Source of the DNA: Azolla caroliniana
Lineage: Eukaryota > Plantae > Polypodiophyta
Direction: 5' to 3'
Assembly (NCBI GenBank): GCA_043228905.1
Contig: JBHGNT010000001.1
Coordinates: forward strand, 22,568,001 to 22,632,000
DNA: 64,000 nucleotides
A program made the translations under genes and the position numbers. The first letter of the stretch is position 1. Every line of letters begins with the position of its first letter. The notes under the pieces were generated by a model. That model had not been told where the DNA came from. It saw nothing but the letters and a program-made list of their open reading frames with translations, and did not search any database. Of the stretch, positions 1-64,000 are shown in pieces.

Positions 1-139
1 CGTTGTACTTGACCTTGTAACCCACTTGCATCCGATCGGCTTCACACCCTTGGGGGCGTCAACCAGGTCCCATGTCTCATTTTTTGCCAATGTGCACATC
101 TCTTCCTCCATTGCGGCACGCCAATTTGTGTCCTTCGGC
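1..139 (-). pseudogene. Ty1/copia reverse-transcriptase N-terminal fragment (same family as C1/C5)
   Basis: Reverse strand translates KDTNWRAAMEEEM..LAKNETWDLVDAPKGVKPIGCKWV, the typical copia RT start; homologous to 12295-12316/16794-16900 and 63930-64000. Confidence 0.85.
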
Positions 140-769
140 AAGGTTATGGACTAGGAGGAGGAGAATTTTAAGGCTAATAAGAATACAAATAGATTGTAAG
201 AAAGAGATGTAGAGAACCTCGTGAATTCCACAAGTGTATTATATTAGATTAATATTTAGAAATCGTAATTAAACTCAAGAATCAACACCAACAATACAAC
301 TTTCTCCTCTCCTCATATAGTGATGGAAGAGGCTAAGTATATAACTTACCATATGGCAAGCATCATGCTATTTTGAAAGTGTTCATGCACACTAAATGTG
401 CATGAATCACTTTTTCTATCATGGTTTTCCATCTAATTATAGTGCTCATGCACACTAGATGTGCATGAGTAGCTATTTTTATAAAACGTTTTCTTTAACT
501 AAAGTTTTATGCACACTACACGTATATAAGTAGCGTTTTCTAGAATTTATATGTGAGGATAAAGTTTTCTAAATATTAAATCCATAATTATATTATTCAT
601 GATGAGTTGGTATAATGGTAAAGTTTGGGTTTGTTTACATGCGGGTACAGGGTTTGAAACTTGCCATGTGCATGTGATGTATATTTTAGTAATTTTTTCT
701 ATTTCTTTATTTTTATTTAATTGGGTACTCTGTACATATTTCATGTAATGTACGAAGTACACTACGACA
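140..769 (-). repeat. 3' LTR of G1
   Basis: Matches 9040-9229 and is the reverse complement of solo LTR 18756-19459; ends ...ACTACGACA next to the PPT CTCACCCCCTC. Confidence 0.85.
606..668 (+). other. tRNA-like (Pol III A/B-box) module in LTR U3
   Basis: A-box-like TGGTATAATGG (608-618), B-box-like GGTTTGAAAC (651-660) at tRNA spacing; homologue of 18860-18925. Confidence 0.55.
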
Positions 770-3714
770 CTCACCCCCTCCGAACTTGCACACCCTCGTA
801 TACTTTTCCATTTAATACTTTTCGAACTTCGTATGGTCCGAACCACCTTTGAGTGAATTTCCGTATCGTTCTGTGTTGATGATCCAAACTGCTATTGTAG
901 CCGATCACCCAATCTCCTTCTTCAATCTTCCGGGGTCGTCGATGGTATTTTTTTTCGAATCATCGTTTGCTATGGAATTGTGCTTCTTGTTGTCGGCATA
1001 CCGCTTCCGCTATGTCATTTGGTCTTCCTTCAAGTTGTCATATCCGGAACTCTAGTAGTTCTTCCCGACTCATCTCTTCCTTCCATGGTAGCACCGCCCA
1101 TGTCGAAATTGTGGTTTTCATAGGCATTATCGGAGCTTGTCCAGTCATAAGTTTTGCTGGCATATAACCAGTCACGGAACTATGTGTTGATCGATGCACC
1201 CATAGTGCATACGGAAGCATCTATGGCCAAATCTTCACCTTTCCATCACATGCTTTTGCAAGTGCTTTTACAATTGGACTATGTCATCTTTTGATCTACC
1301 CGTTTGCTTCTAGATTGTATGTCGTGGTTAGTGTCAACCATACTCTATGGTTCGCGAAGAATTCCCTAGATTTATCAGAGTCATGGTCTCCCCGATCCTC
1401 AATCACTTGTCCTACGCACCCATACCTACAAAACACTTCTTCTAAGAGAAATTGGCATACTACAGAACATGTTTTCCTCCGTCGCGCCCGACCTTCTACT
1501 TGGTTCGCCAAATCCTCCTAAGTTAGCACCAAGTACTTATTTTGTCCTGTCACGGTTGGCATGGCCGTGATGTTGACCCTCCATTTAAAGTTGATTGTCG
1601 GTGAGAATGTCGAATGTAATTAATCCCGGTATTGAACTGTAGAGTAGATTTGACATTTCTTGCAACTTTCCGTGAACTCCGCTACATCCTTGTACATATT
1701 CTTCCACCAATATTTTTGCTTGATCTTTGCAAATGTCACCCATGTTCCCCGATGACCACCCCAATCGGATTCATGAAATTCAGATATTATCTATTTTTGT
1801 TGTTCCTTTGTGCCAACTCCCTGTTGGTCTTTTCGGCTCCCTCCAGATTAATCCATTGTTCAAGAATAACTTCCGGACTTGCCATTTCTTCCTTCGGATC
1901 TCGGCTCTCTTTTCCTTATTTTCCAACGATTCCTCGATTTCTTGTAGCGCTTTCCCGATCAACAAGCTTTCTCCTTCGTATTCGTCTTCTCGGAACTCCT
2001 GAATTACGTTCACCCGGCATATGTGCTCTGAAGTAAAGTAGTCTTCGGAAACTTCTTCATTATCTGATTCGGCTACGTTGTTTCCAAACCGTGCCTTTGA
2101 TAACATATTTGCTACCACATTGTTGTTTCTTGAGATGTGTTGTACCTCTGGATTAAGCGACTTTACATATGCAATCCATCTTAGGATAGCAACATCCGGT
2201 ACCGTGCAACATCGCATCATCCCGAGTATCGGAAGACAATCCGTTTCGATCATTACTTTGGCTTCGATCAAATAATCCTGATCCAATTTTATAGTCGACA
2301 TGACTCCCCATAATTCTCTTTTGACTTGTGGATATCCGCGTTGCCTTTTGTTAAGAACCTTTGCTCTGAATATCTTGAGCCATCCGGATCAACTTGGTTG
2401 ATGGGCCATCTGATCCCGATTGGACTTGTATCAACTGTTACTATGATCGGTCTGTCATAGTTCAGCTTCTTAACCGCTTCCGCTCTCCATAGTGCTTTCT
2501 TGAGCTTCTTCACGGCTTTGGTGTGCTCCGGATTCCATTTGAACCTTTTCCCCTTCCAGAGCAAGTTAGAGTGGGTCCATAATGTGTGCATAGTGCGGAA
2601 TCCATATGTGATAGAATGCACATGCCCCAAGAAACCTGTGGACTTCGAATTGTGACTCGCATATTTCATTCATGGCTTCAATTGCATCGATCTTGGCTAG
2701 TGTCGGTCTTCCACCGTTGGGCCCACATAATGTCCGACTACCAGTATCTCGTCTTGTCCTAACACCGATTTTTCTCCTTAGAGTGTTAGGTGCACATCTT
2801 CTAACTTTTGTAGCACTTTCTCACAATCACAAATATGGTCAACTATGAACTTTTGACATCCCCGATCATCCATAGTCTCATCCTTTTTTTCCACCGCACA
2901 TCCTTTCATTGGAATGTTATTTAAGAACGACATTGTTATCTCCGGAATGTAGTCTCGATGCACCTTGTTCATTGCATTCATCATATATGCGGCCGAGTTC
3001 GTCCGGACACATCCAGACTAATCCTATCGGTCTCTACATTGTAGTGATATCCCGACTATCCATGTCTAGTTGAAATTGGTCATATCCAGAGTATAGGTCT
3101 TCGATAGAGTATATCGCACATCTGGAAAATGCTTCCACAAATTCATCCACTATCGGACCGAGTCCGGAGTTTTGGATCGTGACCTTGTTCACTGGTTGCA
3201 AATCTTGAATGAACCAGAGTGACCCATTCTTCTTCGGAACCGTAAACCATCGATTTGAGTACGAAGCGTGTGATGGCTCTAGAATCCCCATCGCCACCTT
3301 CTCCCTGAGCAAGTCAATGATTTTCAGAATATTTGCTTGTGGCACTAGAATCGGTTTCAGGTTCCACGACACATGATCAATTGTGAAGATCACCATCGGC
3401 TCCACTATCTTCGGGTCAACACACCCTATCTCTTTTGATGTGAATGCGAATACTTTTCCATGTTGCTCCAACATCTCACAGAATGGCTCTTCTTCATTTT
3501 GTAAGAGGAACTCGCCTCCACCAATCTAGAGTTTCTTTCGAGTCTCATCCGTAAATGTACGTCCAATATCCATGGACTTCCGAAGTGTCCGATATCCCGA
3601 GACTTCTTTCCTCTTTTGTTCACTATTGGTGGGTAATGGTCCCGCAAACGGTTTCACCTTCTTTTCCACGGTCTTATATTTTGTACATACAATTGATTCT
3701 TCTTTGGGGAGTGA

Positions 3715-4781
3715 TGTCGTGAAGATTTTCGGCAATGGTGTGAAAATCACATAAAATGTACAAAATCGAGTATGAATCACATAAAACAATAATAGTGAAA
3801 ATAACATTTTAAATAAGTTTAATATCTAAGTACAAAATGATGGAGGTCTTCATGAGCTTTCGAATGCACTTTATTACATGAGAAACGGACAACTAGATGT
3901 CAAGATATGAGGGTATAAAGTTTGTGAAAGTAGAAGAGAAAACTGTAAGATATCCCACATAGGCACGACAAATACGGCTCCCATCATATATAAGTAGAGC
4001 AAAAGCTATTATCTTTGTGTCTATGTGTGGAGCATAGAGAGTTCAAGGTAACTTGAACTAAGAGTGGAGGTGGCCTAGCCATTTGTAAAGGTTTTGGCCA
4101 ACTAAAATCGGACCAGCGATGGAGCCGGCAAAGCGACAATGGCACATCGGCAACCGATGAGGTGGCAGCCACCTTTAACCGGCGGCATCCGGCGAACTAG
4201 TCGGAAACCGACATCGGACGACTAGATAAATAAATATATAAATATATATACATATACAAGGAGGGCAAGTAAGGATTCAAACCTTGCAACTCTAAGTTAG
4301 GACTCAATTGGCTTACCACTAAGCCAAGATATTTAGTTGAAATTATATTTCTATCATCGTACTTTTACATGTAAATTCTTATGCATGAGAGCTAAAATAA
4401 GTGACATGGTTATCATGCACCACATGCAATACACGAGCGCCAAATGGCAAACATGCATCATATGCATGGGGGCATCTATAAAAGGATGGATGAAAATGTA
4501 TTATGAATCCATGTATGAACTAAGAAATTAATGAGAAGAAAATTCATTGATGATATATCTTGTTTCTTAAATCAAGAGTTAAAATCTTAATCTCAATATC
4601 TCTCTCTTGGCCATATCAATCTTTCTCAATCTAAGTCAAACATTTAATCTTAATCTGTTTCTCTCTCTCAATCTATCCTAAATACTTTCTCACTAAGCTT
4701 GGTGTGAACTTCGATCAATCCGGTCCAGAACCCTGGCGGTTCCGCCTCGGGATCCGGGCCTAGTGACGGATCTTCACGACA
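3715..4781 (+). mobile_element. Solo LTR, Phygy-like family (~1067 bp)
   Basis: Terminal inverted repeat TGTCGTGAAGA..TCTTCACGACA; flanks GTGA/GCGC (degenerate 4-bp TSD); removing the LTR plus 4 bp restores the host pol frame (EMGPDALPKEESIVCTKYK); U5 similar to G5 LTR. Confidence 0.85.
4262..4332 (-). other. tRNA-like module in solo LTR U3
   Basis: Minus strand: TGGCTTAGTGG (A-box, D-arm GCTT/AAGC) ... CAAGG-TTTGAAT-CCTT (T-arm, B-box GGTTTGAATCC); no intact acceptor stem. Confidence 0.7.
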
Positions 4782-5698
4782 GCGCATCCGGCCCCATTTC
4801 CGCAATGATCTCATACATCTAGACCAATTCCACTGGAACTACCCGGTCTCCCTGACTATTCTCTTCCGCAAGCTCTTCAAGTTATTTTACCGTGCTTCCG
4901 TAGAACACTTCTTCGACTACTCGTGTGATTTCTTCTTCTTCTTTTATGATTGATGCAGACTGTAACTCATCCTACATCTTCAAAAATTCTTTCCTCATTT
5001 CTCCGGACACGACCATGTACGTAGATGCCCCATCCGGACTGATTCACACTTGTTTCGCTCCGAGAGTTTTTTTCATGTGTGGGGTATCAGGGCTTCTCGA
5101 ACTATCACTTCCCCACTCCGCAATAGTCCGCTTTAAAAATCTATTTTTGTTTGGGACAAGTTCTCTCTTTTGTTCCTTTCGTGATTCGATGACATAGTCA
5201 AGAATTGAACAATTTTTCCTCCGCTTTGGCTCTGAATCTTTGCAAAAGTTGCTCCCCTGTCAAGCACCTTTGTTTCCATCCATGAAGTCGTGATGAAGGG
5301 TTGCCCAAGGATCACAAAATGTGAGACCTCATCTTGCACAAAGAAATTTTGGTCAATCTCCACATATCCAATCTTCACCATCACATCTGGACAAGCCGCA
5401 AATAGATATTCCGTTGCTTTTGTGGTTGCCCGGATCTTCCATCCATGACTGGTGTTAATAAGCCACTTCCCCTTCCGGTAGAGCTCCTTGGACATCAGAT
5501 TGATCTCTGATCCATGATCAATCAATGCAACTACGAGCTCTTTGATGTTTCCAATTCGGATCGGAGTCTCTGTAGCTGCTCGTGCCCAATGTGGCTTTGT
5601 GTAGTGGAAGTTCGGAATTTCGTCCTCTGCTTCCGTGTCATTCATTAGAATAATATTCACATTCACCCTTGGAACATTTGAATCTTCTGTAGCCTGTC

Positions 5699-8600
5699 TC
5701 TTTCTTTTTACGAGATCCACAAGGAGATTGTTTGTAGCCTTGCAATTCTCGGAGGGAAAATTCCACCTGACTATCAAGGATTCTCTCTTCAAACACCTTC
5801 TTTAGATCCGTTTGTTGTTCGATGTCCGAGGTGAGTTTTAATTCCAGAATCATTTTCCTTTTTCCTTTCCCTTTAGAGTTCCAACTCTCTGGTGTCTTTG
5901 ATGGTCTGACTGCATCATCCGTGCGCCGTCGCTTCTCATCTACATATACCTCATGTAATTGACATAAATAGTATACGCTACTTATATCTACGGAGCACTC
6001 CCATCCCATAGCTTCCCGGATGCCTTCCGCTGTGCTCCGGATTTCATCACAGTCAATTTTCTTAGAGATTTCTAGCGCTTCTAGTTAGAAAGATGCCTAC
6101 GCTCTAGATGTCTCACCCACACGTATTCCTGTGGTTGTTGCATAATTGCATTTTTCCGCTATCTCCTCCTCTAGGACCTTCTTCATGCCACATTTTCAGA
6201 AGTTCGGCCGGAGTGGCTTTCGAGAGTCCATTGAATGGATCCTATTTCCCTCATAGTAGATGAGATTCTGTCGTAGAGCCTCTTTGTGTTCATCGCAATC
6301 CTTTTGATCATGTTCGGTGCTATCACACCATATGCATCGACGGTCCATATACTTGGAATTTGAGGGATAGTCTCAAATCGACTTTCCAATGCCGAAAACA
6401 CATCGAGGACCTTCAGCCCCTTGTTTGGTGTTTCCAACCAATCTTTGAATCCCCTCCATGTTGCCTTGGAGGAGTCCTTGATAGCGAATGTAGTCTTCAG
6501 CGCTTCTTCAAACGCCACCCACGTCGGATTTTGTTGTCGTATCCCATGGATACTCCCTTGAAGCCCATTCATAGCCACCCCATTGAAGGAGGTCACTTGC
6601 GATCCTTCTGATATCCCGCATTGCAGCATCTCCACCTTGTAGTCCCGTAGATAACCCTTACGTGCAAAAACATTTTCTTACAAAGTTTCTACAAGTTAAG
6701 AAACAAACGCCCTACACCCTCCTCCTTGAGACGGGATCGCTTCCAATTGAGACCATGGCCATGGAAAGGGTTGTGGAATACATGTTGAAGGTTCAAAAAA
6801 AAAAAAGTCCCTCACATCAACTTCCTAGAATTGCATGGGAAGCAAGCAAAAAGATCCAAAAGATGCATAAAAGCAAATTTTGTGTTCCGGTTGGATGCAA
6901 GATATAGAAAAATGTTTTGGTAGATGGGATCACTAGATTCCTCAGTAAATGAGGCCTTTTTGCAACGCCACTGTATCATGACATGGGACAAATGTGGAGG
7001 CTCATGCTTCACACATTATACTACACATGTTGCACCTAACTACAAAACCATATTCTTCGCGGAATGGGGAAACCATATACATCGATACATGTTAGAGCCC
7101 ATCCCGTTATCTACCATTCAAACCATTGCTTCCATGCGACTTAGCTCACATGCATTGTGATGTGAGACATGGCGTTGGGGCACAAGTGATGAGAGTGGCC
7201 AGCTATGCACACTTTGTCCTAAACAAGTTCGAGAGTCTGAGTATCACACTTTGATACAATGCTCTACCTTTGATCATATTCGACCATGTGTTCTACATCT
7301 CTTCGACCGAGCCCAATCCTTGCACGAATTTCTCTCACAACCACAATGTGCACTCTCGATTGCAACATTCATTGGTAAAGTTCTTGAACATCGCAAGTCG
7401 CTACCCACTTTCACACGTATCACGTGAAATGTAATATTTTTGGTCTCATAGGTCATATTTGACCTCCGAAGACGATAATCTATCTATCTATCTTTCTTTT
7501 TATGAGATCCACAAGGAGATCATGGAACTCCTTCTTCGCAATTCCGAGCAATTCTCGGAGGGAAAATTCCACCTAACTATCAAGGATTCTGTCTTCGAAC
7601 ACCTTCTTTAGATTCATTTGTTGTTCAATGTTTGAGGCGATTTTGAATGCCAGAATCGTTTTCCCTTTTCCTTTCCCTTCAGAGTTCCAGCTCTCTGGTG
7701 ACTTCGATGGTTCGACTACATCATCCGTGCGCCGTTGCTTCTCATCTACATACACCTCATGTATTTGACATAAGGGGTATACATTATTTTTATCTACGGG
7801 GCACTCCCATCTCGTAGCTTCCTGGATGCCTTCTCCAGTGCTTCAGATTCCATTAGAGCTGGTTTTCTCGGAGATTTCTAGCCCTTGTGGCCAGAAAGAT
7901 GCCTTCACTCTAGATGTCTCACCCACATGTATTCCCGTGGTTGTTGCATAATTGCATTTTGCCACTATCTCCTCCTCTAGGACCTTCTTCATGTTGCCTT
8001 TTCAGAAGTTCAGCTGGAGTGGCTTCCGAGAGTCCATCGAATGGATCCGATTTCCCTCATAGTAGATGAGATCCCATCGTAGAGCCTCGCAATCCTTCCG
8101 ATCATGTTCGCCTCTATCACACCATATGCACCGATGGTCCATATACTTGGAATTTTAGGGTCAGTCTTTTGATTTTGTCACCATGGCAATTTTAAGATTC
8201 TCCATCTCCTTTAGCAACTTCTTTACCGTGGTTACATCGATTCCCTTCTGGGCCGTAGTCTCTCGAGCCCGTGTTGGTGGTCTTCTACGAACCTCGGCCT
8301 CAACGTCAGTTTCGTAGTCCACTTTTCTTCATCACCGAGCCATTGGCCCCTCTTTGTATATCGATCGAAGATGTCCCACACATTTTCCCATGTATTGGTG
8401 AGGCCACTCTCAGTAGTCATATCCTCTAGAAGCACTCCAAGATCTTTCCAGTACCGGACATCCATAGCTCGTAAGAACATGATCACTTTGTGTGGTATGA
8501 GGATAGCTTGATCTCTCGCAGACAACCTCCCGAATCAACTTTCCAATTCCAAAAACACATCGAGGACCTTCAACCCCTTGTTTGGTGTTCCACCCAATCT

Positions 8601-8810
8601 TTAAATCCCCTCCACGTTGCCTTGGAGGAGTCCTCGATAGTGAATGTAGTTTTCAATGCTTCTTCAAACGCCGCCCACATCAGATTTTGTTGTCGTATCC
8701 TGTGGATACTTCCTTGAAGCCCATCCATAGCCACCTGATTGAAGGAGGTCTCTTGCAATCCTTCTGACATCCCACATTGCAACATCTCCACCTTGTAGTC
8801 CCGTAGATAA
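5699..8810. repeat. Direct duplication of G1 gag segment (5699-6654 and 7491-8810) flanking the LINE
   Basis: Both copies start TCTTTCTTTTTA(C/T)GAGATCCACAAGG and end GTCCCGTAGATAA; the left copy has an internal deletion of ~365 bp near 6370. Confidence 0.85.
6655..7492 (+). mobile_element. 5'-truncated non-LTR retrotransposon (LINE; RTEX/L2-group-like ORF2 C-terminus)
   Basis: Translates ..MRLSSHAL*CETWRWG..LCTLC..ESEYHTLIQCSTFDHIR (C-terminal CCHC knuckle); 3' stem-loop AGGTCA-TATT-TGACCT; (TATC)n tail 7478-7492. Confidence 0.75.
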
Positions 8811-9229
8811 TGTGACATGTCCTTTCCATCAAATTGCCCGTTCTGTTGCAAGAGTCGCTCTACTGCCGCTGGGACTTCTGACATCGCACGTTGCTCGTAC
8901 AACATTTGCTTGAACATTGTCATCATGTTGCTTGCCTCTTTTTGATTCTCCATCTCCTTACCACCCGGTTGCACATCAGGTTCACAAAATGTGTCATGCC
9001 TTTCGGCGGCGGATCATTGCGTGACTAAGGTGGAAACCGTAGAGATTATGGAGGAGGAGGAGGAGGAGAATTTTAAAGGTAATAAGAATTCGAATGGATT
9101 GTAAGAAAGAGACGTAGAAAACCGTGTGAATTCCACGAGTGTATTATATTAGATTAATATTTAGAAATGCTAATAAAACTCAAGAATCAACACCAACAAT
9201 ACATCTTTCTCCTCTCCTCATATAGTGAT

Positions 9230-11365
9230 CCTTTAATTATCATAATTACTTCTAATTACAACTCCCTTTATCCCAAAACCGGCTCCCCATCCATACTTTG
9301 GCCTAACCGGCCAACACATGGCACGCCCGTGAGACAATACCTTGTACGTGGAACCAACGGGTTAGACCCTTCACTCATCCTCTAGAATATCCAGAATACT
9401 CTGGTCCAGGGGTTCCAACGGTTCATCGGGTAGTTGCTCCATCTGCTTCTGCTACTGCTACTCCGATTGTTGTGGCAACTGTTGCTGTTGCTCTTCGACC
9501 TTATCCTCCTCTCTAGCTCCATACGCTCCCGGCTCTACTGGTATCGGCCCCTCTGGCTCTGGCACCTCCTTCCTTGGCTTCTCCTGTTGCTCCTGTTCTG
9601 CTTCCGTTAGCTCTTTTGGCCTGGCTACTTCTGACTGCTCCACTCGAGCTTTGTCTGGCTGGCCTCCTCCGGTTCTAGCTACATTCGGTGGCTGCTCCGG
9701 AGATTGCTCTTTGTCACTTATGTTGATTTCCGTTGTCATTTGTGATGCCACTTGCCATCTATGTTCCCGCTCATACCGCTCAAATTGGAGTTGAGTGGCA
9801 AGTTGGTCATCATCCAACTGTTCTACCAGCCGCCTCATAGCCGCCAATTGTTCTCTTGCCAGGGACAAGAAATCTTCCGACAACTCCTCCCGGATGGTTA
9901 CAATGCTCTCCGCATCCATCTTGTAGAAGTTGTCACCGTCCTTTCTTCGGTTCTCAGCATCCGCTCAAAACGTCTGTAATTCCGTCGCTTGTTGTGCCCA
10001 TTTTGACCACCATTGCACAAAGCTTTCACCAATCATACTCTTTGTCCTTTTTTTCCATGCTAGCATAATGGCGCTGATCCGATTGAACCCCATCTTGGAT
10101 TTGTCCTCCGCCGCCTGCTTTTCCTCCTTTAACTTCTTTATCAGGCTTGCGGTTTCCTGTGCTTGCACCCCATATTCCAGCAATTGGGTCTGATACATTG
10201 TTTGAACCCTATTCAGAGCCAAATTTGCCCATTCCATCTTGTCATAGTGTTGTCCGGTGATCACCGTGGTTTTTCTTGCCACTTCCTCTAGCAGCTTTGC
10301 CGACTCAAACGCTAGCACCTCCGTTTTCTTGGTTACTTCATTCCAAAGTTATCTTATCTTCTCCTGTTGCCGGTCACATTCCGCCATCAACTTCTTGTGC
10401 TCTGCTACCAAGTGTTTGTGATCTCGGTGCACTCATTCAAAGTCCTCGGTCTTTTGATTTAACTTCCGTTTGATTTGACTTCTTGCTTAGTATTCTTTGT
10501 CTTTCTGTTGTCAGAGTTCTTCTTTCAGTCATTCAATCTCTCCTTCTGCCATCCATTGCAACTTGTCTTTTTCTTGCAGTAGTTTGTCTTTTTCCTCTTT
10601 TAACCGGTTGTTGGCTACTCGAGTCTTTTGGAGGTTTTCTTCTATTTTTTGTTTCTCCTCCTCCGTTGTCTTCTTTTGTTCTTTGTCTCTGGCCCGCAAG
10701 GCCTCCTGAGTTGCTAACTCCTCCCTTAGGTTGGAGAGTTCTTGTTCGCGCACATTACTTGTGTCTGGCATTGTAGGAGCCACGGACGTGTTATTTATCT
10801 GTTCAGTCACCGGTGCCACCGGTTCTGGTCTTGTAGGTCCCGAACTGACCTATCTGGCCGTGTCTACTTTGGCCTTCTCAACTTCTTCCTCCATGCTCCA
10901 GATTCTCAACCAGGCTTTCTTGAGTTCTTCGGTTGTGGTGAACAACCGGTTCCATTGTGCTCTCTCTTCGGCTTCAATCTGGCTTACCACCCCGGCCACC
11001 TGCTCTCTGATCGAACGCAACCATTGACTGTCGGTGCTTTGTTGCCTTGGTGGTTCAGGTTGTGGTCTCGGCTCTAGTCTCGCCTCAAGCCCTTGTTGCC
11101 CTATTGTCTCTAGTAACAACTCCTTCTCTTGTTGTGTTTGTCGACTTGGTGAGGTAGGAAGTTCTATCACCGGTTCTGGTAGTACCGGTGCCACCGTTTC
11201 TAGCCGAACATGCCCGGTCTCTTGCCTTGGCTCTCGTCCCTTGGAGCAGGGAGTTTGTGTGTTGTCTTCTACCGGACCCGATTCATCCCCTTGCTGCTCC
11301 GTGTCGCTTCTCTTCGGGCGACGTAGGCAATTGTTGGCGGTTTCTTCCTCCGCCTCCTCCTATTG
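9230..11365 (-). pseudogene. Remnant of a long coiled-coil extra ORF, probably from the 3' region of an Athila/Tat-like gypsy element
   Basis: ORFs 10850-11194, 10529-10819, 9965-10318 and 9458-9919 share one frame split by stops; E/Q/K-rich heptads; resembles the G4 extra ORF (EEEA..RRPKR). Confidence 0.55.
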
Positions 11366-12974
11366 GGTTCAGCTGTAGGTACACACCGGAGCAAAACGGT
11401 GTGGCCGAAAGGAAGAACCAGTCGGTTTTTGACGCGGCAAGGGCAATGTTGGAGGAGAAGAGCATGCCCCATTTCTAGTGGGCTGAGGCGGTTCGGATGG
11501 CCGTCTACATCCAAAACCGGATTAGTGACAAGGTGTTCGCGCATGAGCTGTATTTCGGGTGCAAGCCGAATTTGAGACACCTTCGAATATTCGGTAGCAT
11601 TACATATGTGCATGTGCCGGATGAGAAGCGGAGGAAGTTGGATGCAAAGTCGGAGAAATGCATCCTAGTCGGTTACTCGCATGAGCAAAAGGGGTATAAG
11701 TGTTATAACCCCCAGATGAAGCAGGTCTGAGTTAGCCGGGATGTTCAAATTTGATGAGACGGAATCATGGTATGCCTTACCGGCTCCGACTTCCGACCCT
11801 GACCCAATACCGGAGGATGGGGCTAGTGAGCCTGAACCGGTCCAGTTAGAAGACGCAGGGTTCAAGACTCCAGATATGAGTCCAGAATCATTTCGGTTAA
11901 GTGGACCGAATGAGCGGCTGAGTTCAGGATGACCGGTCGGATGAGGAACCGGCGAGTAGTGGAGACTCTGCCGTGCTCTCCCCGCGCAAGGAACCGAGGA
12001 GCCGGTTCACGCACAAAGAGAAGGGGAAGAAGAAAATTTTGGAATATGAAACCGGAAATGTTGAGTCGGATCGGAGCGAATCCGACTCCAGTAAGGATGA
12101 AGGCGGATCTTCGGAAACGAAGTTCAACTTGGCCAAGAAGTGCCCAAAACCGGGTAATACCAAGTTACGCCGGTTTTCCCGCCTGAAAAACCCCGTTACG
12201 CGATATGGGTACAATGAGTACATGGCGCATCACTATGCGTACATGACCAAGGTGGCGGAAGTGCGTGAGCCGGAGAGCTACGCAGAAGCGGTAGAGGACG
12301 CAAATTGGCGTGCCGCTGTCGTGGCGTGGCTCGCCTAGAAGCGTAGCGTTGTGTAGACAAAAGATATCGTGAAAGTGAGGAAGGAATCACTGGGATTATG
12401 GACGGAAGAGACGAAAGAGTAGAGATAGATAAATAGTGATCAACAAGATATGACAAGATAGGATATAGAATGATATTTGAAGCAATAAAAGAGATTTATA
12501 ATTATTTGATAAAAGAGTTACAAAATGATTGTGCACATCATTGAACCTCTGAACTTTGTCTTGCAAGGTAATCGCTCTTCTCTTTCTTGATCGTAGACCA
12601 TTACAATCTTCACTTCAATATTTTGATGAAGATAAGGCTCGAACCGCCTCCTTCTTGTTGAGAGTTGACCACCCCGACCGCCAAGCTAAAGCTCCACGTT
12701 TATGTTAAACTTCTTCCCTTCTTTCTCTTTCTTTATGGTATCTCTTATGAAATATATAATTTGATTGATATCTCATACATATCTCCCCTTTGATCTTCTC
12801 TTTCACCATTTAAATAGGTGCCCCCATGCATATGATGCATTGGAGGGTACAAATCATGCATGTAGTGCATGAAATGCATGTGATGCATGATAAACATCTC
12901 GCTCATTTGAGCTTTTATGTATGAAACAATATATGCAATAACAATAAACATGAAAACATAATCTTAAAGAGAAA

Positions 12975-13195
12975 GGGCCTGTCCTAATGCTAGGTGTGTC
13001 AACTTTGGTGTATGAGGTTGTGGGTTCGAGTCTCAAAATGTTGTTGAATACAACATACAACTTTATTTTTATATCATGATGCAAATCCTTTATGTAATAT
13101 AAAGTATGCTTTATTTTATGTATATTACTAGTATAGAGTAAATGGTAAGATTTGAGAGTCATAGGGTGGGGTTATTGGTTCAAGTCCTCTCTTGT
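12975..13195 (+). other. Two tandem tRNA-like modules in LTR U3 (also at ~16383-16603 in the other LTR)
   Basis: GGGCCTGTCCTAATGCTAGG...GAGGTTGTGGGTTCGAGTCTCA (B-box 13023-13032) and TAGAGTAAATGG...GGTTCAAGTCC (13134-13187). Confidence 0.6.
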
Positions 13196-13425
13196 TCGTG
13201 TAATATAATATATTTATCTATATATATATATATATATATATATTATTTTTCTTTACATATATATCTAATATTATCATATGTGTTGTTAATATTATATTTA
13301 TATATAAAACATTATCAAATGTTATTTTAGTTACGTATTTATCTTATTGTAGATTTTTAATGTGAAGCTTTCGTACTTCACGACATCCACCCCCTCTAGA
13401 CCTGCACATCCTCCGGCATGTGCCA

Positions 13426-15657
13426 CTATCTTTCATCTTCATGTTGATCTATAGGAGGAGGTTCAAGCTCGAACCTTCTTTTTAAAAAACTTTTATTCTC
13501 TTTCCAAGTACCAAATTCTTTTGGTATCGAATGATCTCGAAGGTCTACCTTGTTCCTCTCATGATTTGGGCGAACTGTCATAAATTGTACAGTTCGTCGT
13601 CCATCTTGGCTACGGATTTTCGCATAGGCAGAACCATTGTCGAGGACTTTGGTCTCCATTCGTACCGCTGTAATGTATGGTTGCCCCAAGATTATTGGAT
13701 AGGTAGATCCTTCTTGCACAAAGAAATGTTGATCTACCTCTATATCACCAATAGTAATCTTTACATTTGGGCATGCACCAAATAAATCTTCCGTGACTGA
13801 TGTGGCAGCTTTTACTCGCCAACCATGTTGAGTATCAATTGGCCATTTACCTTTCCTGTAAAAATTAGCACTCATTATATTTATTTCAGAACCATGATCA
13901 ATAAGTGCCATCACGGGGTCTGGAACATTTCCAATCTTCACATGAGTCTCAGTAGTGGCTCTTGCCCAACATTTGCGAGAGTAATGGCTTCTTACATCTG
14001 TTGAATTTATCATTGAGGTTGATGCATGTTGAGAGTCAACAACGATATTGTTTGACTCGTTGCTCACCACTTCATATGCCACCTTCGGATTTGTCTCTTT
14101 AACCTGCTCATTTACTTGCTTCTTTCTTCGCACAATATCAATTATTTCATCATGAAATTCCTTTTTTGCAATACCTAACACTTCTCTTAGTGTAAATTCT
14201 ACTCGACTGTCTAGTATTCTTGTTTCTAAAACTTTCTTTAAATCTGTATCCTTTTCAATATCAGACATTAATTTGAATGAAGGACCAGATTTACCTTTTT
14301 CAACTTTTGCGTCCATCTCTTTTCTTTTGCTTTCTCTTGTTTCATGCTTTTTGGTTGAGCCAATCTCATCATCCGATCTTTTCCTTTTTTCTTCCACTAT
14401 CACCTCATGCTCTTGGTGTTCTGCCATCTGAGCATAGACTGTCATAACATCTACTGGAACATCCCATCCAGTGTTTTTCCTCACAGAATCTCCGGCAACA
14501 CGAAGGTCTTCCATCTTCATCTTTTGCTTTTGTGCGGTACTTACAACCTTCTCCCAGAATGATGATCGGGATGGCATGTCATCGAGGCGCATTCCTGCCG
14601 TTGCCGAGTAATACATTGCGGAAGCCTTCTTTGCTTTAGCTTCTTCAAATTTAACCTTAACACCACCATCACCAAAGTTCTTTGTAAGCGGAGATCTAGT
14701 TTCAGTTAAGTAAATGTTACCATTTTTCCAATAGACCAAGTCTCGATTCTCCATGTCTTTATATTCTTCACAATCACGTAGACGATGTTCGAGACTATCA
14801 CACCACATGCATCGAGGTCGAAATGGTTCCCTTGACCTCGAAGTTTGACCATTCTCAAGCTTTGCCACTTTAATTGTTAGATCTTTCATACTTTGAACTA
14901 AATCATCAAGCAAAAACTCACTCTTAGTTCCCGTCATTTCTCGTGGTTGATGGACCATTTCGTGTGATGGTTCTTGACCAAGTCTTTGAACTTCAATGTT
15001 TTGCTCAAGCCGATTTGTGTTTCCCACATGTGGTATTTGTAGCATTACACCATTCCTTTGCATTCTTTTCATAAATTTATTACAAGCATTTGTTACCTCA
15101 TTCCAATCTGTCGTTATACCATCCTCAGTATTTGGCACTTCAAGCATAAATTCCAATTCTTTTCTATATCTCTTGTCAACTGCCTGCAAAAATAAAGCAA
15201 CCTTTTGCCAAGACAAAGAATTTCTTTCTTCTGGCTTTAGGTGTCCATACATCATATCAAACTCTTTTTTTGTGTCAGACACAGATAACCCTTTATCTTC
15301 TTTTAAGATCCATTCATGAAATGAACGCATAGTAACTCGAGAGAAATCCTCACGAGCATATTCAGACACAAGTGCTTCTTTGAATGCATTCCAATCCAAA
15401 CTATGCAATGCTTGTATTTCATGAATTCTATCTCTTAATTCCATGTCCACTAATTTATAAAAGTTTGCTATCATATTGACATCATTTATACCAGACATTT
15501 CCATTTCATCATAATATATATTCACATACTTCGAAATATTTGTGCCATCAAACATACCAATCTTCTCTCGGACTTCTCGTAAGGCATGAAATAATCGATC
15601 TTGATTCAACTTTTCAATAAACAACATTACCGGATCCATTGCACTCGTACTTGCCAT
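13426..15657 (-). CDS. Intact 743-aa Gag-aspartic protease polyprotein
   Basis: Uninterrupted ORF; Gag N-term (GMFDGTNISKY), zinc knuckle CMWCDSLEHRLRDC, protease LIDHGSEIN...IILGQP; no RT, RH or IN core. Confidence 0.92.
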   Translation of the reverse strand: MASTSAMDPVMLFIEKLNQDRLFHALREVREKIGMFDGTNISKYVNIYYDEMEMSGINDVNMIANFYKLVDMELRDRIHEIQALHSLDWNAFKEALVSEYAREDFSRVTMRSFHEWILKEDKGLSVSDTKKEFDMMYGHLKPEERNSLSWQKVALFLQAVDKRYRKELEFMLEVPNTEDGITTDWNEVTNACNKFMKRMQRNGVMLQIPHVGNTNRLEQNIEVQRLGQEPSHEMVHQPREMTGTKSEFLLDDLVQSMKDLTIKVAKLENGQTSRSREPFRPRCMWCDSLEHRLRDCEEYKDMENRDLVYWKNGNIYLTETRSPLTKNFGDGGVKVKFEEAKAKKASAMYYSATAGMRLDDMPSRSSFWEKVVSTAQKQKMKMEDLRVAGDSVRKNTGWDVPVDVMTVYAQMAEHQEHEVIVEEKRKRSDDEIGSTKKHETRESKRKEMDAKVEKGKSGPSFKLMSDIEKDTDLKKVLETRILDSRVEFTLREVLGIAKKEFHDEIIDIVRRKKQVNEQVKETNPKVAYEVVSNESNNIVVDSQHASTSMINSTDVRSHYSRKCWARATTETHVKIGNVPDPVMALIDHGSEINIMSANFYRKGKWPIDTQHGWRVKAATSVTEDLFGACPNVKITIGDIEVDQHFFVQEGSTYPIILGQPYITAVRMETKVLDNGSAYAKIRSQDGRRTVQFMTVRPNHERNKVDLRDHSIPKEFGTWKENKSFLKRRFELEPPPIDQHEDER

Positions 15658-15701
15658 GTTGATGTTGATCTTTACTTTAGATGTCTCTTCTACTTCCCCG
15701 T

Positions 15702-15719
15702 TTCACGTCGGGTTCACCA
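15702..15719 (-). promoter_or_regulatory. Primer-binding site complementary to tRNA-Trp
   Basis: + strand TTCACGTCGGGTTCACCA matches the 3' end of plant cytosolic tRNA-Trp as I recall it; related PBS at 18741-18755+19464, 31627-31644 and ~8972-8990. Confidence 0.8.
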
Positions 15720-17007
15720 AATTGTGTCGTGGCGTGGCTCGCCTAGAAGCGTAGCGTTGTGTAGACAAAAGATATCGTGAAAGTGAGGAAGGAATCACTG
15801 GGATTATGGACGGAAGAGACGAAAGAGTAGAGATAGATAAATAGTGATCAACAAGATATGACAAGATAGGATATAGAATGATATTTGAAGCAATAAAAGA
15901 GATTTATAATTATTTGATAAAAGAGTTACAAAATGATTGTGCACATCATTGAACCTCTGAACTTTGTCTTGCAAGGTAATCGCTCTTCTCTTTCTTGATC
16001 GTAGACCATTACAATCTTCACTTCAATATTTTGATGAAGATAAGGCTCGAACCGCCTCCTTCTTGTTGAGAGTTGACCACCCCGACCGCCAAGCTAAAGC
16101 TCCACGTTTATGTTAAACTTCTTCCCTTCTTTCTCTTTCTTTATGGTATCTCTTATGAAATATATAATTTGATTGATATCTCATACATATCTCCCCTTTG
16201 ATCTTCTCTTTCACCATTTAAATAGGTGCCCCCATGCATATGATGCATTGGAGGGTACAAATCATGCATGTAGTGCATGAAATGCATGTGATGCATGATA
16301 AACATCTCGCTCATTTGAGCTTTTATGTATGAAACAATATATGCAATAACAATAAACATGAAAACATAATCTTAAAGAGAAAGGGCCTGTCCTAATGCTA
16401 GGTGTGTCAACTTTGGTGTATGAGGTTGTGGGTTCGAGTCTCAAAATGTTGTTGAATACAACATACAACTTTATTTTTATATCATGATGCAAATCCTTTA
16501 TGTAATATAAAGTATGCTTTATTTTATGTATATTACTAGTATAGAGTAAATGGTAAGATTTGAGAGTCATAGGGTGGGGTTATTGGTTCAAGTCCTCTCT
16601 TGTTCGTGTAATATAATATATTTATCTATATATATATATATATATATTATTTTTCTTTACATATATATCTAATATTATCATATGTGTTGTTAATATTATA
16701 TTTATATATAAAACATTATCAAATGTTATTTTAGTTACGTATTTATCTTATTGTAGATTTTTAATGTGAAGCTTTCGTACTTCATGACACCGCTATGGAG
16801 GAAGAAATGCGGGCACTTGATTCCAACGACACATGGGACCTAGTTGACCCCTCCCTAACACTATAAAACGATCGGATCTAAGTGGGTGTACAAGGTAAAG
16901 TACAATGCCGACGGTTCGGTTAACCGGTACAAGGCCCGGTTAGTGGCGAGGGATACGCGTAGACCCACGGAATCGACCACGACGAGACCTTCACTCTGGT
17001 AGCGAAG

Positions 17008-18083
17008 ATGACGACGGTTCGTGTGGTGCTAGTGGTTGTCGCGGCAAGGGGGTGGTATCTTCACCAAATGGACGTGAAGAATGCATTTCTACAAGGCGAT
17101 CTTGAAGAAGAGGTCTTTATGACCCAACCCTCTGGTTTCCAGTCGAAGATGCACAAGTCCGCGGTATGCCGGCTGAAGAAGTCACTTTATGGCTTGAAGC
17201 AAGCCCCCCGAGCTTGGAATACGAAGATCACGCACTGGTTGCGTAAGATGGGGTTTGCGGCTTCCAAGTCCGACTCTTCGTTGTTCATCCGACAAGGTTC
17301 CGACGGTTCGGTTTGCATCTTGCTGTATGTTGATGATCTAGTCATCACCGAACCCAGACTCGATGAAATCAACGGAGTCAAGTCCCAACTGTCAGAAGCA
17401 TTTGAGATGAAGGACCTGGGGGACCTTCACTATTTCCTTGGGATCGAGGTGATCCGAACCCGTGACGGCATATTGCTCTCACAAAGACACTATGTGTTGA
17501 ATATGTTGTACAAGTTTGGCATGACGGAATGCCGACTAATCTCCACACCCCTGGACCGGAACCAGAAGCTCCATCCTGACTCTGGACTGACCTGCGATGA
17601 GAAGCGGTTCCGACAAATGGTCGGAAGCCATATATATTTGACAATCACCCGACTTGACATTAGTTATCCGGTCGGCATGATCAGCCAATATATGCAGAAG
17701 CCGACCGTGGAGCAACTTCTGTGCACGCATCGGATTTTGCGATATGTGAGCGTCACGAAGGACCGGGGGCTGTTATACCAACATGGTATAACCGAAGAGC
17801 TAGTCGGCTACACCGATGCCGACTGGGCTGGCGATGCATCGGATCACGGATCCCCCTCCGGCTATATGTTTTCCCTTGGTAGCGCAACTGTTGTGTGGTG
17901 TAGCAAAAAGGAGCCAACAATGGTCCTTTCGAGCACAGAGGCTGAATACCGGGGTGCTACCGTTGCCACTTGTGAAGCCATTTGGCTTCGGCGACTGCTG
18001 CAAGACCTGCGGATCGAGGTGCCGACCCCCATCCTGATCTACTGCGACAACATCAGCATCATGCAACTCACCAAGAACCCCGT
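17008..18083 (+). pseudogene. C1 reverse transcriptase / RNase H
   Basis: QMDVKNAFLQG, LKKSLYGLKQAPRAW, LLYVDD, YTDADWAG, SSTEAEY, YCDN motifs; cut by the G2 insertion. Confidence 0.9.
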
Positions 18084-18755
18084 TGTCGGAGAAAAAGGCG
18101 CATGAACCGGCTCTTACGTGGGTGGACGCGAGAATTGATATTTTGTACATAATGCATAATTAAGTCGGTTGATGTAAATACTAGGTAGTACACATTTATT
18201 AGGGAATTTGTGCGTATCTCTGTCGAAAGGGATAGGGAATAAAGCGATTTGACTAGGGAAGGAGGGTCTCCCCTTGGCGAACTACTTAAGGAGGGAGAGA
18301 AGGAAGAAAGGGGATCGCGCGTTGGCGAGGATGAAGTGCTGTTGCAGAACCGAGGGCCGAGCTCTCTGTCTCCGATCGTCGTTCTTTGTGGGTGTCGGGA
18401 GTTCGCTGCCTCTGCTCCGTGGATAGCCTGTGTGCTTCCAACAGAGGCTCTCTCCCCCCCCCCCCCCCCCCCCCCCCCTCCCCCTTTTTGTTTCATTGAG
18501 TCGAGTGGCTGTCGTCTGTGTGCGTGAGTAGGACCCCGTGTCAGGTCCATTACCGGTTTGCCGGTTGTAACTGTTCGAGTTGTAAGCTACTGATTATAGT
18601 AATCGGATTCCTGTTTCTTGCTCTTATTTTCTTTCTGTGTATCTGCAACTCTCTCTCTCTCTCTCTCACTCTCTCCTTGGTCCAAGACCCCCGTGGTCCC
18701 GCCTCTTCTTACACGCGAACGCGAAACTTCGCGACATAATTGGTGAACCCTACGT

Positions 18756-19459
18756 TGTCGTAGTGTATTCGACACACTACGTGAAAACCATAAAATAATA
18801 TATCCGATTTTAGATACATATAAATAAATAAATAAAATGTCAAAATATTTATCACGTGCATAGGGCAAGATTCGAACCTTGCACCTCCACGTAGATAAAC
18901 TTCAACTTTACCATTGAAATAACTTATCTTTAGTGTTATACATATAGATTTAATACGTATAAGACCTTTATTTACACATACCTTTATAAAAAGGTAAAAA
19001 TCATGTATTGTTTAGGGTGTGAATATTTTATTTACACGTGACATTGAAAGTGACTCATGCACATCTAGCGTGCATGAGCCCTATATTTAGGAAATGACAA
19101 AGCATCACATGCACATTTAGTGTGCATGGACACTTTTGGTGAAAAAGCATGGAGCCATGCTTAGCCTCTTCCATCTTTATATAAGGAGGAGAGAAATATG
19201 TATAAGGTTGTTGATTAATATACAAGGATTGATCAATCTAATACATTCGTGGGATTCACGAATTTTGCCATCTAAATTACTCTTATAATCTAAATATTGT
19301 TTTAAATACACTAAACTCGTGGGATTCACGAGATTGCTATCTTACTTCTCTTTCTACTATTCCTAACTAGCCTTAAGTTGTATTCCTCTTCCTCCTAGTC
19401 AAAAACCTCGGCGGTTCCCACCCGACTCACGCAACGATCCGGAGCCGAAAGGCACGACA
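18756..19459 (+). mobile_element. Solo LTR of G1 family inserted in the PBS of G2
   Basis: TGTCGT..CACGACA; TSD ACGT (18752-18755/19460-19463); homologous to 140-769. Confidence 0.9.
18860..18925 (-). other. tRNA-like module in solo LTR U3
   Basis: Minus strand ..TTCAATGGTAAAG....GGAGGTGCAAGGTTCGAATCTTGC (T-arm GCAAG/CTTGC, B-box at 18869-18878). Confidence 0.65.
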
Positions 19460-19616
19460 ACGTGAACATGCGGCAAAGGAGTCGGAAGATGAGGGGATCG
19501 AAGCTAGCAGAGGCAATGGCGGTAGCCGTCGACCGACTGGTGAGCACTCGCGAGGGGACGGGTACCCTCTGTTGGGAGACAGGTCCCTCCGGATGGGAAG
19601 GGAGAAGAACAGTGTT

Positions 19617-19830
19617 GATGAGGTGTACCCGGCTACAGAGAGCCAAATGGTGCGGACCCGGTGAGAACCGGATGAGGAGTACCCGGCTACGGAGAGTCGG
19701 ATGGTGTAGACCCGGTGAGAACCGGATGAGGAGTACCCGGCTACGGAGAGCCGGATGGTGCAGAACCGGTGAGAACCGGATGAGGAGTACCCGGCTACGG
19801 AGAGCCGGATGGTGCAGACCCGGTGAGGAG
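19617..19830. repeat. 54-bp tandem repeat x4 in C2 5' LTR U3 (x5 at 24400-24665; x3 at ~36105-36262)
   Basis: Unit GATGAGGAGTACCCGGCTACGGAGAGCCGGATGGTGCAGACCCGGTGAGAACCG, starts 54 bp apart. Confidence 0.92.
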
Positions 19831-20325
19831 CGGTCACCGGATGGAGAGACATATTCGTAAATATGTTTCTGAGAGTCCATCGAGGCTATATTTGTAAATA
19901 GCCGAAAAGTCATATTAGTATAAATATGACTTAGGGCAAACTTATTGAGTGTGATGCAAGTGTTGTTATTCATGTCTGCGAGAGATCAGAGCGCGTAACT
20001 GTGTACAGAGAGAGAGAGAGAGAGGAAGAGGTCGTTGCCTTTGTTGTAACCGCCGCCTGTGGCGAAGACAGAAAGCTCGAGGTCGTTGCCGTGGTGCTTT
20101 ACTGTTGTACACTATAACATAGTGATAGTTTGCAGCCTGCGGGCTGCTGTGGTTTTTCCCTAGTTTGTGTTTTCCACGTAAACATCCTGTGTACTCTTCT
20201 CTTCACTGTGTCGTGCATTCTTACCTGTTTTCTGTGTATGATTCTAAGCTCGGTTGTGGCCGAGCATTGCATATATGGAGCGTGTAGTTCCCGTCAAGTG
20301 GTATCAGAGCGAAACGACACAGAAA

Positions 20326-23300
20326 ATGGACGAATCATTGGGCAGCATGTTCAAGCTCACCGGCTCCAACAATTCAGTGTGGAAGTTGAAGATGAGGGAT
20401 ATGCTCGTGGGTGAAGATCTTTGGTTGCCGGTTCAGTTTGGGAAAAGAGACCGGACAAAATCGATGCCACGATATGGGAGGTGATGCACATGAAGACAAC
20501 GACTTACATACGGTGCTTCATCGACATGAGCCTATACAACAACTTCAATGAAGAGAGCAAGGCTCATGATCTCTGGGAGAAGATCAACATTATGTTTCAA
20601 AACAAAAATGTTGTTAATCAGGTTTCGGTATTCCGGAAGCTAGTAAGACTCCGGTACCAAGATGGCTCCAGCATGGCGGAGCACATGAATGCCTTTCAGG
20701 GGCTGATCCACCAGGGAACTTCATTGGAGGTACTAGCGCTACTCCTGCTCGGTTCCCTCCCGGATAACTGGGAGACGTTGGTTGTCACTTTGGGCAACGC
20801 CGGGCCGGAAGGAAAGCGGTTATCCCTAGCAAGAGTAAAGTCGAGCTTGCTAGATGAGGAGGCGAGTCAGAAAGATAAAGATACGAGCTCCGACTCCAAA
20901 GCGCTCCTTACCGAATTGGAACGCGGAAGACATAGAAACCGTAGTCCCTAGAACCGGGAGAAGTCGGGGACATGATCAAAGTCAAGGGGGAGGCCTACTT
21001 GCTTCTATTGCGGCAAGCCGGGATACTTCCAGAAGAACTGTCGGCATTTCCGAAAGGACAAGGAAACCGATGGTACCGATTTGAAGCGGATACCGGACCG
21101 GAACGGTAAAGACCGGAGGGGAACAGACCGAAAGGGGACGACGGCAATCGCGGCAAGTGAAGAAGAGTTGATGCTCATCACCGAGGAGAGTGAGCTAAAC
21201 ATTGCCGGCGACGAGATGACTTGGATGGTCGACTCCGGAGCGTCGTTCTACCTTACCCCGGACCGGAAATGCTTCTCATCCTACTCAACCGTTGATCACG
21301 GCTGTGTCCGGATGGGGAATGAAGGTACATGCCGAATTGTTGGCATAGGAGACGTATGGCTGTCAACACGAATCGGATGCAAGATGCTGCTGAAGGATGT
21401 TCGACACGTTCCGGAAGTTCGTCTGAACTTGATATCAGCCGGTCGGCTAGATGATGAAGGCTACACGGGTAGCATCCGGAATGGTGTTATGAAGTTTAGC
21501 ATAGGGATCCTGATTGTGGCTCGGGCCCGGAAGGTAAACACGTTGTACCTGATGAATGCCTGGTTATGTCCGGAGGAAGTGAACGTGGTATCCGACACTA
21601 CCGGTGAGCTGTGGCACAAGAGGCTGTGTCACATGAGCGAGAAGGGGATGAAGAGGCTTGCAGACGACAACCTCATTCCAATGAAGAAGGTGCACTTGGA
21701 GAAGTTCACTGATTGTCTGGCCGGTAAGCAAAACCGGACCTCCTTCCGACCAAGGCCACCGATGAGACGTAATGCACCACTGGAGTTGGTGCATACTGAT
21801 GTGTGTCAAGTGGACACGAAGTCACATGCAGGATCGCAGTACTTCGTGACGTTCATAGATGACCACAGCCGGAAGCTGTGGGCCACACCGTTGAAGACGA
21901 AGGATCAGGTGTTATCCGTCTTCAAAGAGCTCCACGCGAGAGTGGAAAGAGAAACCGGCCGGAAGTTGAAGGCGGTTCGAGGAGATAACGGAGGAGAATA
22001 CCGGGGGCAGTTTGAGGAGTACTGCCGCTCGAAGGGAATCCGGCTCGAATTTACCGTGCCGAAGACACTGGAACTAAACGAACTGGCCGAGAGGAGAACC
22101 AGACCATAATGGAGAGGGTCCAGAGTATGCTAGCGCATGCAAAACTACCCAAGAAGTTTTGGGCTGAGGCACTGTCGACGACGACATATGTGATAAATAG
22201 ATCACCCTCAGTACCCTTGGATGGAGACACGCCACAGAGAGTAAGGAAATATCCTACTGGCATCTGAAGGTGTTCGGGTGTCTCGCGTACGTGCATGTAG
22301 CTAAGGACCGGAGAGGAAAGTTAGATCCAAAGACTCGGCCATGCATATTCCTTGGTTACGGTGACGATGAGTTCGGCTACTGAGTGTGGGACCTGGTCGA
22401 CAAGAAGGTATTCCGGAGTCGAGCTATTATCTTCATGGAGGACAAGACGCTCGCCGACTGGGAATCGGAGAAGAAGATAATGAACTCCGAGTCGACCGAT
22501 AAGGATCGACTCTACGATGAGTAGACCCAACCGGCAAGAGACCGGTTAGCACTCGAGGGACCAGCCGGTTACGGTGAGGATACCGAACAGGCTGAAAAAG
22601 AAGTGGAGGAAGCTGAAACCGGAACCGGCCAAGACCTCGAATCGGATTCAGATGAAGAGCAAATGGAGGAGCCGGTTACCGAAGCCCGAAGACGGACATA
22701 TCCTCTTAAGGAGAGAAGGGCGCCCCAGAGATTTCCGGATGCAGAGCATGTTCTGCTGACCGATGAGGGGGAGCCAGAAAGCTTCGAAGAAGCTAAGGAT
22801 GACACCCACAACCGCAAATGGTTAAGTGCCATGCAGGATGAGATGGATTCCCTGCATGAAAACCATACGTACGAATTGGTGGAGTTGCCGAAAGGAAAGC
22901 GGGCACTCCGAAACAAGTGGGTGTACAAGTTTAAACCGGGAGATGCTGGCAACCCCCCGAGATACAAAGCCAGGATCGTGGTGAAGGGGTTCCAGCAGAA
23001 AAAGGGCGTGGACTTTGACGAGATATTTGCCCCGGTAGTAAAGATGACCTCCATCCGGACGGTGCTGAGTATAACGGCAAGCATGGACCTCGAGGTAGAA
23101 CAACTGGACGTGAAGACGCCATTTCTTTACGATGACCTCGAAGAGGAGATCTACATGCAACAACCCGAGGGATTTGTGGAGAAAGGGAAGGAGCACCTGG
23201 TATGCCGGCTGAAGAAGAGCCTGTACGGACTAAAGCAGGCCCCCCGGCAATGGTACCGGAAGTTCGACTTATTCATGGCCGATCAAGGGTACCACAAGAT

Positions 23301-24342
23301 GCAGGCCGATCACTACGTGGTTGTGAAGAAGTTTGAAGGAGGCGACTTCTTGATACTCCTTTTGTACGTGGATGACATGTTGATCGTCGGACGGGACCAA
23401 GTCAAAATACGGATGCTGAAGAAGGCTCTCAACCAGACCTTCTCAATGAAAAACTTGGGTCCGGCAAGACAGATGTTGTGGATGCATATTATTTGGAACC
23501 GGTCAATGAAGCAATTATGGTTGTCACAGGAGAAGTACGTGACAAAAGTGCTTCAGCGGTTCAACATGTCAGATGTGAAACTGGTCGGATCGACACTTCC
23601 GGCAAACTGCAAGCTATCCGGTAAGCAAAGCCCGAAGACGAAAGCAGAGAAGGCGGATATGATGAAGATTCCATATGCCTCTGCCGTCGGGAGCTTAATG
23701 TACACAATGGTGTGTACCCGACCGGATATAGGATACGCAGTTGGAGTGGTGAGCTGGTTCATGAGCAATCCCGGCAAGGAGCACTGGAATGCGGTCAAAT
23801 GGATACTCCGGCACTTGAAGGGCACTTCAAATATGTGTCTCCGATTCGGCTCCGGAAAACCTCAACTTGACGGTTTCACCGATTCGGACATGTCGGCTGA
23901 TGTGGATACCAACCGGTCTACATCCGGGTATGTAATGACATATGCAGGGGGAGCTGTCTCATGGCAGTCGAGGCTGCAGAAGATGGTTGCATTGTCAACC
24001 ACGGAGGCGGAGTACATGGCGGCTGTGGAAGCCGGCAAGGAAATATTATGGATGAAGGACTTCATGGGAGAGCTCGATATCCGGCAAGATGAATACCGGC
24101 TCTATTGCGACAGTCAAAGTGCCATCCACCTTGCTAAGAATGCGGCCTACCATTCCCGGACGAAGCATATCCAGCGAAGGTATCACTGGATCTGGGAAAG
24201 AGTAGAAGACCGGGAGTTCGTGTTGACGAAGATCCACACGGCCGAGAACGGGTCAGATATGCTGACCAAAGTGTTGATACCCGACAAGTTGGATGCATGC
24301 CGGAAGCGGATCAGACTAGTAAGACACCCCATGCTGGAGTGA
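20326..24342 (+). pseudogene. C2 gag-pol polyprotein
   Basis: Gag (20421-20951), CFYCGKPG knuckle, protease WMVDSGAS, IN (LWHKRLCH, HTDV, DNGGEY), RT/RH ORF 22603-24342 (LLYVDD, TDSDM, STTEAEY). Confidence 0.9.
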
Positions 24343-25143
24343 AGGGGGAGTTTGTTGGGAGACAGGTCCCTCCGGATGGGAAGGGAGAAGAACAATGCTG
24401 ATGAGGTCTACCCGGCTACGGAGAGCCGGATGGTGCAGACCCGGTGAGAACCGGATGAGGAGTACCCGGCTACGGAGAGCTAGATGGTGCAGACCCGGTG
24501 AGAATCGGATGAGGAGTACCCGGCTACGGAGAGCCGGATGGTGCAGACCTGGTGAGAACCAGATGAGGAGTACCCGGCTACGGAGAGCCGGATGGTGCAG
24601 ACCCGGTGAGAACCGGATGAGGAGTACCCGGCTACGGAGAGCCGGATGGTGCAAACCCGGTGAGGAGTGCTCACCGGATGGAGAGACATATTCGTAAATA
24701 TGTTTCTGAGAGTCCATCGAGGCTATATTTGTAAATAGCCGAGAAGTCATATTAGTATAAATATGACTTAGGGCAAACTTATTGAGTGTGATGCAGGTGT
24801 TGTTGTTATTCATGTCTACGAGAGATCAGAGCGCGTAACTGCGTACAGAGAGAGAGAGAGAGAGAAGAAGAGGTCGTTGCCTCTGTTGTAACCGCCGCAT
24901 GTGGCAAAGAAAGAAAGCTCGAGGTCGTTGCCTTGGTGATTTACTGTTGTACACTATAACATAGTGATAGTTTGCAGCCTGTGGGCTGCCGTGGTTTTTC
25001 CCTAGTTTGGGTTTTCCACGTAAACATCATGTGTACTCTTCTCTTCATTGTGTCGTGCATTCTTACCTGTTTTCTGTGTATGATTTTAAGCTCGGTTGTG
25101 GCCGAGCGTTGCGTATACGAAGCGTGTAGTTCCCGTCACCCTC

Positions 25144-27864
25144 GACAGAGCCATTGAATCGATCGTTGGCAGCATAGGCCGATTCGGTGGGAAGAATCCC
25201 ACAAGTTATTTGGAGGCTTACTGGGCCGAAATGATCATGAGGGATATCCCGGTGGACTGGCGGCTGTACGGATTCTCTCAGATGGTGACGCCGAGCATCC
25301 ACGCGGAGGTGCTCGAGGTGCTGGCCGGATGCCAGACTTGGGAGGAGTTCGAGTTGCAGCTCCTCGAGAAGTACAGGTTTGATGAATCGCTTGGGCTGTT
25401 GAGGCGAGACTTCATGGCGTGGGTGGAAGGCCCCGGAAAAGGGAGGAACACGTCGGCGCTCCTCTAGGAGTTCGAAAAAAGATTCGCGCGGCTGTCGACG
25501 CTGGACCGGACCGTGCTCGAAACGAGTCGAGTACTACTGTTTGTCAAGTCGGTGGACACCCTCGACAGGGAAAAGGTGGGTCCCCTATTGGAGAAGGACG
25601 AAGGGCTCACGGCAGACTGGGCCGTGGTAAAATGGGTCTGCAGCCGTTTCGACAAACGGCGCGAGTGGAGCGACGAAAGCTCGTCGAAGTCAGGACCGCT
25701 CCCAGCGAGGAGGCTCGAGGAGCTGATATTGGTGCCAGCCGGAAGGGAGGAAGAGAGCCGAATTTGGCTGGAGTCGGGGTCGGCATCGAACGACGTGGTC
25801 AAAGGCCCATCCAGAGGAGCGGCTCTGGAGGAACTGACACAGATGGTGCGCGACCTGCAAATCGCACAGGCCCGGAGAGACAACGGTGAACAGCCTCACG
25901 ACCGGAGGTTGCCGGCTGGGTAGCGGTGCATGTGGTGTGACGCGATCGGTCACATTCGGAAGGATTGCGCGGATTTCGGCGACGCACTCAGGACCAACGT
26001 GGTGTACCTCTGGCATGGGCGGGTGCATGCGAGCGAGACCCGGAGAGCCCTAGAACTGAATACGGGGTGCGGCAGAATGAAGAGGTTGATGGAAGAGGCC
26101 GCAACACGGCATGTAGAAGTCGTTAACTACTCAGTGTCTGTGGTACTTCGGGTCGGGGGTGATGAGACCCGGAAGGCGAACGACTCTGGATTCTGGCCGC
26201 TAGTGCTAGAAGGCCTCTCTGGAGTTCGGTTGAAGAAGGAAGAGGCGGACCGCGCGGAACAACGGGTCCAGGAGGTCACCGGATGGGACTATCCGGTCGA
26301 AGAGAAAACGGGCTTCCTAGAAGCCGCTTGCCAGAACTATGAGGTTCTAGTGGAAGACAAACGGGCAGGAAAGGCCGGAGGGGTCGGTCCCCCGCAGAGG
26401 TACGAGACCTGGTTCGGACCGAAACCGACCGGTGCCGGCAACCCAAGCGCGCCAGATGGGAAGAAGCAGGCAGGGTTTCGGTTGAGCACCGAAATCGAGA
26501 TAGAAACGGACCTACAGAAGGTCCTTGAAGAGCGGATCCTCGACAGTAAAGTGGAGCTGTCGTTGCGGGAGGTGCTGGGAATCGCCAAGAGGGAGTTCCA
26601 CGACTCCATTGTAGACTTGGTGAAGTGGAAGAGGCTCTCGACGGAGTTGGAACCGGAGAAGTCGGTGGAGATGCGAACTACGCACTTAGAAGACACGGTC
26701 CTAGAAGACGAGTTGGCGGAAAGCCACTACGCGAAGCCGCATTGGGCCAGGGCAACTACGGAAACCCCTGTGCGGATCGGCGACGTTCCGGAACCGGTGG
26801 TGGCCTTGGTAGACCATGGATCCGAAATCAACTTGATGTCTATGGATTTTTACAAGAAGGGTAAATGGCTGATCAACACCAAGCATGGGTGGAAGATACG
26901 CCCGACGACGCGTGCTACGGAGGAGCTGCATGGTGCGTGCCCGAATGTATGCGTAAAGATCAGTGACATCGAGATAGATCAACATTTTTTCGTGTAGGAA
27001 ACAACCTCACACCTGGTGATTCTCGGAGAACCGTACATCATGGCAGCATGCATGGAGACGAAGGTGTTGGACAACGGTTCGGCGTATACGCGCGTCAAGA
27101 GCCAAGACGGTCGGCATTCCATCCAATTCATGACCGTACGTCCGAACCATGAGAGGAATCACGAGACCCTCAATGGCGACAACCGAGGGGATTTTTAGAG
27201 AGGGCTATGAAGGCGTGGGGCCACGGTAGTCCGGATGTACCGGATGAACCCCACACATGTATAGTAGGTAGGAAGTTTTGGTTCTCCGAAAACGGAGGTT
27301 GTACTATAGTCAGTGTCAGCGGCCGGGAGAGGAAGCGAGTGGAGGAGCGGCTTAGGGGATGCAGAGTCCTCTCCCTCAACGAAGAAATCAGCGACGCCAT
27401 GGAGGCGGTCTCTGTTGACCACACCTTGGGCGAGTTGCGAAAGGTGATCGGTGAAGACCTTAGAGAAGACCGGACCGTTCCGGTTAGTTTGATGGGAATG
27501 TACGAAGTCATTGCGGACTTCGGGGAAAGGATCGGGTCGGATCGGACGGCCCGCGTGCATACAAAGTACAAAACTGTGGACCGGAAGGTGAGGTCAGTCG
27601 TGGCACCCTTGCCGGAGGGCAGCGAGGAGCGGATAAATGGGGTCGTGTCAGACGCAAGTTTATGGAATCCAGCTGGCATAGGGCACCGGTTCACCGACAT
27701 AACGCTACGGGAGCTCAAGGTTGATGGGGGTGGCTTTCTACTGCCGGCGGAGGAGGACAGGTTTTGGAGAATGCCTGGAAAGCATGGGAAAGCCTTCACG
27801 TTCTCGCCGGAGGAGTTCGGGTGCGTGGACCCGACGATCGTCGAACCGATGGTGATCTTCACGG
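25144..27864 (+). pseudogene. G2 gag-protease and start of pol
   Basis: GRFGGKNPTSYLEAY, CMWCDAIGHIRKDC knuckle, LVDHGSEIN protease; ends GDF* at 27198; pol in the -1 frame (27207 onwards) runs to EPMVIFT. Confidence 0.9.
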
Positions 27865-30800
27865 TGTCCCGTTATTACGCGCGTGCGTGTAGAAGGGCGG
27901 GACCACGGGGGTCTTGGACTAGGGAGTGTTGGAGCATAGGAAGTCGGGCTTCACCGCTCCCGGGGCATCTCAAAAGCACACCGGAAGCAACCGAGGGGAG
28001 AGAGAGAGAGAGAGAGAGAGAGCTTAACACCGACTCACGCACACACACACATGCTGACCCGCCTCACGTCCTCATGTACAGGAAACACAGGAAAGGGGAA
28101 ACACCCGACACGAACATAGACGCGAATATACACAGACAGATGCAAATATATATATATGTATAAACAGAAGAATACATTCCTGGCTTCGAGCCGGACTGAG
28201 GTAGGTTACAGTAGTCGTCTACTGCCAAGCCGCCGTCGGGGAGCTCACGGGCTCGTCACGCCGAGCAGGGTCTTGCACAGGATATGAGCTGAAGCAAACC
28301 CTAAACGAACACGAAGGGGAAGAAGAAGAAGAAGGAGAAACCTAACCCTAAACCTACCAGTATACCGTCTAATGCAAAATGGGCAACCCCTCCACAAAGG
28401 GCGTTCCCTTCCTTTTATAGAACAAGGAGAGGGATGCGTTACAACGTGGGACAAATCCCGACTTTCATGGGATCGTCTGTCCCGACTTGACTACTCTTCG
28501 GCGCCATAAAGGCGCCCTCGATATTCACACTAAATGTACATGGGTGCATACACACGCTACACCCCGCCGATGTAGCCAATGTTTCCCGGTTTTCGGCTCT
28601 GGCCGAAATTCTTCACGACATCCGCCCCCACCTAACTGCACATCCACCGGTACGTGCCAATCTGGTTGAAGGGTGAGAGATTTCGGCCGGTGAGAAACCG
28701 GTCTCCCGTGATCCGCATCTCGGCTCGCTGCCGGTTTGATCCGTCGGCTTCGAGTCTTCCTTCGCGCTTGCCTCCCCGTAGGCTCGTTCGACCCGTCGAT
28801 GGGTCCTCTACCGCGATCTCCGTAGTACGCGTTCTTCCGTTGGCCCTTGTTCGGCCTTATGAACGCCCCGTTTTCCGCCGTATGCCCGATGTCCTCCGCT
28901 TGAGGAATGCCCGTGGCAGCCCGCTTGGCCTCCGTTGTCGAACCGTGATGTCCCGATGGTGTTTCACGTCGCCTTCGTCCTTCCGCCGCCACCTTCCTTC
29001 TCCATGGTCTTACCTCGCCGCGTCGGCTCGAACCGCCATGGTCTCCGGAACGGTGTGGAGGATCCCTTTCCGGCCTTCTCCGCGCTCGCCTTTCCGCTCC
29101 GGCACCTCCATGTGCCACATACCCTCGTCCGTTGTTTGGCACCACCCGTGCCGCGCTCCGGTTCATTGCACGTCTTGTCGGCCCCTTTTCCGGCCAGTTC
29201 GTGCATCGCCGCTCACTCGCATACCGGTGTTCTTTGCATCCGAGGAACACCCCGTAGTAGCCCGCTTGGCCCTTCTCGTCTTCGTCCTGCTGCAACAGGT
29301 TCTGAGTCTTCCGCTTGTCGTCGTCCCCTCGCCCCCACCAGCTTGTCACCCCGGCTTGCCGTGTAAGTCTTCGTTACTTCGACGGAGCTACCGAGATCTT
29401 CGAAGCGAGTGTGGAGGATCCTCCTCCGGCCTCTCTTGCCATCCTGATTCCGACCCTGTGCAGGCCACTAGGCACTTGTCACTTCGTTCTCGGCACCTCC
29501 CTTGTGCCGCCTTCCGCTTCCTTCGTTCGGCCCCGCCCGCGCCGAGCACCGTCCCGTAGTCACGCTTCGATCCGGCCCGCGATGGCCATTTGCGAGACTC
29601 TTGTTTTGTTCTAGGTGTGCTTTTTCGGCCTGACACACCTTCCCGCGTTTGCCCCTACCGGCTCCTTCCGAACCTCGTGTCGTCGGGTTCCGTGCCCTGC
29701 CGCCACCGTCCTTCTCCCTCGGTCTCACGTTGCCACATTGGCCGAACTACTGGAGTCTCCAGATCAGTGTGAGGGTCCCATAGGACTGGACTCCGTTTCT
29801 ATGCTCATTGTCTTCGTCACCTCGCAGCCACCGTCAGTATCTTGGTCTTATGTCGACCTCGTCGCCGACTGCCGAAGTCTCTAGAACCGGTGTTAAGGAT
29901 TCTCCGTAGGCGCCCTTCCGTAGCCTTCTTGACCCTATCTCGGGTCGTCCTTTTTCGCATGCCGAGAGGGCGTTTTGTTCCGCACCCTCTCCCGTGGTAC
30001 CGACGTACCATGTCCTCGGCCTCTTCGTAGGCCAGCTGTCTTCCCCCCTCCCGGAATGGTTATCCGGGAGTCCGCTCCGCCCGGTTCTCGTCCGGGTTAG
30101 TTCGTCCTTCTCCGGATTGCCGAGTCCCGTTCTACTGTCGCCACCGTCTTCTCTTATAGGACTCACACCTGCAGCCGGATCAGTGTAAGGAATCCCATAG
30201 GCCCTGCTTCATTCTCTTTCCAAATCTCGACCTTCGCCCGGTCGGTCTTTCTCCCCATGTAAAAGAGGGCGGCTCGTCCCGCACCCCCTTCCGTATCGGC
30301 CCCTTCATGCCGAATCCAGCCCCGATCGAACGATCCACGACCGGATCACGCTCGACCCGTATCGGAATGCTGATCCCCTCGTGCCGTGTCCGTCCTTGGC
30401 CTTTCCGTAGGCCATATCCCATCCGTCTTCGCTGGCATCGTGCCAGGAATCCTCGGTACCGCCATCCATCTCCTCGGTCTTATATGGGCATACGGGCCCA
30501 ATTGCCGAGTTCTCCGGAATCGGGTCCGTGGGCTTTTGTCCGCTCCTTCCCCGTATCGTCTCGCCGGTGATTCTCGCCCTTTCGCCGCCGCCTTCCTCTG
30601 CTTGGGACTCACGTGGGTACTCGGACCCGACTGCCATCGTCTCGGGAGCAAGTGTGGGAAGACACAAAGAATCACCCGACCATTTTACGCCCTTGTCCGT
30701 AGCCACCGACTCTTCGTGGTCGGCGGTTGTCTTCTTACCGATTGCGCAAGCCCCGTCTGGGCTTGCTTCTCCAATGCCTGGGATCTCGGGCTGACACGCC

Positions 30801-31779
30801 CGAGACCGCTGGTCCCAACGTTCCGGTTCCGCGATCGGTATCTCGGCCTCGTCCTTGGCCGTTCTATTTCCGCAAGTCGAGAGGGCGTTTCGTTCCGCAC
30901 CCTCTCCTGTGCTACCGTCGTACCGATCTTCCGCCATCGCATGGGGCAAGTCCGTCTCCTTGGTCTCAGCTTATGGCCTCGATCCTCCCTCTTCCTCGAG
31001 CATCACTTTGAGAGCTGCGTACGCCTCCGCAATCCTGGCGACCAGTCCTCCGTAAGCCCATTCGCTCCATCATCGTCTTCGAGCTCAATCCTGATGGCTT
31101 CCCGTTCCGCTCAGTCGATCGACCTGACGAACAAAAGGACTTTTTCTGCCCCCACCAAACCTTGTTCCCGCTCTGGGAGCCGAGCAAGCCGTCGCTCAAA
31201 CTCCCGGAACGCCTTCGTCGCGCCCCGATGGGTTTTTGCCGATGTTACCCACTGGTCGAAGTCGTGTCGTCCCCGGCTCTTCCGCCGTCCTCCGTATGCC
31301 TTCAGGAGCGCCTCTTCGAAGGCCTCCCACGAACTGTGAGCCTCACGGAGCTCCTTTACTTCAGCATGCATCCGGACAGCTACGACCCGATAGAAGAACT
31401 CCAGCCTCAATGCCTCGTCTACACCACGCTCCTCCATTTCCGCGTTGTAGGCTTCCAAGTAAGATGGGACTTTGTCCCCGTTGAAACGGCCGACTCTTTT
31501 GACCACTCGCTCAACCGCTCGTTGCGCTGCTTCTCGCCTCATCACCACTCGTGCCGACTCCAACACCAGTTCGGCCACCATCTCCACAAGGTCGTCATCC
31601 TCCGACTCCATCCTCCCTTGCCGCCTTTCACGTCGGCTTCACCAAATATGTCGCGTTATTACACGCGTGCGTGTAGAAGGGAGGGACCACGGGGGTCTTG
31701 GACTAGGGAGTGTTGGAGCGTAGGAAGTCGGGCTTCACCGCTCCCAGGGCATCTCAGAAGCACACCGGAAGCAACCGAG

Positions 31780-31832
<53 letters not shown>

Positions 31833-32426
31833 ACACCGACTCACGCACACACACACATGCTGACCCGCCTCGCGCCCTCATGTACAAGAAACACAGGAAA
31901 GGGGAAACACCCGACACAAACATAGACGCGAATATATACAGACAGACGCAAATATATATATATGTATAAACAGAAGAATACATTCCCGGCTTCGAGCCGG
32001 ACTGAGGTAGGTTACAGTAGTCGTCTGCTGCCAAGCCGCCGTCGGGGAGCTCACGGGCTAGTCGCGCCGACCGGGGTCTTGCACAGGAGATGAGCTGAAG
32101 CAAACCCTAAACGAACACGAAGGGGAAGAAGAAGAAGCAGGAGAAATCTAACCCTAAACCTACTAGTATACCCTCTAATGCAAAATGGGCAACCCCTCCA
32201 CAAAGGGCGTTCCCTTCCTTTTATAGAACAAGGAGAGGGATGCGTTACAACGTGGGACAAATCCCGACTTTTATGGGATCGTCTGTCCCGACTTGACTAC
32301 TCTTCGGCGCCATAAAGGTGCTCTCGATATTCACACTAAATGTACATGGGTGCGTACACACGCTGCACCCCGCCGATGTAGCCAATGTTTCCCGGTTTTC
32401 GCCTCTCGCCGAAATTCTTCACAACA
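27865..32426 (-). mobile_element. G3: non-autonomous gypsy derivative with truncated Gag and GC-rich non-pol interior
   Basis: TSD ACGG; LTRs 27865-28620 and 31649-32426; PBS 31627-31644; PPT 28621-28630; no PR, RT or IN motifs found inside. Confidence 0.88.
31111..31611 (-). pseudogene. G3 Gag N-terminal (capsid-like) region
   Basis: VGRFNGDKVPSYLEAYNAEM...VLLFVRSID*; homologous to G2 gag; similarity continues briefly past the stop (..NGLTEDW). Confidence 0.8.
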
Positions 32427-34792
32427 ACGGTACCGCATGTACCGTGGAATCTCAAACCGATTCCGGTGCCTAGAGCTCACATCCCGAAGTTGATGGAGCT
32501 TCTGAAGCAAAAGTTGGAGATGGGCATCCTCGAACCGTCGAGTGCCCCATATTCGAGTCGGTGGTTTATGGTGCCGAAGAAGAATGGCACGCTGCGCTTC
32601 ATTCAGGACCTGCAACCGGTCAACAGGGTGACCATCCATAATGTAGGAATCGGACCGACCATAGACGAGTTCGCGGAGGCCTTCGGTGGAAGGTCGATCT
32701 ATTCGGTCGGTGACTTATACTCGGGGTTCGACCAGTTCCAGCTAGTTGTGGAGAGCAGGGATATCACGATGATGCGAACTCCTCTCGGCCTAGTACGGAT
32801 GTGCACCCTACCACAAGGCGGGACGAATTCGGTAACGCATATGGTGAACCCAATGAACAAGGTGCTGAGGGACTGCATCCCGGACATCACCATGCCATTC
32901 TTGGACGACATCCCGATAAAGGGGTGTCCGGTGGAAGATGCGGACGAGACTGTCGGGCCTGACGGATGCCGAAGGTTCGTTGTGAACCACATTAACGACT
33001 GCGAGAAGGTGCTGCAGAGGCTCGAGAGCGCACGACTCACCTTCTCCGGAGAAAAATCGGCGTTTGGGCAGTCAGAGATCCTGGTGGTCGGACACCTATG
33101 CGGGTCTTACGGTAGGAAACCGTCTCCGACAAAGGTAGAGGCCATCTCTGCGATGAGGAACGATTGCGGATCGGTTACGGAGGTCTGCAGATTCTTGGGT
33201 GCATGCGCATTCTACCACATCTGGATCCCGCACTACGCACATGTTGCAGAACCCCTCTACGGACTATTGAAAGGGGGGCGTAGCTTTGAGTGGAGGACGG
33301 AGCACACAGAGTCGGTCCGGAGATTAAAGGAAGCGCTTACGGTAGCGCCAGCTCTCCGTAAAGCGGTTTACGGCAAGGGAGTCCCCATCTACATGATGGT
33401 GGACATGAGCCCGACCGGGATCGGGTGGGTGATCAACCAGGAGGAAGAGGACGGCGCACGGTTCCCGATCTGGTTCGGGGCGAAGGTATTGAGCGAGCGG
33501 CAGCGAGGATACGCCCAAGTCAAGCGTGAACTATGGGGTATCGTTTCGGCAGTCAAGGCCGATAGGGACTACCTAATCGGGACGGAGGTAATAATCGAGA
33601 TGGACTGCCTGCCGATACTCGACATGATTTCTGGATGCGCGACGCCGGACCTAGCAATGCTCCAGTGGATAGGGTACATTAAGTCCCTGAACCCGGAGAT
33701 ACGACACATCTCTGGAAAGGATAACGCCATGGCCGACATGCTTTTGAGAGCGAGGTTCAACGACGAAGATGGTATGGTTTCAGATGACGAAGAAGTCGGC
33801 GAGGACTTCTTCGGGTCGACTAACATGACGATGAGGAAAGGGGACACTCCGGCGCTTAACGAATTCGATGAAAGCAGGTACGACGGGGAGTGGCTCCAAA
33901 TCTGGAGGTTCTTATAGGCGATGACGCCGAATGCAGCATGGACGAGAGAAGAGGCGAGCCGGGTACGGGAGAAGGCGTACCGATTCTTCCTACGGGACGG
34001 GTGCATATGGAGGCAAACGGGAGGATCGTGGCGGACCGGGGAGAGCTGGATGCGCAAGAAGTTGAGGAGCTGTTCGACCGGCTAGGGGTCAAACTCTCCC
34101 TCACTATGGCATACAATCCGGAGGCAAACGGGAAGGTAGAACGTGGGCACGGGCCGATCGTAAAGGCGTTGGTGTGTGCATGCGGAGGGCAGGTCGGGAA
34201 TTTGCCGCGACTCCTTCCTTACACACTATGGGCGGACCGAACTACACACAGTTCGGTGACAGGGTTTATGCCGGTAGAGTTGATGTATGGATAGAAGCCG
34301 ATCATGACGGTGGAACGGATGGTTTCTTCGTGGGCGGTGGTAGATTGGAAGGACGAGATGAGCCGGGAGGAGTTGCTGGCGGCGTGGATTCGGCAACTCG
34401 AGCGGAGGCCGGAGGACATGAAACGGGCGAAGGAAAAGTTGCGGGTGGCAAGGGAGCAGAACAAGACCCAGTTCAACCGGACGCACCGGTTGCGACCAAA
34501 GAAGGTCGAGGAAGGTGACTAGGTCTTAGTATACGACAGTAGCGTCGACAATCAGCACAAGGCGGTGTGAAAGTTCGCTAGGAGATGGTTCGGGCCCTAC
34601 ATGGTGAAGAGCACGAACGACAACGACACGTACCACCTCGCGGAACTCGACGGGAGACAGTTAGCGGTACCGGTGGCTGGGAAGTGGATCAAAGTGTTGA
34701 AGAAGCGGTTCGTAGACGAGCCGGAGTCGGCGAGCGAGAGCGACGACGACGATCGGTTCGGGCCCGACGAAGAATCAGAGAGCGATGAGTAA
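32427..34792 (+). pseudogene. G2 RT-RNaseH-integrase (IN internally deleted)
   Basis: ORF 32385-33917 (DLYSGFDQF, LPQG, FLDDIPIKG, RH), IN core (ADRGE, YNPEANGKVERGH), WFGPY; no chromodomain. Confidence 0.9.
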
Positions 34793-35637
34793 AGCCGGTT
34801 TTCCTCGGTATCTACCCGTCTCTGGCGCATGCAGGTGGATGCGCGGTTTGGTGGGGGTGGATGTCGTGAAGAAAACCGGCCATAGGCGGAGTCAGAGAAA
34901 AAGGCGCATGAACCGGCTCTTACGTGGGTGGATGCGAGAATTGATATTTTGTACATAATTCATAATTAGGTTGGTTGATGTAAATACTAGGTAGTACACA
35001 TTTATTAGGGAATTTGTGCGTATCTCTGTCGAAAGGGACAGGGAATAAAGAGATTTGACTAGGGAAGGAGGGTCTCCCCTTGGCTAACTACTTAAGGAGG
35101 GAGAGAAGGAAGAAAGGGGATCACGCATTGGCGAGGACGAAGTCTTGTTGTAGAACCGAGGGCCGAGCTCTCTCTCCTCCGATCGTCGTTCTCTGTGGGT
35201 GTCGGGAGTTCACTGCCTCTGCACCGTGGACAGCCCGTGTGCTTCCAGCAGAGGCTCCCCCCCTCCCCCCCCCCCCCCTTTTTTGTTTCTTCGAGTCCAG
35301 TGGCTGTCGTTTGTGTGCGTGAGTAGGACCCCGTGTCAGGTCCATTACCGGTTTGCCGGTTGTAACTGTTCGAGTTGTAAGCTATTGATTATAGTAATTG
35401 GATTCCTGTTTCTTGCTCTTATTTTCTTTCTGTGTATCTGCAACTCTCTCTCTCTCTCACTCTCTCTCCTTGGTCCAAGACCCTCGTGGTCCTGCCTCTT
35501 CTTACATGCGAACGCGAATCTTCGTGATACCGTATTCCATGCTCGCACAAAGCACATAGAAGTGCACTACCACTTCGTACGGGAGCGTGTCCTGAGCGGT
35601 GAAGTCGAACTTCGGTATGTTCATATGGATCGACAAG

Positions 35638-36321
35638 TGACGGGAACCCAACGTTCCTTATGCGCGACGCTCGGCCACAACCGAGCTTAGAATGATACAC
35701 AGAAAATGGGAAATAAAACACGACACAAAGAAGAAGAGAATACACAGGAGGTTTACGTGGAAAACCCCAAACTAGGGGAAAAAAAAAATCACGGCAGCCC
35801 ACAGGCTGCAAATTGTCACTATGTAATAATATACAACAGTGAGCTCACTGAGGCATCGACCTCGTGCTCACAGATCTTCGCCACAAGCGGCGGTTACAAC
35901 GGAGGCAACGGCCTCTTTCTCTCTCTCTCTCTCTTTGTACAGTTATGCACACTGATCTCGTGCAAAACAGAAAATGACAACAACAACTAAAAGTTTGCCC
36001 TAAGTCATATTTATATTAATATGACTTTTCAGCTATTTACAAATATAGCCTTGATGAACTCTTAGAAAACATATTTATGAATATGTCTCTTCATCCGGTT
36101 CATACCGGGTCTGTATCATCCGGCTCTCCGTAGCCGGGTACTCCTCATCCGGTCTTCACCGGGTCTGTGTCATCCGGTTCTCCGTAGCCGGGTACTCCTC
36201 ATCTGGTCTTCACAGGGTCTGTATCATCCGGCTCTCCGTAGCCGGGTACTCCTCATCCGGTTTCGGCCGAGGCACTGTTCTTCGGCACTGTTCTTCTCCC
36301 TTCCCATCCGAAGGGACCTGT
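35638..36321 (-). mobile_element. LTR of C2-related copia family (solo or truncated) inserted in C1 RNase H
   Basis: Reverse complement of the C2 LTR (TGACGGGAA..), with three 54-bp units; the last ~9 bp and the TSD are lost to a deletion. Confidence 0.8.
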
Positions 36322-37040
36322 AAAAAGGACAGAGCTGACCGGAAGAAGAAGGCCAAGACCCGGACATGGTCCGACGTGGTGAAGAGCCTAGAACCAAAAG
36401 ACGAATCGGGAGTGACCGATTTGGACAAGAGCTGGAATGAATCAGAGACAGCCGATTCGGTTCAACAGACGGATTCAGAAGAACCGGATCAATTCAAGGC
36501 CAAGAGGACGAGAAGGTAGTGAAGCTCGACGCCAACACGAAGGAATCGACGATTCAGCAAGCGCCGAAGTCACAGAATTGAGGGAACTGAATTGGGCATG
36601 TTGAGCAGACAAGCCAACCGAGGAGGTCGAGGTGCGCAGAATCAGAAGGGTCGCGGCAAACAGGACCAAACCGGATGAGGAGCGCGAGCGAGGCGGAGTG
36701 ACGCCAAAAGGAGTCGGGTGGAAGGACCAACTGCCATGGAGATTGACTGTACAATCTAACCTCAAGTTGAGCTTGAGGGGGAGTGTTGAGCTGCAAGCTC
36801 AACTGGATCCGGATCGGCTGAATAAGCTTGAGCCGGATCGACATCTGGAAGGATGAGCCGGATCGGTGAGCCGGTGAGTTGGGGAGCTGGTTAGTCGGAT
36901 CCAGCAGTAACCAAAAGCCTAATAGCAGCCTAGACTACTAGGTAGTTAATGGCTCTCCCACGTATTAATCTCTCTCTGTGTGTGTCTTTTGCTATCCGGC
37001 TGAGAAAATTGTCTAAAGCTTCCACACCTTCATTTTTACA

Positions 37041-38930
37041 CTCATATATCGGCTTACTTTTCCCACAACAAATGTTATGTCTGGTCTTGTGCAGACCATA
37101 GCGTACATTAACTTGCTGACGACTGAGGCATATGGGACTTTCCTCATCTTAGCCTTTTCTTTCTCCCCTCTCGGGCATTGCTTTGCATTCAACTTGCAAT
37201 TTTTTGGCAACATCGAGCTGACTGGCTTTGCTTCCGACATGTTGAACCTTTCTAGGATCTTTGTCAGATACTTCTGTTGTGACAACCACAACACTTTCTT
37301 AGTTCTATCTCGAACTATGTGCATCCCCAAGTTCTGTTTCGCCGGTCCAAGATCTACCTAGAGCTTTCTTCAAGCGTCCGATCTTCATTGTATCTTCATC
37401 GACTATCAACATGTCATCTAGACATAATAAGAGAATAAAGAAGTCACCTTCATCGTACCTTTTGACGAACACACAATGATGAGCCTGTGTTTTCTAGAAC
37501 CTATGTTCTTGCATGAAGGATTCAAACTTCTTCTACCATTGGCGTGGAGCTTGTTTCAACCCATACAAGCTTTTCTTCAGTCAACACACTTGGTTCTCTT
37601 TCCCTTTTTCCTCAAAGCCTTTGGGCTGCAACATGTAGATTTCTTCATCCAGCTCCCCATGCAAGAATGTTGTCTTCATATTGAACTGTTCGGTCTCTAG
37701 GTCCATGCTGGTAGCTATACTCAGAACAGTTCGGATGGATCTCATCTTGAAGACTGGTGCGAATATTTCGTCAAAGTCGACGTCCTTTTTTAGTTGGAAA
37801 TCCTTCACCACAATGCGGGCTTAATACCTGGGCGCACTGTTGACTTCTCCAGTCTTCACCTTGTACACTCATTTACTCCTAAGTGCACTCTTACCTTTTA
37901 GCAGGATCGTAGTTATAATTTTAGTGCAAGGAATCCATCTCTTCTTGCATCGCATTTAGCCACTTATCACTATGCTTGTCGGTTGTGGCTTCTTCATAGC
38001 ACTCTGGTTCACCTTCATTAGTCAAGAGAGGAATCTTCTTGGGTTCGACATTATTACCGACACCTTTGTCTTTCTTCATGTGTCGGTAGTCCTTTTGGAA
38101 ATGTCCAGGTTCACCATAGTAAAAGCATTTCAACTTACCTCCGGACTTCGATCTGGCGTGGGACACGTCCCTTCGTTGTGGACTTCTTTGCCCGTTCCTT
38201 TCCCCCGGTATGTAGAGCCACTTTCAACTCCGATTGGGACATGACTCCCTTGTCCTTCCTCCTCATCTCCTCATTCAAGATACTTGTCTTACGTCTTGTA
38301 GAGACAAGTTCTCTTCTTGACATGAGCTGCTGAGAGTAAGCACTAGGTTCTCCTAGTTGTTCGACAATGTGCACATCAGTATGATGGCCTGCATTGCATC
38401 TTCAAGGGGAAACTTGGTTGTAGCCAGTTGGTTCACATACCCCATGACTATCCTGATGTGTTCAACGATTCTCTCACCGTCTTTGTATTTCAGCCGCAAG
38501 ATCTTTCTCATTCGTGAGGTTTTATTGAGGGCGTTCTTCCTCTCATATAGACTTGATAGTTTCTGCCACATCTCATGGGCATTTGTGTCGTTCGCCACAT
38601 GCGGAAGGACACTTACATTGACACACTATCGAATGGTAGCCACCGGCTTTTTGCTAAGAAGTTTCCATTCCAACTCTAATACCCCCGTGGGTATTTCGGC
38701 TCTGTGGATCGGCTCGTACAGGACTTTGACTATGAGAAGGTCCTCCATCTTTATCTTCTAGTCCACATAGTTCCGAGAGTTTAAAACTATCATACCTAGG
38801 AAGCCGCTCACACCTCCTTCCATGCTTGCATGTCAAGCTCTAATACCAGTTTGTTGTGAATCGGATAATCAATCCCCAATACATATGCTGAAATACACAA
38901 CTCAGAACACACACAACAATAGTGTACACA
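37041..38930 (-). mobile_element. C3: heavily deleted Tork-like copia fragment (LTR part, PBS, gag, RT)
   Basis: RT ORFs 37013-37330 and 37581-37811; gag 38353-38598 and knuckle CFYYGEPGH fused directly to the pre-RT region; PBS-like GCTCTAATACCA ~38837-38848. Confidence 0.75.
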
Positions 38931-39082
38931 CTCGTGTGAGCATTGAAGTACACAGTACTTCTGTCAGTCCTCTTAGGACTTGTATAAATAGTGTTGTTAA
39001 GCACGTTGTATGTAGAGCGAACTATTATTGTTTTGATAATTGATTTATGTTGTTTTGCTCCTTCTCTATCTCTCCCACGTAT

Positions 39083-39118
<36 letters not shown>

Positions 39119-39169
39119 ATTGCTATCCGACTAAGCCAATTGTCCAAAGCTTCCGCACCTTCGTTTTTA
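38931..39169 (+). repeat. 3' half of a C1-family LTR
   Basis: TATA TTGTATAAATAG; end matches 36953-37040; start matches 61250-61380. Confidence 0.7.
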
Positions 39170-42100
39170 CACATATTAGGAGCTCGGTTGAAGCCATCTC
39201 CTGTTCACTCCCTTAGTAAATACGCTCTAACAGTATAAGTCATTACGCCAAGCAGGCTACACGTATCCCTTCCCCCTTGCACCAGGATCACCTTCATACC
39301 TACCCTAAAGGACTGAGGGTAGGTCGTGTTCCTAACCGGCAACACTTTTGGCACACCTGGTGATCTATGAATTCTCACACCCGAGCAACAAGGAATGGAT
39401 GTCTAGCCGCCGACATACTAGAGAACCCACTCGACAAGATCGACCACAAATCAGATACGTCACTCGACAGACAGAAGAACGAGTTATGCGAAAACCTCAT
39501 CTCAATGACCGTGCCCCCTCTTCCCTAGAGGATACGGTAGAATCCACGCTTACGAAGCAAAGTAGCATCCGGTAGGAAGCCCTATTGCCACCGGACCAAG
39601 TTAGTGTTACAAAGTCTCACAAACAACCCCATCCCGTTAGTAGCAATAGCCCCGACACAAATGTCAAAACCAACATGGCTTTCTCATATCCCCATTTCAA
39701 CGGCGAATCCGACGTTAAGAGCCACATTCGTTCGTTCCTCAATGTTTGGAACGCTAATCACATGGCACAACGACTTCCGGAAATGGAAGCACACGCATCG
39801 AAGATCGACGAGTTCGGAATAACCTTGGATGGTTGCGGTGCCCGTTGGCATTCCCCGCTCGATATCACATCATTTGTGACATTTGACCAACTTCAATAGT
39901 CTTTTTTGTGATTCTTCCATCAGAGTGTCCCTTAGTGCGAGATTATAAGCTAGTTTTATACCATGAAGTAGTCTCCACAGGAATCAGTCGCAGATTATAG
40001 TTTGCGATTTCAGACCCTACAACGATAGCTCACACGCATTCGAACGAAGGACGAGGCTAAGGACACATTTTTGGCAGCGTTACAACGACCTCTCAAGACT
40101 ACACTAACAACGCAGGATGTGAAGGGCGAGACGACGAATATGGTTATTGAGCGGGCGTTACAACTTGAATTAGAAGACAAGGATGAAGGACTATCCATGG
40201 CATCACTCCGGCAAGCGTTGCCCTAGGACGAGGAGTATCGATTCCGCCAGGCAATTCAATGCACAATCTGCCTGAACTCAGGGCACTCCGTGGTGGATTG
40301 TAACATGCGGATACGTTGCCCCATCTACCATTCATGGGCACATACAGTGAACCAGTGCGAATATAATATGCTGAACAAGCCCACACCGAAAGTTCACCAT
40401 ATGGAATCGTAGCAGCAACACGCCGTAATGACCAAGGCAAGCAGGAGGAGCGGTATTGTAATACGGAATGAAACTAGTGTACGGAAAAGCCGTACCATCA
40501 CTGTTGCAAGAATTACCCTGAGTCCGACGAAGAAGAGCAGGAAGAAGAAGATGATCGAAGCAATGACCGTTACAAGCAAGGGGGGCATCGTTATGATAAT
40601 CGACATTGTACCAACAATTGCGGCGGATAGGTTGGACCCCGACACGAGGCACGGGATCAACGCCGTTACGAAGAAAGCTCCGAGGAGGAATAGTAAAGCT
40701 CCGAGGAGGAATGGTGCCAAGAGCCTCGCCAGGAATATCACTAGAAGCCCTGTCATCACAGGCGATTTCAGCAAACACGGGAAGAGCAATCTGCACCCAG
40801 GGAAACCACTGCAGCACTAGTAGTTCAAAAAGAGAAATCCAACATACATTGCTTCGTGTGCCAACAACTAGGCCACTATGCGACGCAATGTCCTTAGTGC
40901 AATAAAGGCAAGGAACCAACCGTGAATACCATCACGACGGATATCCAACAAGTCACAACACGTAGCCAGGCAAAAAATACAGAATGGGCAGAACAAGATG
41001 ACATATGCAAGGCGGCCCAAGCATGGGTGGAGAAAGCAAACACGACCAACGTAGAGCGAATGAGGCAAGAATCGACGAGTGCCACCATGCAGATCAACGT
41101 ATGACGTTATCACTCGCTTCCTTAGGCAAATACGTTGACACAACCGTATGTTACGATACTTGATGGATTTCGCAACCCCCCTGCACGCCGCAATACACTG
41201 TACTCCATTAAAATGGACAGAAATAGAAGATAAGGCGTACACCGCACTCAAAGTAATGTTGACCCAAGTGCCTGTCGTACAACCCCCAGATTGAGTAAAT
41301 CATTCCATGTATTTGTGGATGCCTCTAACATTGCAATCGGCCAGCGCGCTAATGCAGCTCACTAGGGTATACTACTCGAGCTGTAAATTATCGAATGCAG
41401 AGCGGAATTATTCAAGAACAGAGCGTCAAGCCTTGGGGATGATTTACAACGTAAACAAATTCCGACATTACTTACTAGGGCAGAAGTTCACATTTCATGT
41501 GAACCACGCGATGCTACTCTACTTAGTCGAGAAGCAGGTGTTAACGGGGTAATTAGCCAGATGGACGTTGCTACTCCAGGAATTTAAATTCACAATCCAG
41601 AATCAACCGGGTACACAAGACGTCGTAGTTGATTATCTAAGCAAACTAGATAACGATGACAACGCAAAAACACGAGACGAGGATTTCCTTGACGCCGATA
41701 TTTTGTGGGGTGCGGCTATACCGACACAAGACAAGAAAAATTTTCCAGACCAGTGGTTGATGTAGATGACCTACTTCTTGACAACGGGACAGCCACCACC
41801 ATATCTACGAATGGAAGAAAAGAAAAGACTCGCAGTACGGAGCCGTAATTTCTGCCTAATTGAAGGAGTCCTATATCATAAGGGGAGTGATGGTATCTGG
41901 AGGCACGGTATACGGCAAGAGGAGAAGGAAGCCATTTTACATGAAGCTCAATACGGAACGATAAGAGGCCATTACGTAGGAGACGTTACGACACGAAAAG
42001 TATGGCAAGCAGGGCTTTGGCGGCCAACTACGCAAAAAGACGTGTATCAATATTGCAAAGAGTGCGATCCTTGCTAACGCATGGGCCAACCTACGAAGCT

Positions 42101-42183
42101 CGCATAGATGCCGCACCAGCTAGTGCTCCCGCTCGACCCCTTCAAGAAACGGGTTCTCGATTTTGTCGACCCCTTTACTCCAG

Positions 42184-43461
42184 TGTGGTGTGGTTTTTCA
42201 CACACGATATGAAAACTATGTAAAAAAATAATGAAATAATTATTTTAGATTAGATTAGTACTCAAGAGCTTTAAAACGCATTTCACTACATACAAAATGG
42301 AAGTTATTAGAACATGAAGTTGAGAAGATAGGTAAAATAGAACTATGATTTATCCCCCATAGATAGGAAACTTAAGGCCTTGGCTATATAAGCACATTCA
42401 GATCCCTCATTTTTAATTTGTGCTAAAAGCACTTTGGCCACTTTGTCTAGATGGATGAATGTAGCCAAGTTACCAAGAAACCAAACTAGAACCAACCGGA
42501 AAGCTAACCAGGACCGGCCGGTAAGCAATCCAGAACCAACGAAATCGGCAATCGGATGGTGTCGGAAATCGGGTGGATCCGACAACCAGTGATCGGGTGG
42601 AACCGGCGACCGAACGAGGCTGGACGCGGACCGGATGGATTGGATGGGCGGTGATCGAGACAGATGGATGATGGGATCATGTGGGAAATTAAAGTAAAGT
42701 AAAGGAGACTAAAGTAAAGGCCATGTGGACGGTCGCATGCAACTAAAAGAAAAAGGCATGCAACTAAAAATGGATGCAACTAAAAGTAGAGGCCATGCAA
42801 CTAAAAGTGGGGATGCAAAGTAAATTGAAGGCTATAATCAACGAAGAACTCCATATATAGTCCATTTTTTTTCCTACACTCACTCTCTCTCAATTTTTAT
42901 TTTCTTTTCCTCCTCAACCCCCTTATCTTATGGAAGCCATAACTCTCAAAAACCCTAAATTCCCTACGGAAGCCATAACACTCATAAACTATAATTTTCC
43001 ATACGGAAGCCATATCTCTCATAAACCCTAATTTCCTTACGGAAGCCAAAAACCCTAATTTTCCCGACGGAAACCATAAACCCTAATTTTCCTTACGGAA
43101 GTCATAAATCCTAATTTTCCTTACGGAAGCCATATCTCTCAAAAACCCTAATTTTCCATATGGAAGCTATTGAACTCATAAACCACAATCTCTTATAAAA
43201 CCAAAAACCCTAATTTTCTATCGAATCCATATCTCAAATTCTTCTAATCTATTACTCTAGCAACCTCCATTAGCTAAACATTTTGTAATCCCAATCTTGG
43301 AATTGATTGTAATCTTTCTTTCTATTTGTTAATGAAATTTGTCAATCTTTCTTATTTCCATTAATTGTTAAAAAATATAAACGCACGAATGTGATATCCT
43401 CTGGTTGGAGGCCCTGGGGTCTTGTCTCAAGTTCACGTATCCTCATCGTATTTTCGCGACA
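42184..43461 (+). mobile_element. Solo LTR (Phygy-like, related to G5 LTR) inside G4 integrase
   Basis: TGTGGTGTGG..TTTCGCGACA; TSD CCAG/CCGG; host frame GLDFVDPFTP|AATRT restored. Confidence 0.85.
42925..43230. repeat. Degenerate tandem array of AAACCCTAATTTTCC(T/A)TACGGAAGCCATA units
   Basis: About 8-9 imperfect copies, most containing the telo-box AAACCCTA. Confidence 0.8.
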
Positions 43462-44686
43462 CCGGCAGCGACACGAACAAAGAAGAAATATAACTTAGTC
43501 GCCATGGATTATTGCACGAAATGGGTAGAAGCGAAAGCATTATGGGATAACACCGCGACATCGATGAAAAAATTCTTATACAAGCACATTTGGTGCCATT
43601 TTGGCTGGCCAATAGAACTCATAAGAGATCAAGGAAGCCATTTCTTGAATATGGTTATCCACGACCTCACACACCATTAAGTTGTAGTACATAACAAGAG
43701 TACGCCGTATTATCCTCAAGGGAATGGATTATTGGAATCAACGAACAAGACGTTGTAGAATATCCTGAATAAGATCGTTAATGAGAATAGAACGGATTGG
43801 GACATTACACTGCATAGCGCCTTGTGGGCTTACCGCACGAGCTACAAGACAAGCATACAATCAATTCCCTTCTGACTAGCGTACGGGCTAGAAGCCGTAA
43901 TGCCCATTGAATTTCAGATACCCAGCTTGCATATTCAAGTCCGGAAAGATTGTCAGAAGGTCAGTCTGAACAGATACGTTTATAGCAATTACTGGAGTTA
44001 GGCGAAACACGAGTCCAAAGTATGGCAATCCTGGAACACGAGCAGAGACGGCGTAAAGCGTTCGTAGACCGACACCAAGGCACTAGTGACAAACACTTCA
44101 AAGTTGGGAAAGTCGTTTTAGTCTTCCAAACCTGGCTGAGCCAAATGCTGGGAAAATTACGATTCTGCTGGACAGGGATGTATTGGATAATAAGGGTTGA
44201 AAATAGAACCTTTCAATTAGGGACCCTTCAAGGCGAAATATTGCGGCAAAAAATGAACGGGTTCCGCATGAAGCCGTACTTCGGACCTAAGCCACCGAAT
44301 CCATTTCACACCGTAAAAGACGAAACGTACGTTGCTTCCCACGCCAACCAGTAGTCGGGACCCACTTGTAAAAAATGTAATCGTAATATTGTACTTTATC
44401 GTTAAAAAAAGAAAAAAAGAGAGGACAGTTACAACTATTAAAGGGCTTTTATGCATGCACACTTTTCGGCACAATGATGCAAAGGCCCATGAACCCTAAG
44501 TCGCAAAAAGAGGAGAACAAACAATTTTCTCCACATTACAGAAAACATAAGCAAGCCTTCTGCTCCCCTCGCTCGCCTCGTGCTCCTCACTCTCCACGCT
44601 CTCCAGCTTTTCATAGGCTTCACGGTCCGTGCAACTCGCGTGCCCTAACCCCTAATCACTCCTCGCACAATCCTTGCCAAGGTACT

Positions 44687-47600
44687 ATGCCAATCCCCAT
44701 CTCCTCAGCACTGCGACAATGGCTCCTGGAAAAGGGCTTTGAAGGCTACATTTAGGTAGTAGAGGCGCCACCGCACCCCGATGCCCAAGAAATTGCTAGG
44801 AAGCTTAATATCGACACAATTATGAATGCCAACATCAGAAAGAAGTTGGGTTTGATGGCGGTAGGAGAGAAACATTTTGAGATTCCCCCTGCAGAAGACT
44901 TGGAGAGATATTTCGGAGAGTACTTAACCTTCGCCAATGCATACAGAACAAAGGACATTCCGAACGCTTTTTTCCAAGAGGTGGTGAAATTTTTATTGGA
45001 AGTCGGTTGCGTCCATGTGAACGTTTACGGGATGCCGAAGTAGAAAGCGAGCATCCTCATCGACATGTTCGAAGTCCGCGCCGTGGATTGGGGAGTAATC
45101 ACGGGCCCAACATTAAGAAAAGGCCTGCATGCCTTTCAAGCTAGGAAGAAGCTGCGTCCAATAATACAACAGTACTTAACCGTGATGTTTTCTCCCCAAG
45201 GATTGCCCGCACCAGATACAAGACTCACGCCTCCACCTCGGTCCACGAAATGGCAATTAACGGACCTAGCGACGATGGAATGGTGTAGGGAAATATGCGG
45301 AATATTACTCAGCCACAACCGACTCTCAAATCGTGTCATTTAGAATCAAAACACCGAGAATGGGAATGGAGGGTAAATACATGTATATGCACACACATTG
45401 TAAACAAGAGAGTACACAAGATGTTAACGTGGAAAACCCTGAGAGAGAAAAACCACGGGAGCCCACGGACTCCAAATTATCACTATGTCAAATAATACAA
45501 TAGGGGGCACAGAGGCAACGACCTCCTACTTACACTCTTCGCTTGGCGGCGGTTACAACAGAGAATCACTTTGTATCTCTCTCTCTTTGTTACGCTCTGT
45601 ACAATAGTTACACCAACACAAAGAATGACCAACACAACTTACTAAGTGTTTGCCCTAGGTCATTTTATACTAATATGACATTAGGACTATTTCAAATGTA
45701 GCCCCAATGGGCTCTCAGAAACATATTTACCTATATGTCCCTTCATCCGTTGAGAGGTTCTCACCGGATCTTCCTTGCCGGGTGCTCATCATCCGGTTCT
45801 CACCGGGCCTTTATAATCCCATCCGAAGGGACTGAAGTCCTAACAAACTCCCCCTTACTGTGGCATGGGATGTCTAGTTAGTCCAATTCACTACCAGCAC
45901 GCGTCCAACTTGTCGGGTGTCATCACCTTGGTCAACATATCTGACCCATTCTCCTCTGTGTGGATCTTCGTTAACATGAACTCCCGATCTTCTACTGCGC
46001 TGGATGTGCTTCATTCTGGAATGGTATGCAGCGTTCTTTGCAAGGTGTATGGCACTTTGACTGTCGCAGTAGAGCTGGTATTCCTCTTGTCGGATCCCCA
46101 GCTCTCCGATGAAGTCCTTCATCCATAATATTTCCTTGCCAGCTTCCACGACTATCATGTACTCCACCTCCATGGTTGACAACGCACCCGTCTTCTGCAG
46201 CCTCGACTGCCACGAAACAGCTCCCCCTGCATATGTCATAACATATCCCGATGTTGACCTGTTGGCATCCGCATCAACCGACATATCCGAATCTGTGAAA
46301 CTATCAAGTTTGGGTTAACCGAAGCCGAATCAGAGGCACATGATTGAGGTGCCTTTCAAGTACCGGAGTATCCATTTTACCGCATTCTAGTGCTCCTTGC
46401 CAGGATTGCTCATAAACCGGCTCACCACTCCAATTGCTTATCCGATATCCGGCTGGGTACACACCATAGCGTACATTAAGCTCCCGACGGCAGAGGCATA
46501 TGGTATCTTCATCATATCCGTCTTCTCTGCCTTCGTCTTCGGGCTTTGCTTACTGGATAACCTGCAGTTTGCCTGTTGTGTCGATCCGACTGTTTTCGCA
46601 TTTGACATGTTGAACCGCCGAAGCACCTTTGTCACGTACTTCTCCTGTGACAACCACAATTGCTTCTTTGACTATTCCCGGATGATGTGCATCCCTAATA
46701 TCTGTCTTGCGGGACCCAAGTCTTTCATTGAGAAGGTCTGGTTCAAAGCCTTCTTCAGCATCCGTATCTTGACTTGGTCTTGTCCGACGATCAACATGTT
46801 GTCCATGTCTAGGAGTATCAGGAAGTCTCCACCTTCAAACTTCTTCACAAACACGCAGTGATCGGCCTGCGTCTTGTGGTATCCTTGATCCGTCATGAAG
46901 GAGTTGAACTTCCGGTACCATTGTCGGGGGGCCTGCTTTAGTCCATATAGGCTCTTCTTCAACTGGCAAACCAGGTGCTCCTTCCCTTTCTTCACAAATC
47001 CTTCCAGTTGCTGCATGTAGATCACCTCTTCAAGGTCACCGTGAAGGAACGTCGTCTTCACATCTAACTACTCTACCTCAAGATCCATGCTTGCCGCTAT
47101 GCTCAATACCGTCTGGATGGAAGTCATCTTTACTATCAGGGCAAATATCTCGTCGAAGTACACGCCCTTCTTTTGCTGGAACCCCTTCACCACGATCCTG
47201 GCTTTGTATCTCGGGGGGTTCTGGCATCTCCCGGTTTCAGCTTGTACATCCACTTGTTTCGGAGTGCCCTCTTTCCTTTCGGCAACTCCACCAATTCATA
47301 TGTGTGGTTCTCATGCATGGAATCCATCTCGTCCTGCATGGCACTCAACAACTTGCGGCAGTGGGTGTATCTGTTAGCTTCTTCGAAGCTTTCCGGCTCC
47401 CCCTCATTAGTTAGCAATACATGCTCTAGATGCGAAAATCTCTGGGGGGCCCTTCTCTCTCTGAGAGGATATCTACATCCTTGGTTTCCAGCAACCGGCT
47501 CCTCTATTTGCTCTTCATCCGAATCCGATTCGGGGTCTTGGCCGGTTCCGGTTCCAACTTCGTCTACTTCGTCTACTTCTTCTGCCGGTTCGATATCCTC

Positions 47601-50201
47601 ACCGTAACCGACCAGTTCTTCGAGTGCTAATCGGCTCTTTGCTGGTTGGGTTTGCATCTCATCGAATCGGTCCTTTCCGGTCGACTCGGAGGGTTTAGGG
47701 TTTAGGGTTCATTATCTTCTTCTCCGACTCCCAGTCGGCAAGAGTCTTGTCCTCCATAAAGATAATATCTCGACTCTGGAACACTTTCTTGTCCACGGGG
47801 TCCCACACTCGGTAGCCGAAACTCATCATCGCCTTATTCGAGGAATATGCAAGGCCGGGACTTTGGATCCAACTTTTCTCTCTGGTCCTTTGCCACATGC
47901 ACGTAAGTGACACACCCGAACACCTTCAGGTGTTAGTAAGACACTTCCTTACCGGTCCATACTCTCTCTGGTGTGTCTCCGTCCAAGGGCACTGAGGGTG
48001 ATCTGTTTATCACACACGTCGTTGTCGACAGCGCCTCAACCCAAAACTTCTTGGGTAACTTAGCATGTGCTAGCATACTCCGTACCCTCTCCATTATGGT
48101 CCGGTTCATCCTCTCGGCCAACCCATTGAGTTCCGGCGTCTTCGGCATGGTTAATTTGAGTCGGATTCCCTTCGAGCGGCAATACTCCTCGAACAGCCCC
48201 CGATATTCTCCTCCGTTATCTGCTCGAAATGCCTTCAGCTTTCAAGCGTTTTCTCTTTCCACTCTTGTGTGGAGCTCCTTGAAGACGAATAACACCTGAT
48301 CCTTCGTCTTCAATGGTGTGGCGCACAACTTCTGCCTGTGGTCGTCTATGAACGTCACGAAGTACTGTGATCCTGCATGTGACTTCGTGTCCACTTGACA
48401 CACTTTGGTATGCACCAGCTCCAGTGGTGCATTACGTCTCATCGGTGGCCATGAGAGGAAGGAGGTCTGGTTTTGCTTACCGGCCAGGCAGTCGGTGCAC
48501 TTCTCAAGATGCACGTCTTTCACCAGAATGAGGTTGTCATCGGCAAGCCTCTTCATCCCCTTCTTGCTCATGTGACACTGTCTCTTGTGCCACAGCTCAC
48601 CAGTAGTGTCGGAAGCAACGTTCACTTCTTTCGGGCATAACTGGGCATTCATCAGTTACAATGTGTTGACCTTCCGGGCCCGAGCCACTATCAAGCTCCT
48701 CTTGCTGAACTTCATAACACCGTTTTGGATGCTACCCGTGTAGCCTTCATCATCTAGCTGACCGGCTGATATCAGGTTCAGCCGAACCTCCGGAACATGT
48801 CGGTCATCCTTCAACAGCAACTTGCATTCGGTTGGTGTTGTTAGCCACACGTCTCCTATGTTGACATTTCAGCATGTACCTTCATTCCCCATTCAGACAC
48901 AATCGTGCTCACCGGTTGTGTAGGATGAGAAGCATTTCCGGTTTGAGGTCAGGTGGAACGGCGCTCCGGAGTCGACAACCCACATTGTCTCGTTGCTGGC
49001 AAGGTTCAACTCACTCACCTCGGTGATGAGCATCAACTCTTCTTCACTTGCCGTGATTGCCGTCGTTCCCTTCCGGTCCGGTCCTCTCCGGTCTTTACCG
49101 TTCCAGTTTGGTGACCGCTTCGAATTAGTACTGTCGGTTTCCTTGTCTTTTCGGAAATGCCGACAATTCTTCTTGAAGGGTCCCGGCTCGCCGCAATAGA
49201 AGCAAGTACGCCTCCCCCTTGACTTTGACAGTGTCCCCGACTTTTCCCAGTTTTGGGGACTCCGGTTCCTTTGTCTTCCGCGTTCCGATTCGGTAAGGAG
49301 CACCTTGGAGTCGGAGCTCGTATCCTTGTCTTTCCGACACGCCTCCTCATCTAGCAAGCTCGACTTGACTCTTGCTAGGGATATCTGTTTTCCTTCCGGC
49401 CCGGCGTTGCCCAAAGTGACAACTAACGTCTCCCAGCTATCTGGGACGGAACCGAGCAGGACCAATGCGAGTACCTCATCGGTGAGAGGTCCATCCAACG
49501 ATTTTCCCTGGTGAATCAGCCCCTAGAAGGCATTCATGTGCTCCGCCATACTGGAGCCATCTTGGTACCGGAGTCTTACTAGTTTCTAGAATACCGAAAC
49601 CCTATTAACAACATTATTGTTCTCAAACATAATGCCGATCTTCTCCTAGAGCTCATGAGCCTTGCTCTCTTCATTGAAGTTGTTGTACAGGATCATGTCG
49701 ATGAAGCACCGGATGTATGCCGTTGTCTTCATGTGCATCACCTCCCATAGTGTGGCATTGAACTTGTCCGGTCTTGTGTTCCCGAACTGAACCGGCAACC
49801 AAAGATCTTTGACCACTAGCATATCCCTCATCTTCGACTTCCACACAGAGTAGTTGGAGCCGATGAGCTTGAACATGCCGTTGAACGATTCTTCCATTTC
49901 CTGTGTTGTTCGCCCTGATACTAGATTTTAGGGAAATATGTGGAATATTACTCGGCCACAACCGAGTCTCAAATCATGTCGTTTAGAATCAAAACACCGA
50001 GAATGGGAATGGAAGGTAAATACATGTATATGCACACACACTATAAACAAGAGAGTACACAAGATGTGAACGTGGAAAACCCTAAGAGGGAAAACCCACG
50101 GACTCCAAATTATCACTATGTCAAAGAATACAACAAGGGGCACAGAGGCAATGACCTCTTGCTCACACTCTTCGCCTGGCGGCGGTTACAACAGAGAATC
50201 G

Positions 50202-50238
<37 letters not shown>

Positions 50239-52607
50239 ACGCTCTGTACAGTAGTTACACCAACACAAAGAATGACCAACACAACTTACTAAGTGTTTGC
50301 CCTAGGTCATATTTATACTAATATGACATTAGGACTATTTACAAATGTAGCCCCAATGGGCTCTCAGAAACATATTTACCTATATGTCCCTTCATCTGTT
50401 GAGAGGTTCTCACCAGGCCTCCATCATCTGGTTCTCACCGGGTCTTCCTTGCCGGGTACTCATCATCCGGTTCTCACCGGGGCTTCATCATCCCATCCGG
50501 AGGGACCGAAATCCTAACAAATGGGAGGAGGAAGCAAACCCTACCACCGTCGAAATAGCACCAACGCAAGAGGAGAGGCAGGCTAACTGAGTTGATTCCG
50601 GAGAAGCGCCATCTATGGCCGAACAAGAACAACAAGAGCCGAACCACGGTAGTCGTAGGCCTAAGCGTCGACGGCTGGATCGCAAGGATGGTCGCGGATT
50701 GGTAAAGGATTTAGATGCACGGGTGGAAGATTGCATGCCCACGGAGCTGACATCTACATTGGAACTCATCCGCAAGCCACAACCAATCATAACAGCACAA
50801 TTGCAACGTGGAAAAGGCAGAAAGTGAAGTGTTACACTATCTAAACATGTTGGATATGGCCCATGAGTTTGGCGCATTGTTACAATTCGGGACGACATAT
50901 GAACTCATGGAATTCTTGGCGACACAACATATCAAGGTGTCCCAGCGAATGGCCGAGGAGCACGCTGAACAACAGACGATTGAGCGTGCACTAACACAGA
51001 CGACGGAGAGTGAAGATGAGAGTCCACTCGCGAAAGTGCGTCGGAAACGTAAGCATGGGTCTGGTGGGTTGGAATTGAATTGCCTCCCCTGAATGTTGCG
51101 TTAGTGGAGGTTCATCGAGAGTTAGCAAAAGTGAGCCTGGGTGCCAAAGATATGGCAATCAAAAATAAAATTGTTTGGAAAACAATAAAAGTGACCCAGG
51201 AACAATTGAACAAGGTGCAGGAGCGCATCACGCAACTAGAGAACAATGTGGCCAGTACGCAACCCCCTTCGACCCTTGCCCCGCACGACACGGAAGTTGA
51301 GACGCTAAGGGAAGAGGTGGAGCCCTAAGCAGCACTCACGACAAAGGCAAAAAGGACTATGGTGCTGGTTGAAACAGAGATTGACCAGCTCAGATCAGAG
51401 CTCCGCCAATCATCTGATAGAGAAGCAGACATTAGGGCAAAAGGACACAAGGCAATCAAAACACTTCAAGATAAGCTCGATGCGGAGGGAGCGGCACATG
51501 GCCGAACAAACGAAGAGAAGGAAAAGTTGTAGGAGGAAGCAAGCAAAAAAGAGGTTGTCATTACGATGATACGAGAATTAGCACAAAAGAAGGCAACGTA
51601 TGAAGAGCAACTCGTACATGAGCATGAACAAACCAACCAAGTTGAAATACGCCCGAATAATGAAATGGGCTGGCTCAAGGAACTGCACTTGAAGGAGTCC
51701 TAGATCTGGGCATAGATGAAGACCCACTAGGAAGATGCGGTGATAACCAACAAAAGGAAAATTGAGAATTTGAAGAAGGCCCTGGAGGAGTCGCAAGCTT
51801 GCTCCCAAATACAGACGGGCCGGATTCGCGTACTCCTCCAAACAAAGCAGGAACAATTTATGACACAACTACAAGCAACCTTGGATAAAGGTTGGATGGG
51901 CAAAACAAGCGGCCGAACTCCACATCTACCAAGTGGACTGGGAAAATTGACACAAAGAAGGTAAAGGCTTCTATAAGCTAAATGAAGACAACATCGCCGC
52001 GGTACAAGAAGACCTAACGCAGGACTATCACGCATTAGCCGACCGGCACATAGAGGAGATAACACAATTGCTGGAAGATTTTAGCGAAAGTTAGGAAGAT
52101 ATCTTCCACCAGTTGTGCGCGATCGGAAGCAAGCATCAAAAGGCGGAGGAATTGAATAGGGTGGAGGCTATTACCATACAGGACAGCGACTCCGTAGAGC
52201 AAAACAAGCCTCCAATTGATCCTAATGACGCTTTGGAGGTAATAGCAACGCCGGAGGCCCCCACGCAGGAAACATGCCCGGAAGAGTCACGCCCATATGT
52301 CTGTCCATGCCTAGTGATAGAGCCACCGTAGAACGAGCCTCCAACCGATCCTAATGACGCTCCGGAGGTAACAGCAATGCCGAAGGCCCCCGCGTAGGAA
52401 ACATGCCCGGAAGAATCACGTCCATATGTTTGTCCACGCCCAGCAACAGAGCCGCGAAGAAACGACGTTTCCTCGCCCACTGATGGCGTACCAGCCAAGC
52501 CCTCCACGGAAACACTGCGAGAAGAGGACCATGCGGAAAACAATGCACCGATAGAGCAAAACATCAGCGAGCTCACTCAAGTCATGCCAGCGGATGATAA
52601 CGCATGA
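44687..52607 (+). pseudogene. G4 extra ORF downstream of integrase (44687-45283 + 50525-~52607)
   Basis: MPIPISSALRQWLLEKGF..VDWGVITG..LATMEW|EEEANPTT joins across C4; then RRPKRRR and long coiled-coil stretches; stops present. Confidence 0.65.
45284..50519 (-). mobile_element. C4: full-length degenerate Tork-like copia, relative of C2
   Basis: TSD AATGG; LTRs 45284-45845 and 49927-50519; PPT 45846-45856; degenerate iMet PBS ~49912-49923; gag-pol fragments 45860-49897. Confidence 0.92.
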
Positions 52608-53566
52608 TCGGAGCTGAACACTCTTGACATTTTGGATGATGACTAAGGAGAGGGTGGGTTTGACGTGCCACGACATTGTCCCACAGGCATGCCAAGTGTT
52701 GTCCACCGAAAGCAGACAAATGTGAATAACGCATGGGAAAGAAATGTATTGTTATATTAGGAGCGTTAAGTAACGCGTGCAACGATTCACACAGGAAGCG
52801 TAACCGACTAAGCCCTGTGTATATAAAGGGCAGAAGAATAGTGTAATAGCTAGCGCCTTATTGAGCATAATCGTTAATAGAGTTCTATCTTCTCTGATAT
52901 TGTATCTCTCATTTATTCCCTGTTATCTCTATGTGACTGCATAAGCGTAAGCATATAAGGTAAGTACGTGGTGCATAGTTACGCACATTAGGAGCTTGGT
53001 TGAAGTTGTCTCCTGTTCACTCCCTTAGTAAATACGCTCTAATAGTATAAGTCACTACGCCAAGCGGGGTACATGTATCCCTACCCCCTTGCACCACGAT
53101 CACCTTGATACCTACCCCAAAGGACTAAGGGTAGGTTGTGTTCCTAACTGGCAACACTCATCTAGTTCACAATGGGAGCCACAAGAGGGATGTAGCCTCT
53201 TATTGCATTTCCAAATGCAGTAATCCATGGTGCAGACAAATGTCGTGGGAAGACCATAAACAATTGGCTACTGGTAGTTTGATTGAAGAGCAAAATATAT
53301 ATTGGATGTGGTGCCTTTGAAGAAAAACACAATAATATTGAGCGTACCAAAAAGTTTGATGGTGATCAGGATGTTGAATGGTGGGGTAACTTCTTTAGTC
53401 ATCAACATACGATTTTAGATAACCACTTTGCCGGTTACTGGTGACTCCAAAATCTATTCAAGTGGACTATTGGTGGCCCATCAATGGTTAGCATGACTAA
53501 TTTACAATCACTAGATAATCCTATATTGAATAATCTAGTTCATCCACAACAAAGAGATATTTACGT

Positions 53567-56500
53567 TGTTGTGAAAAATTCGTCACTTTGTGCGGATCGT
53601 GAGTTGGAACCGCCAGGGTTATGGACCGGAATGAATTAGAGCTCACACGCACAACACAATCAAGATTTACACATAAGACAAGTAGATGAAAGAAAACATT
53701 AGTTTATATCAAAATAATAGATTCATTATAATTTTTGAATCATGTTATAATGGGTTGGATATCAATATGAGAGGTATTTTTTGAAAGAAGGGAGAAGAAA
53801 AATGGAGAAAAGAAGAGAGTGGAATATATATAGAGTTTCTTTGTTGATCATGGCCCCGTTATGTTTAGTTGCATGCGTCCACACATGACCTTTAGTTTAG
53901 TTGCATGGCCTCAAGATTCAGTTGCATGTGTCCACACATGGTGTTTACTTTAGTTGAGCAGTTTAGCCTGTGCACTATGAACGCTCCGAATGGCCCACAC
54001 ACTACGAACGCTCAGAACGGCCCACACACTATGGATTGCTCCAAAAGGCCCATGCACAGAATGGCCCGTGCATTACGGATTGCTTGCTCTGAATGGCCCA
54101 CGCACTTCAGATCCCTCTGAACAACCAAACGGCTTGTGCATTACGAACAACCCATGCAATAAGCCACCAAATATGAAATAATGGGTTTGAGTTCTGGTTA
54201 TATAATGTTGGATTCGATGTTGTCCTTTCTACGTGGGATATCTTACAATTCCGTTTCCCTCATCCTCTCAAACTTCATATTCACATAACTTGATACTTAG
54301 TTGTCCGTTTCATATACATGTAGTAAAATGCGTTCAGAAGCTCTTGAAGACGTCCATCTTTTCCATATCAAACCATTAAGCTAATCTAAAATAATTATTT
54401 CATTCTTTTTCATATCGTGTGTGAAGAACCACACGACATTCACCCCCACCAAACTTGCACATCCACCGGTATGTGCCAATTGTGGTAAGGTTCCTCTTTT
54501 GATTATTCTTCGTCAACCTCGATGCTAGAGGCTACATCGTCTAGAGCTTCGATTTCAAGATTTGGGCCTCTCTTCTCTTAAAGATCTTGATTCTCTTTCT
54601 TGCAATTGGCAAAGCAAGTTGAGTTCCATCTAACTTTGCTAGAAAATAGGTTGCATTGTTTTCAATTTTCTTGAGCACATATGGGCCAAACCATCGTTTC
54701 ACAAACTTTCGAGCAGTGTTATATTGATTATCAAGGCTACTATTATAGACAAGAACCCAATCTCCTTCTTCAGTTTTTCTTTGATGAAGATGATGCTTTT
54801 TATCAAAATTCTCCTTGTTCCTCAATTGAACCTAGCACAACCGTTCTATTGCCAGCTCGACATCTTCAGGCCTCCATTCTAATTGTTGAATCCTTGTAGC
54901 TAGTAAGTCTTCTCGACTCTTTTCCTCTTGCCATGGCAAAGATGTCCACGAAGTAACACTTTGCTCGATAAGCATTATTGGTTTTTGCCATAATATGAGC
55001 TCGGTCGGCATATATCCTGTAGTCGTGTTATGTGTAGTTGTATCAACCCACAATGCATATGGTAGTAATCGTGGTCAGTCCCCCATCTTTCCGTCGCAAG
55101 ACTTTGCTAGATCTTTTACAATTGGACTATGTCCTCGTTCCACCTTCCCATTTGCGTCCGGGTTGTATGCCATGGTGAGTGATAATTTGACGCCTATCCT
55201 TGAAAAGAACTCTTTAGCTTCATTTGCATCTAATTCTCCCCTATCGGCTACTATTTTACCGACACATCCGTATCAACAAATAACATCTTCAAGGAGAAAC
55301 ATACAAATCGCCGAAATTGTTTTATTCCTTAGTGCCCGACCTTCTACTTGGTTGGTGAGATCCTCTCTTGCTAGCAAGAGGTACCTCATTTGCCACAATC
55401 CCATCAGCATAATCACTATGTTTACCAACCCCTTATAATGCATTGATAATGGATATGTCAGATGAAGTCCATTCCTATGTTGAACATTCGAGTACAATTG
55501 ACATTGTACACATGTTTCTACATAGCTTGTTATATCTTTGTGAACACTTGGCCATCAATACTTCTCCTTTAACTTTGCAAAAGTTGCCCATATGCCTCGA
55601 TGAACTACCAACACACTATCATGAAATTCAGTAATTAGGGTTTCTCGATCCTGTTTCTTGCACACCACTCGAAGCGGAGTTCCATTCTTCCTCTTTGGAA
55701 ACTTCCATAAATGTCCTTCTTTGAGGAAGAACTTGTAGGCCTTCTTCCTAATTCGGTAGAAGTCTTCCTTTGACCATGATTCATCCTTTGAAAGAGAGCT
55801 CAAGTAATTGCTAATTTCGATGAATTCACCCTCATAATCTTCTACTTTAAACACTGCTAGCACTTGAGCACAAGAACCCGTAAAGAAGTTTAGGCCAACA
55901 TCCTCTTCTTTGGAGCACAAATCTTCTTCACCCTCATACCTTGCCCTTGACAACATATCGGCCACCAAATTATGCCTCCCATTTATATGTTGAACCTTGG
56001 GGTTGAGGGACTTGATATAGGCAACCCATCGTAGCATAGCAATATCCGGTGTAACACAACCGGATATCATTCCGAGAATAGGTAGACAATCAATTTCGAT
56101 TATGACTCTTGTTACGATAAGGTAGTCACGATCGATTTTAACTGCAGATACTATTCCCCATTGCTCTCTCTTTACTTGGGCATACTTTCTTTGTCTTTCG
56201 GTCAACACCTTTGCACCGAATGGGATTGCATATTGATTTTTTTCTTTGTCTTCTTGGTTTATCACCCATCCAATTCCGGTTGGGGTCATATCCACCGTCA
56301 CATATATCAGCGTACCTTCGGTGTAGTCTGCTTTGCGAAGTGCTGGAGCTTCCAATAATAGTTTCTTTAACTTTTGAACCGTGTAGGTATACTCATCGTC
56401 CCATTCAAACTTCTTCCTTTTCTTTAGTAGTCCATACAATGGTTCAACGACATGGGCATAGTGAGGAATCCATATGTGATAGAATGCACATGCTCCCAAG

Positions 56501-59500
56501 AATCTTTGCACCTCTATTTGGGACTCACATTTCTCTTTCATCTCTTGAATAGTGTTCACCTTGGATGGAGATGGCTTCTGGCCATAAGATCCACATAAGT
56601 GTCCTACTACCAATATTTCTGGTTGACCAAATGCAGACTTCTCTCCTGAAAACGTGAGGTTTGCGTCGTCAAGCTTTTGCAACACCTTCTCGCTATCCTT
56701 TATATGATCGATGAAGAATCTACGGCAACCATCTTTCTCTTCCACCAATAATCCTTTGATCGGAATGTCATCTAAGAAGGACATTGTGATATCAGGGATA
56801 CAATCCTTCAACACTTTGTTCATGGCATTCACCATGTGGGCTACGAAGTTTGTCTAACCTTGGGGTAAGGTGCACATGCTCACCAACCCGATCAGTGTCC
56901 TCATTGTCGTTATGTCTCTACTATCGACTGCCAATTGAAACTAGTCATAGCTTGAGTAGAGATCACCAATGGAATAGATTGATCTTCCCGCAAAGGCCTC
57001 GACAAATTCATCTACACTTGGACCAATTCCGGAATTTCGATTCGTCAGCTTGTTGACGGGTTGGAGATCTTGAATAAAGCATAAGGACCCGTTCTTCTTC
57101 TGCGCCGTAAACCATCTATTGGAGTAGGGAGCATTGGACGACTCAAGAATTCCCATCCTAATATTTTTCTTTAGAAGATTAATCAACTTCGGAATGTGAG
57201 CTCTTGGAACTAGTATCGGCTTGAGGTTCCAAGGTACATCCTATCTCTTGTGGAGAGAAGGCGAAGGCTTTTCCATGCCTCTCAAGCATCATCCTAACTA
57301 TTTTCTCTTCTTTGGGGAGAAGGAAGTCATCCTACCCGACTCAGAGTTTCCCTCTCGATTCGCCGGGGAAGGTATGGCCTATTGCTTTTGGGTCTCTGAG
57401 ACTCGGATCCTTGGTAACTTCCTTCATTCGTTGCCAACTATCCTCCGGTAACGGAATAGCTATTGGCTTGATCTTCTTATCTACTGTTTTATATTTTGTA
57501 TTTACTTTGACCATCTCCTCCATAACCCCTCGTCGACATTCATCGATGGCAGTATACATGTTGATAAAGTTTACCTGAATATTATGTTGCTCATGAGGGT
57601 TCACGTCCACGATACTCTCTATTTCTCCGATTGTATCGTTAAATGAGGCTTCCTCCATGACCCATGATATGTTGTCTTCTTCTTCTAATATTCCCTGTTC
57701 TTTTAACCAATGTTCAAAGTTTTGAACTTGGCGCTTCTCTCGCTCATTCAGTGAGGTCATCCCACATGCACCATTAGGTGCTAAATATATGTTTCCTTCT
57801 TGATTTCTTCTTCTTTTTAGGAACTTAAATTTTCTCGAACTATCTTTGCCCCATTCTACAATAGTCCATGTTAAAAATTTGAGGCCTCATCTCCGAGGCT
57901 ATCTCGGTTCCTCTCATGACTAGCTCGCACCGTCAAGAATTGAACCGACTTCGGACCATCGAGAAACTCCACCCGAGCGAATGTCGCTCCAATGTCGACA
58001 CCTTAGTCTCCATCCTTGATGATGTTATGTAGGGTTGCCCAAGAATCACCGAATGGAAGCTGAATCTTGCACAAAGAAGTGTTGGTTGATCTCTACATCC
58101 CCAATTGTGACTTGAATGTTGGGACATGCTCCATAAAGATCTTCCATTGCCTTCGTCACTGCATGAATCTTCCATCCATGGTTTGTGTTGATAGGCCATC
58201 TTCCCTTGTAAAATTCCGTCGACATGAGGTTAATATCTGATCTGTGGTCTATAAGAGCCACAACCATCTCTTTCTTCTCTCCAATCTTTACTAGAGTTTT
58301 GGTTGTCGCTCTCACCCAATGGGGTCGTGTATAATGACTATCCACTAAATCTTCTTCTTTCTCTCCCGTTCTTGCCATATTTATGGCATTGGTTGTCACC
58401 TTAGTAGAAATGCCCTCTTCCTCATCCGCTTGTTTTCTTTTCCGTTTGATAAGATCGACGATGGTCTTATGGAACTCCTTCTTTGCAATTCCAAGTAGTT
58501 CTCTCAATGTAAGGTCAATATGGCTATCTAGCACTCTTTCTTCAATAACCTTCCTTGACTTAGTTGTTTGTTTAATATCCGACCTTAATTTGTATGTTGG
58601 CATCGATCTATCCTTCCCCTTCTTGGCATTTTCTTCAGATGGATGTGTTGGTTCTTCGACTCTCTTGTTTGAGTTCCCATCTTCTTGATGTATGGTCTTG
58701 ATTACCTCTTCCTTCTTCTTAGCTTTTCTTGTGTGATGTTTCTTGGAAGGGCCTTCTTCTAGATCCGTCCTCTTCCACTTCTCATCCACAAACACTTCGT
58801 GGGTTTTGCATATGACCTCTGGAGAGATCGTGTTGTTATCAATCGGATCCTCCCATCCTGTAAGGTCTCGTACATGAAGGTTTGCTAGCTTTGCATCATT
58901 CGAATTAATCTTCCCTTTTTTTTGGTATTCAAGGACGGTCGTCCAAAACCCTGTTCCCGGTTTAATCATCCCAAGCTTTTCCTTCCCGATTCTTATACCA
59001 GCGGATGTGGCATAGTGTATAGCTTTGACATGGTTCACATCGACCTCATGCATGATTTTCTTGTGACCGCCTCTACCGAAATTCACTTGCAATGGTTGGC
59101 GAGTATAGTTGAGTGTATAATGTTTCCTTCCATGTAGATGACGTTTTGTCGAATTGCTTCTTGAAGGCTAACACAATCTTTCCTCGCCTGATCCATACTA
59201 TCACACCACACAGATTTATATGGGTCTTTCCCCTTCGGCCCACGACGAATCATATTAGCTAATGAAACTTATTCGAATTTTTTAGCCAACTCTTCAATGA
59301 TAGACTTCTCCATCGCTCTTTCGGTCGGCTCTCTTTGCTTTGGCACCTCAGTTGTTATTGGAGCCTTCCTTCTTTGGAGCACTGGTCCCGTTGGAATCGT
59401 CTAGCCATCACCGACGCTTGTCGAATCGATTACATGCTCTTCTGACCGCAACCCAATCCGTTACGAGATTGTTGGGTTGTGCTTTGTCCTCTAATAGACT

Positions 59501-60939
59501 ACCTAGTTCTTGTCTATCTTTTGCATCTACTGTCTTTAAGAAGTATAAAAATTTATCTCCTTCGAGAAGTGTTTGGTCGGTTCTCGGGAGATGGTTATAC
59601 ATTTGGTCAAATTCGGTGTACACTCCCGATGTGTTCATGTTCTTCCCTTTCTTTTCAATCCACTTCTTCAATGTATGACGAGTCATCCTTGATGCATCTT
59701 CAAGCATATATTCAGCCAAAAGTGCCCTTTCAAATCCCACCCATGTCATTTGGGTACCTTGAATCTCCCTTATACAGTCTTGTAACCCTATTGCCACGAC
59801 ACACTTGAAGCTTGATATTTGCTTTTTCTTCGATAACATCTCTTTGTTGCATCTCCGTCTTGTATATATAGAGAAAATCCGTAATGTTCCTTCCACTAAA
59901 TTAGCCTACTATCTCAATGGTTCGGTCGATGGCCTTGTCTAAGCTTGCATCATTATCTCGAGCTCTCATCATATGCTCGACAATAGCCACCAACTTTGCC
60001 ACTTCGTCATCTTGGGTATTTGTCGAAGAACACATATTCTAACCTTCTATTTCAAGCACTTGAATCCTTCCTACCGCCTCTTCACGTTGAATTATGTCGT
60101 GAAAAATCCGTCACTATGTGTGGATCGTGAGGCGGAAATGCCGGGTTTATGAACTGGAAGGAATCAGAGCTCACACGCACAACGCAATCAAGATTTACAC
60201 ATAAGACAATTAGATGAAAGAAAACATTGTTAGATGAAAGAAAACATTAGTTTATATAAAAATAATAGATTCTTTATAATTTTTGAATCATGTTACAATG
60301 GGTTGGATATCAATATGAGAGATCATTTTTGAAACAAGGCAGAAGAAAAATGGAGAAAAGAAGAGAGTGGAATATATATAGAGTTTCTTTATTGATCATG
60401 GCCCCTTTATGTTCAGTTGCATGCATCCACACATGACATTTACTTTAGTTGCATGGCCTGAATGTTCAGTTGCATGCGTCCACACATGGCGTTTACTTTA
60501 GTTGAGCAGTTTAGCCCGTGCACTACGAATGCTCCGAACGGCCCGCAAAAACGAACACTCTGAATGGTTTGCGCACTACGACCCGTGCACTACAAGCCGT
60601 GCACTACGAACTCTCAAAATAATCCACGCTCTACGGATCGCTCCAAAGGGCTGAATGACTTATGAAAACGAGCTTGTGCACTACGAACAGCCCGTGCACG
60701 AAGCACCCAGATATGAAGTATTGGGTTTGAGGTCTGCTTATATAATGCTATAGTTCTGTGTCCCTCATCTTCTTAAACTTCATACTCACATAACTTGATA
60801 CTTAGTTGTCCGTTTCATATGTAATAAAATGCGTTCGGGAGCTCTTGAAGACATCCATCTTTTCCATATCAAACGATTAAGCTAATCTAAACTAATTATT
60901 TCATTATTTTTCATATCGTGTGTGAAGAACCACACAACA
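53567..60939 (-). mobile_element. G5: near full-length Phygy/Selgy-like gypsy element
   Basis: TSD ACGT (53563-53566/60940-60943); LTRs 53567-54438 and 60095-60939; PPT 54439-54450; gag 59408-59990, protease 58046-59092, RT-RH 55555-57186, IN 54541-55550; PBS partly deleted. Confidence 0.92.
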
Positions 60940-61047
60940 ACGTGCGAGCTAGAATATCGCATGATGCAGAGGCGAGATGGCAAGACAATCTACATGAGCT
61001 ACAAGTTGGTATGTTGGTTGCAACATTAGTTGGGGGTGATAAGTTGG

Positions 61048-64000
61048 TTTTGAGTGAACAAGCTCAACTTGGACCGGATCGGCTAAAGAATCTGAGAACT
61101 GGATCATATTGAACCGATCCGTTAGGCCCGAATCGACTAAAGAAGTGGGGAGCCGGATTTGACGAAGACTAATTGGTGGGAGCCAGAAGGCAGTTGGAAA
61201 GATATTCCATGAAGGAATATATTTGAGAGTTAGTGTAGGGGCTCATTTATGAACATTCAAGTACTGACGGTACTTGTGTCAATCCTTTTAAGGACTTGTA
61301 TAAAAGTGCTCTCTGAGCACATTCGATGTACAAAACGAGTGTTATTTTTTAATAGAGTTCATGTTCTTGTTTGTTTGTCCAATGGAGAAGCTCGATAGGC
61401 GCAACTACGCATCTTGGTCATACAGAGATGCACAAATATCTGTTAGGACATAAATATTAGAGCTATGTCGAAGGAGCAAATGATGCAAGACCAGATTTGA
61501 CACACAGGAATTTTCTGGCTTGGGAATAGTCCGCAAGCAGAGTTCTCAACTGATTTGCATCTATAATGTCGGTGAACAGCTATTGAGATGCATCCAGGAT
61601 GCCAAGATGCCAAAGGAGTCTTGGGGAAATCTGAAGAAGATTTTCGCCGCGAGCACCACAACTAGAAAGCTTCAGCTCAGACAACAACTGAACAACGTTC
61701 GACAAAGAGATATGTCGTTGGCTGATTATAGCTCCCAGATGAAAGACCTCTGCGATTCCCTCGCCTCCATCAATGTGAATGTCAAGGAGGAGGAAATGGT
61801 GCAGGTTTGTCTCGGAGGATTGGTGCAGAAGTTCGGATCATTCCGGAAAATAATTTGCATGAGAGAGAATACATCATTATTGTTTGAGTTGCAATCGATG
61901 CTTCTCGTTGAAGAGAACCACATGGGTGCATCGACGAATACGCACACCAAAAACACGATGCTATACATGGAGGAAGATAGGCCCCGTGGTTGTGGTGGTC
62001 GAAGCGGTTCGGCACGCAATGGAATAGGTCGACAAGAGCAAAAGGGAAGGCATAATTGAAATGCTGACAACAATTTCAAACCCTTCGGAAACAGGGGGAG
62101 TCAAGGCGGCACCGGAAACCGGCAAGCAAAGGCCGAAACGGAACGTTGGTACTGTCGTTGGAAGGGCCACAAAGAGCGAGTGTTGGAAGAAGCGCTCTGA
62201 TTTGGATAAACCCGGATCGAGCCGGGATGACGCCGACAGACGTCACAGATCACACTACACTGAAGGCTCAAGAGGAGCCTGGAATGGATCAGGCCTAGCC
62301 TTTGTGATGAAGCACAAGGCTAATTTGATGAAGACAAGCACCTCGAGACCGAACGATGTATGGTATGTTGATTCCGGAGCTTCAAACCATATGACAAGCC
62401 ACGACCAGTGGTTCTCGTATATGGAGAAACCTTAAATGTTTCATCAAAGAAGAGGGCAAAGTCATCACACAAAGGCATCGAGAAGGGAGGTTGTTCATCA
62501 TTGAAACGAACGAATTCGGACCCGTGATGTTTGCAAAAAAGCAAAAGGTCGAGTCGGACATCAACCTATGGCACAAGCGGTTTGACCATGCCAACATCCC
62601 GCGGCTTCAAGAAATGCAGACGAAGAATATTGTTTGCGGGTTGACGAAAATCAATGGTCGAAGCGGCCAAGTCTTGGAAGTGTGCTAGCTAGGAAAGTAG
62701 ATCCAACTTCCATTCCCCAATGAGAAAAATCAGAGCTGGAACCGGCTCAATTTAATCCAGTCAGATGTCTCAGAATTGACACAGAACATGAGCATCGGAG
62801 GAAGCCGTTACTTTCTAACCTCATCGATGACTACACTTGGCACACTTGAGCATGCTTGATCGTGAAGAAGAGGAAAGTCTTTGCCTACTTCTTGGAGGTG
62901 AAGAGCCTTGCCGAACGGGAAACCAACAGAAAAATCAAGTGTTTGAGATTCGATGGCAGAAAAGAGTACTTTTCTTACCAATTCTCGAGTTACCTGTAGA
63001 AGGAAGAAATTCGGCGAGAATTCTCTTGCAGATACACACTAGAGCAGAAGAGTCTGGCTAAGCGGAAGAATTAGAGGAGGCAGCATGGGAAATGCTTGAG
63101 GGGAAGCATATGCTGAAGATTTACTAGGCTAAAGCGGTCCGGGTAGCCATCTACCTGTAGAATGGGATATCTGCAAATGGAGGAGTGTCTCCACATGAGC
63201 TGTATGTTGGGAAGAAGCTGGACTTGGCACACTTGAGGGTATTCGGTAGCATTGCATATGTGCATGTGCCAAAGGAAAAACGGAGGCAATTAGATGCGAA
63301 AGCCAAGAAGTGTATCGTGGTCGGCTACTAAGATGAGCAAAAGGATTATAAGTAATATAAGCCCTAAACGAAAGAGGTCCACGTAAGCTAAGATGTTGTT
63401 TTCAATGAGTTGTCTTCATGGTACTTGCCTTTACCTCCGAACCCCGATAACTACATTCCGAATTCTAAGGATGAGGTTTAGTGAGGCCGAAATGCCTCCA
63501 AATGAAGAAGAAATCGGAGCTCTAAAAAGAGTCTGATACCATTCCGATTGACTGGGCCGAATGAGAGACTAAGTTGGAATGACCAGTCATATGAGGAGCT
63601 GGCGAGTAATGGACACTTGGTCGTGCTATCCCGCTTCGGAAACCGAAGATATGGCCTATGTGCAAAGAGAGGGGGAAGATGAAAATATTGAAGTATAGCA
63701 TGGATGCCGGTTTTTCAGCCCAGAGTGAATCTGAAACAGTCGGACGACGAACCTCCGGAGAAAAGTTTAGATTCTACCAAGAGGGCCGTCAAATCGGCAA
63801 AGCAAAAGATGTGCCGATCTACCCACCAGAAGAACCCCGATGTTCTATACGGATACAATGAATACATGGTGCACCATTATGCGTACATGACGAAGGTGGT
63901 GGAAGTGCACGAGCTGGAAAGCTATGTAGAAGCGGCAAATTGGCGTGCGGCTATGGAGGAAGAGATGCACGCCTTAGCGGAGAACTAAACATGGGACCTG
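61048..64000 (+). mobile_element. C5: degenerate Ty1/copia (C1 family), continues beyond the window
   Basis: LTR remnant 61048-61380 similar to 36784 onwards; gag 61520-62059, WYVDSGASNHMT protease, LWHKRFDH, IN, RT start NWRAAMEEEM. Confidence 0.85.

Follow-up and report, generated by a model that had tools for sequence, protein, structure and literature searches.

tRNA-derived A/B-box modules in LTRs of Phygy-like gypsy elements of Azolla caroliniana: candidate TFIIIC docking sites beside Pol II promoters

Examination of the gypsy elements in a 64,000-nucleotide stretch of Azolla caroliniana DNA (hereafter the window, meaning the whole stretch analysed) revealed LTR modules made of an A-box and a B-box at tRNA spacing. 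Their scores with a profile trained on phage T5 tRNA genes, which none of 1000 shuffles equalled, establish that the modules are real and not a product of chance. Judged by sequence, they are tRNA-derived type-2 Pol III promoter sequences and not tRNAs. We tentatively propose, at a probability of roughly 45%, that the modules of several Phygy-like LTR families are TFIIIC docking sites maintained by selection, through which the adjacent Pol II promoter would stay open. Direct support exists for the tRNA-like sequence, the fixed spacing, the loss of the cloverleaf, the position and orientation, the conservation of the boxes against a randomised spacer and the patchy distribution. The features concerned are the following, in window coordinates.

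134..769 (-): 3' LTR of the full-length degenerate gypsy element A (family F1)
about 770-785: PPT of element A, immediately before its 3' LTR
313..320 (-): TATA-like site of the F1 LTR, predicted Pol II promoter
608..660 (+): antisense module of F1, the weakest copy; A-box 608-618, B-box 651-660 with C56T and T60A
3715..4781 (+): solo LTR F2, inserted in the pol region of element A
4274..4326 (-): antisense module of F2; perfect A-box 4316-4326, B-box 4274-4283 with C56T
4476..4483 (+): TATA-like site of the F2 LTR
12317..13385 (-): 3' LTR of the young non-autonomous element F3; 4-bp duplication CCGC
12636..12688 (-): sense module of F3, about 130 nt downstream of the TATA-like site
12810..12817 (-): TATA-like site of the F3 LTR
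12980..13032 (+): antisense module of F3, TATA-proximal; intact B-box 13023-13032, A-box with 2 mismatches
13134..13186 (+): antisense module of F3, distal; intact B-box 13177-13186
13426..15702 (-): 758-aa gag/protease-like ORF of F3; DUF4100 match slightly below cut-off
15703..15719 (-): primer-binding site of F3
15725..16789 (-): 5' LTR of F3 with the same three modules, 16388-16440(+), 16542-16594(+) and 16044-16096(-)
18756..19459 (+): solo LTR related to F1, in the primer-binding site of element F7; 4-bp duplication ACGT
18869..18921 (-): antisense module of this solo LTR; intact B-box 18869-18878, AGGT 18883-18886, A-box 18911-18921
19177..19184 (+): TATA-like site of this solo LTR

All antisense modules lie in U3, face the 5' end of the LTR and sit upstream of the TATA-like site. 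The module nearest to that site is 150-290 nt from it in the window LTRs, and the distance is not fixed (134-348 nt). A sequence-only reading of this DNA had proposed A/B-box pairs at tRNA spacing, and these were recovered at every antisense position given above. It had also described the modules as always antisense, upstream of the TATA region and pointing away from the element. Position and direction hold for the modules it had noticed and not for the F3 sense module, which it had overlooked; "always" fails on that module, on its copy in the 5' LTR and on further sense modules in relatives, among them L033, where the F3 sense module recurs. F3 is the youngest element, 4.5 kb long with one mismatch and 4 nt of length difference between its LTRs, and its three B-boxes are intact. 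No RT or integrase was found within it (12317-16789); element A has RNase H and integrase remnants. The view that the LTR families do not obviously align elsewhere holds only in part: the LTRs with the 606 and 18860 modules match at 67% over 294-720, and for the LTRs with the 4262 and 12975 modules the match is 71% over 4381-4479. The two pairs can be aligned with each other only in the module and at the termini.

Gypsy RT, RNase H and integrase domains were detected, with integrase present in F1 and in the related loci L012, L044 and L054. One shared primer-binding site, presumably of the tRNA-Trp type, follows each of four 5' LTRs. A 4-bp NCGN duplication is exact in five of seven insertions (in two of them after an end shift of 1-2 nt), while F5 shows one mismatch and F2 two. 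The hosts are Phygy-like gypsy elements, the likeness residing in the NCGN duplications and a putative Trp-type primer site. NCGN duplications are a published trait of Phygy, a non-chromovirus Ty3/gypsy group, in which a tRNA-Trp primer site is the dominant type (Neumann et al. 2019, PMC6317226); in contrast to the hosts described here, Pol III boxes in LTRs are not mentioned for Phygy in the available part of that paper. The duplications also occur in window families F4, F6 and F7, all devoid of a module. The fit between modules and CpG targeting suggested earlier is therefore rejected, since NCGN is a Phygy trait common to module-free families. A further idea, that the modules serve as landing pads for retroelements that target Pol III sites, in the manner of yeast Ty3, and owe their survival to nesting dynamics, is highly improbable: immediately upstream of the window modules no insertion was seen, and the insertion sites of Phygy elements are NCGN.

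With a leave-family-out profile, the antisense modules score 18-40 bits (27-33 for the 608 module) and the F3 sense module 17-21, against 8.8 for the best background site on both strands of the window. An independent profile, trained only on phage T5 tRNA genes (n=18), places the antisense modules at ranks 1-6 and 10 in the window and the F3 sense pair at ranks 7-8, with 29.0 bits at 4274, 26.3 at 12980, 31.9 at 13134, 27.5 at 18869 and 19.1 for the sense module at 12636. The 608 module, at 15.6 bits and rank 10, is tied with a background site. Not one of 1000 shuffles reached the module score in any of the four U3 regions. Related LTRs were fetched by a PPT/LTR-start pattern that is independent of the module, yielding 121 loci; the metagenome contigs listed belong to one accession series and may come from one campaign. 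In 96 of these loci, antisense A/B pairs with at most two mismatches have a gap of 32 nt in 18 of 21 matches, and sense pairs a gap of 33 nt in 5 of 8. In tRNA numbering, a gap of 32 nt corresponds to positions 20-51. Requiring a strict B-box and an A-box with at most one mismatch gave 10 antisense matches, against a mean of 0.1 and a maximum of 2 in 30 shuffles. The earlier idea of tRNA-type Pol III promoter modules was thus upheld by a sequence-only tRNA profile that beats shuffles and by boxes more conserved than the spacer across families.

The modules are not tRNA genes, a candidate rejected on the lack of a cloverleaf with paired stems. ARAGORN returned 0 tRNAs in the window and in the 60 of 121 loci scanned. 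Rfam RF00005 gave no match at E up to 10 in the window and two short cuts, and the same Rfam scans gave no 5S match. A covariance model of our own, built on 20 T5 tRNAs, scored at most 8.6 bits in the window with modules not above background; on 48 of the 121 loci several of its top rows were modules, at no more than 15.7 bits. The covariance check suggested beforehand was consequently negative with both the Rfam and the T5 model. Stem covariation is absent, and no stem is conserved across 24 modules. Of the D- or T-arm pairing claimed for several modules, the D-arm of the 4262 module does pair, forming a visible hairpin, but one base out of tRNA register. The suggested resemblance of the 12975 module to tRNA-Arg(UCU) is not borne out, positions 34-36 reading TTG and not TCT. 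Blastn of two module regions against phage genomes produced chance matches, none annotated as tRNA among the matches listed, and a primer-site pattern search of viral contigs found 0.

Columns outside the search motif are kept across 24 modules (T13 0.82, T20 0.91, A21 0.89), as is the variable-loop A44-G45-G46-T47 (AGGT), which was not part of the search (0.85-0.94). Between clusters, identity is 0.75 in the B-box and 0.64 in the A-box, both values being partly circular, and 0.32 in the anticodon arm. Boxes more conserved than the spacer across families fit selection for factor binding. Variable columns in the F3-like groups number 4/20 key against 28/35 other (p=3e-5) and 6/20 against 28/35 (p=4e-4). 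The F1 and F2 groups show no significant difference (8/20 key against 22/35, p=0.16; 10/20 against 23/35, p=0.27), with identities of 0.83 in key columns against 0.69-0.78. Across public runs carrying four organism labels, the summed depth of contigs, which is not a copy number, is about 4.5 to 146-fold higher over the AGGT/B-box block than over the spacer, in a peak extending some 15 nt past the B-box. The substitution C56T, which is expected to weaken the B-box, occurs in 7 of 24 antisense modules, including those at 608 and 4326, and makes up 19-29% of the depth around 18874. The B-box is intact in the 18869 and F3 modules.

These patterns bear on a rival explanation, by which the modules are passengers: on a few occasions AT-rich U3 DNA would have received a tRNA pseudogene or the head of a tRNA-derived SINE, and these pieces, carried along with their LTR lineages, would now be decaying and bring the element no benefit. 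This is a somewhat unlikely account, to which the lack of significant box excess in F1 and F2, the broken B-box of L014 and C56T, shared by F2 and its relative L041 and frequent elsewhere, lend weight. So do the occurrence of both orientations and two spacer types, and a distribution that is patchy: of the 95 loci that have 280 nt or more of LTR, only 24 have a U3 module, and these fall into 8 of 31 LTR clusters. Strays exist as well: L051 has one clear module copy that no recognised Phygy LTR contains, and the flank of L028 holds a tRNA-like pseudogene. Neutral decay would not, however, spare the boxes, AGGT and the exact 32-nt gap while the spacer drops to 0.32 and the stems vanish, nor does it agree with the strong key-column excess in F3-like groups or with the three modules kept in the very young F3.

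On the question of whether the module is a family trait, the earlier expectation that it would be present in most members was right for carrying families, in which nearly all informative members have it, and wrong for LTR clusters, most of which lack it, as do 4 of the 8 gypsy LTR types in the window; the module must therefore be regarded as optional. LTR homology ends before the module in L049, L051 and L067, which are uninformative on loss. As to dispersed SINE-type copies outside LTRs, upstream regions totalling 72,861 bases gave four sites that score 13 bits or more, of which two belong to other Phygy LTRs. An integrase tree places carriers among non-carriers, though with 43 of 102 upstream regions and only six module carriers, one of which (L052) is probably chimeric, it is too thin for the order of gain and loss.

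If Pol III were recruited, the product itself could matter: a short RNA (roughly 85-120 nt for F1 and F3), antisense to the U3 portion of the element transcript, would then tune silencing or packaging. Both boxes and their spacing are kept, as initiation needs, all 8 F1-group copies have a T4 run 23-31 nt beyond the B-box, and the 18830-18930 strand folds well (z -3.7). We nonetheless hold a functional product to be unlikely. The RNA body is not conserved (spacer 0.32), z is weaker than -2 in five of six folded modules, and the first T4 of F2 is 166 nt away. A T4 run within 64 nt downstream, present in 23 of 26 modules, is weak evidence, as T runs are common in AT-rich DNA. Fold-back around the B-box reaches p<0.05 in only 4 of 26 antisense modules and was discarded as a conserved feature.

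The closest known systems are the Helenus and Cassandra TRIMs, while the hosts here include full-length gag-pol elements. Helenus TRIMs, like TRIMp3, have tRNA-derived LTR sequence with conserved A- and B-boxes and no functional tRNA (Kojima 2024, PMC10886601), so that tRNA-like boxes within an LTR are common to both. According to the available part of that paper, Helenus elements are non-coding, 311-1263 bp long and probably of several origins from SINE-like insertions; the module is regarded as the element's own promoter, a function that is putative there too, and the sole plant family, from Selaginella, makes 5-bp duplications. The elements studied here are in contrast multi-kb Phygy-like hosts with gag or gag-pol, 4-bp NCGN duplications, a TATA-like site and mostly antisense modules, up to three per LTR. 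Cassandra TRIMs, as described in the same paper, use a type 1 promoter from 5S rRNA to drive their own RNA. They resemble our elements in the long-kept capture of a Pol III internal promoter in plant LTRs and differ in that the boxes here are of tRNA type 2, in long elements, mostly pointing outward. "Not a few" Repbase LTRs contain tRNA-like pieces, of which only TRIMs were analysed (PMC10886601). Our literature search, mostly of openly available papers, found no description of such modules in long LTR elements.

By extension, sense modules might start the element RNA by Pol III, the antisense ones being inverted leftovers of such promoters. Sense modules downstream of the TATA-like site (F3, L033 and an LTR in L003, where the module sits in another Phygy LTR) and in U3 (L012, L096, L059 and L111) speak for it, as do head-to-head pairs around one near-palindromic B-box in L017, L110 and L099. 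We consider it very unlikely nevertheless, given that carriers are multi-kb elements with T runs and TATA-like sites, that antisense exceeds sense in U3 (20 against 4 loci), that the spacer types differ, and that long elements must use Pol II, as argued in PMC10886601.

For selected TFIIIC docking, the favoured reading, a course of events may be outlined. tRNA or SINE pieces would have entered the LTRs at least twice, giving the 32-nt antisense and the 33-nt sense types, and would then have been duplicated. TFIIIC bound to the boxes would place TFIIIB on the AT-rich DNA immediately upstream of the module, which for antisense modules falls between module and TATA box; the DNA upstream of the modules is 80% AT. 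Several observations count against this reading: the plant CAA start motif (-10 to -3), which enhances transcription (PMC13578239), occurs in only 4 of 24, the distance to the TATA-like site varies, and C56T, the lack of a significant box excess in F1 and F2 and the patchy distribution weigh the same way. The complex might exclude nucleosomes, or block silencing and upstream read-through as yeast tRNA genes and B-boxes do, which would favour transcription of copies within repeat nests; any short Pol III RNA would be a by-product. The closest functional analogue of the modules is probably to be found in tDNA/ETC B-box barriers and insulators, Pol III complexes that shape nearby Pol II transcription and silencing. 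In yeast, TFIIIC sites block Pol II read-through (PMC4228148) and limit silencing, and in animals tRNA genes insulate (PMC9540200); the available part of the latter cites such barriers for yeast and animals, not plants. Those barriers are host chromosomal sites tested in yeast and animals, whereas the sites predicted here are carried by a plant retrotransposon. A parallel may exist in trypanosomes, in which divergent upstream tRNA genes are needed for expression of U6, U3 and 7SL, as Nakaar reportedly described in 1994. There too, a promoter would profit from the A/B boxes of a tRNA-type unit that lies next to it in the opposite orientation, with the difference that the helped genes are Pol III genes at a fixed distance and not a predicted Pol II LTR promoter 134-348 nt away.

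It is possible, if doubtful, that a gypsy lineage repeatedly captured tRNA promoters as portable TFIIIC insulators flanking its Pol II promoter on one or both sides. In plants these would be the first tDNA barriers carried by a transposon, and they would counter silencing within methylated repeat nests. Pol III boxes in LTRs have so far been described for miniature non-coding elements and regarded there as promoters; their presence in long protein-coding elements, as tRNA promoters that are conserved, mostly face outward and in some LTRs come in threes, points to a role other than the production of element RNA. Should they be bound by TFIIIC, LTRs present in high copy would spread potential barrier sites over the plant genome, and module-bearing and module-free sister families would offer a direct test of tDNA insulation in plants.

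Contigs of a run guessed to be RNA, with neither strand nor ends visible, overlap 3751-4484 in the F2 LTR. The 5' part of this LTR has a block in common with the F4 and F5 LTRs.

Examination of the gypsy LTRs in the window with sequence profiles confirmed every tRNA-type A-box and B-box pair (hereafter module) named by the sequence-only reading, and all seven have the placement it described.

A/B pairs in the window
608-660: A/B pair in U3, directed away from the TATA-like site
4274-4326: A/B pair in U3, directed away from the TATA-like site
12980-13032: A/B pair in U3, directed away from the TATA-like site
13134-13186: A/B pair in U3, directed away from the TATA-like site
16388-16440: A/B pair in U3, directed away from the TATA-like site
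16542-16594: A/B pair in U3, directed away from the TATA-like site
18869-18921: A/B pair in U3, directed away from the TATA-like site
12636-12688 and 16044-16096: sense module in both LTRs of family F3, ~130 nt 3' of TATA, found by both profiles

A profile built leaving out the family under test scored the named modules at 18-40 bits, and no other site in the window exceeded 8.8. Because circularity was to be avoided, a second profile was trained on phage T5 tRNA genes, using 18 from an alignment of 20 (the two left out have no D-loop GG). It placed the modules at ranks 1-8 and 10 in the window, six of them at 26-32 bits, inside the range of the training genes. For each of four U3 regions, none of 1000 shuffles scored as high as observed, which upholds the claimed tRNA-likeness over shuffled U3; the 608 module is weak (15.6 bits, equal to one background site). 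In the window, families F4-F7 carry no modules. The modules are a real feature of these LTRs, and their function is what we infer.

They are not tRNAs. ARAGORN detected no tRNA in the window or in 60 scanned of 121 related loci, and the tRNA covariance check also came out negative, with no tRNA from Rfam even at E values as high as 10 and cloverleaf model scores of at most 8.6 bits for the window modules. Across 24 modules, pairing in the acceptor, D and anticodon stems was no better than with shuffled partners (p 0.83-0.93), and marginal in the T stem (p 0.11). The likeness of the 12975 module to plant tRNA-Arg(UCU) is not borne out by its anticodon, which is not TCT. The flank of one related locus (L028, 955-1025, minus strand) holds a tRNA-like pseudogene whose acceptor stem is paired and which presumably resembles tRNA-Gly.

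Relatives were collected with a pattern of purine tract plus LTR start that ignores the module, yielding at least 121 metagenome loci, possibly all from one campaign. Among 96 of them, with up to two mismatches allowed per A/B pair, the gap is 32 nt in 18/21 antisense pairs and 33 nt in 5/8 sense pairs. Conservation extends to columns beyond the search motif, most strongly to A44-G45-G46-T47 (0.85-0.94), which in a tRNA belong to the variable loop; between-cluster identity of the anticodon arm is 0.32. Key columns are much less variable than others in F3-like groups (p=3e-5 and 4e-4), and not significantly so in the F1 and F2 groups (p=0.16, 0.27). In public contigs under four organism labels, AGGT/B-box depth of the 18869 module is ~4.5 to 146x spacer depth, these being sums over contigs, not copy numbers. 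The pattern fits selection that acts on the boxes as DNA and on their spacing rather than on the fold of an RNA; a functional antisense RNA seems unlikely.

We give a probability of about 0.45 to a reading in which TFIIIC would bind the boxes, TFIIIB would occupy the AT-rich DNA between antisense module and TATA box, and the resulting Pol III complex would maintain access to the neighbouring Pol II promoter or shield it. In yeast, according to the available text of PMC4228148 and PMC9540200, Pol III complexes do either. Against this stand the B-box substitution C56T in 7/24 modules (common to F2 members), a CAA motif in just 4/24, and the absence of modules from most families: only 8/31 clusters bear them in U3, some clusters being truncated or chimeric. 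That they are passenger relics is the less probable, though not negligible, alternative. The proposed link to CpG targeting fails since module-free families share it, so it lends the TFIIIC/TFIIIB reading no support; a landing-pad role is very improbable.

The window consists of nested copia and gypsy LTR retrotransposons. Its gypsy LTRs start with TG and have the purine tract and primer site in common; 4-bp NCGN duplications flank them (exact in 5/7 insertions). Such duplications and a tRNA-Trp primer are traits of the moss Phygy clade in the accessible part of Neumann et al. 2019 (PMC6317226), and the elements are probably Phygy-like; going by these traits the host would probably be a bryophyte. 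Integrase-bearing carriers include F1, L012, L044 and L054; F3 is a young carrier without integrase. Among known systems, Helenus and Cassandra TRIMs come closest, with similar boxes in the part of PMC10886601 available; however, size, coding capacity and duplication length fall outside the TRIM definition, and the carriers are therefore not TRIM members. Helenus-like sense transcription is quite improbable. No title or abstract opening in a literature search described tRNA boxes in such LTRs.

The families, said not to align obviously elsewhere, are partly related: the 606 and 18860 LTRs across most of their length, and the 4262 and 12975 LTRs between module and TATA. The F2 solo LTR (3715-4781) looks chimeric, 3835-3971 matching a block of F4-type LTRs, with a second TATA-like site near 3990; L085, L086 and L099 start as it does and have no such block. 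The very young non-autonomous element at 12317-16789, within a copia RT region, has one intact gag/protease-like ORF and neither RT nor integrase. At 18756 an F1-related solo LTR has inserted into a second Phygy-like element, at a CG in that element's primer-binding site. Copia LTRs at 19563-19970, 24346-24807 and 36087-36285 hold 54-nt tandem repeats in U3.

"Always antisense" was too strong: besides the overlooked sense modules in both F3 LTRs, U3 modules are antisense in 20 and sense in 4 of the 95 related loci whose LTR covers 280 nt or more. Several LTRs hold two or three modules. U3 GC is 0.35 in 15 carriers versus 0.47 in 34 non-carriers. In L017, L110 and L099 a weaker sense A-box lies opposite the antisense one, sharing its B-box; in these and L086, within the first 260-310 nt of the LTR, head-to-head A-boxes flank one near-palindromic B-box, possibly a two-way promoter. 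L051 has a 33-nt-gap module and partial tandem copy ~1150 nt past the LTR start, in an AT-rich repeat with no recognised Phygy LTR, which may be SINE-like or another repeat family. L042 (LTR ~550-760) has two weak sense B-box-like repeats 3' of TATA, the best at 10.7 bits, under the 99% null. Palindromic TGCA-containing motifs cluster in U3 ahead of the TATA-like sites, in the stretch that separates these from the modules (e.g. 19050-19130, 12830-12900), averaging 4.4 per 600 nt in carriers versus 2.4 in non-carriers.

What the first reader, a model, noticed from the sequence alone, without database searches (positions are those of the whole stretch)
3711..60943. Phygy-like gypsy elements insert at CpG: all seven 4-bp TSDs are NCGN
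Seen: TSDs are CCGC (12313/16790), CCGT (18080/35530), ACGT (18752/19460), ACGG (27861/32427), ACGT (53563/60940), CCAG/CCGG (42180/43462) and GTGA/GCGC (3711/4782). Five are perfect NCGN. In the other two, one copy keeps the CG and the other shows CG>CA or CG>TG decay. These are seven insertions from different LTR families into different hosts. The two copia TSDs (CCCTC, AATGG) have no CpG and act as an internal control. The integrases end in WFGPY with no chromodomain. Inference: the integrase is sequence-specific for a central CpG, possibly methyl-CpG. That would aim new copies at methylated TE DNA without a chromodomain and would explain the deep nesting. I cannot check whether this is already published.
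Basis: partly seen in the sequence, partly recalled or inferred. Interest (0 to 1): 0.85.

Follow-up and report, generated by a model that had tools for sequence, protein, structure and literature searches.

The report
Phygy retrotransposons inserting at CpG sites
Seven jumping-gene insertions in this plant DNA sit on a CG pair (intact in five, kept in one copy in two), a habit already published for the Phygy group they most likely belong to; the idea that their integrase senses methylated CG remains untested.

Summary
All seven 4-bp target duplications are at the stated coordinates. Six host reading frames and one primer site rejoin exactly across them. Five are perfect NCGN against a 4.9% background, and two keep CG in one copy. 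Related elements in metagenome contigs give 18 CG and 2 TG among 23 LTR starts (background 4.8%).

Neumann et al. 2019 (PMC6317226) state that Phygy elements prefer NCGN; their table gives 186 elements, '4 bp (100%) (NCGN)'. The window's elements meet the Phygy features I could test. Clade phylogeny could not be tested.

One refinement: T is rare at the outer positions (2 of 54 half-sites, about 30% expected). The rule is therefore VCGB, a narrowed form of foamy virus VYRB. This points to DNA bending plus base reading by the integrase.

Methyl-CpG reading is untested. All local targets are probably methylated, so the window cannot separate the two readings. Two relatives sit beside host genes. 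CpG targeting is not needed to explain the nesting, because copia elements nest here too.

The parts
3711..4785 (+). G: solo LTR 3715-4781 with imperfect TSD GTGA (3711-3714) / GCGC (4782-4785), in the pol gene of an older Phygy-type element H
   Evidence: start equals PPT-anchored starts of L053, L071; end like E's end; host frame restored
12313..16793 (-). A: young non-autonomous element 12317-16789 (LTRs 12317-13385 and 15725-16789, one substitution apart; gag ORF 13426-15702 with DUF4100; PBS 15703-15719), TSD CCGC, in a copia element
18080..35533 (+). B: gag-pol element 18084-35529 (5' LTR 18084-18736 lacking about 28 nt near its start; 3' LTR 34862-35529; 6,598 bp without its nested inserts), TSD CCGT, in the same copia as A
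18752..19463 (+). C: solo LTR 18756-19459, TSD ACGT, inserted inside B's primer-binding site
27861..32430 (-). D: non-autonomous element 27865-32426 (LTRs 27865-28620 and 31649-32426, 96% alike; PBS ending at 31644), TSD ACGG, in B's reverse-transcriptase region
42180..43465 (+). F: solo LTR 42184-43461, imperfect TSD CCAG / CCGG, in the integrase of a different gypsy lineage
53563..60943 (-). E: decayed full-length element 53567-60939 (7,373 bp; LTRs 53567-54438 and 60095-60939, 88% alike), TSD ACGT
34571..34792 (+). C-terminal part of B's integrase: GPY motif followed by 63 residues ending in an acidic tail, stop about 70 nt before the 3' LTR; no chromodomain
54541..54831 (-). C-terminal part of E's integrase: weak SH3_Tf2-1 match, 45 residues after GPY, stop about 100 nt before the LTR; no chromodomain
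19565..25143 (+). control: copia element 19570-25138 with 5-bp TSD CCCTC, nested in B's gag
45279..50524 (-). control: copia element 45284-50519 with 5-bp TSD AATGG, nested in the second gypsy lineage
140..9229 (-). H: older Phygy-type element, host of G; both outer ends are lost, so it gives no TSD and was left out of all TSD counts

Best explanation
These are several families of Phygy-type gypsy retrotransposons whose 4-base target duplications are centred on CG, likely because their integrase itself selects that pair as it bends the target DNA, probably without needing it methylated. Shown: 4-bp TSD, central CG, rarity of T at the outer positions (VCGB), no chromodomain. Inferred: the intasome cuts with a 4-base stagger and unstacks the central step, as foamy virus integrase does at VYRB. 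CpG is a pyrimidine-purine step, and added base contacts would narrow YR to CG. Candidate contact residues (inferred, not mapped) are the conserved Gln331, His332 and Lys337 in the integrase's C-terminal domain and Arg159/Glu161 beside the second catalytic Asp (P0121 numbering). After insertion the duplicated CpGs are likely methylated like the rest of the stack and decay to TG/CA, which would give the two imperfect pairs. Nesting likely follows from a TE-dense, CpG-rich region plus selection, not from a methyl reader.
For: TSDs and restored host frames. Chance about 9e-7. Other copies of family B's LTR end run on into consensus ACGT (7 contigs, run X1) and CCGG (7 contigs, run X4) where the reference reads TAAT. 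In metagenome contigs, 18 of 23 LTR starts have CG and 2 have TG, against 371 of 7,700 (4.8%) background. T at the outer position in 2 of 54 half-sites against about 30% expected, P about 1e-6. Serrao 2015 (PMC4422553, passages): the PFV consensus holds VYRB; 4-bp-TSD viruses disfavour T at 0 and A at +3; local preferences are largely independent of chromatinization. The nearest solved structures are PFV integrase by sequence and by fold. TSD CpG loss of 4 of 34 copies matches the 14.7% expected from LTR CpG decay. Other gypsy-type integrases have CG-rich target specificity: Ginger1 CCGG 75%, CCGT/ACGG 24%; ZAM CGCGCg, with direct binding in vitro (abstract).
Against: No in vitro or de novo insertion data. 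Membership of Phygy could not be tested by phylogeny against the reference set. The model's pLDDT over the candidate loop is only 58-72, and I did not superpose it on the PFV target complex. The PFV residues named by Serrao contact the edges and flanks, not the centre. All seven window targets and 8 of 20 relatives' targets are in TE DNA, which methyl reading would also predict. The metagenome sites are single ends from short contigs, mostly from one set of assemblies, so they are not independent hosts.
Confidence: 0.78

Rival explanations
1. The integrase reads or strongly prefers 5-methyl-CpG, which would aim new copies at methylated TE DNA without a chromodomain.
For: All 7 window targets lie in DNA with methylation-type decay: C/T differences between LTR copies at CG 68 of 445, CHG 36 of 297, CHH 48 of 1,252. 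No chromodomain. Phygy is reported enriched in centromeres of the liverwort Apopellia (PMC12885004, passages).
Against: In a TE stack nearly every CpG is likely methylated, so the window cannot discriminate. L048's ACGT site lies about 500 nt upstream of a PPR ORF, and L015's ACGC site lies about 800 nt from a PIP5K exon in 31% GC DNA. Bryophyte expressed genes carry little CG methylation (PMC10952607, passages), but the host lineage here is unresolved and these are two short contigs. VCGB matches a known shape rule that needs no methyl group. Copia elements nest here without CG.
Confidence: 0.14
2. Pure shape reading: the integrase only wants the most bendable central step, with no base-specific contact, and CG wins for mechanical reasons.
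For: The outer-base rule matches PFV's VYRB. The closest structures are PFV integrase.
Against: Other YR steps are nearly absent. No TA centre occurs among 7 window TSDs and 23 starts, and TG/CA occur only at the rate expected from decay. TA, TG and CA are also pyrimidine-purine steps (established knowledge).
Confidence: 0.05
3. One reading: ends were placed to make TSDs match, or CG belongs to the element's own ends.
For: Two of seven TSDs are imperfect; small sample; three are solo LTRs.
Against: Ends are fixed by LTR pairs and by independently anchored ends. Internal LTR junctions carry PPT or PBS, not CG. Host frames include the CG. Independent contigs agree. The published record agrees.
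Confidence: 0.03

Closest known systems
Phygy clade (non-chromovirus Ty3/gypsy), Neumann et al. 2019, PMC6317226 (read: passages, section 13, supplementary table of lineages)
   Same: 4-bp NCGN TSD; no chromodomain, no extra RNase H, no extra ORF; PBS of the type I recall as tRNA-Trp (Phygy 81% tRNA-Trp); coding sequence fills the internal region.
   Different: Defined from Physcomitrium patens only. Elements here are slightly shorter (6.6-7.4 kb against 7.7-10.0 kb) and include two non-autonomous forms of about 4.5 kb. The VCGB refinement is not in the text or table I saw; their element-level Additional file 1 was not among the files I could see.
4-bp TSD class of plant LTR retrotransposons, Jedlicka et al. 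2019, PMC6911290 (read: passages, section 8; supplements listed, not read)
   Same: 4-bp TSDs have a GC-rich centre (1,722 elements); Phygy mostly makes 4-bp TSDs and is often nested.
   Different: Pooled over families; no CpG or methylation analysis ('cpg' 0 occurrences in the main text).
Ginger1 DNA transposons, Bao et al. 2010, PMC2836005 (read: passages)
   Same: Gypsy-type integrase with GPY/F motif; 4-bp TSD CCGG (75%) or CCGT/ACGG (24%), all within VCGB.
   Different: DNA transposons with TIRs in animals; narrower target; no RT or LTRs.
Prototype foamy virus integrase, Serrao et al. 2015, PMC4422553 (read: passages)
   Same: 4-bp TSD; central pyrimidine-purine step; T disfavoured first and A last (VYRB); nearest solved structure to this integrase.
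   Different: Weak preference for any YR, not near-absolute CG; about 20% identity.
Drosophila ZAM, Faye et al. 2008, PMC2527525 (read: abstract)
   Same: LTR element whose integrase binds a CG-rich target (CGCGCg) directly.
   Different: Insect errantivirus; six-base consensus, not a single central CpG.

Membership tests
Phygy | Groups with P. patens Phygy in RT-RH-INT phylogeny (the primary criterion) | not testable with these tools
   No reference Phygy sequences were at hand. Named homologs among the best 120 were from Riccia, Adiantum and Ceratopteris, none from P. patens.
Phygy | 4-bp TSD with NCGN | tested here: met
   5 of 7 perfect, 2 of 7 with CG in one copy; 18 of 23 relatives' starts.
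Phygy | PBS for tRNA-Trp | tested here: inconclusive
   One conserved PBS stands behind the 5' LTR of A, B, D and H (0-4 mismatches) and is deleted in part in E. Its assignment to tRNA-Trp is recalled. Two scans for a matching tRNA in viral and prokaryote collections found nothing, and the supplements seen give no PBS letters.
Phygy | No chromodomain | tested here: met
   No chromo family at E <= 0.1 in 8 proteins; 45-75 residues with an acidic tail after GPY; 71 and 103 nt from stop to LTR.
Phygy | No additional RNase H (separates it from TatI, which also has 4-bp TSD and tRNA-Trp) | tested here: met
   Intact relatives L066 and L016 show one RNase H region and no second RNase H match at E <= 0.1.
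Phygy | No extra ORF; polyprotein fills the internal part | tested here: met
   L066 and L016: gag (727-730 aa) overlapping pol (1,174-1,180 aa) over a 5.7-kb internal part; B and E have the same layout.
Phygy | Size 7.7-10.0 kb (descriptive; called of little weight by the authors) | tested here: not met
   E 7,373 bp; B 6,598 bp net, with a deletion in its integrase; L014 unit 7,305 bp. Slightly short.
Selgy | tRNA-Ala PBS, 4.4-6.7 kb, 4-bp TSD without a noted motif | tested here: not met
   Autonomous units are 7.3 kb or more when whole, and the TSD has NCGN; the PBS is not tRNA-Ala by recall.
Chromoviruses (Tcn1, Galadriel and others) | Chromodomain at the integrase C-terminus | tested here: not met

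The most novel reading that the evidence does not exclude
The Phygy integrase is a methyl-CpG reader. It uses conserved C-terminal loop residues to favour 5mCpG at the centre of the bent target, steering new copies into silenced TE DNA with no chromodomain. It may belong to a wider CG-targeting integrase group with Ginger1 and fungal relatives.
Probability: 0.12. Interest if true: 0.75.

Novelty: already known. Interest (0 to 1): 0.2.

Why it matters
The core claim repeats a published feature of Phygy elements, so it is a good independent confirmation, not a discovery. Two modest additions: the rule holds across many divergent LTR families in what appears to be another seed-free plant, and it is VCGB, which ties it to the retroviral 4-bp bending rule. 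If the integrase did prefer methylated CpG, it would be a way of targeting silenced DNA without a chromodomain, which my searches did not find described. P. patens with its met1 mutants would make that directly testable.

Tried and rejected
No whole genome is held, so no genome-wide TSD count was possible.

The first read-laying on a 4-kb stretch showed no junction rows because the tables were cut. The second, on 111 bases, gave junction consensus but hid 28 rows. For family C's left end, most shown rows end at 18751-18753, which keeps the CG. The reference itself has ACGT there, so that count may be biased and is not used as a number. The row at 18756 in X4 is the element's own polypurine tract.

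Element H was left out because both outer ends are lost. A second gypsy lineage (39167-53158) has a truncated 5' LTR, so it gives no control TSD.

In one search, 59 of 123 PBS matches had under 450 nt upstream. Of the other 64, 30 showed no start motif, 12 had a PPT in front, and 22 gave 23 candidate starts. The three non-CG/TG rows (L079, a degenerate PPT; a second weak hit in L009; a weak hit in L073) were kept in the 18-of-23 count and dropped from the 20-site set used. The start motif was taken from PPT-anchored starts, but one variant was added after one search had shown L074.

No clear motif lies outside the four bases (34 half-sites). A PPR search did not resolve the host lineage (35-45% to ferns, lycophytes and Sphagnum among the top hits). 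Scans for a tRNA matching the PBS found nothing. The P. patens polymorphism table lists 67 RLG3 sites without gene distance or lineage, and I could not tie RLG2 or RLG3 to Phygy.

Literature: 10 searches. NCGN appeared only in PMC6317226 among the 20 listed. Searches listed no paper on an integrase that prefers methylated CpG, judged from listings only. Most subscription papers are not in the library.
Full report
What was checked. The finding claims seven gypsy insertions with 4-bp duplications centred on CG, and proposes that the integrase reads CpG, perhaps methyl-CpG. No whole genome is held, so the work rests on the window, on metagenome contigs, on contigs of public runs and on papers.

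The observation. All seven pairs are at the stated places: CCGC (A), CCGT (B), ACGT (C), ACGG (D), ACGT (E), CCAG/CCGG (F) and GTGA/GCGC (G). A, B, D and E have LTR pairs that are 99.9, 94, 96 and 88% alike. C, F and G are solo LTRs. Their ends agree with ends anchored by a primer site or polypurine tract elsewhere. Removing each insert and one TSD copy restores the host: copia frames for A and B, B's own RT for D, an integrase frame for F, an open frame for E, and a pol frame for G. C splits B's primer site. The CG is therefore host DNA. NCGN makes up 4.9% of window 4-mers, and five perfect CG centres have a chance of about 9e-7 at local rates.

Small corrections. The seven inserts lie in five hosts, not seven. 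The integrases run 45-63 residues past GPY. For F and G the CG state is an inference from the mutation spectrum: protein evidence does not fix the CG in either.

Independent sites. Laying public contigs on the end of B's LTR, where the window reads TAAT, gave loose-end consensus ACGT (7 contigs, X1) and CCGG (7 contigs, X4). Of these, 64 had enough upstream DNA. Thirty showed no start motif, 12 had a PPT in front, and 22 gave 23 candidate starts: 18 with CG, 2 with TG and 3 other, against 4.8% background. Two more single ends (L109, L033) also have CG. These are single ends, mostly from one set of assemblies, and favour young copies.

A refinement. Among 27 CG sites, T stands at the outer position in 2 of 54 half-sites, against about 30% for CpGs in the window (P about 1e-6). 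The target is VCGB rather than NCGN. No clear motif extends further out.

What the elements are. One primer site stands behind the 5' LTRs of A, B, D and H; that it is tRNA-Trp is recalled, not confirmed. The gag proteins match DUF4100. Intact relatives L066 and L016 have gag overlapping pol with RT, one RNase H and integrase, and no chromodomain or extra ORF. Named homologs come from Riccia, Adiantum and Ceratopteris. The host appears to be a seed-free plant, but its lineage is unresolved.

Already published. Neumann et al. [quoted passage not shown] Their table lists Phygy as 186 elements, '4 bp (100%) (NCGN)', tRNA-Trp 81%, no extra domain. Jedlicka et al. 2019 found GC-rich centres in 4-bp TSDs, and mostly 4-bp TSDs in Phygy (PMC6911290). 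The window's elements meet the structural features I could test. They are slightly short, and the phylogenetic criterion could not be tested. Neumann's element-level file was not among the supplements I could see, so VCGB may be visible there.

How it most likely works. The nearest solved structures are foamy virus integrase, by sequence and by fold of a predicted model (mean pLDDT 76). That enzyme makes 4-bp duplications, unstacks the central pyrimidine-purine step and prefers VYRB. Its local preference is largely independent of chromatin (PMC4422553, passages). VCGB is a narrowed VYRB. I infer the same bend, plus base contacts that cut YR down to CG, since no TA centre was seen. Conserved candidates are Gln331 (64 of 65 rows), Lys337 (66 of 66) and His332 (58 of 67) in the C-terminal domain, and Arg159 (70 of 74) and Glu161 (67 of 74). 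Glu161 aligns with the PFV Ala that follows Asp-Gln-Gly, which I take by recall to be Ala188. None of these contacts is shown. Ginger1 transposases (CCGG, CCGT/ACGG) and ZAM integrase (CGCGCg) show that gypsy-type integrases can carry CG-rich specificity.

Methylation. LTR copies differ by C/T at 15.3% of CG sites, 12.1% of CHG and 3.8% of CHH, so the stack is likely methylated throughout. TSD CpGs are lost at 4 of 34 copies, in line with the 14.7% expected. This explains F and G but says nothing about the state of the target at insertion. Of 20 relatives' flanks, 8 are TE DNA, 10 are unassigned, and 2 lie beside host genes: about 500 nt upstream of a PPR ORF (L048) and about 800 nt from a PIP5K exon (L015). 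That weighs mildly against a strict need for methylation. Against my reading, all seven window targets are in likely methylated DNA, and Phygy is reported enriched in liverwort centromeres. The nesting needs no methyl reader: copia elements with CG-free TSDs are nested too, and CpG density ranges from 20 to 100 per kb among the elements.

Earlier scan notes. One unchecked note (e1-10582392) reports NCGN TSDs in fungal retrotransposons and pointed me to Ginger1, which I then read. I did not test the fungal claim.

Verdict. The VCGB rule is a small addition. The methyl-CpG idea is untested and less likely than plain sequence and shape reading. Interest 0.2.

Noticed in passing
window 18084-18111 against 34862-34889: B's 5' LTR has lost about 28 nt just inside its start, between two GTCG-like repeats, yet keeps TG and the TSD.
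   Followed up: yes
window 18741-18755 and 19460-19466: Solo LTR C landed on a CpG inside B's primer-binding site. The shared primer site holds two CpGs, so these elements can disable each other's priming.
   Followed up: partly
window 12317-16789 and 27865-32426: Two non-autonomous forms of about 4.5 kb. A keeps an intact 758-aa gag ORF and near-identical LTRs (very young). D has a gag start and a GC-rich (60%) internal part with no Pfam match.
   Followed up: partly
window 27190-27200; L066, L016: gag ends at a GGATTTTT run overlapping pol, a likely -1 frameshift site. Neumann's table lists Phygy's ORF organisation as not determined.
   Followed up: partly
L004, L014, L024, L027, L033, L035, L037, L053, L067, L071, L079: PPT-LTR-PBS arrangements (one LTR shared by two internal parts): tandem elements or collapsed repeats in short-read assemblies.
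   Followed up: no
window 39167-53158: A second gypsy lineage with two zinc knuckles in gag, a different primer site and a long 3' region. Its 5' LTR is truncated and its 3' LTR is followed by CTCA, so no TSD can be read.
   Followed up: partly
window 5699-6654 and 7491-8810: The gag region of element H is duplicated (83-90% alike) with about 800 nt of unassigned DNA between the copies.
   Followed up: no
window 53160-53562 and 60944-61050: E's host has an open frame across the empty site, but its family was not identified.
   Followed up: no
L048:1-1986; L015:66-1068: Phygy-type insertions about 500 nt upstream of a PPR ORF and about 800 nt from a PIP5K exon.
   Followed up: partly
window 19570-19833, 24352-24664, 36087-36285: Copia LTRs carry a 54-bp tandem repeat with varying copy number between LTRs.
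   Followed up: no
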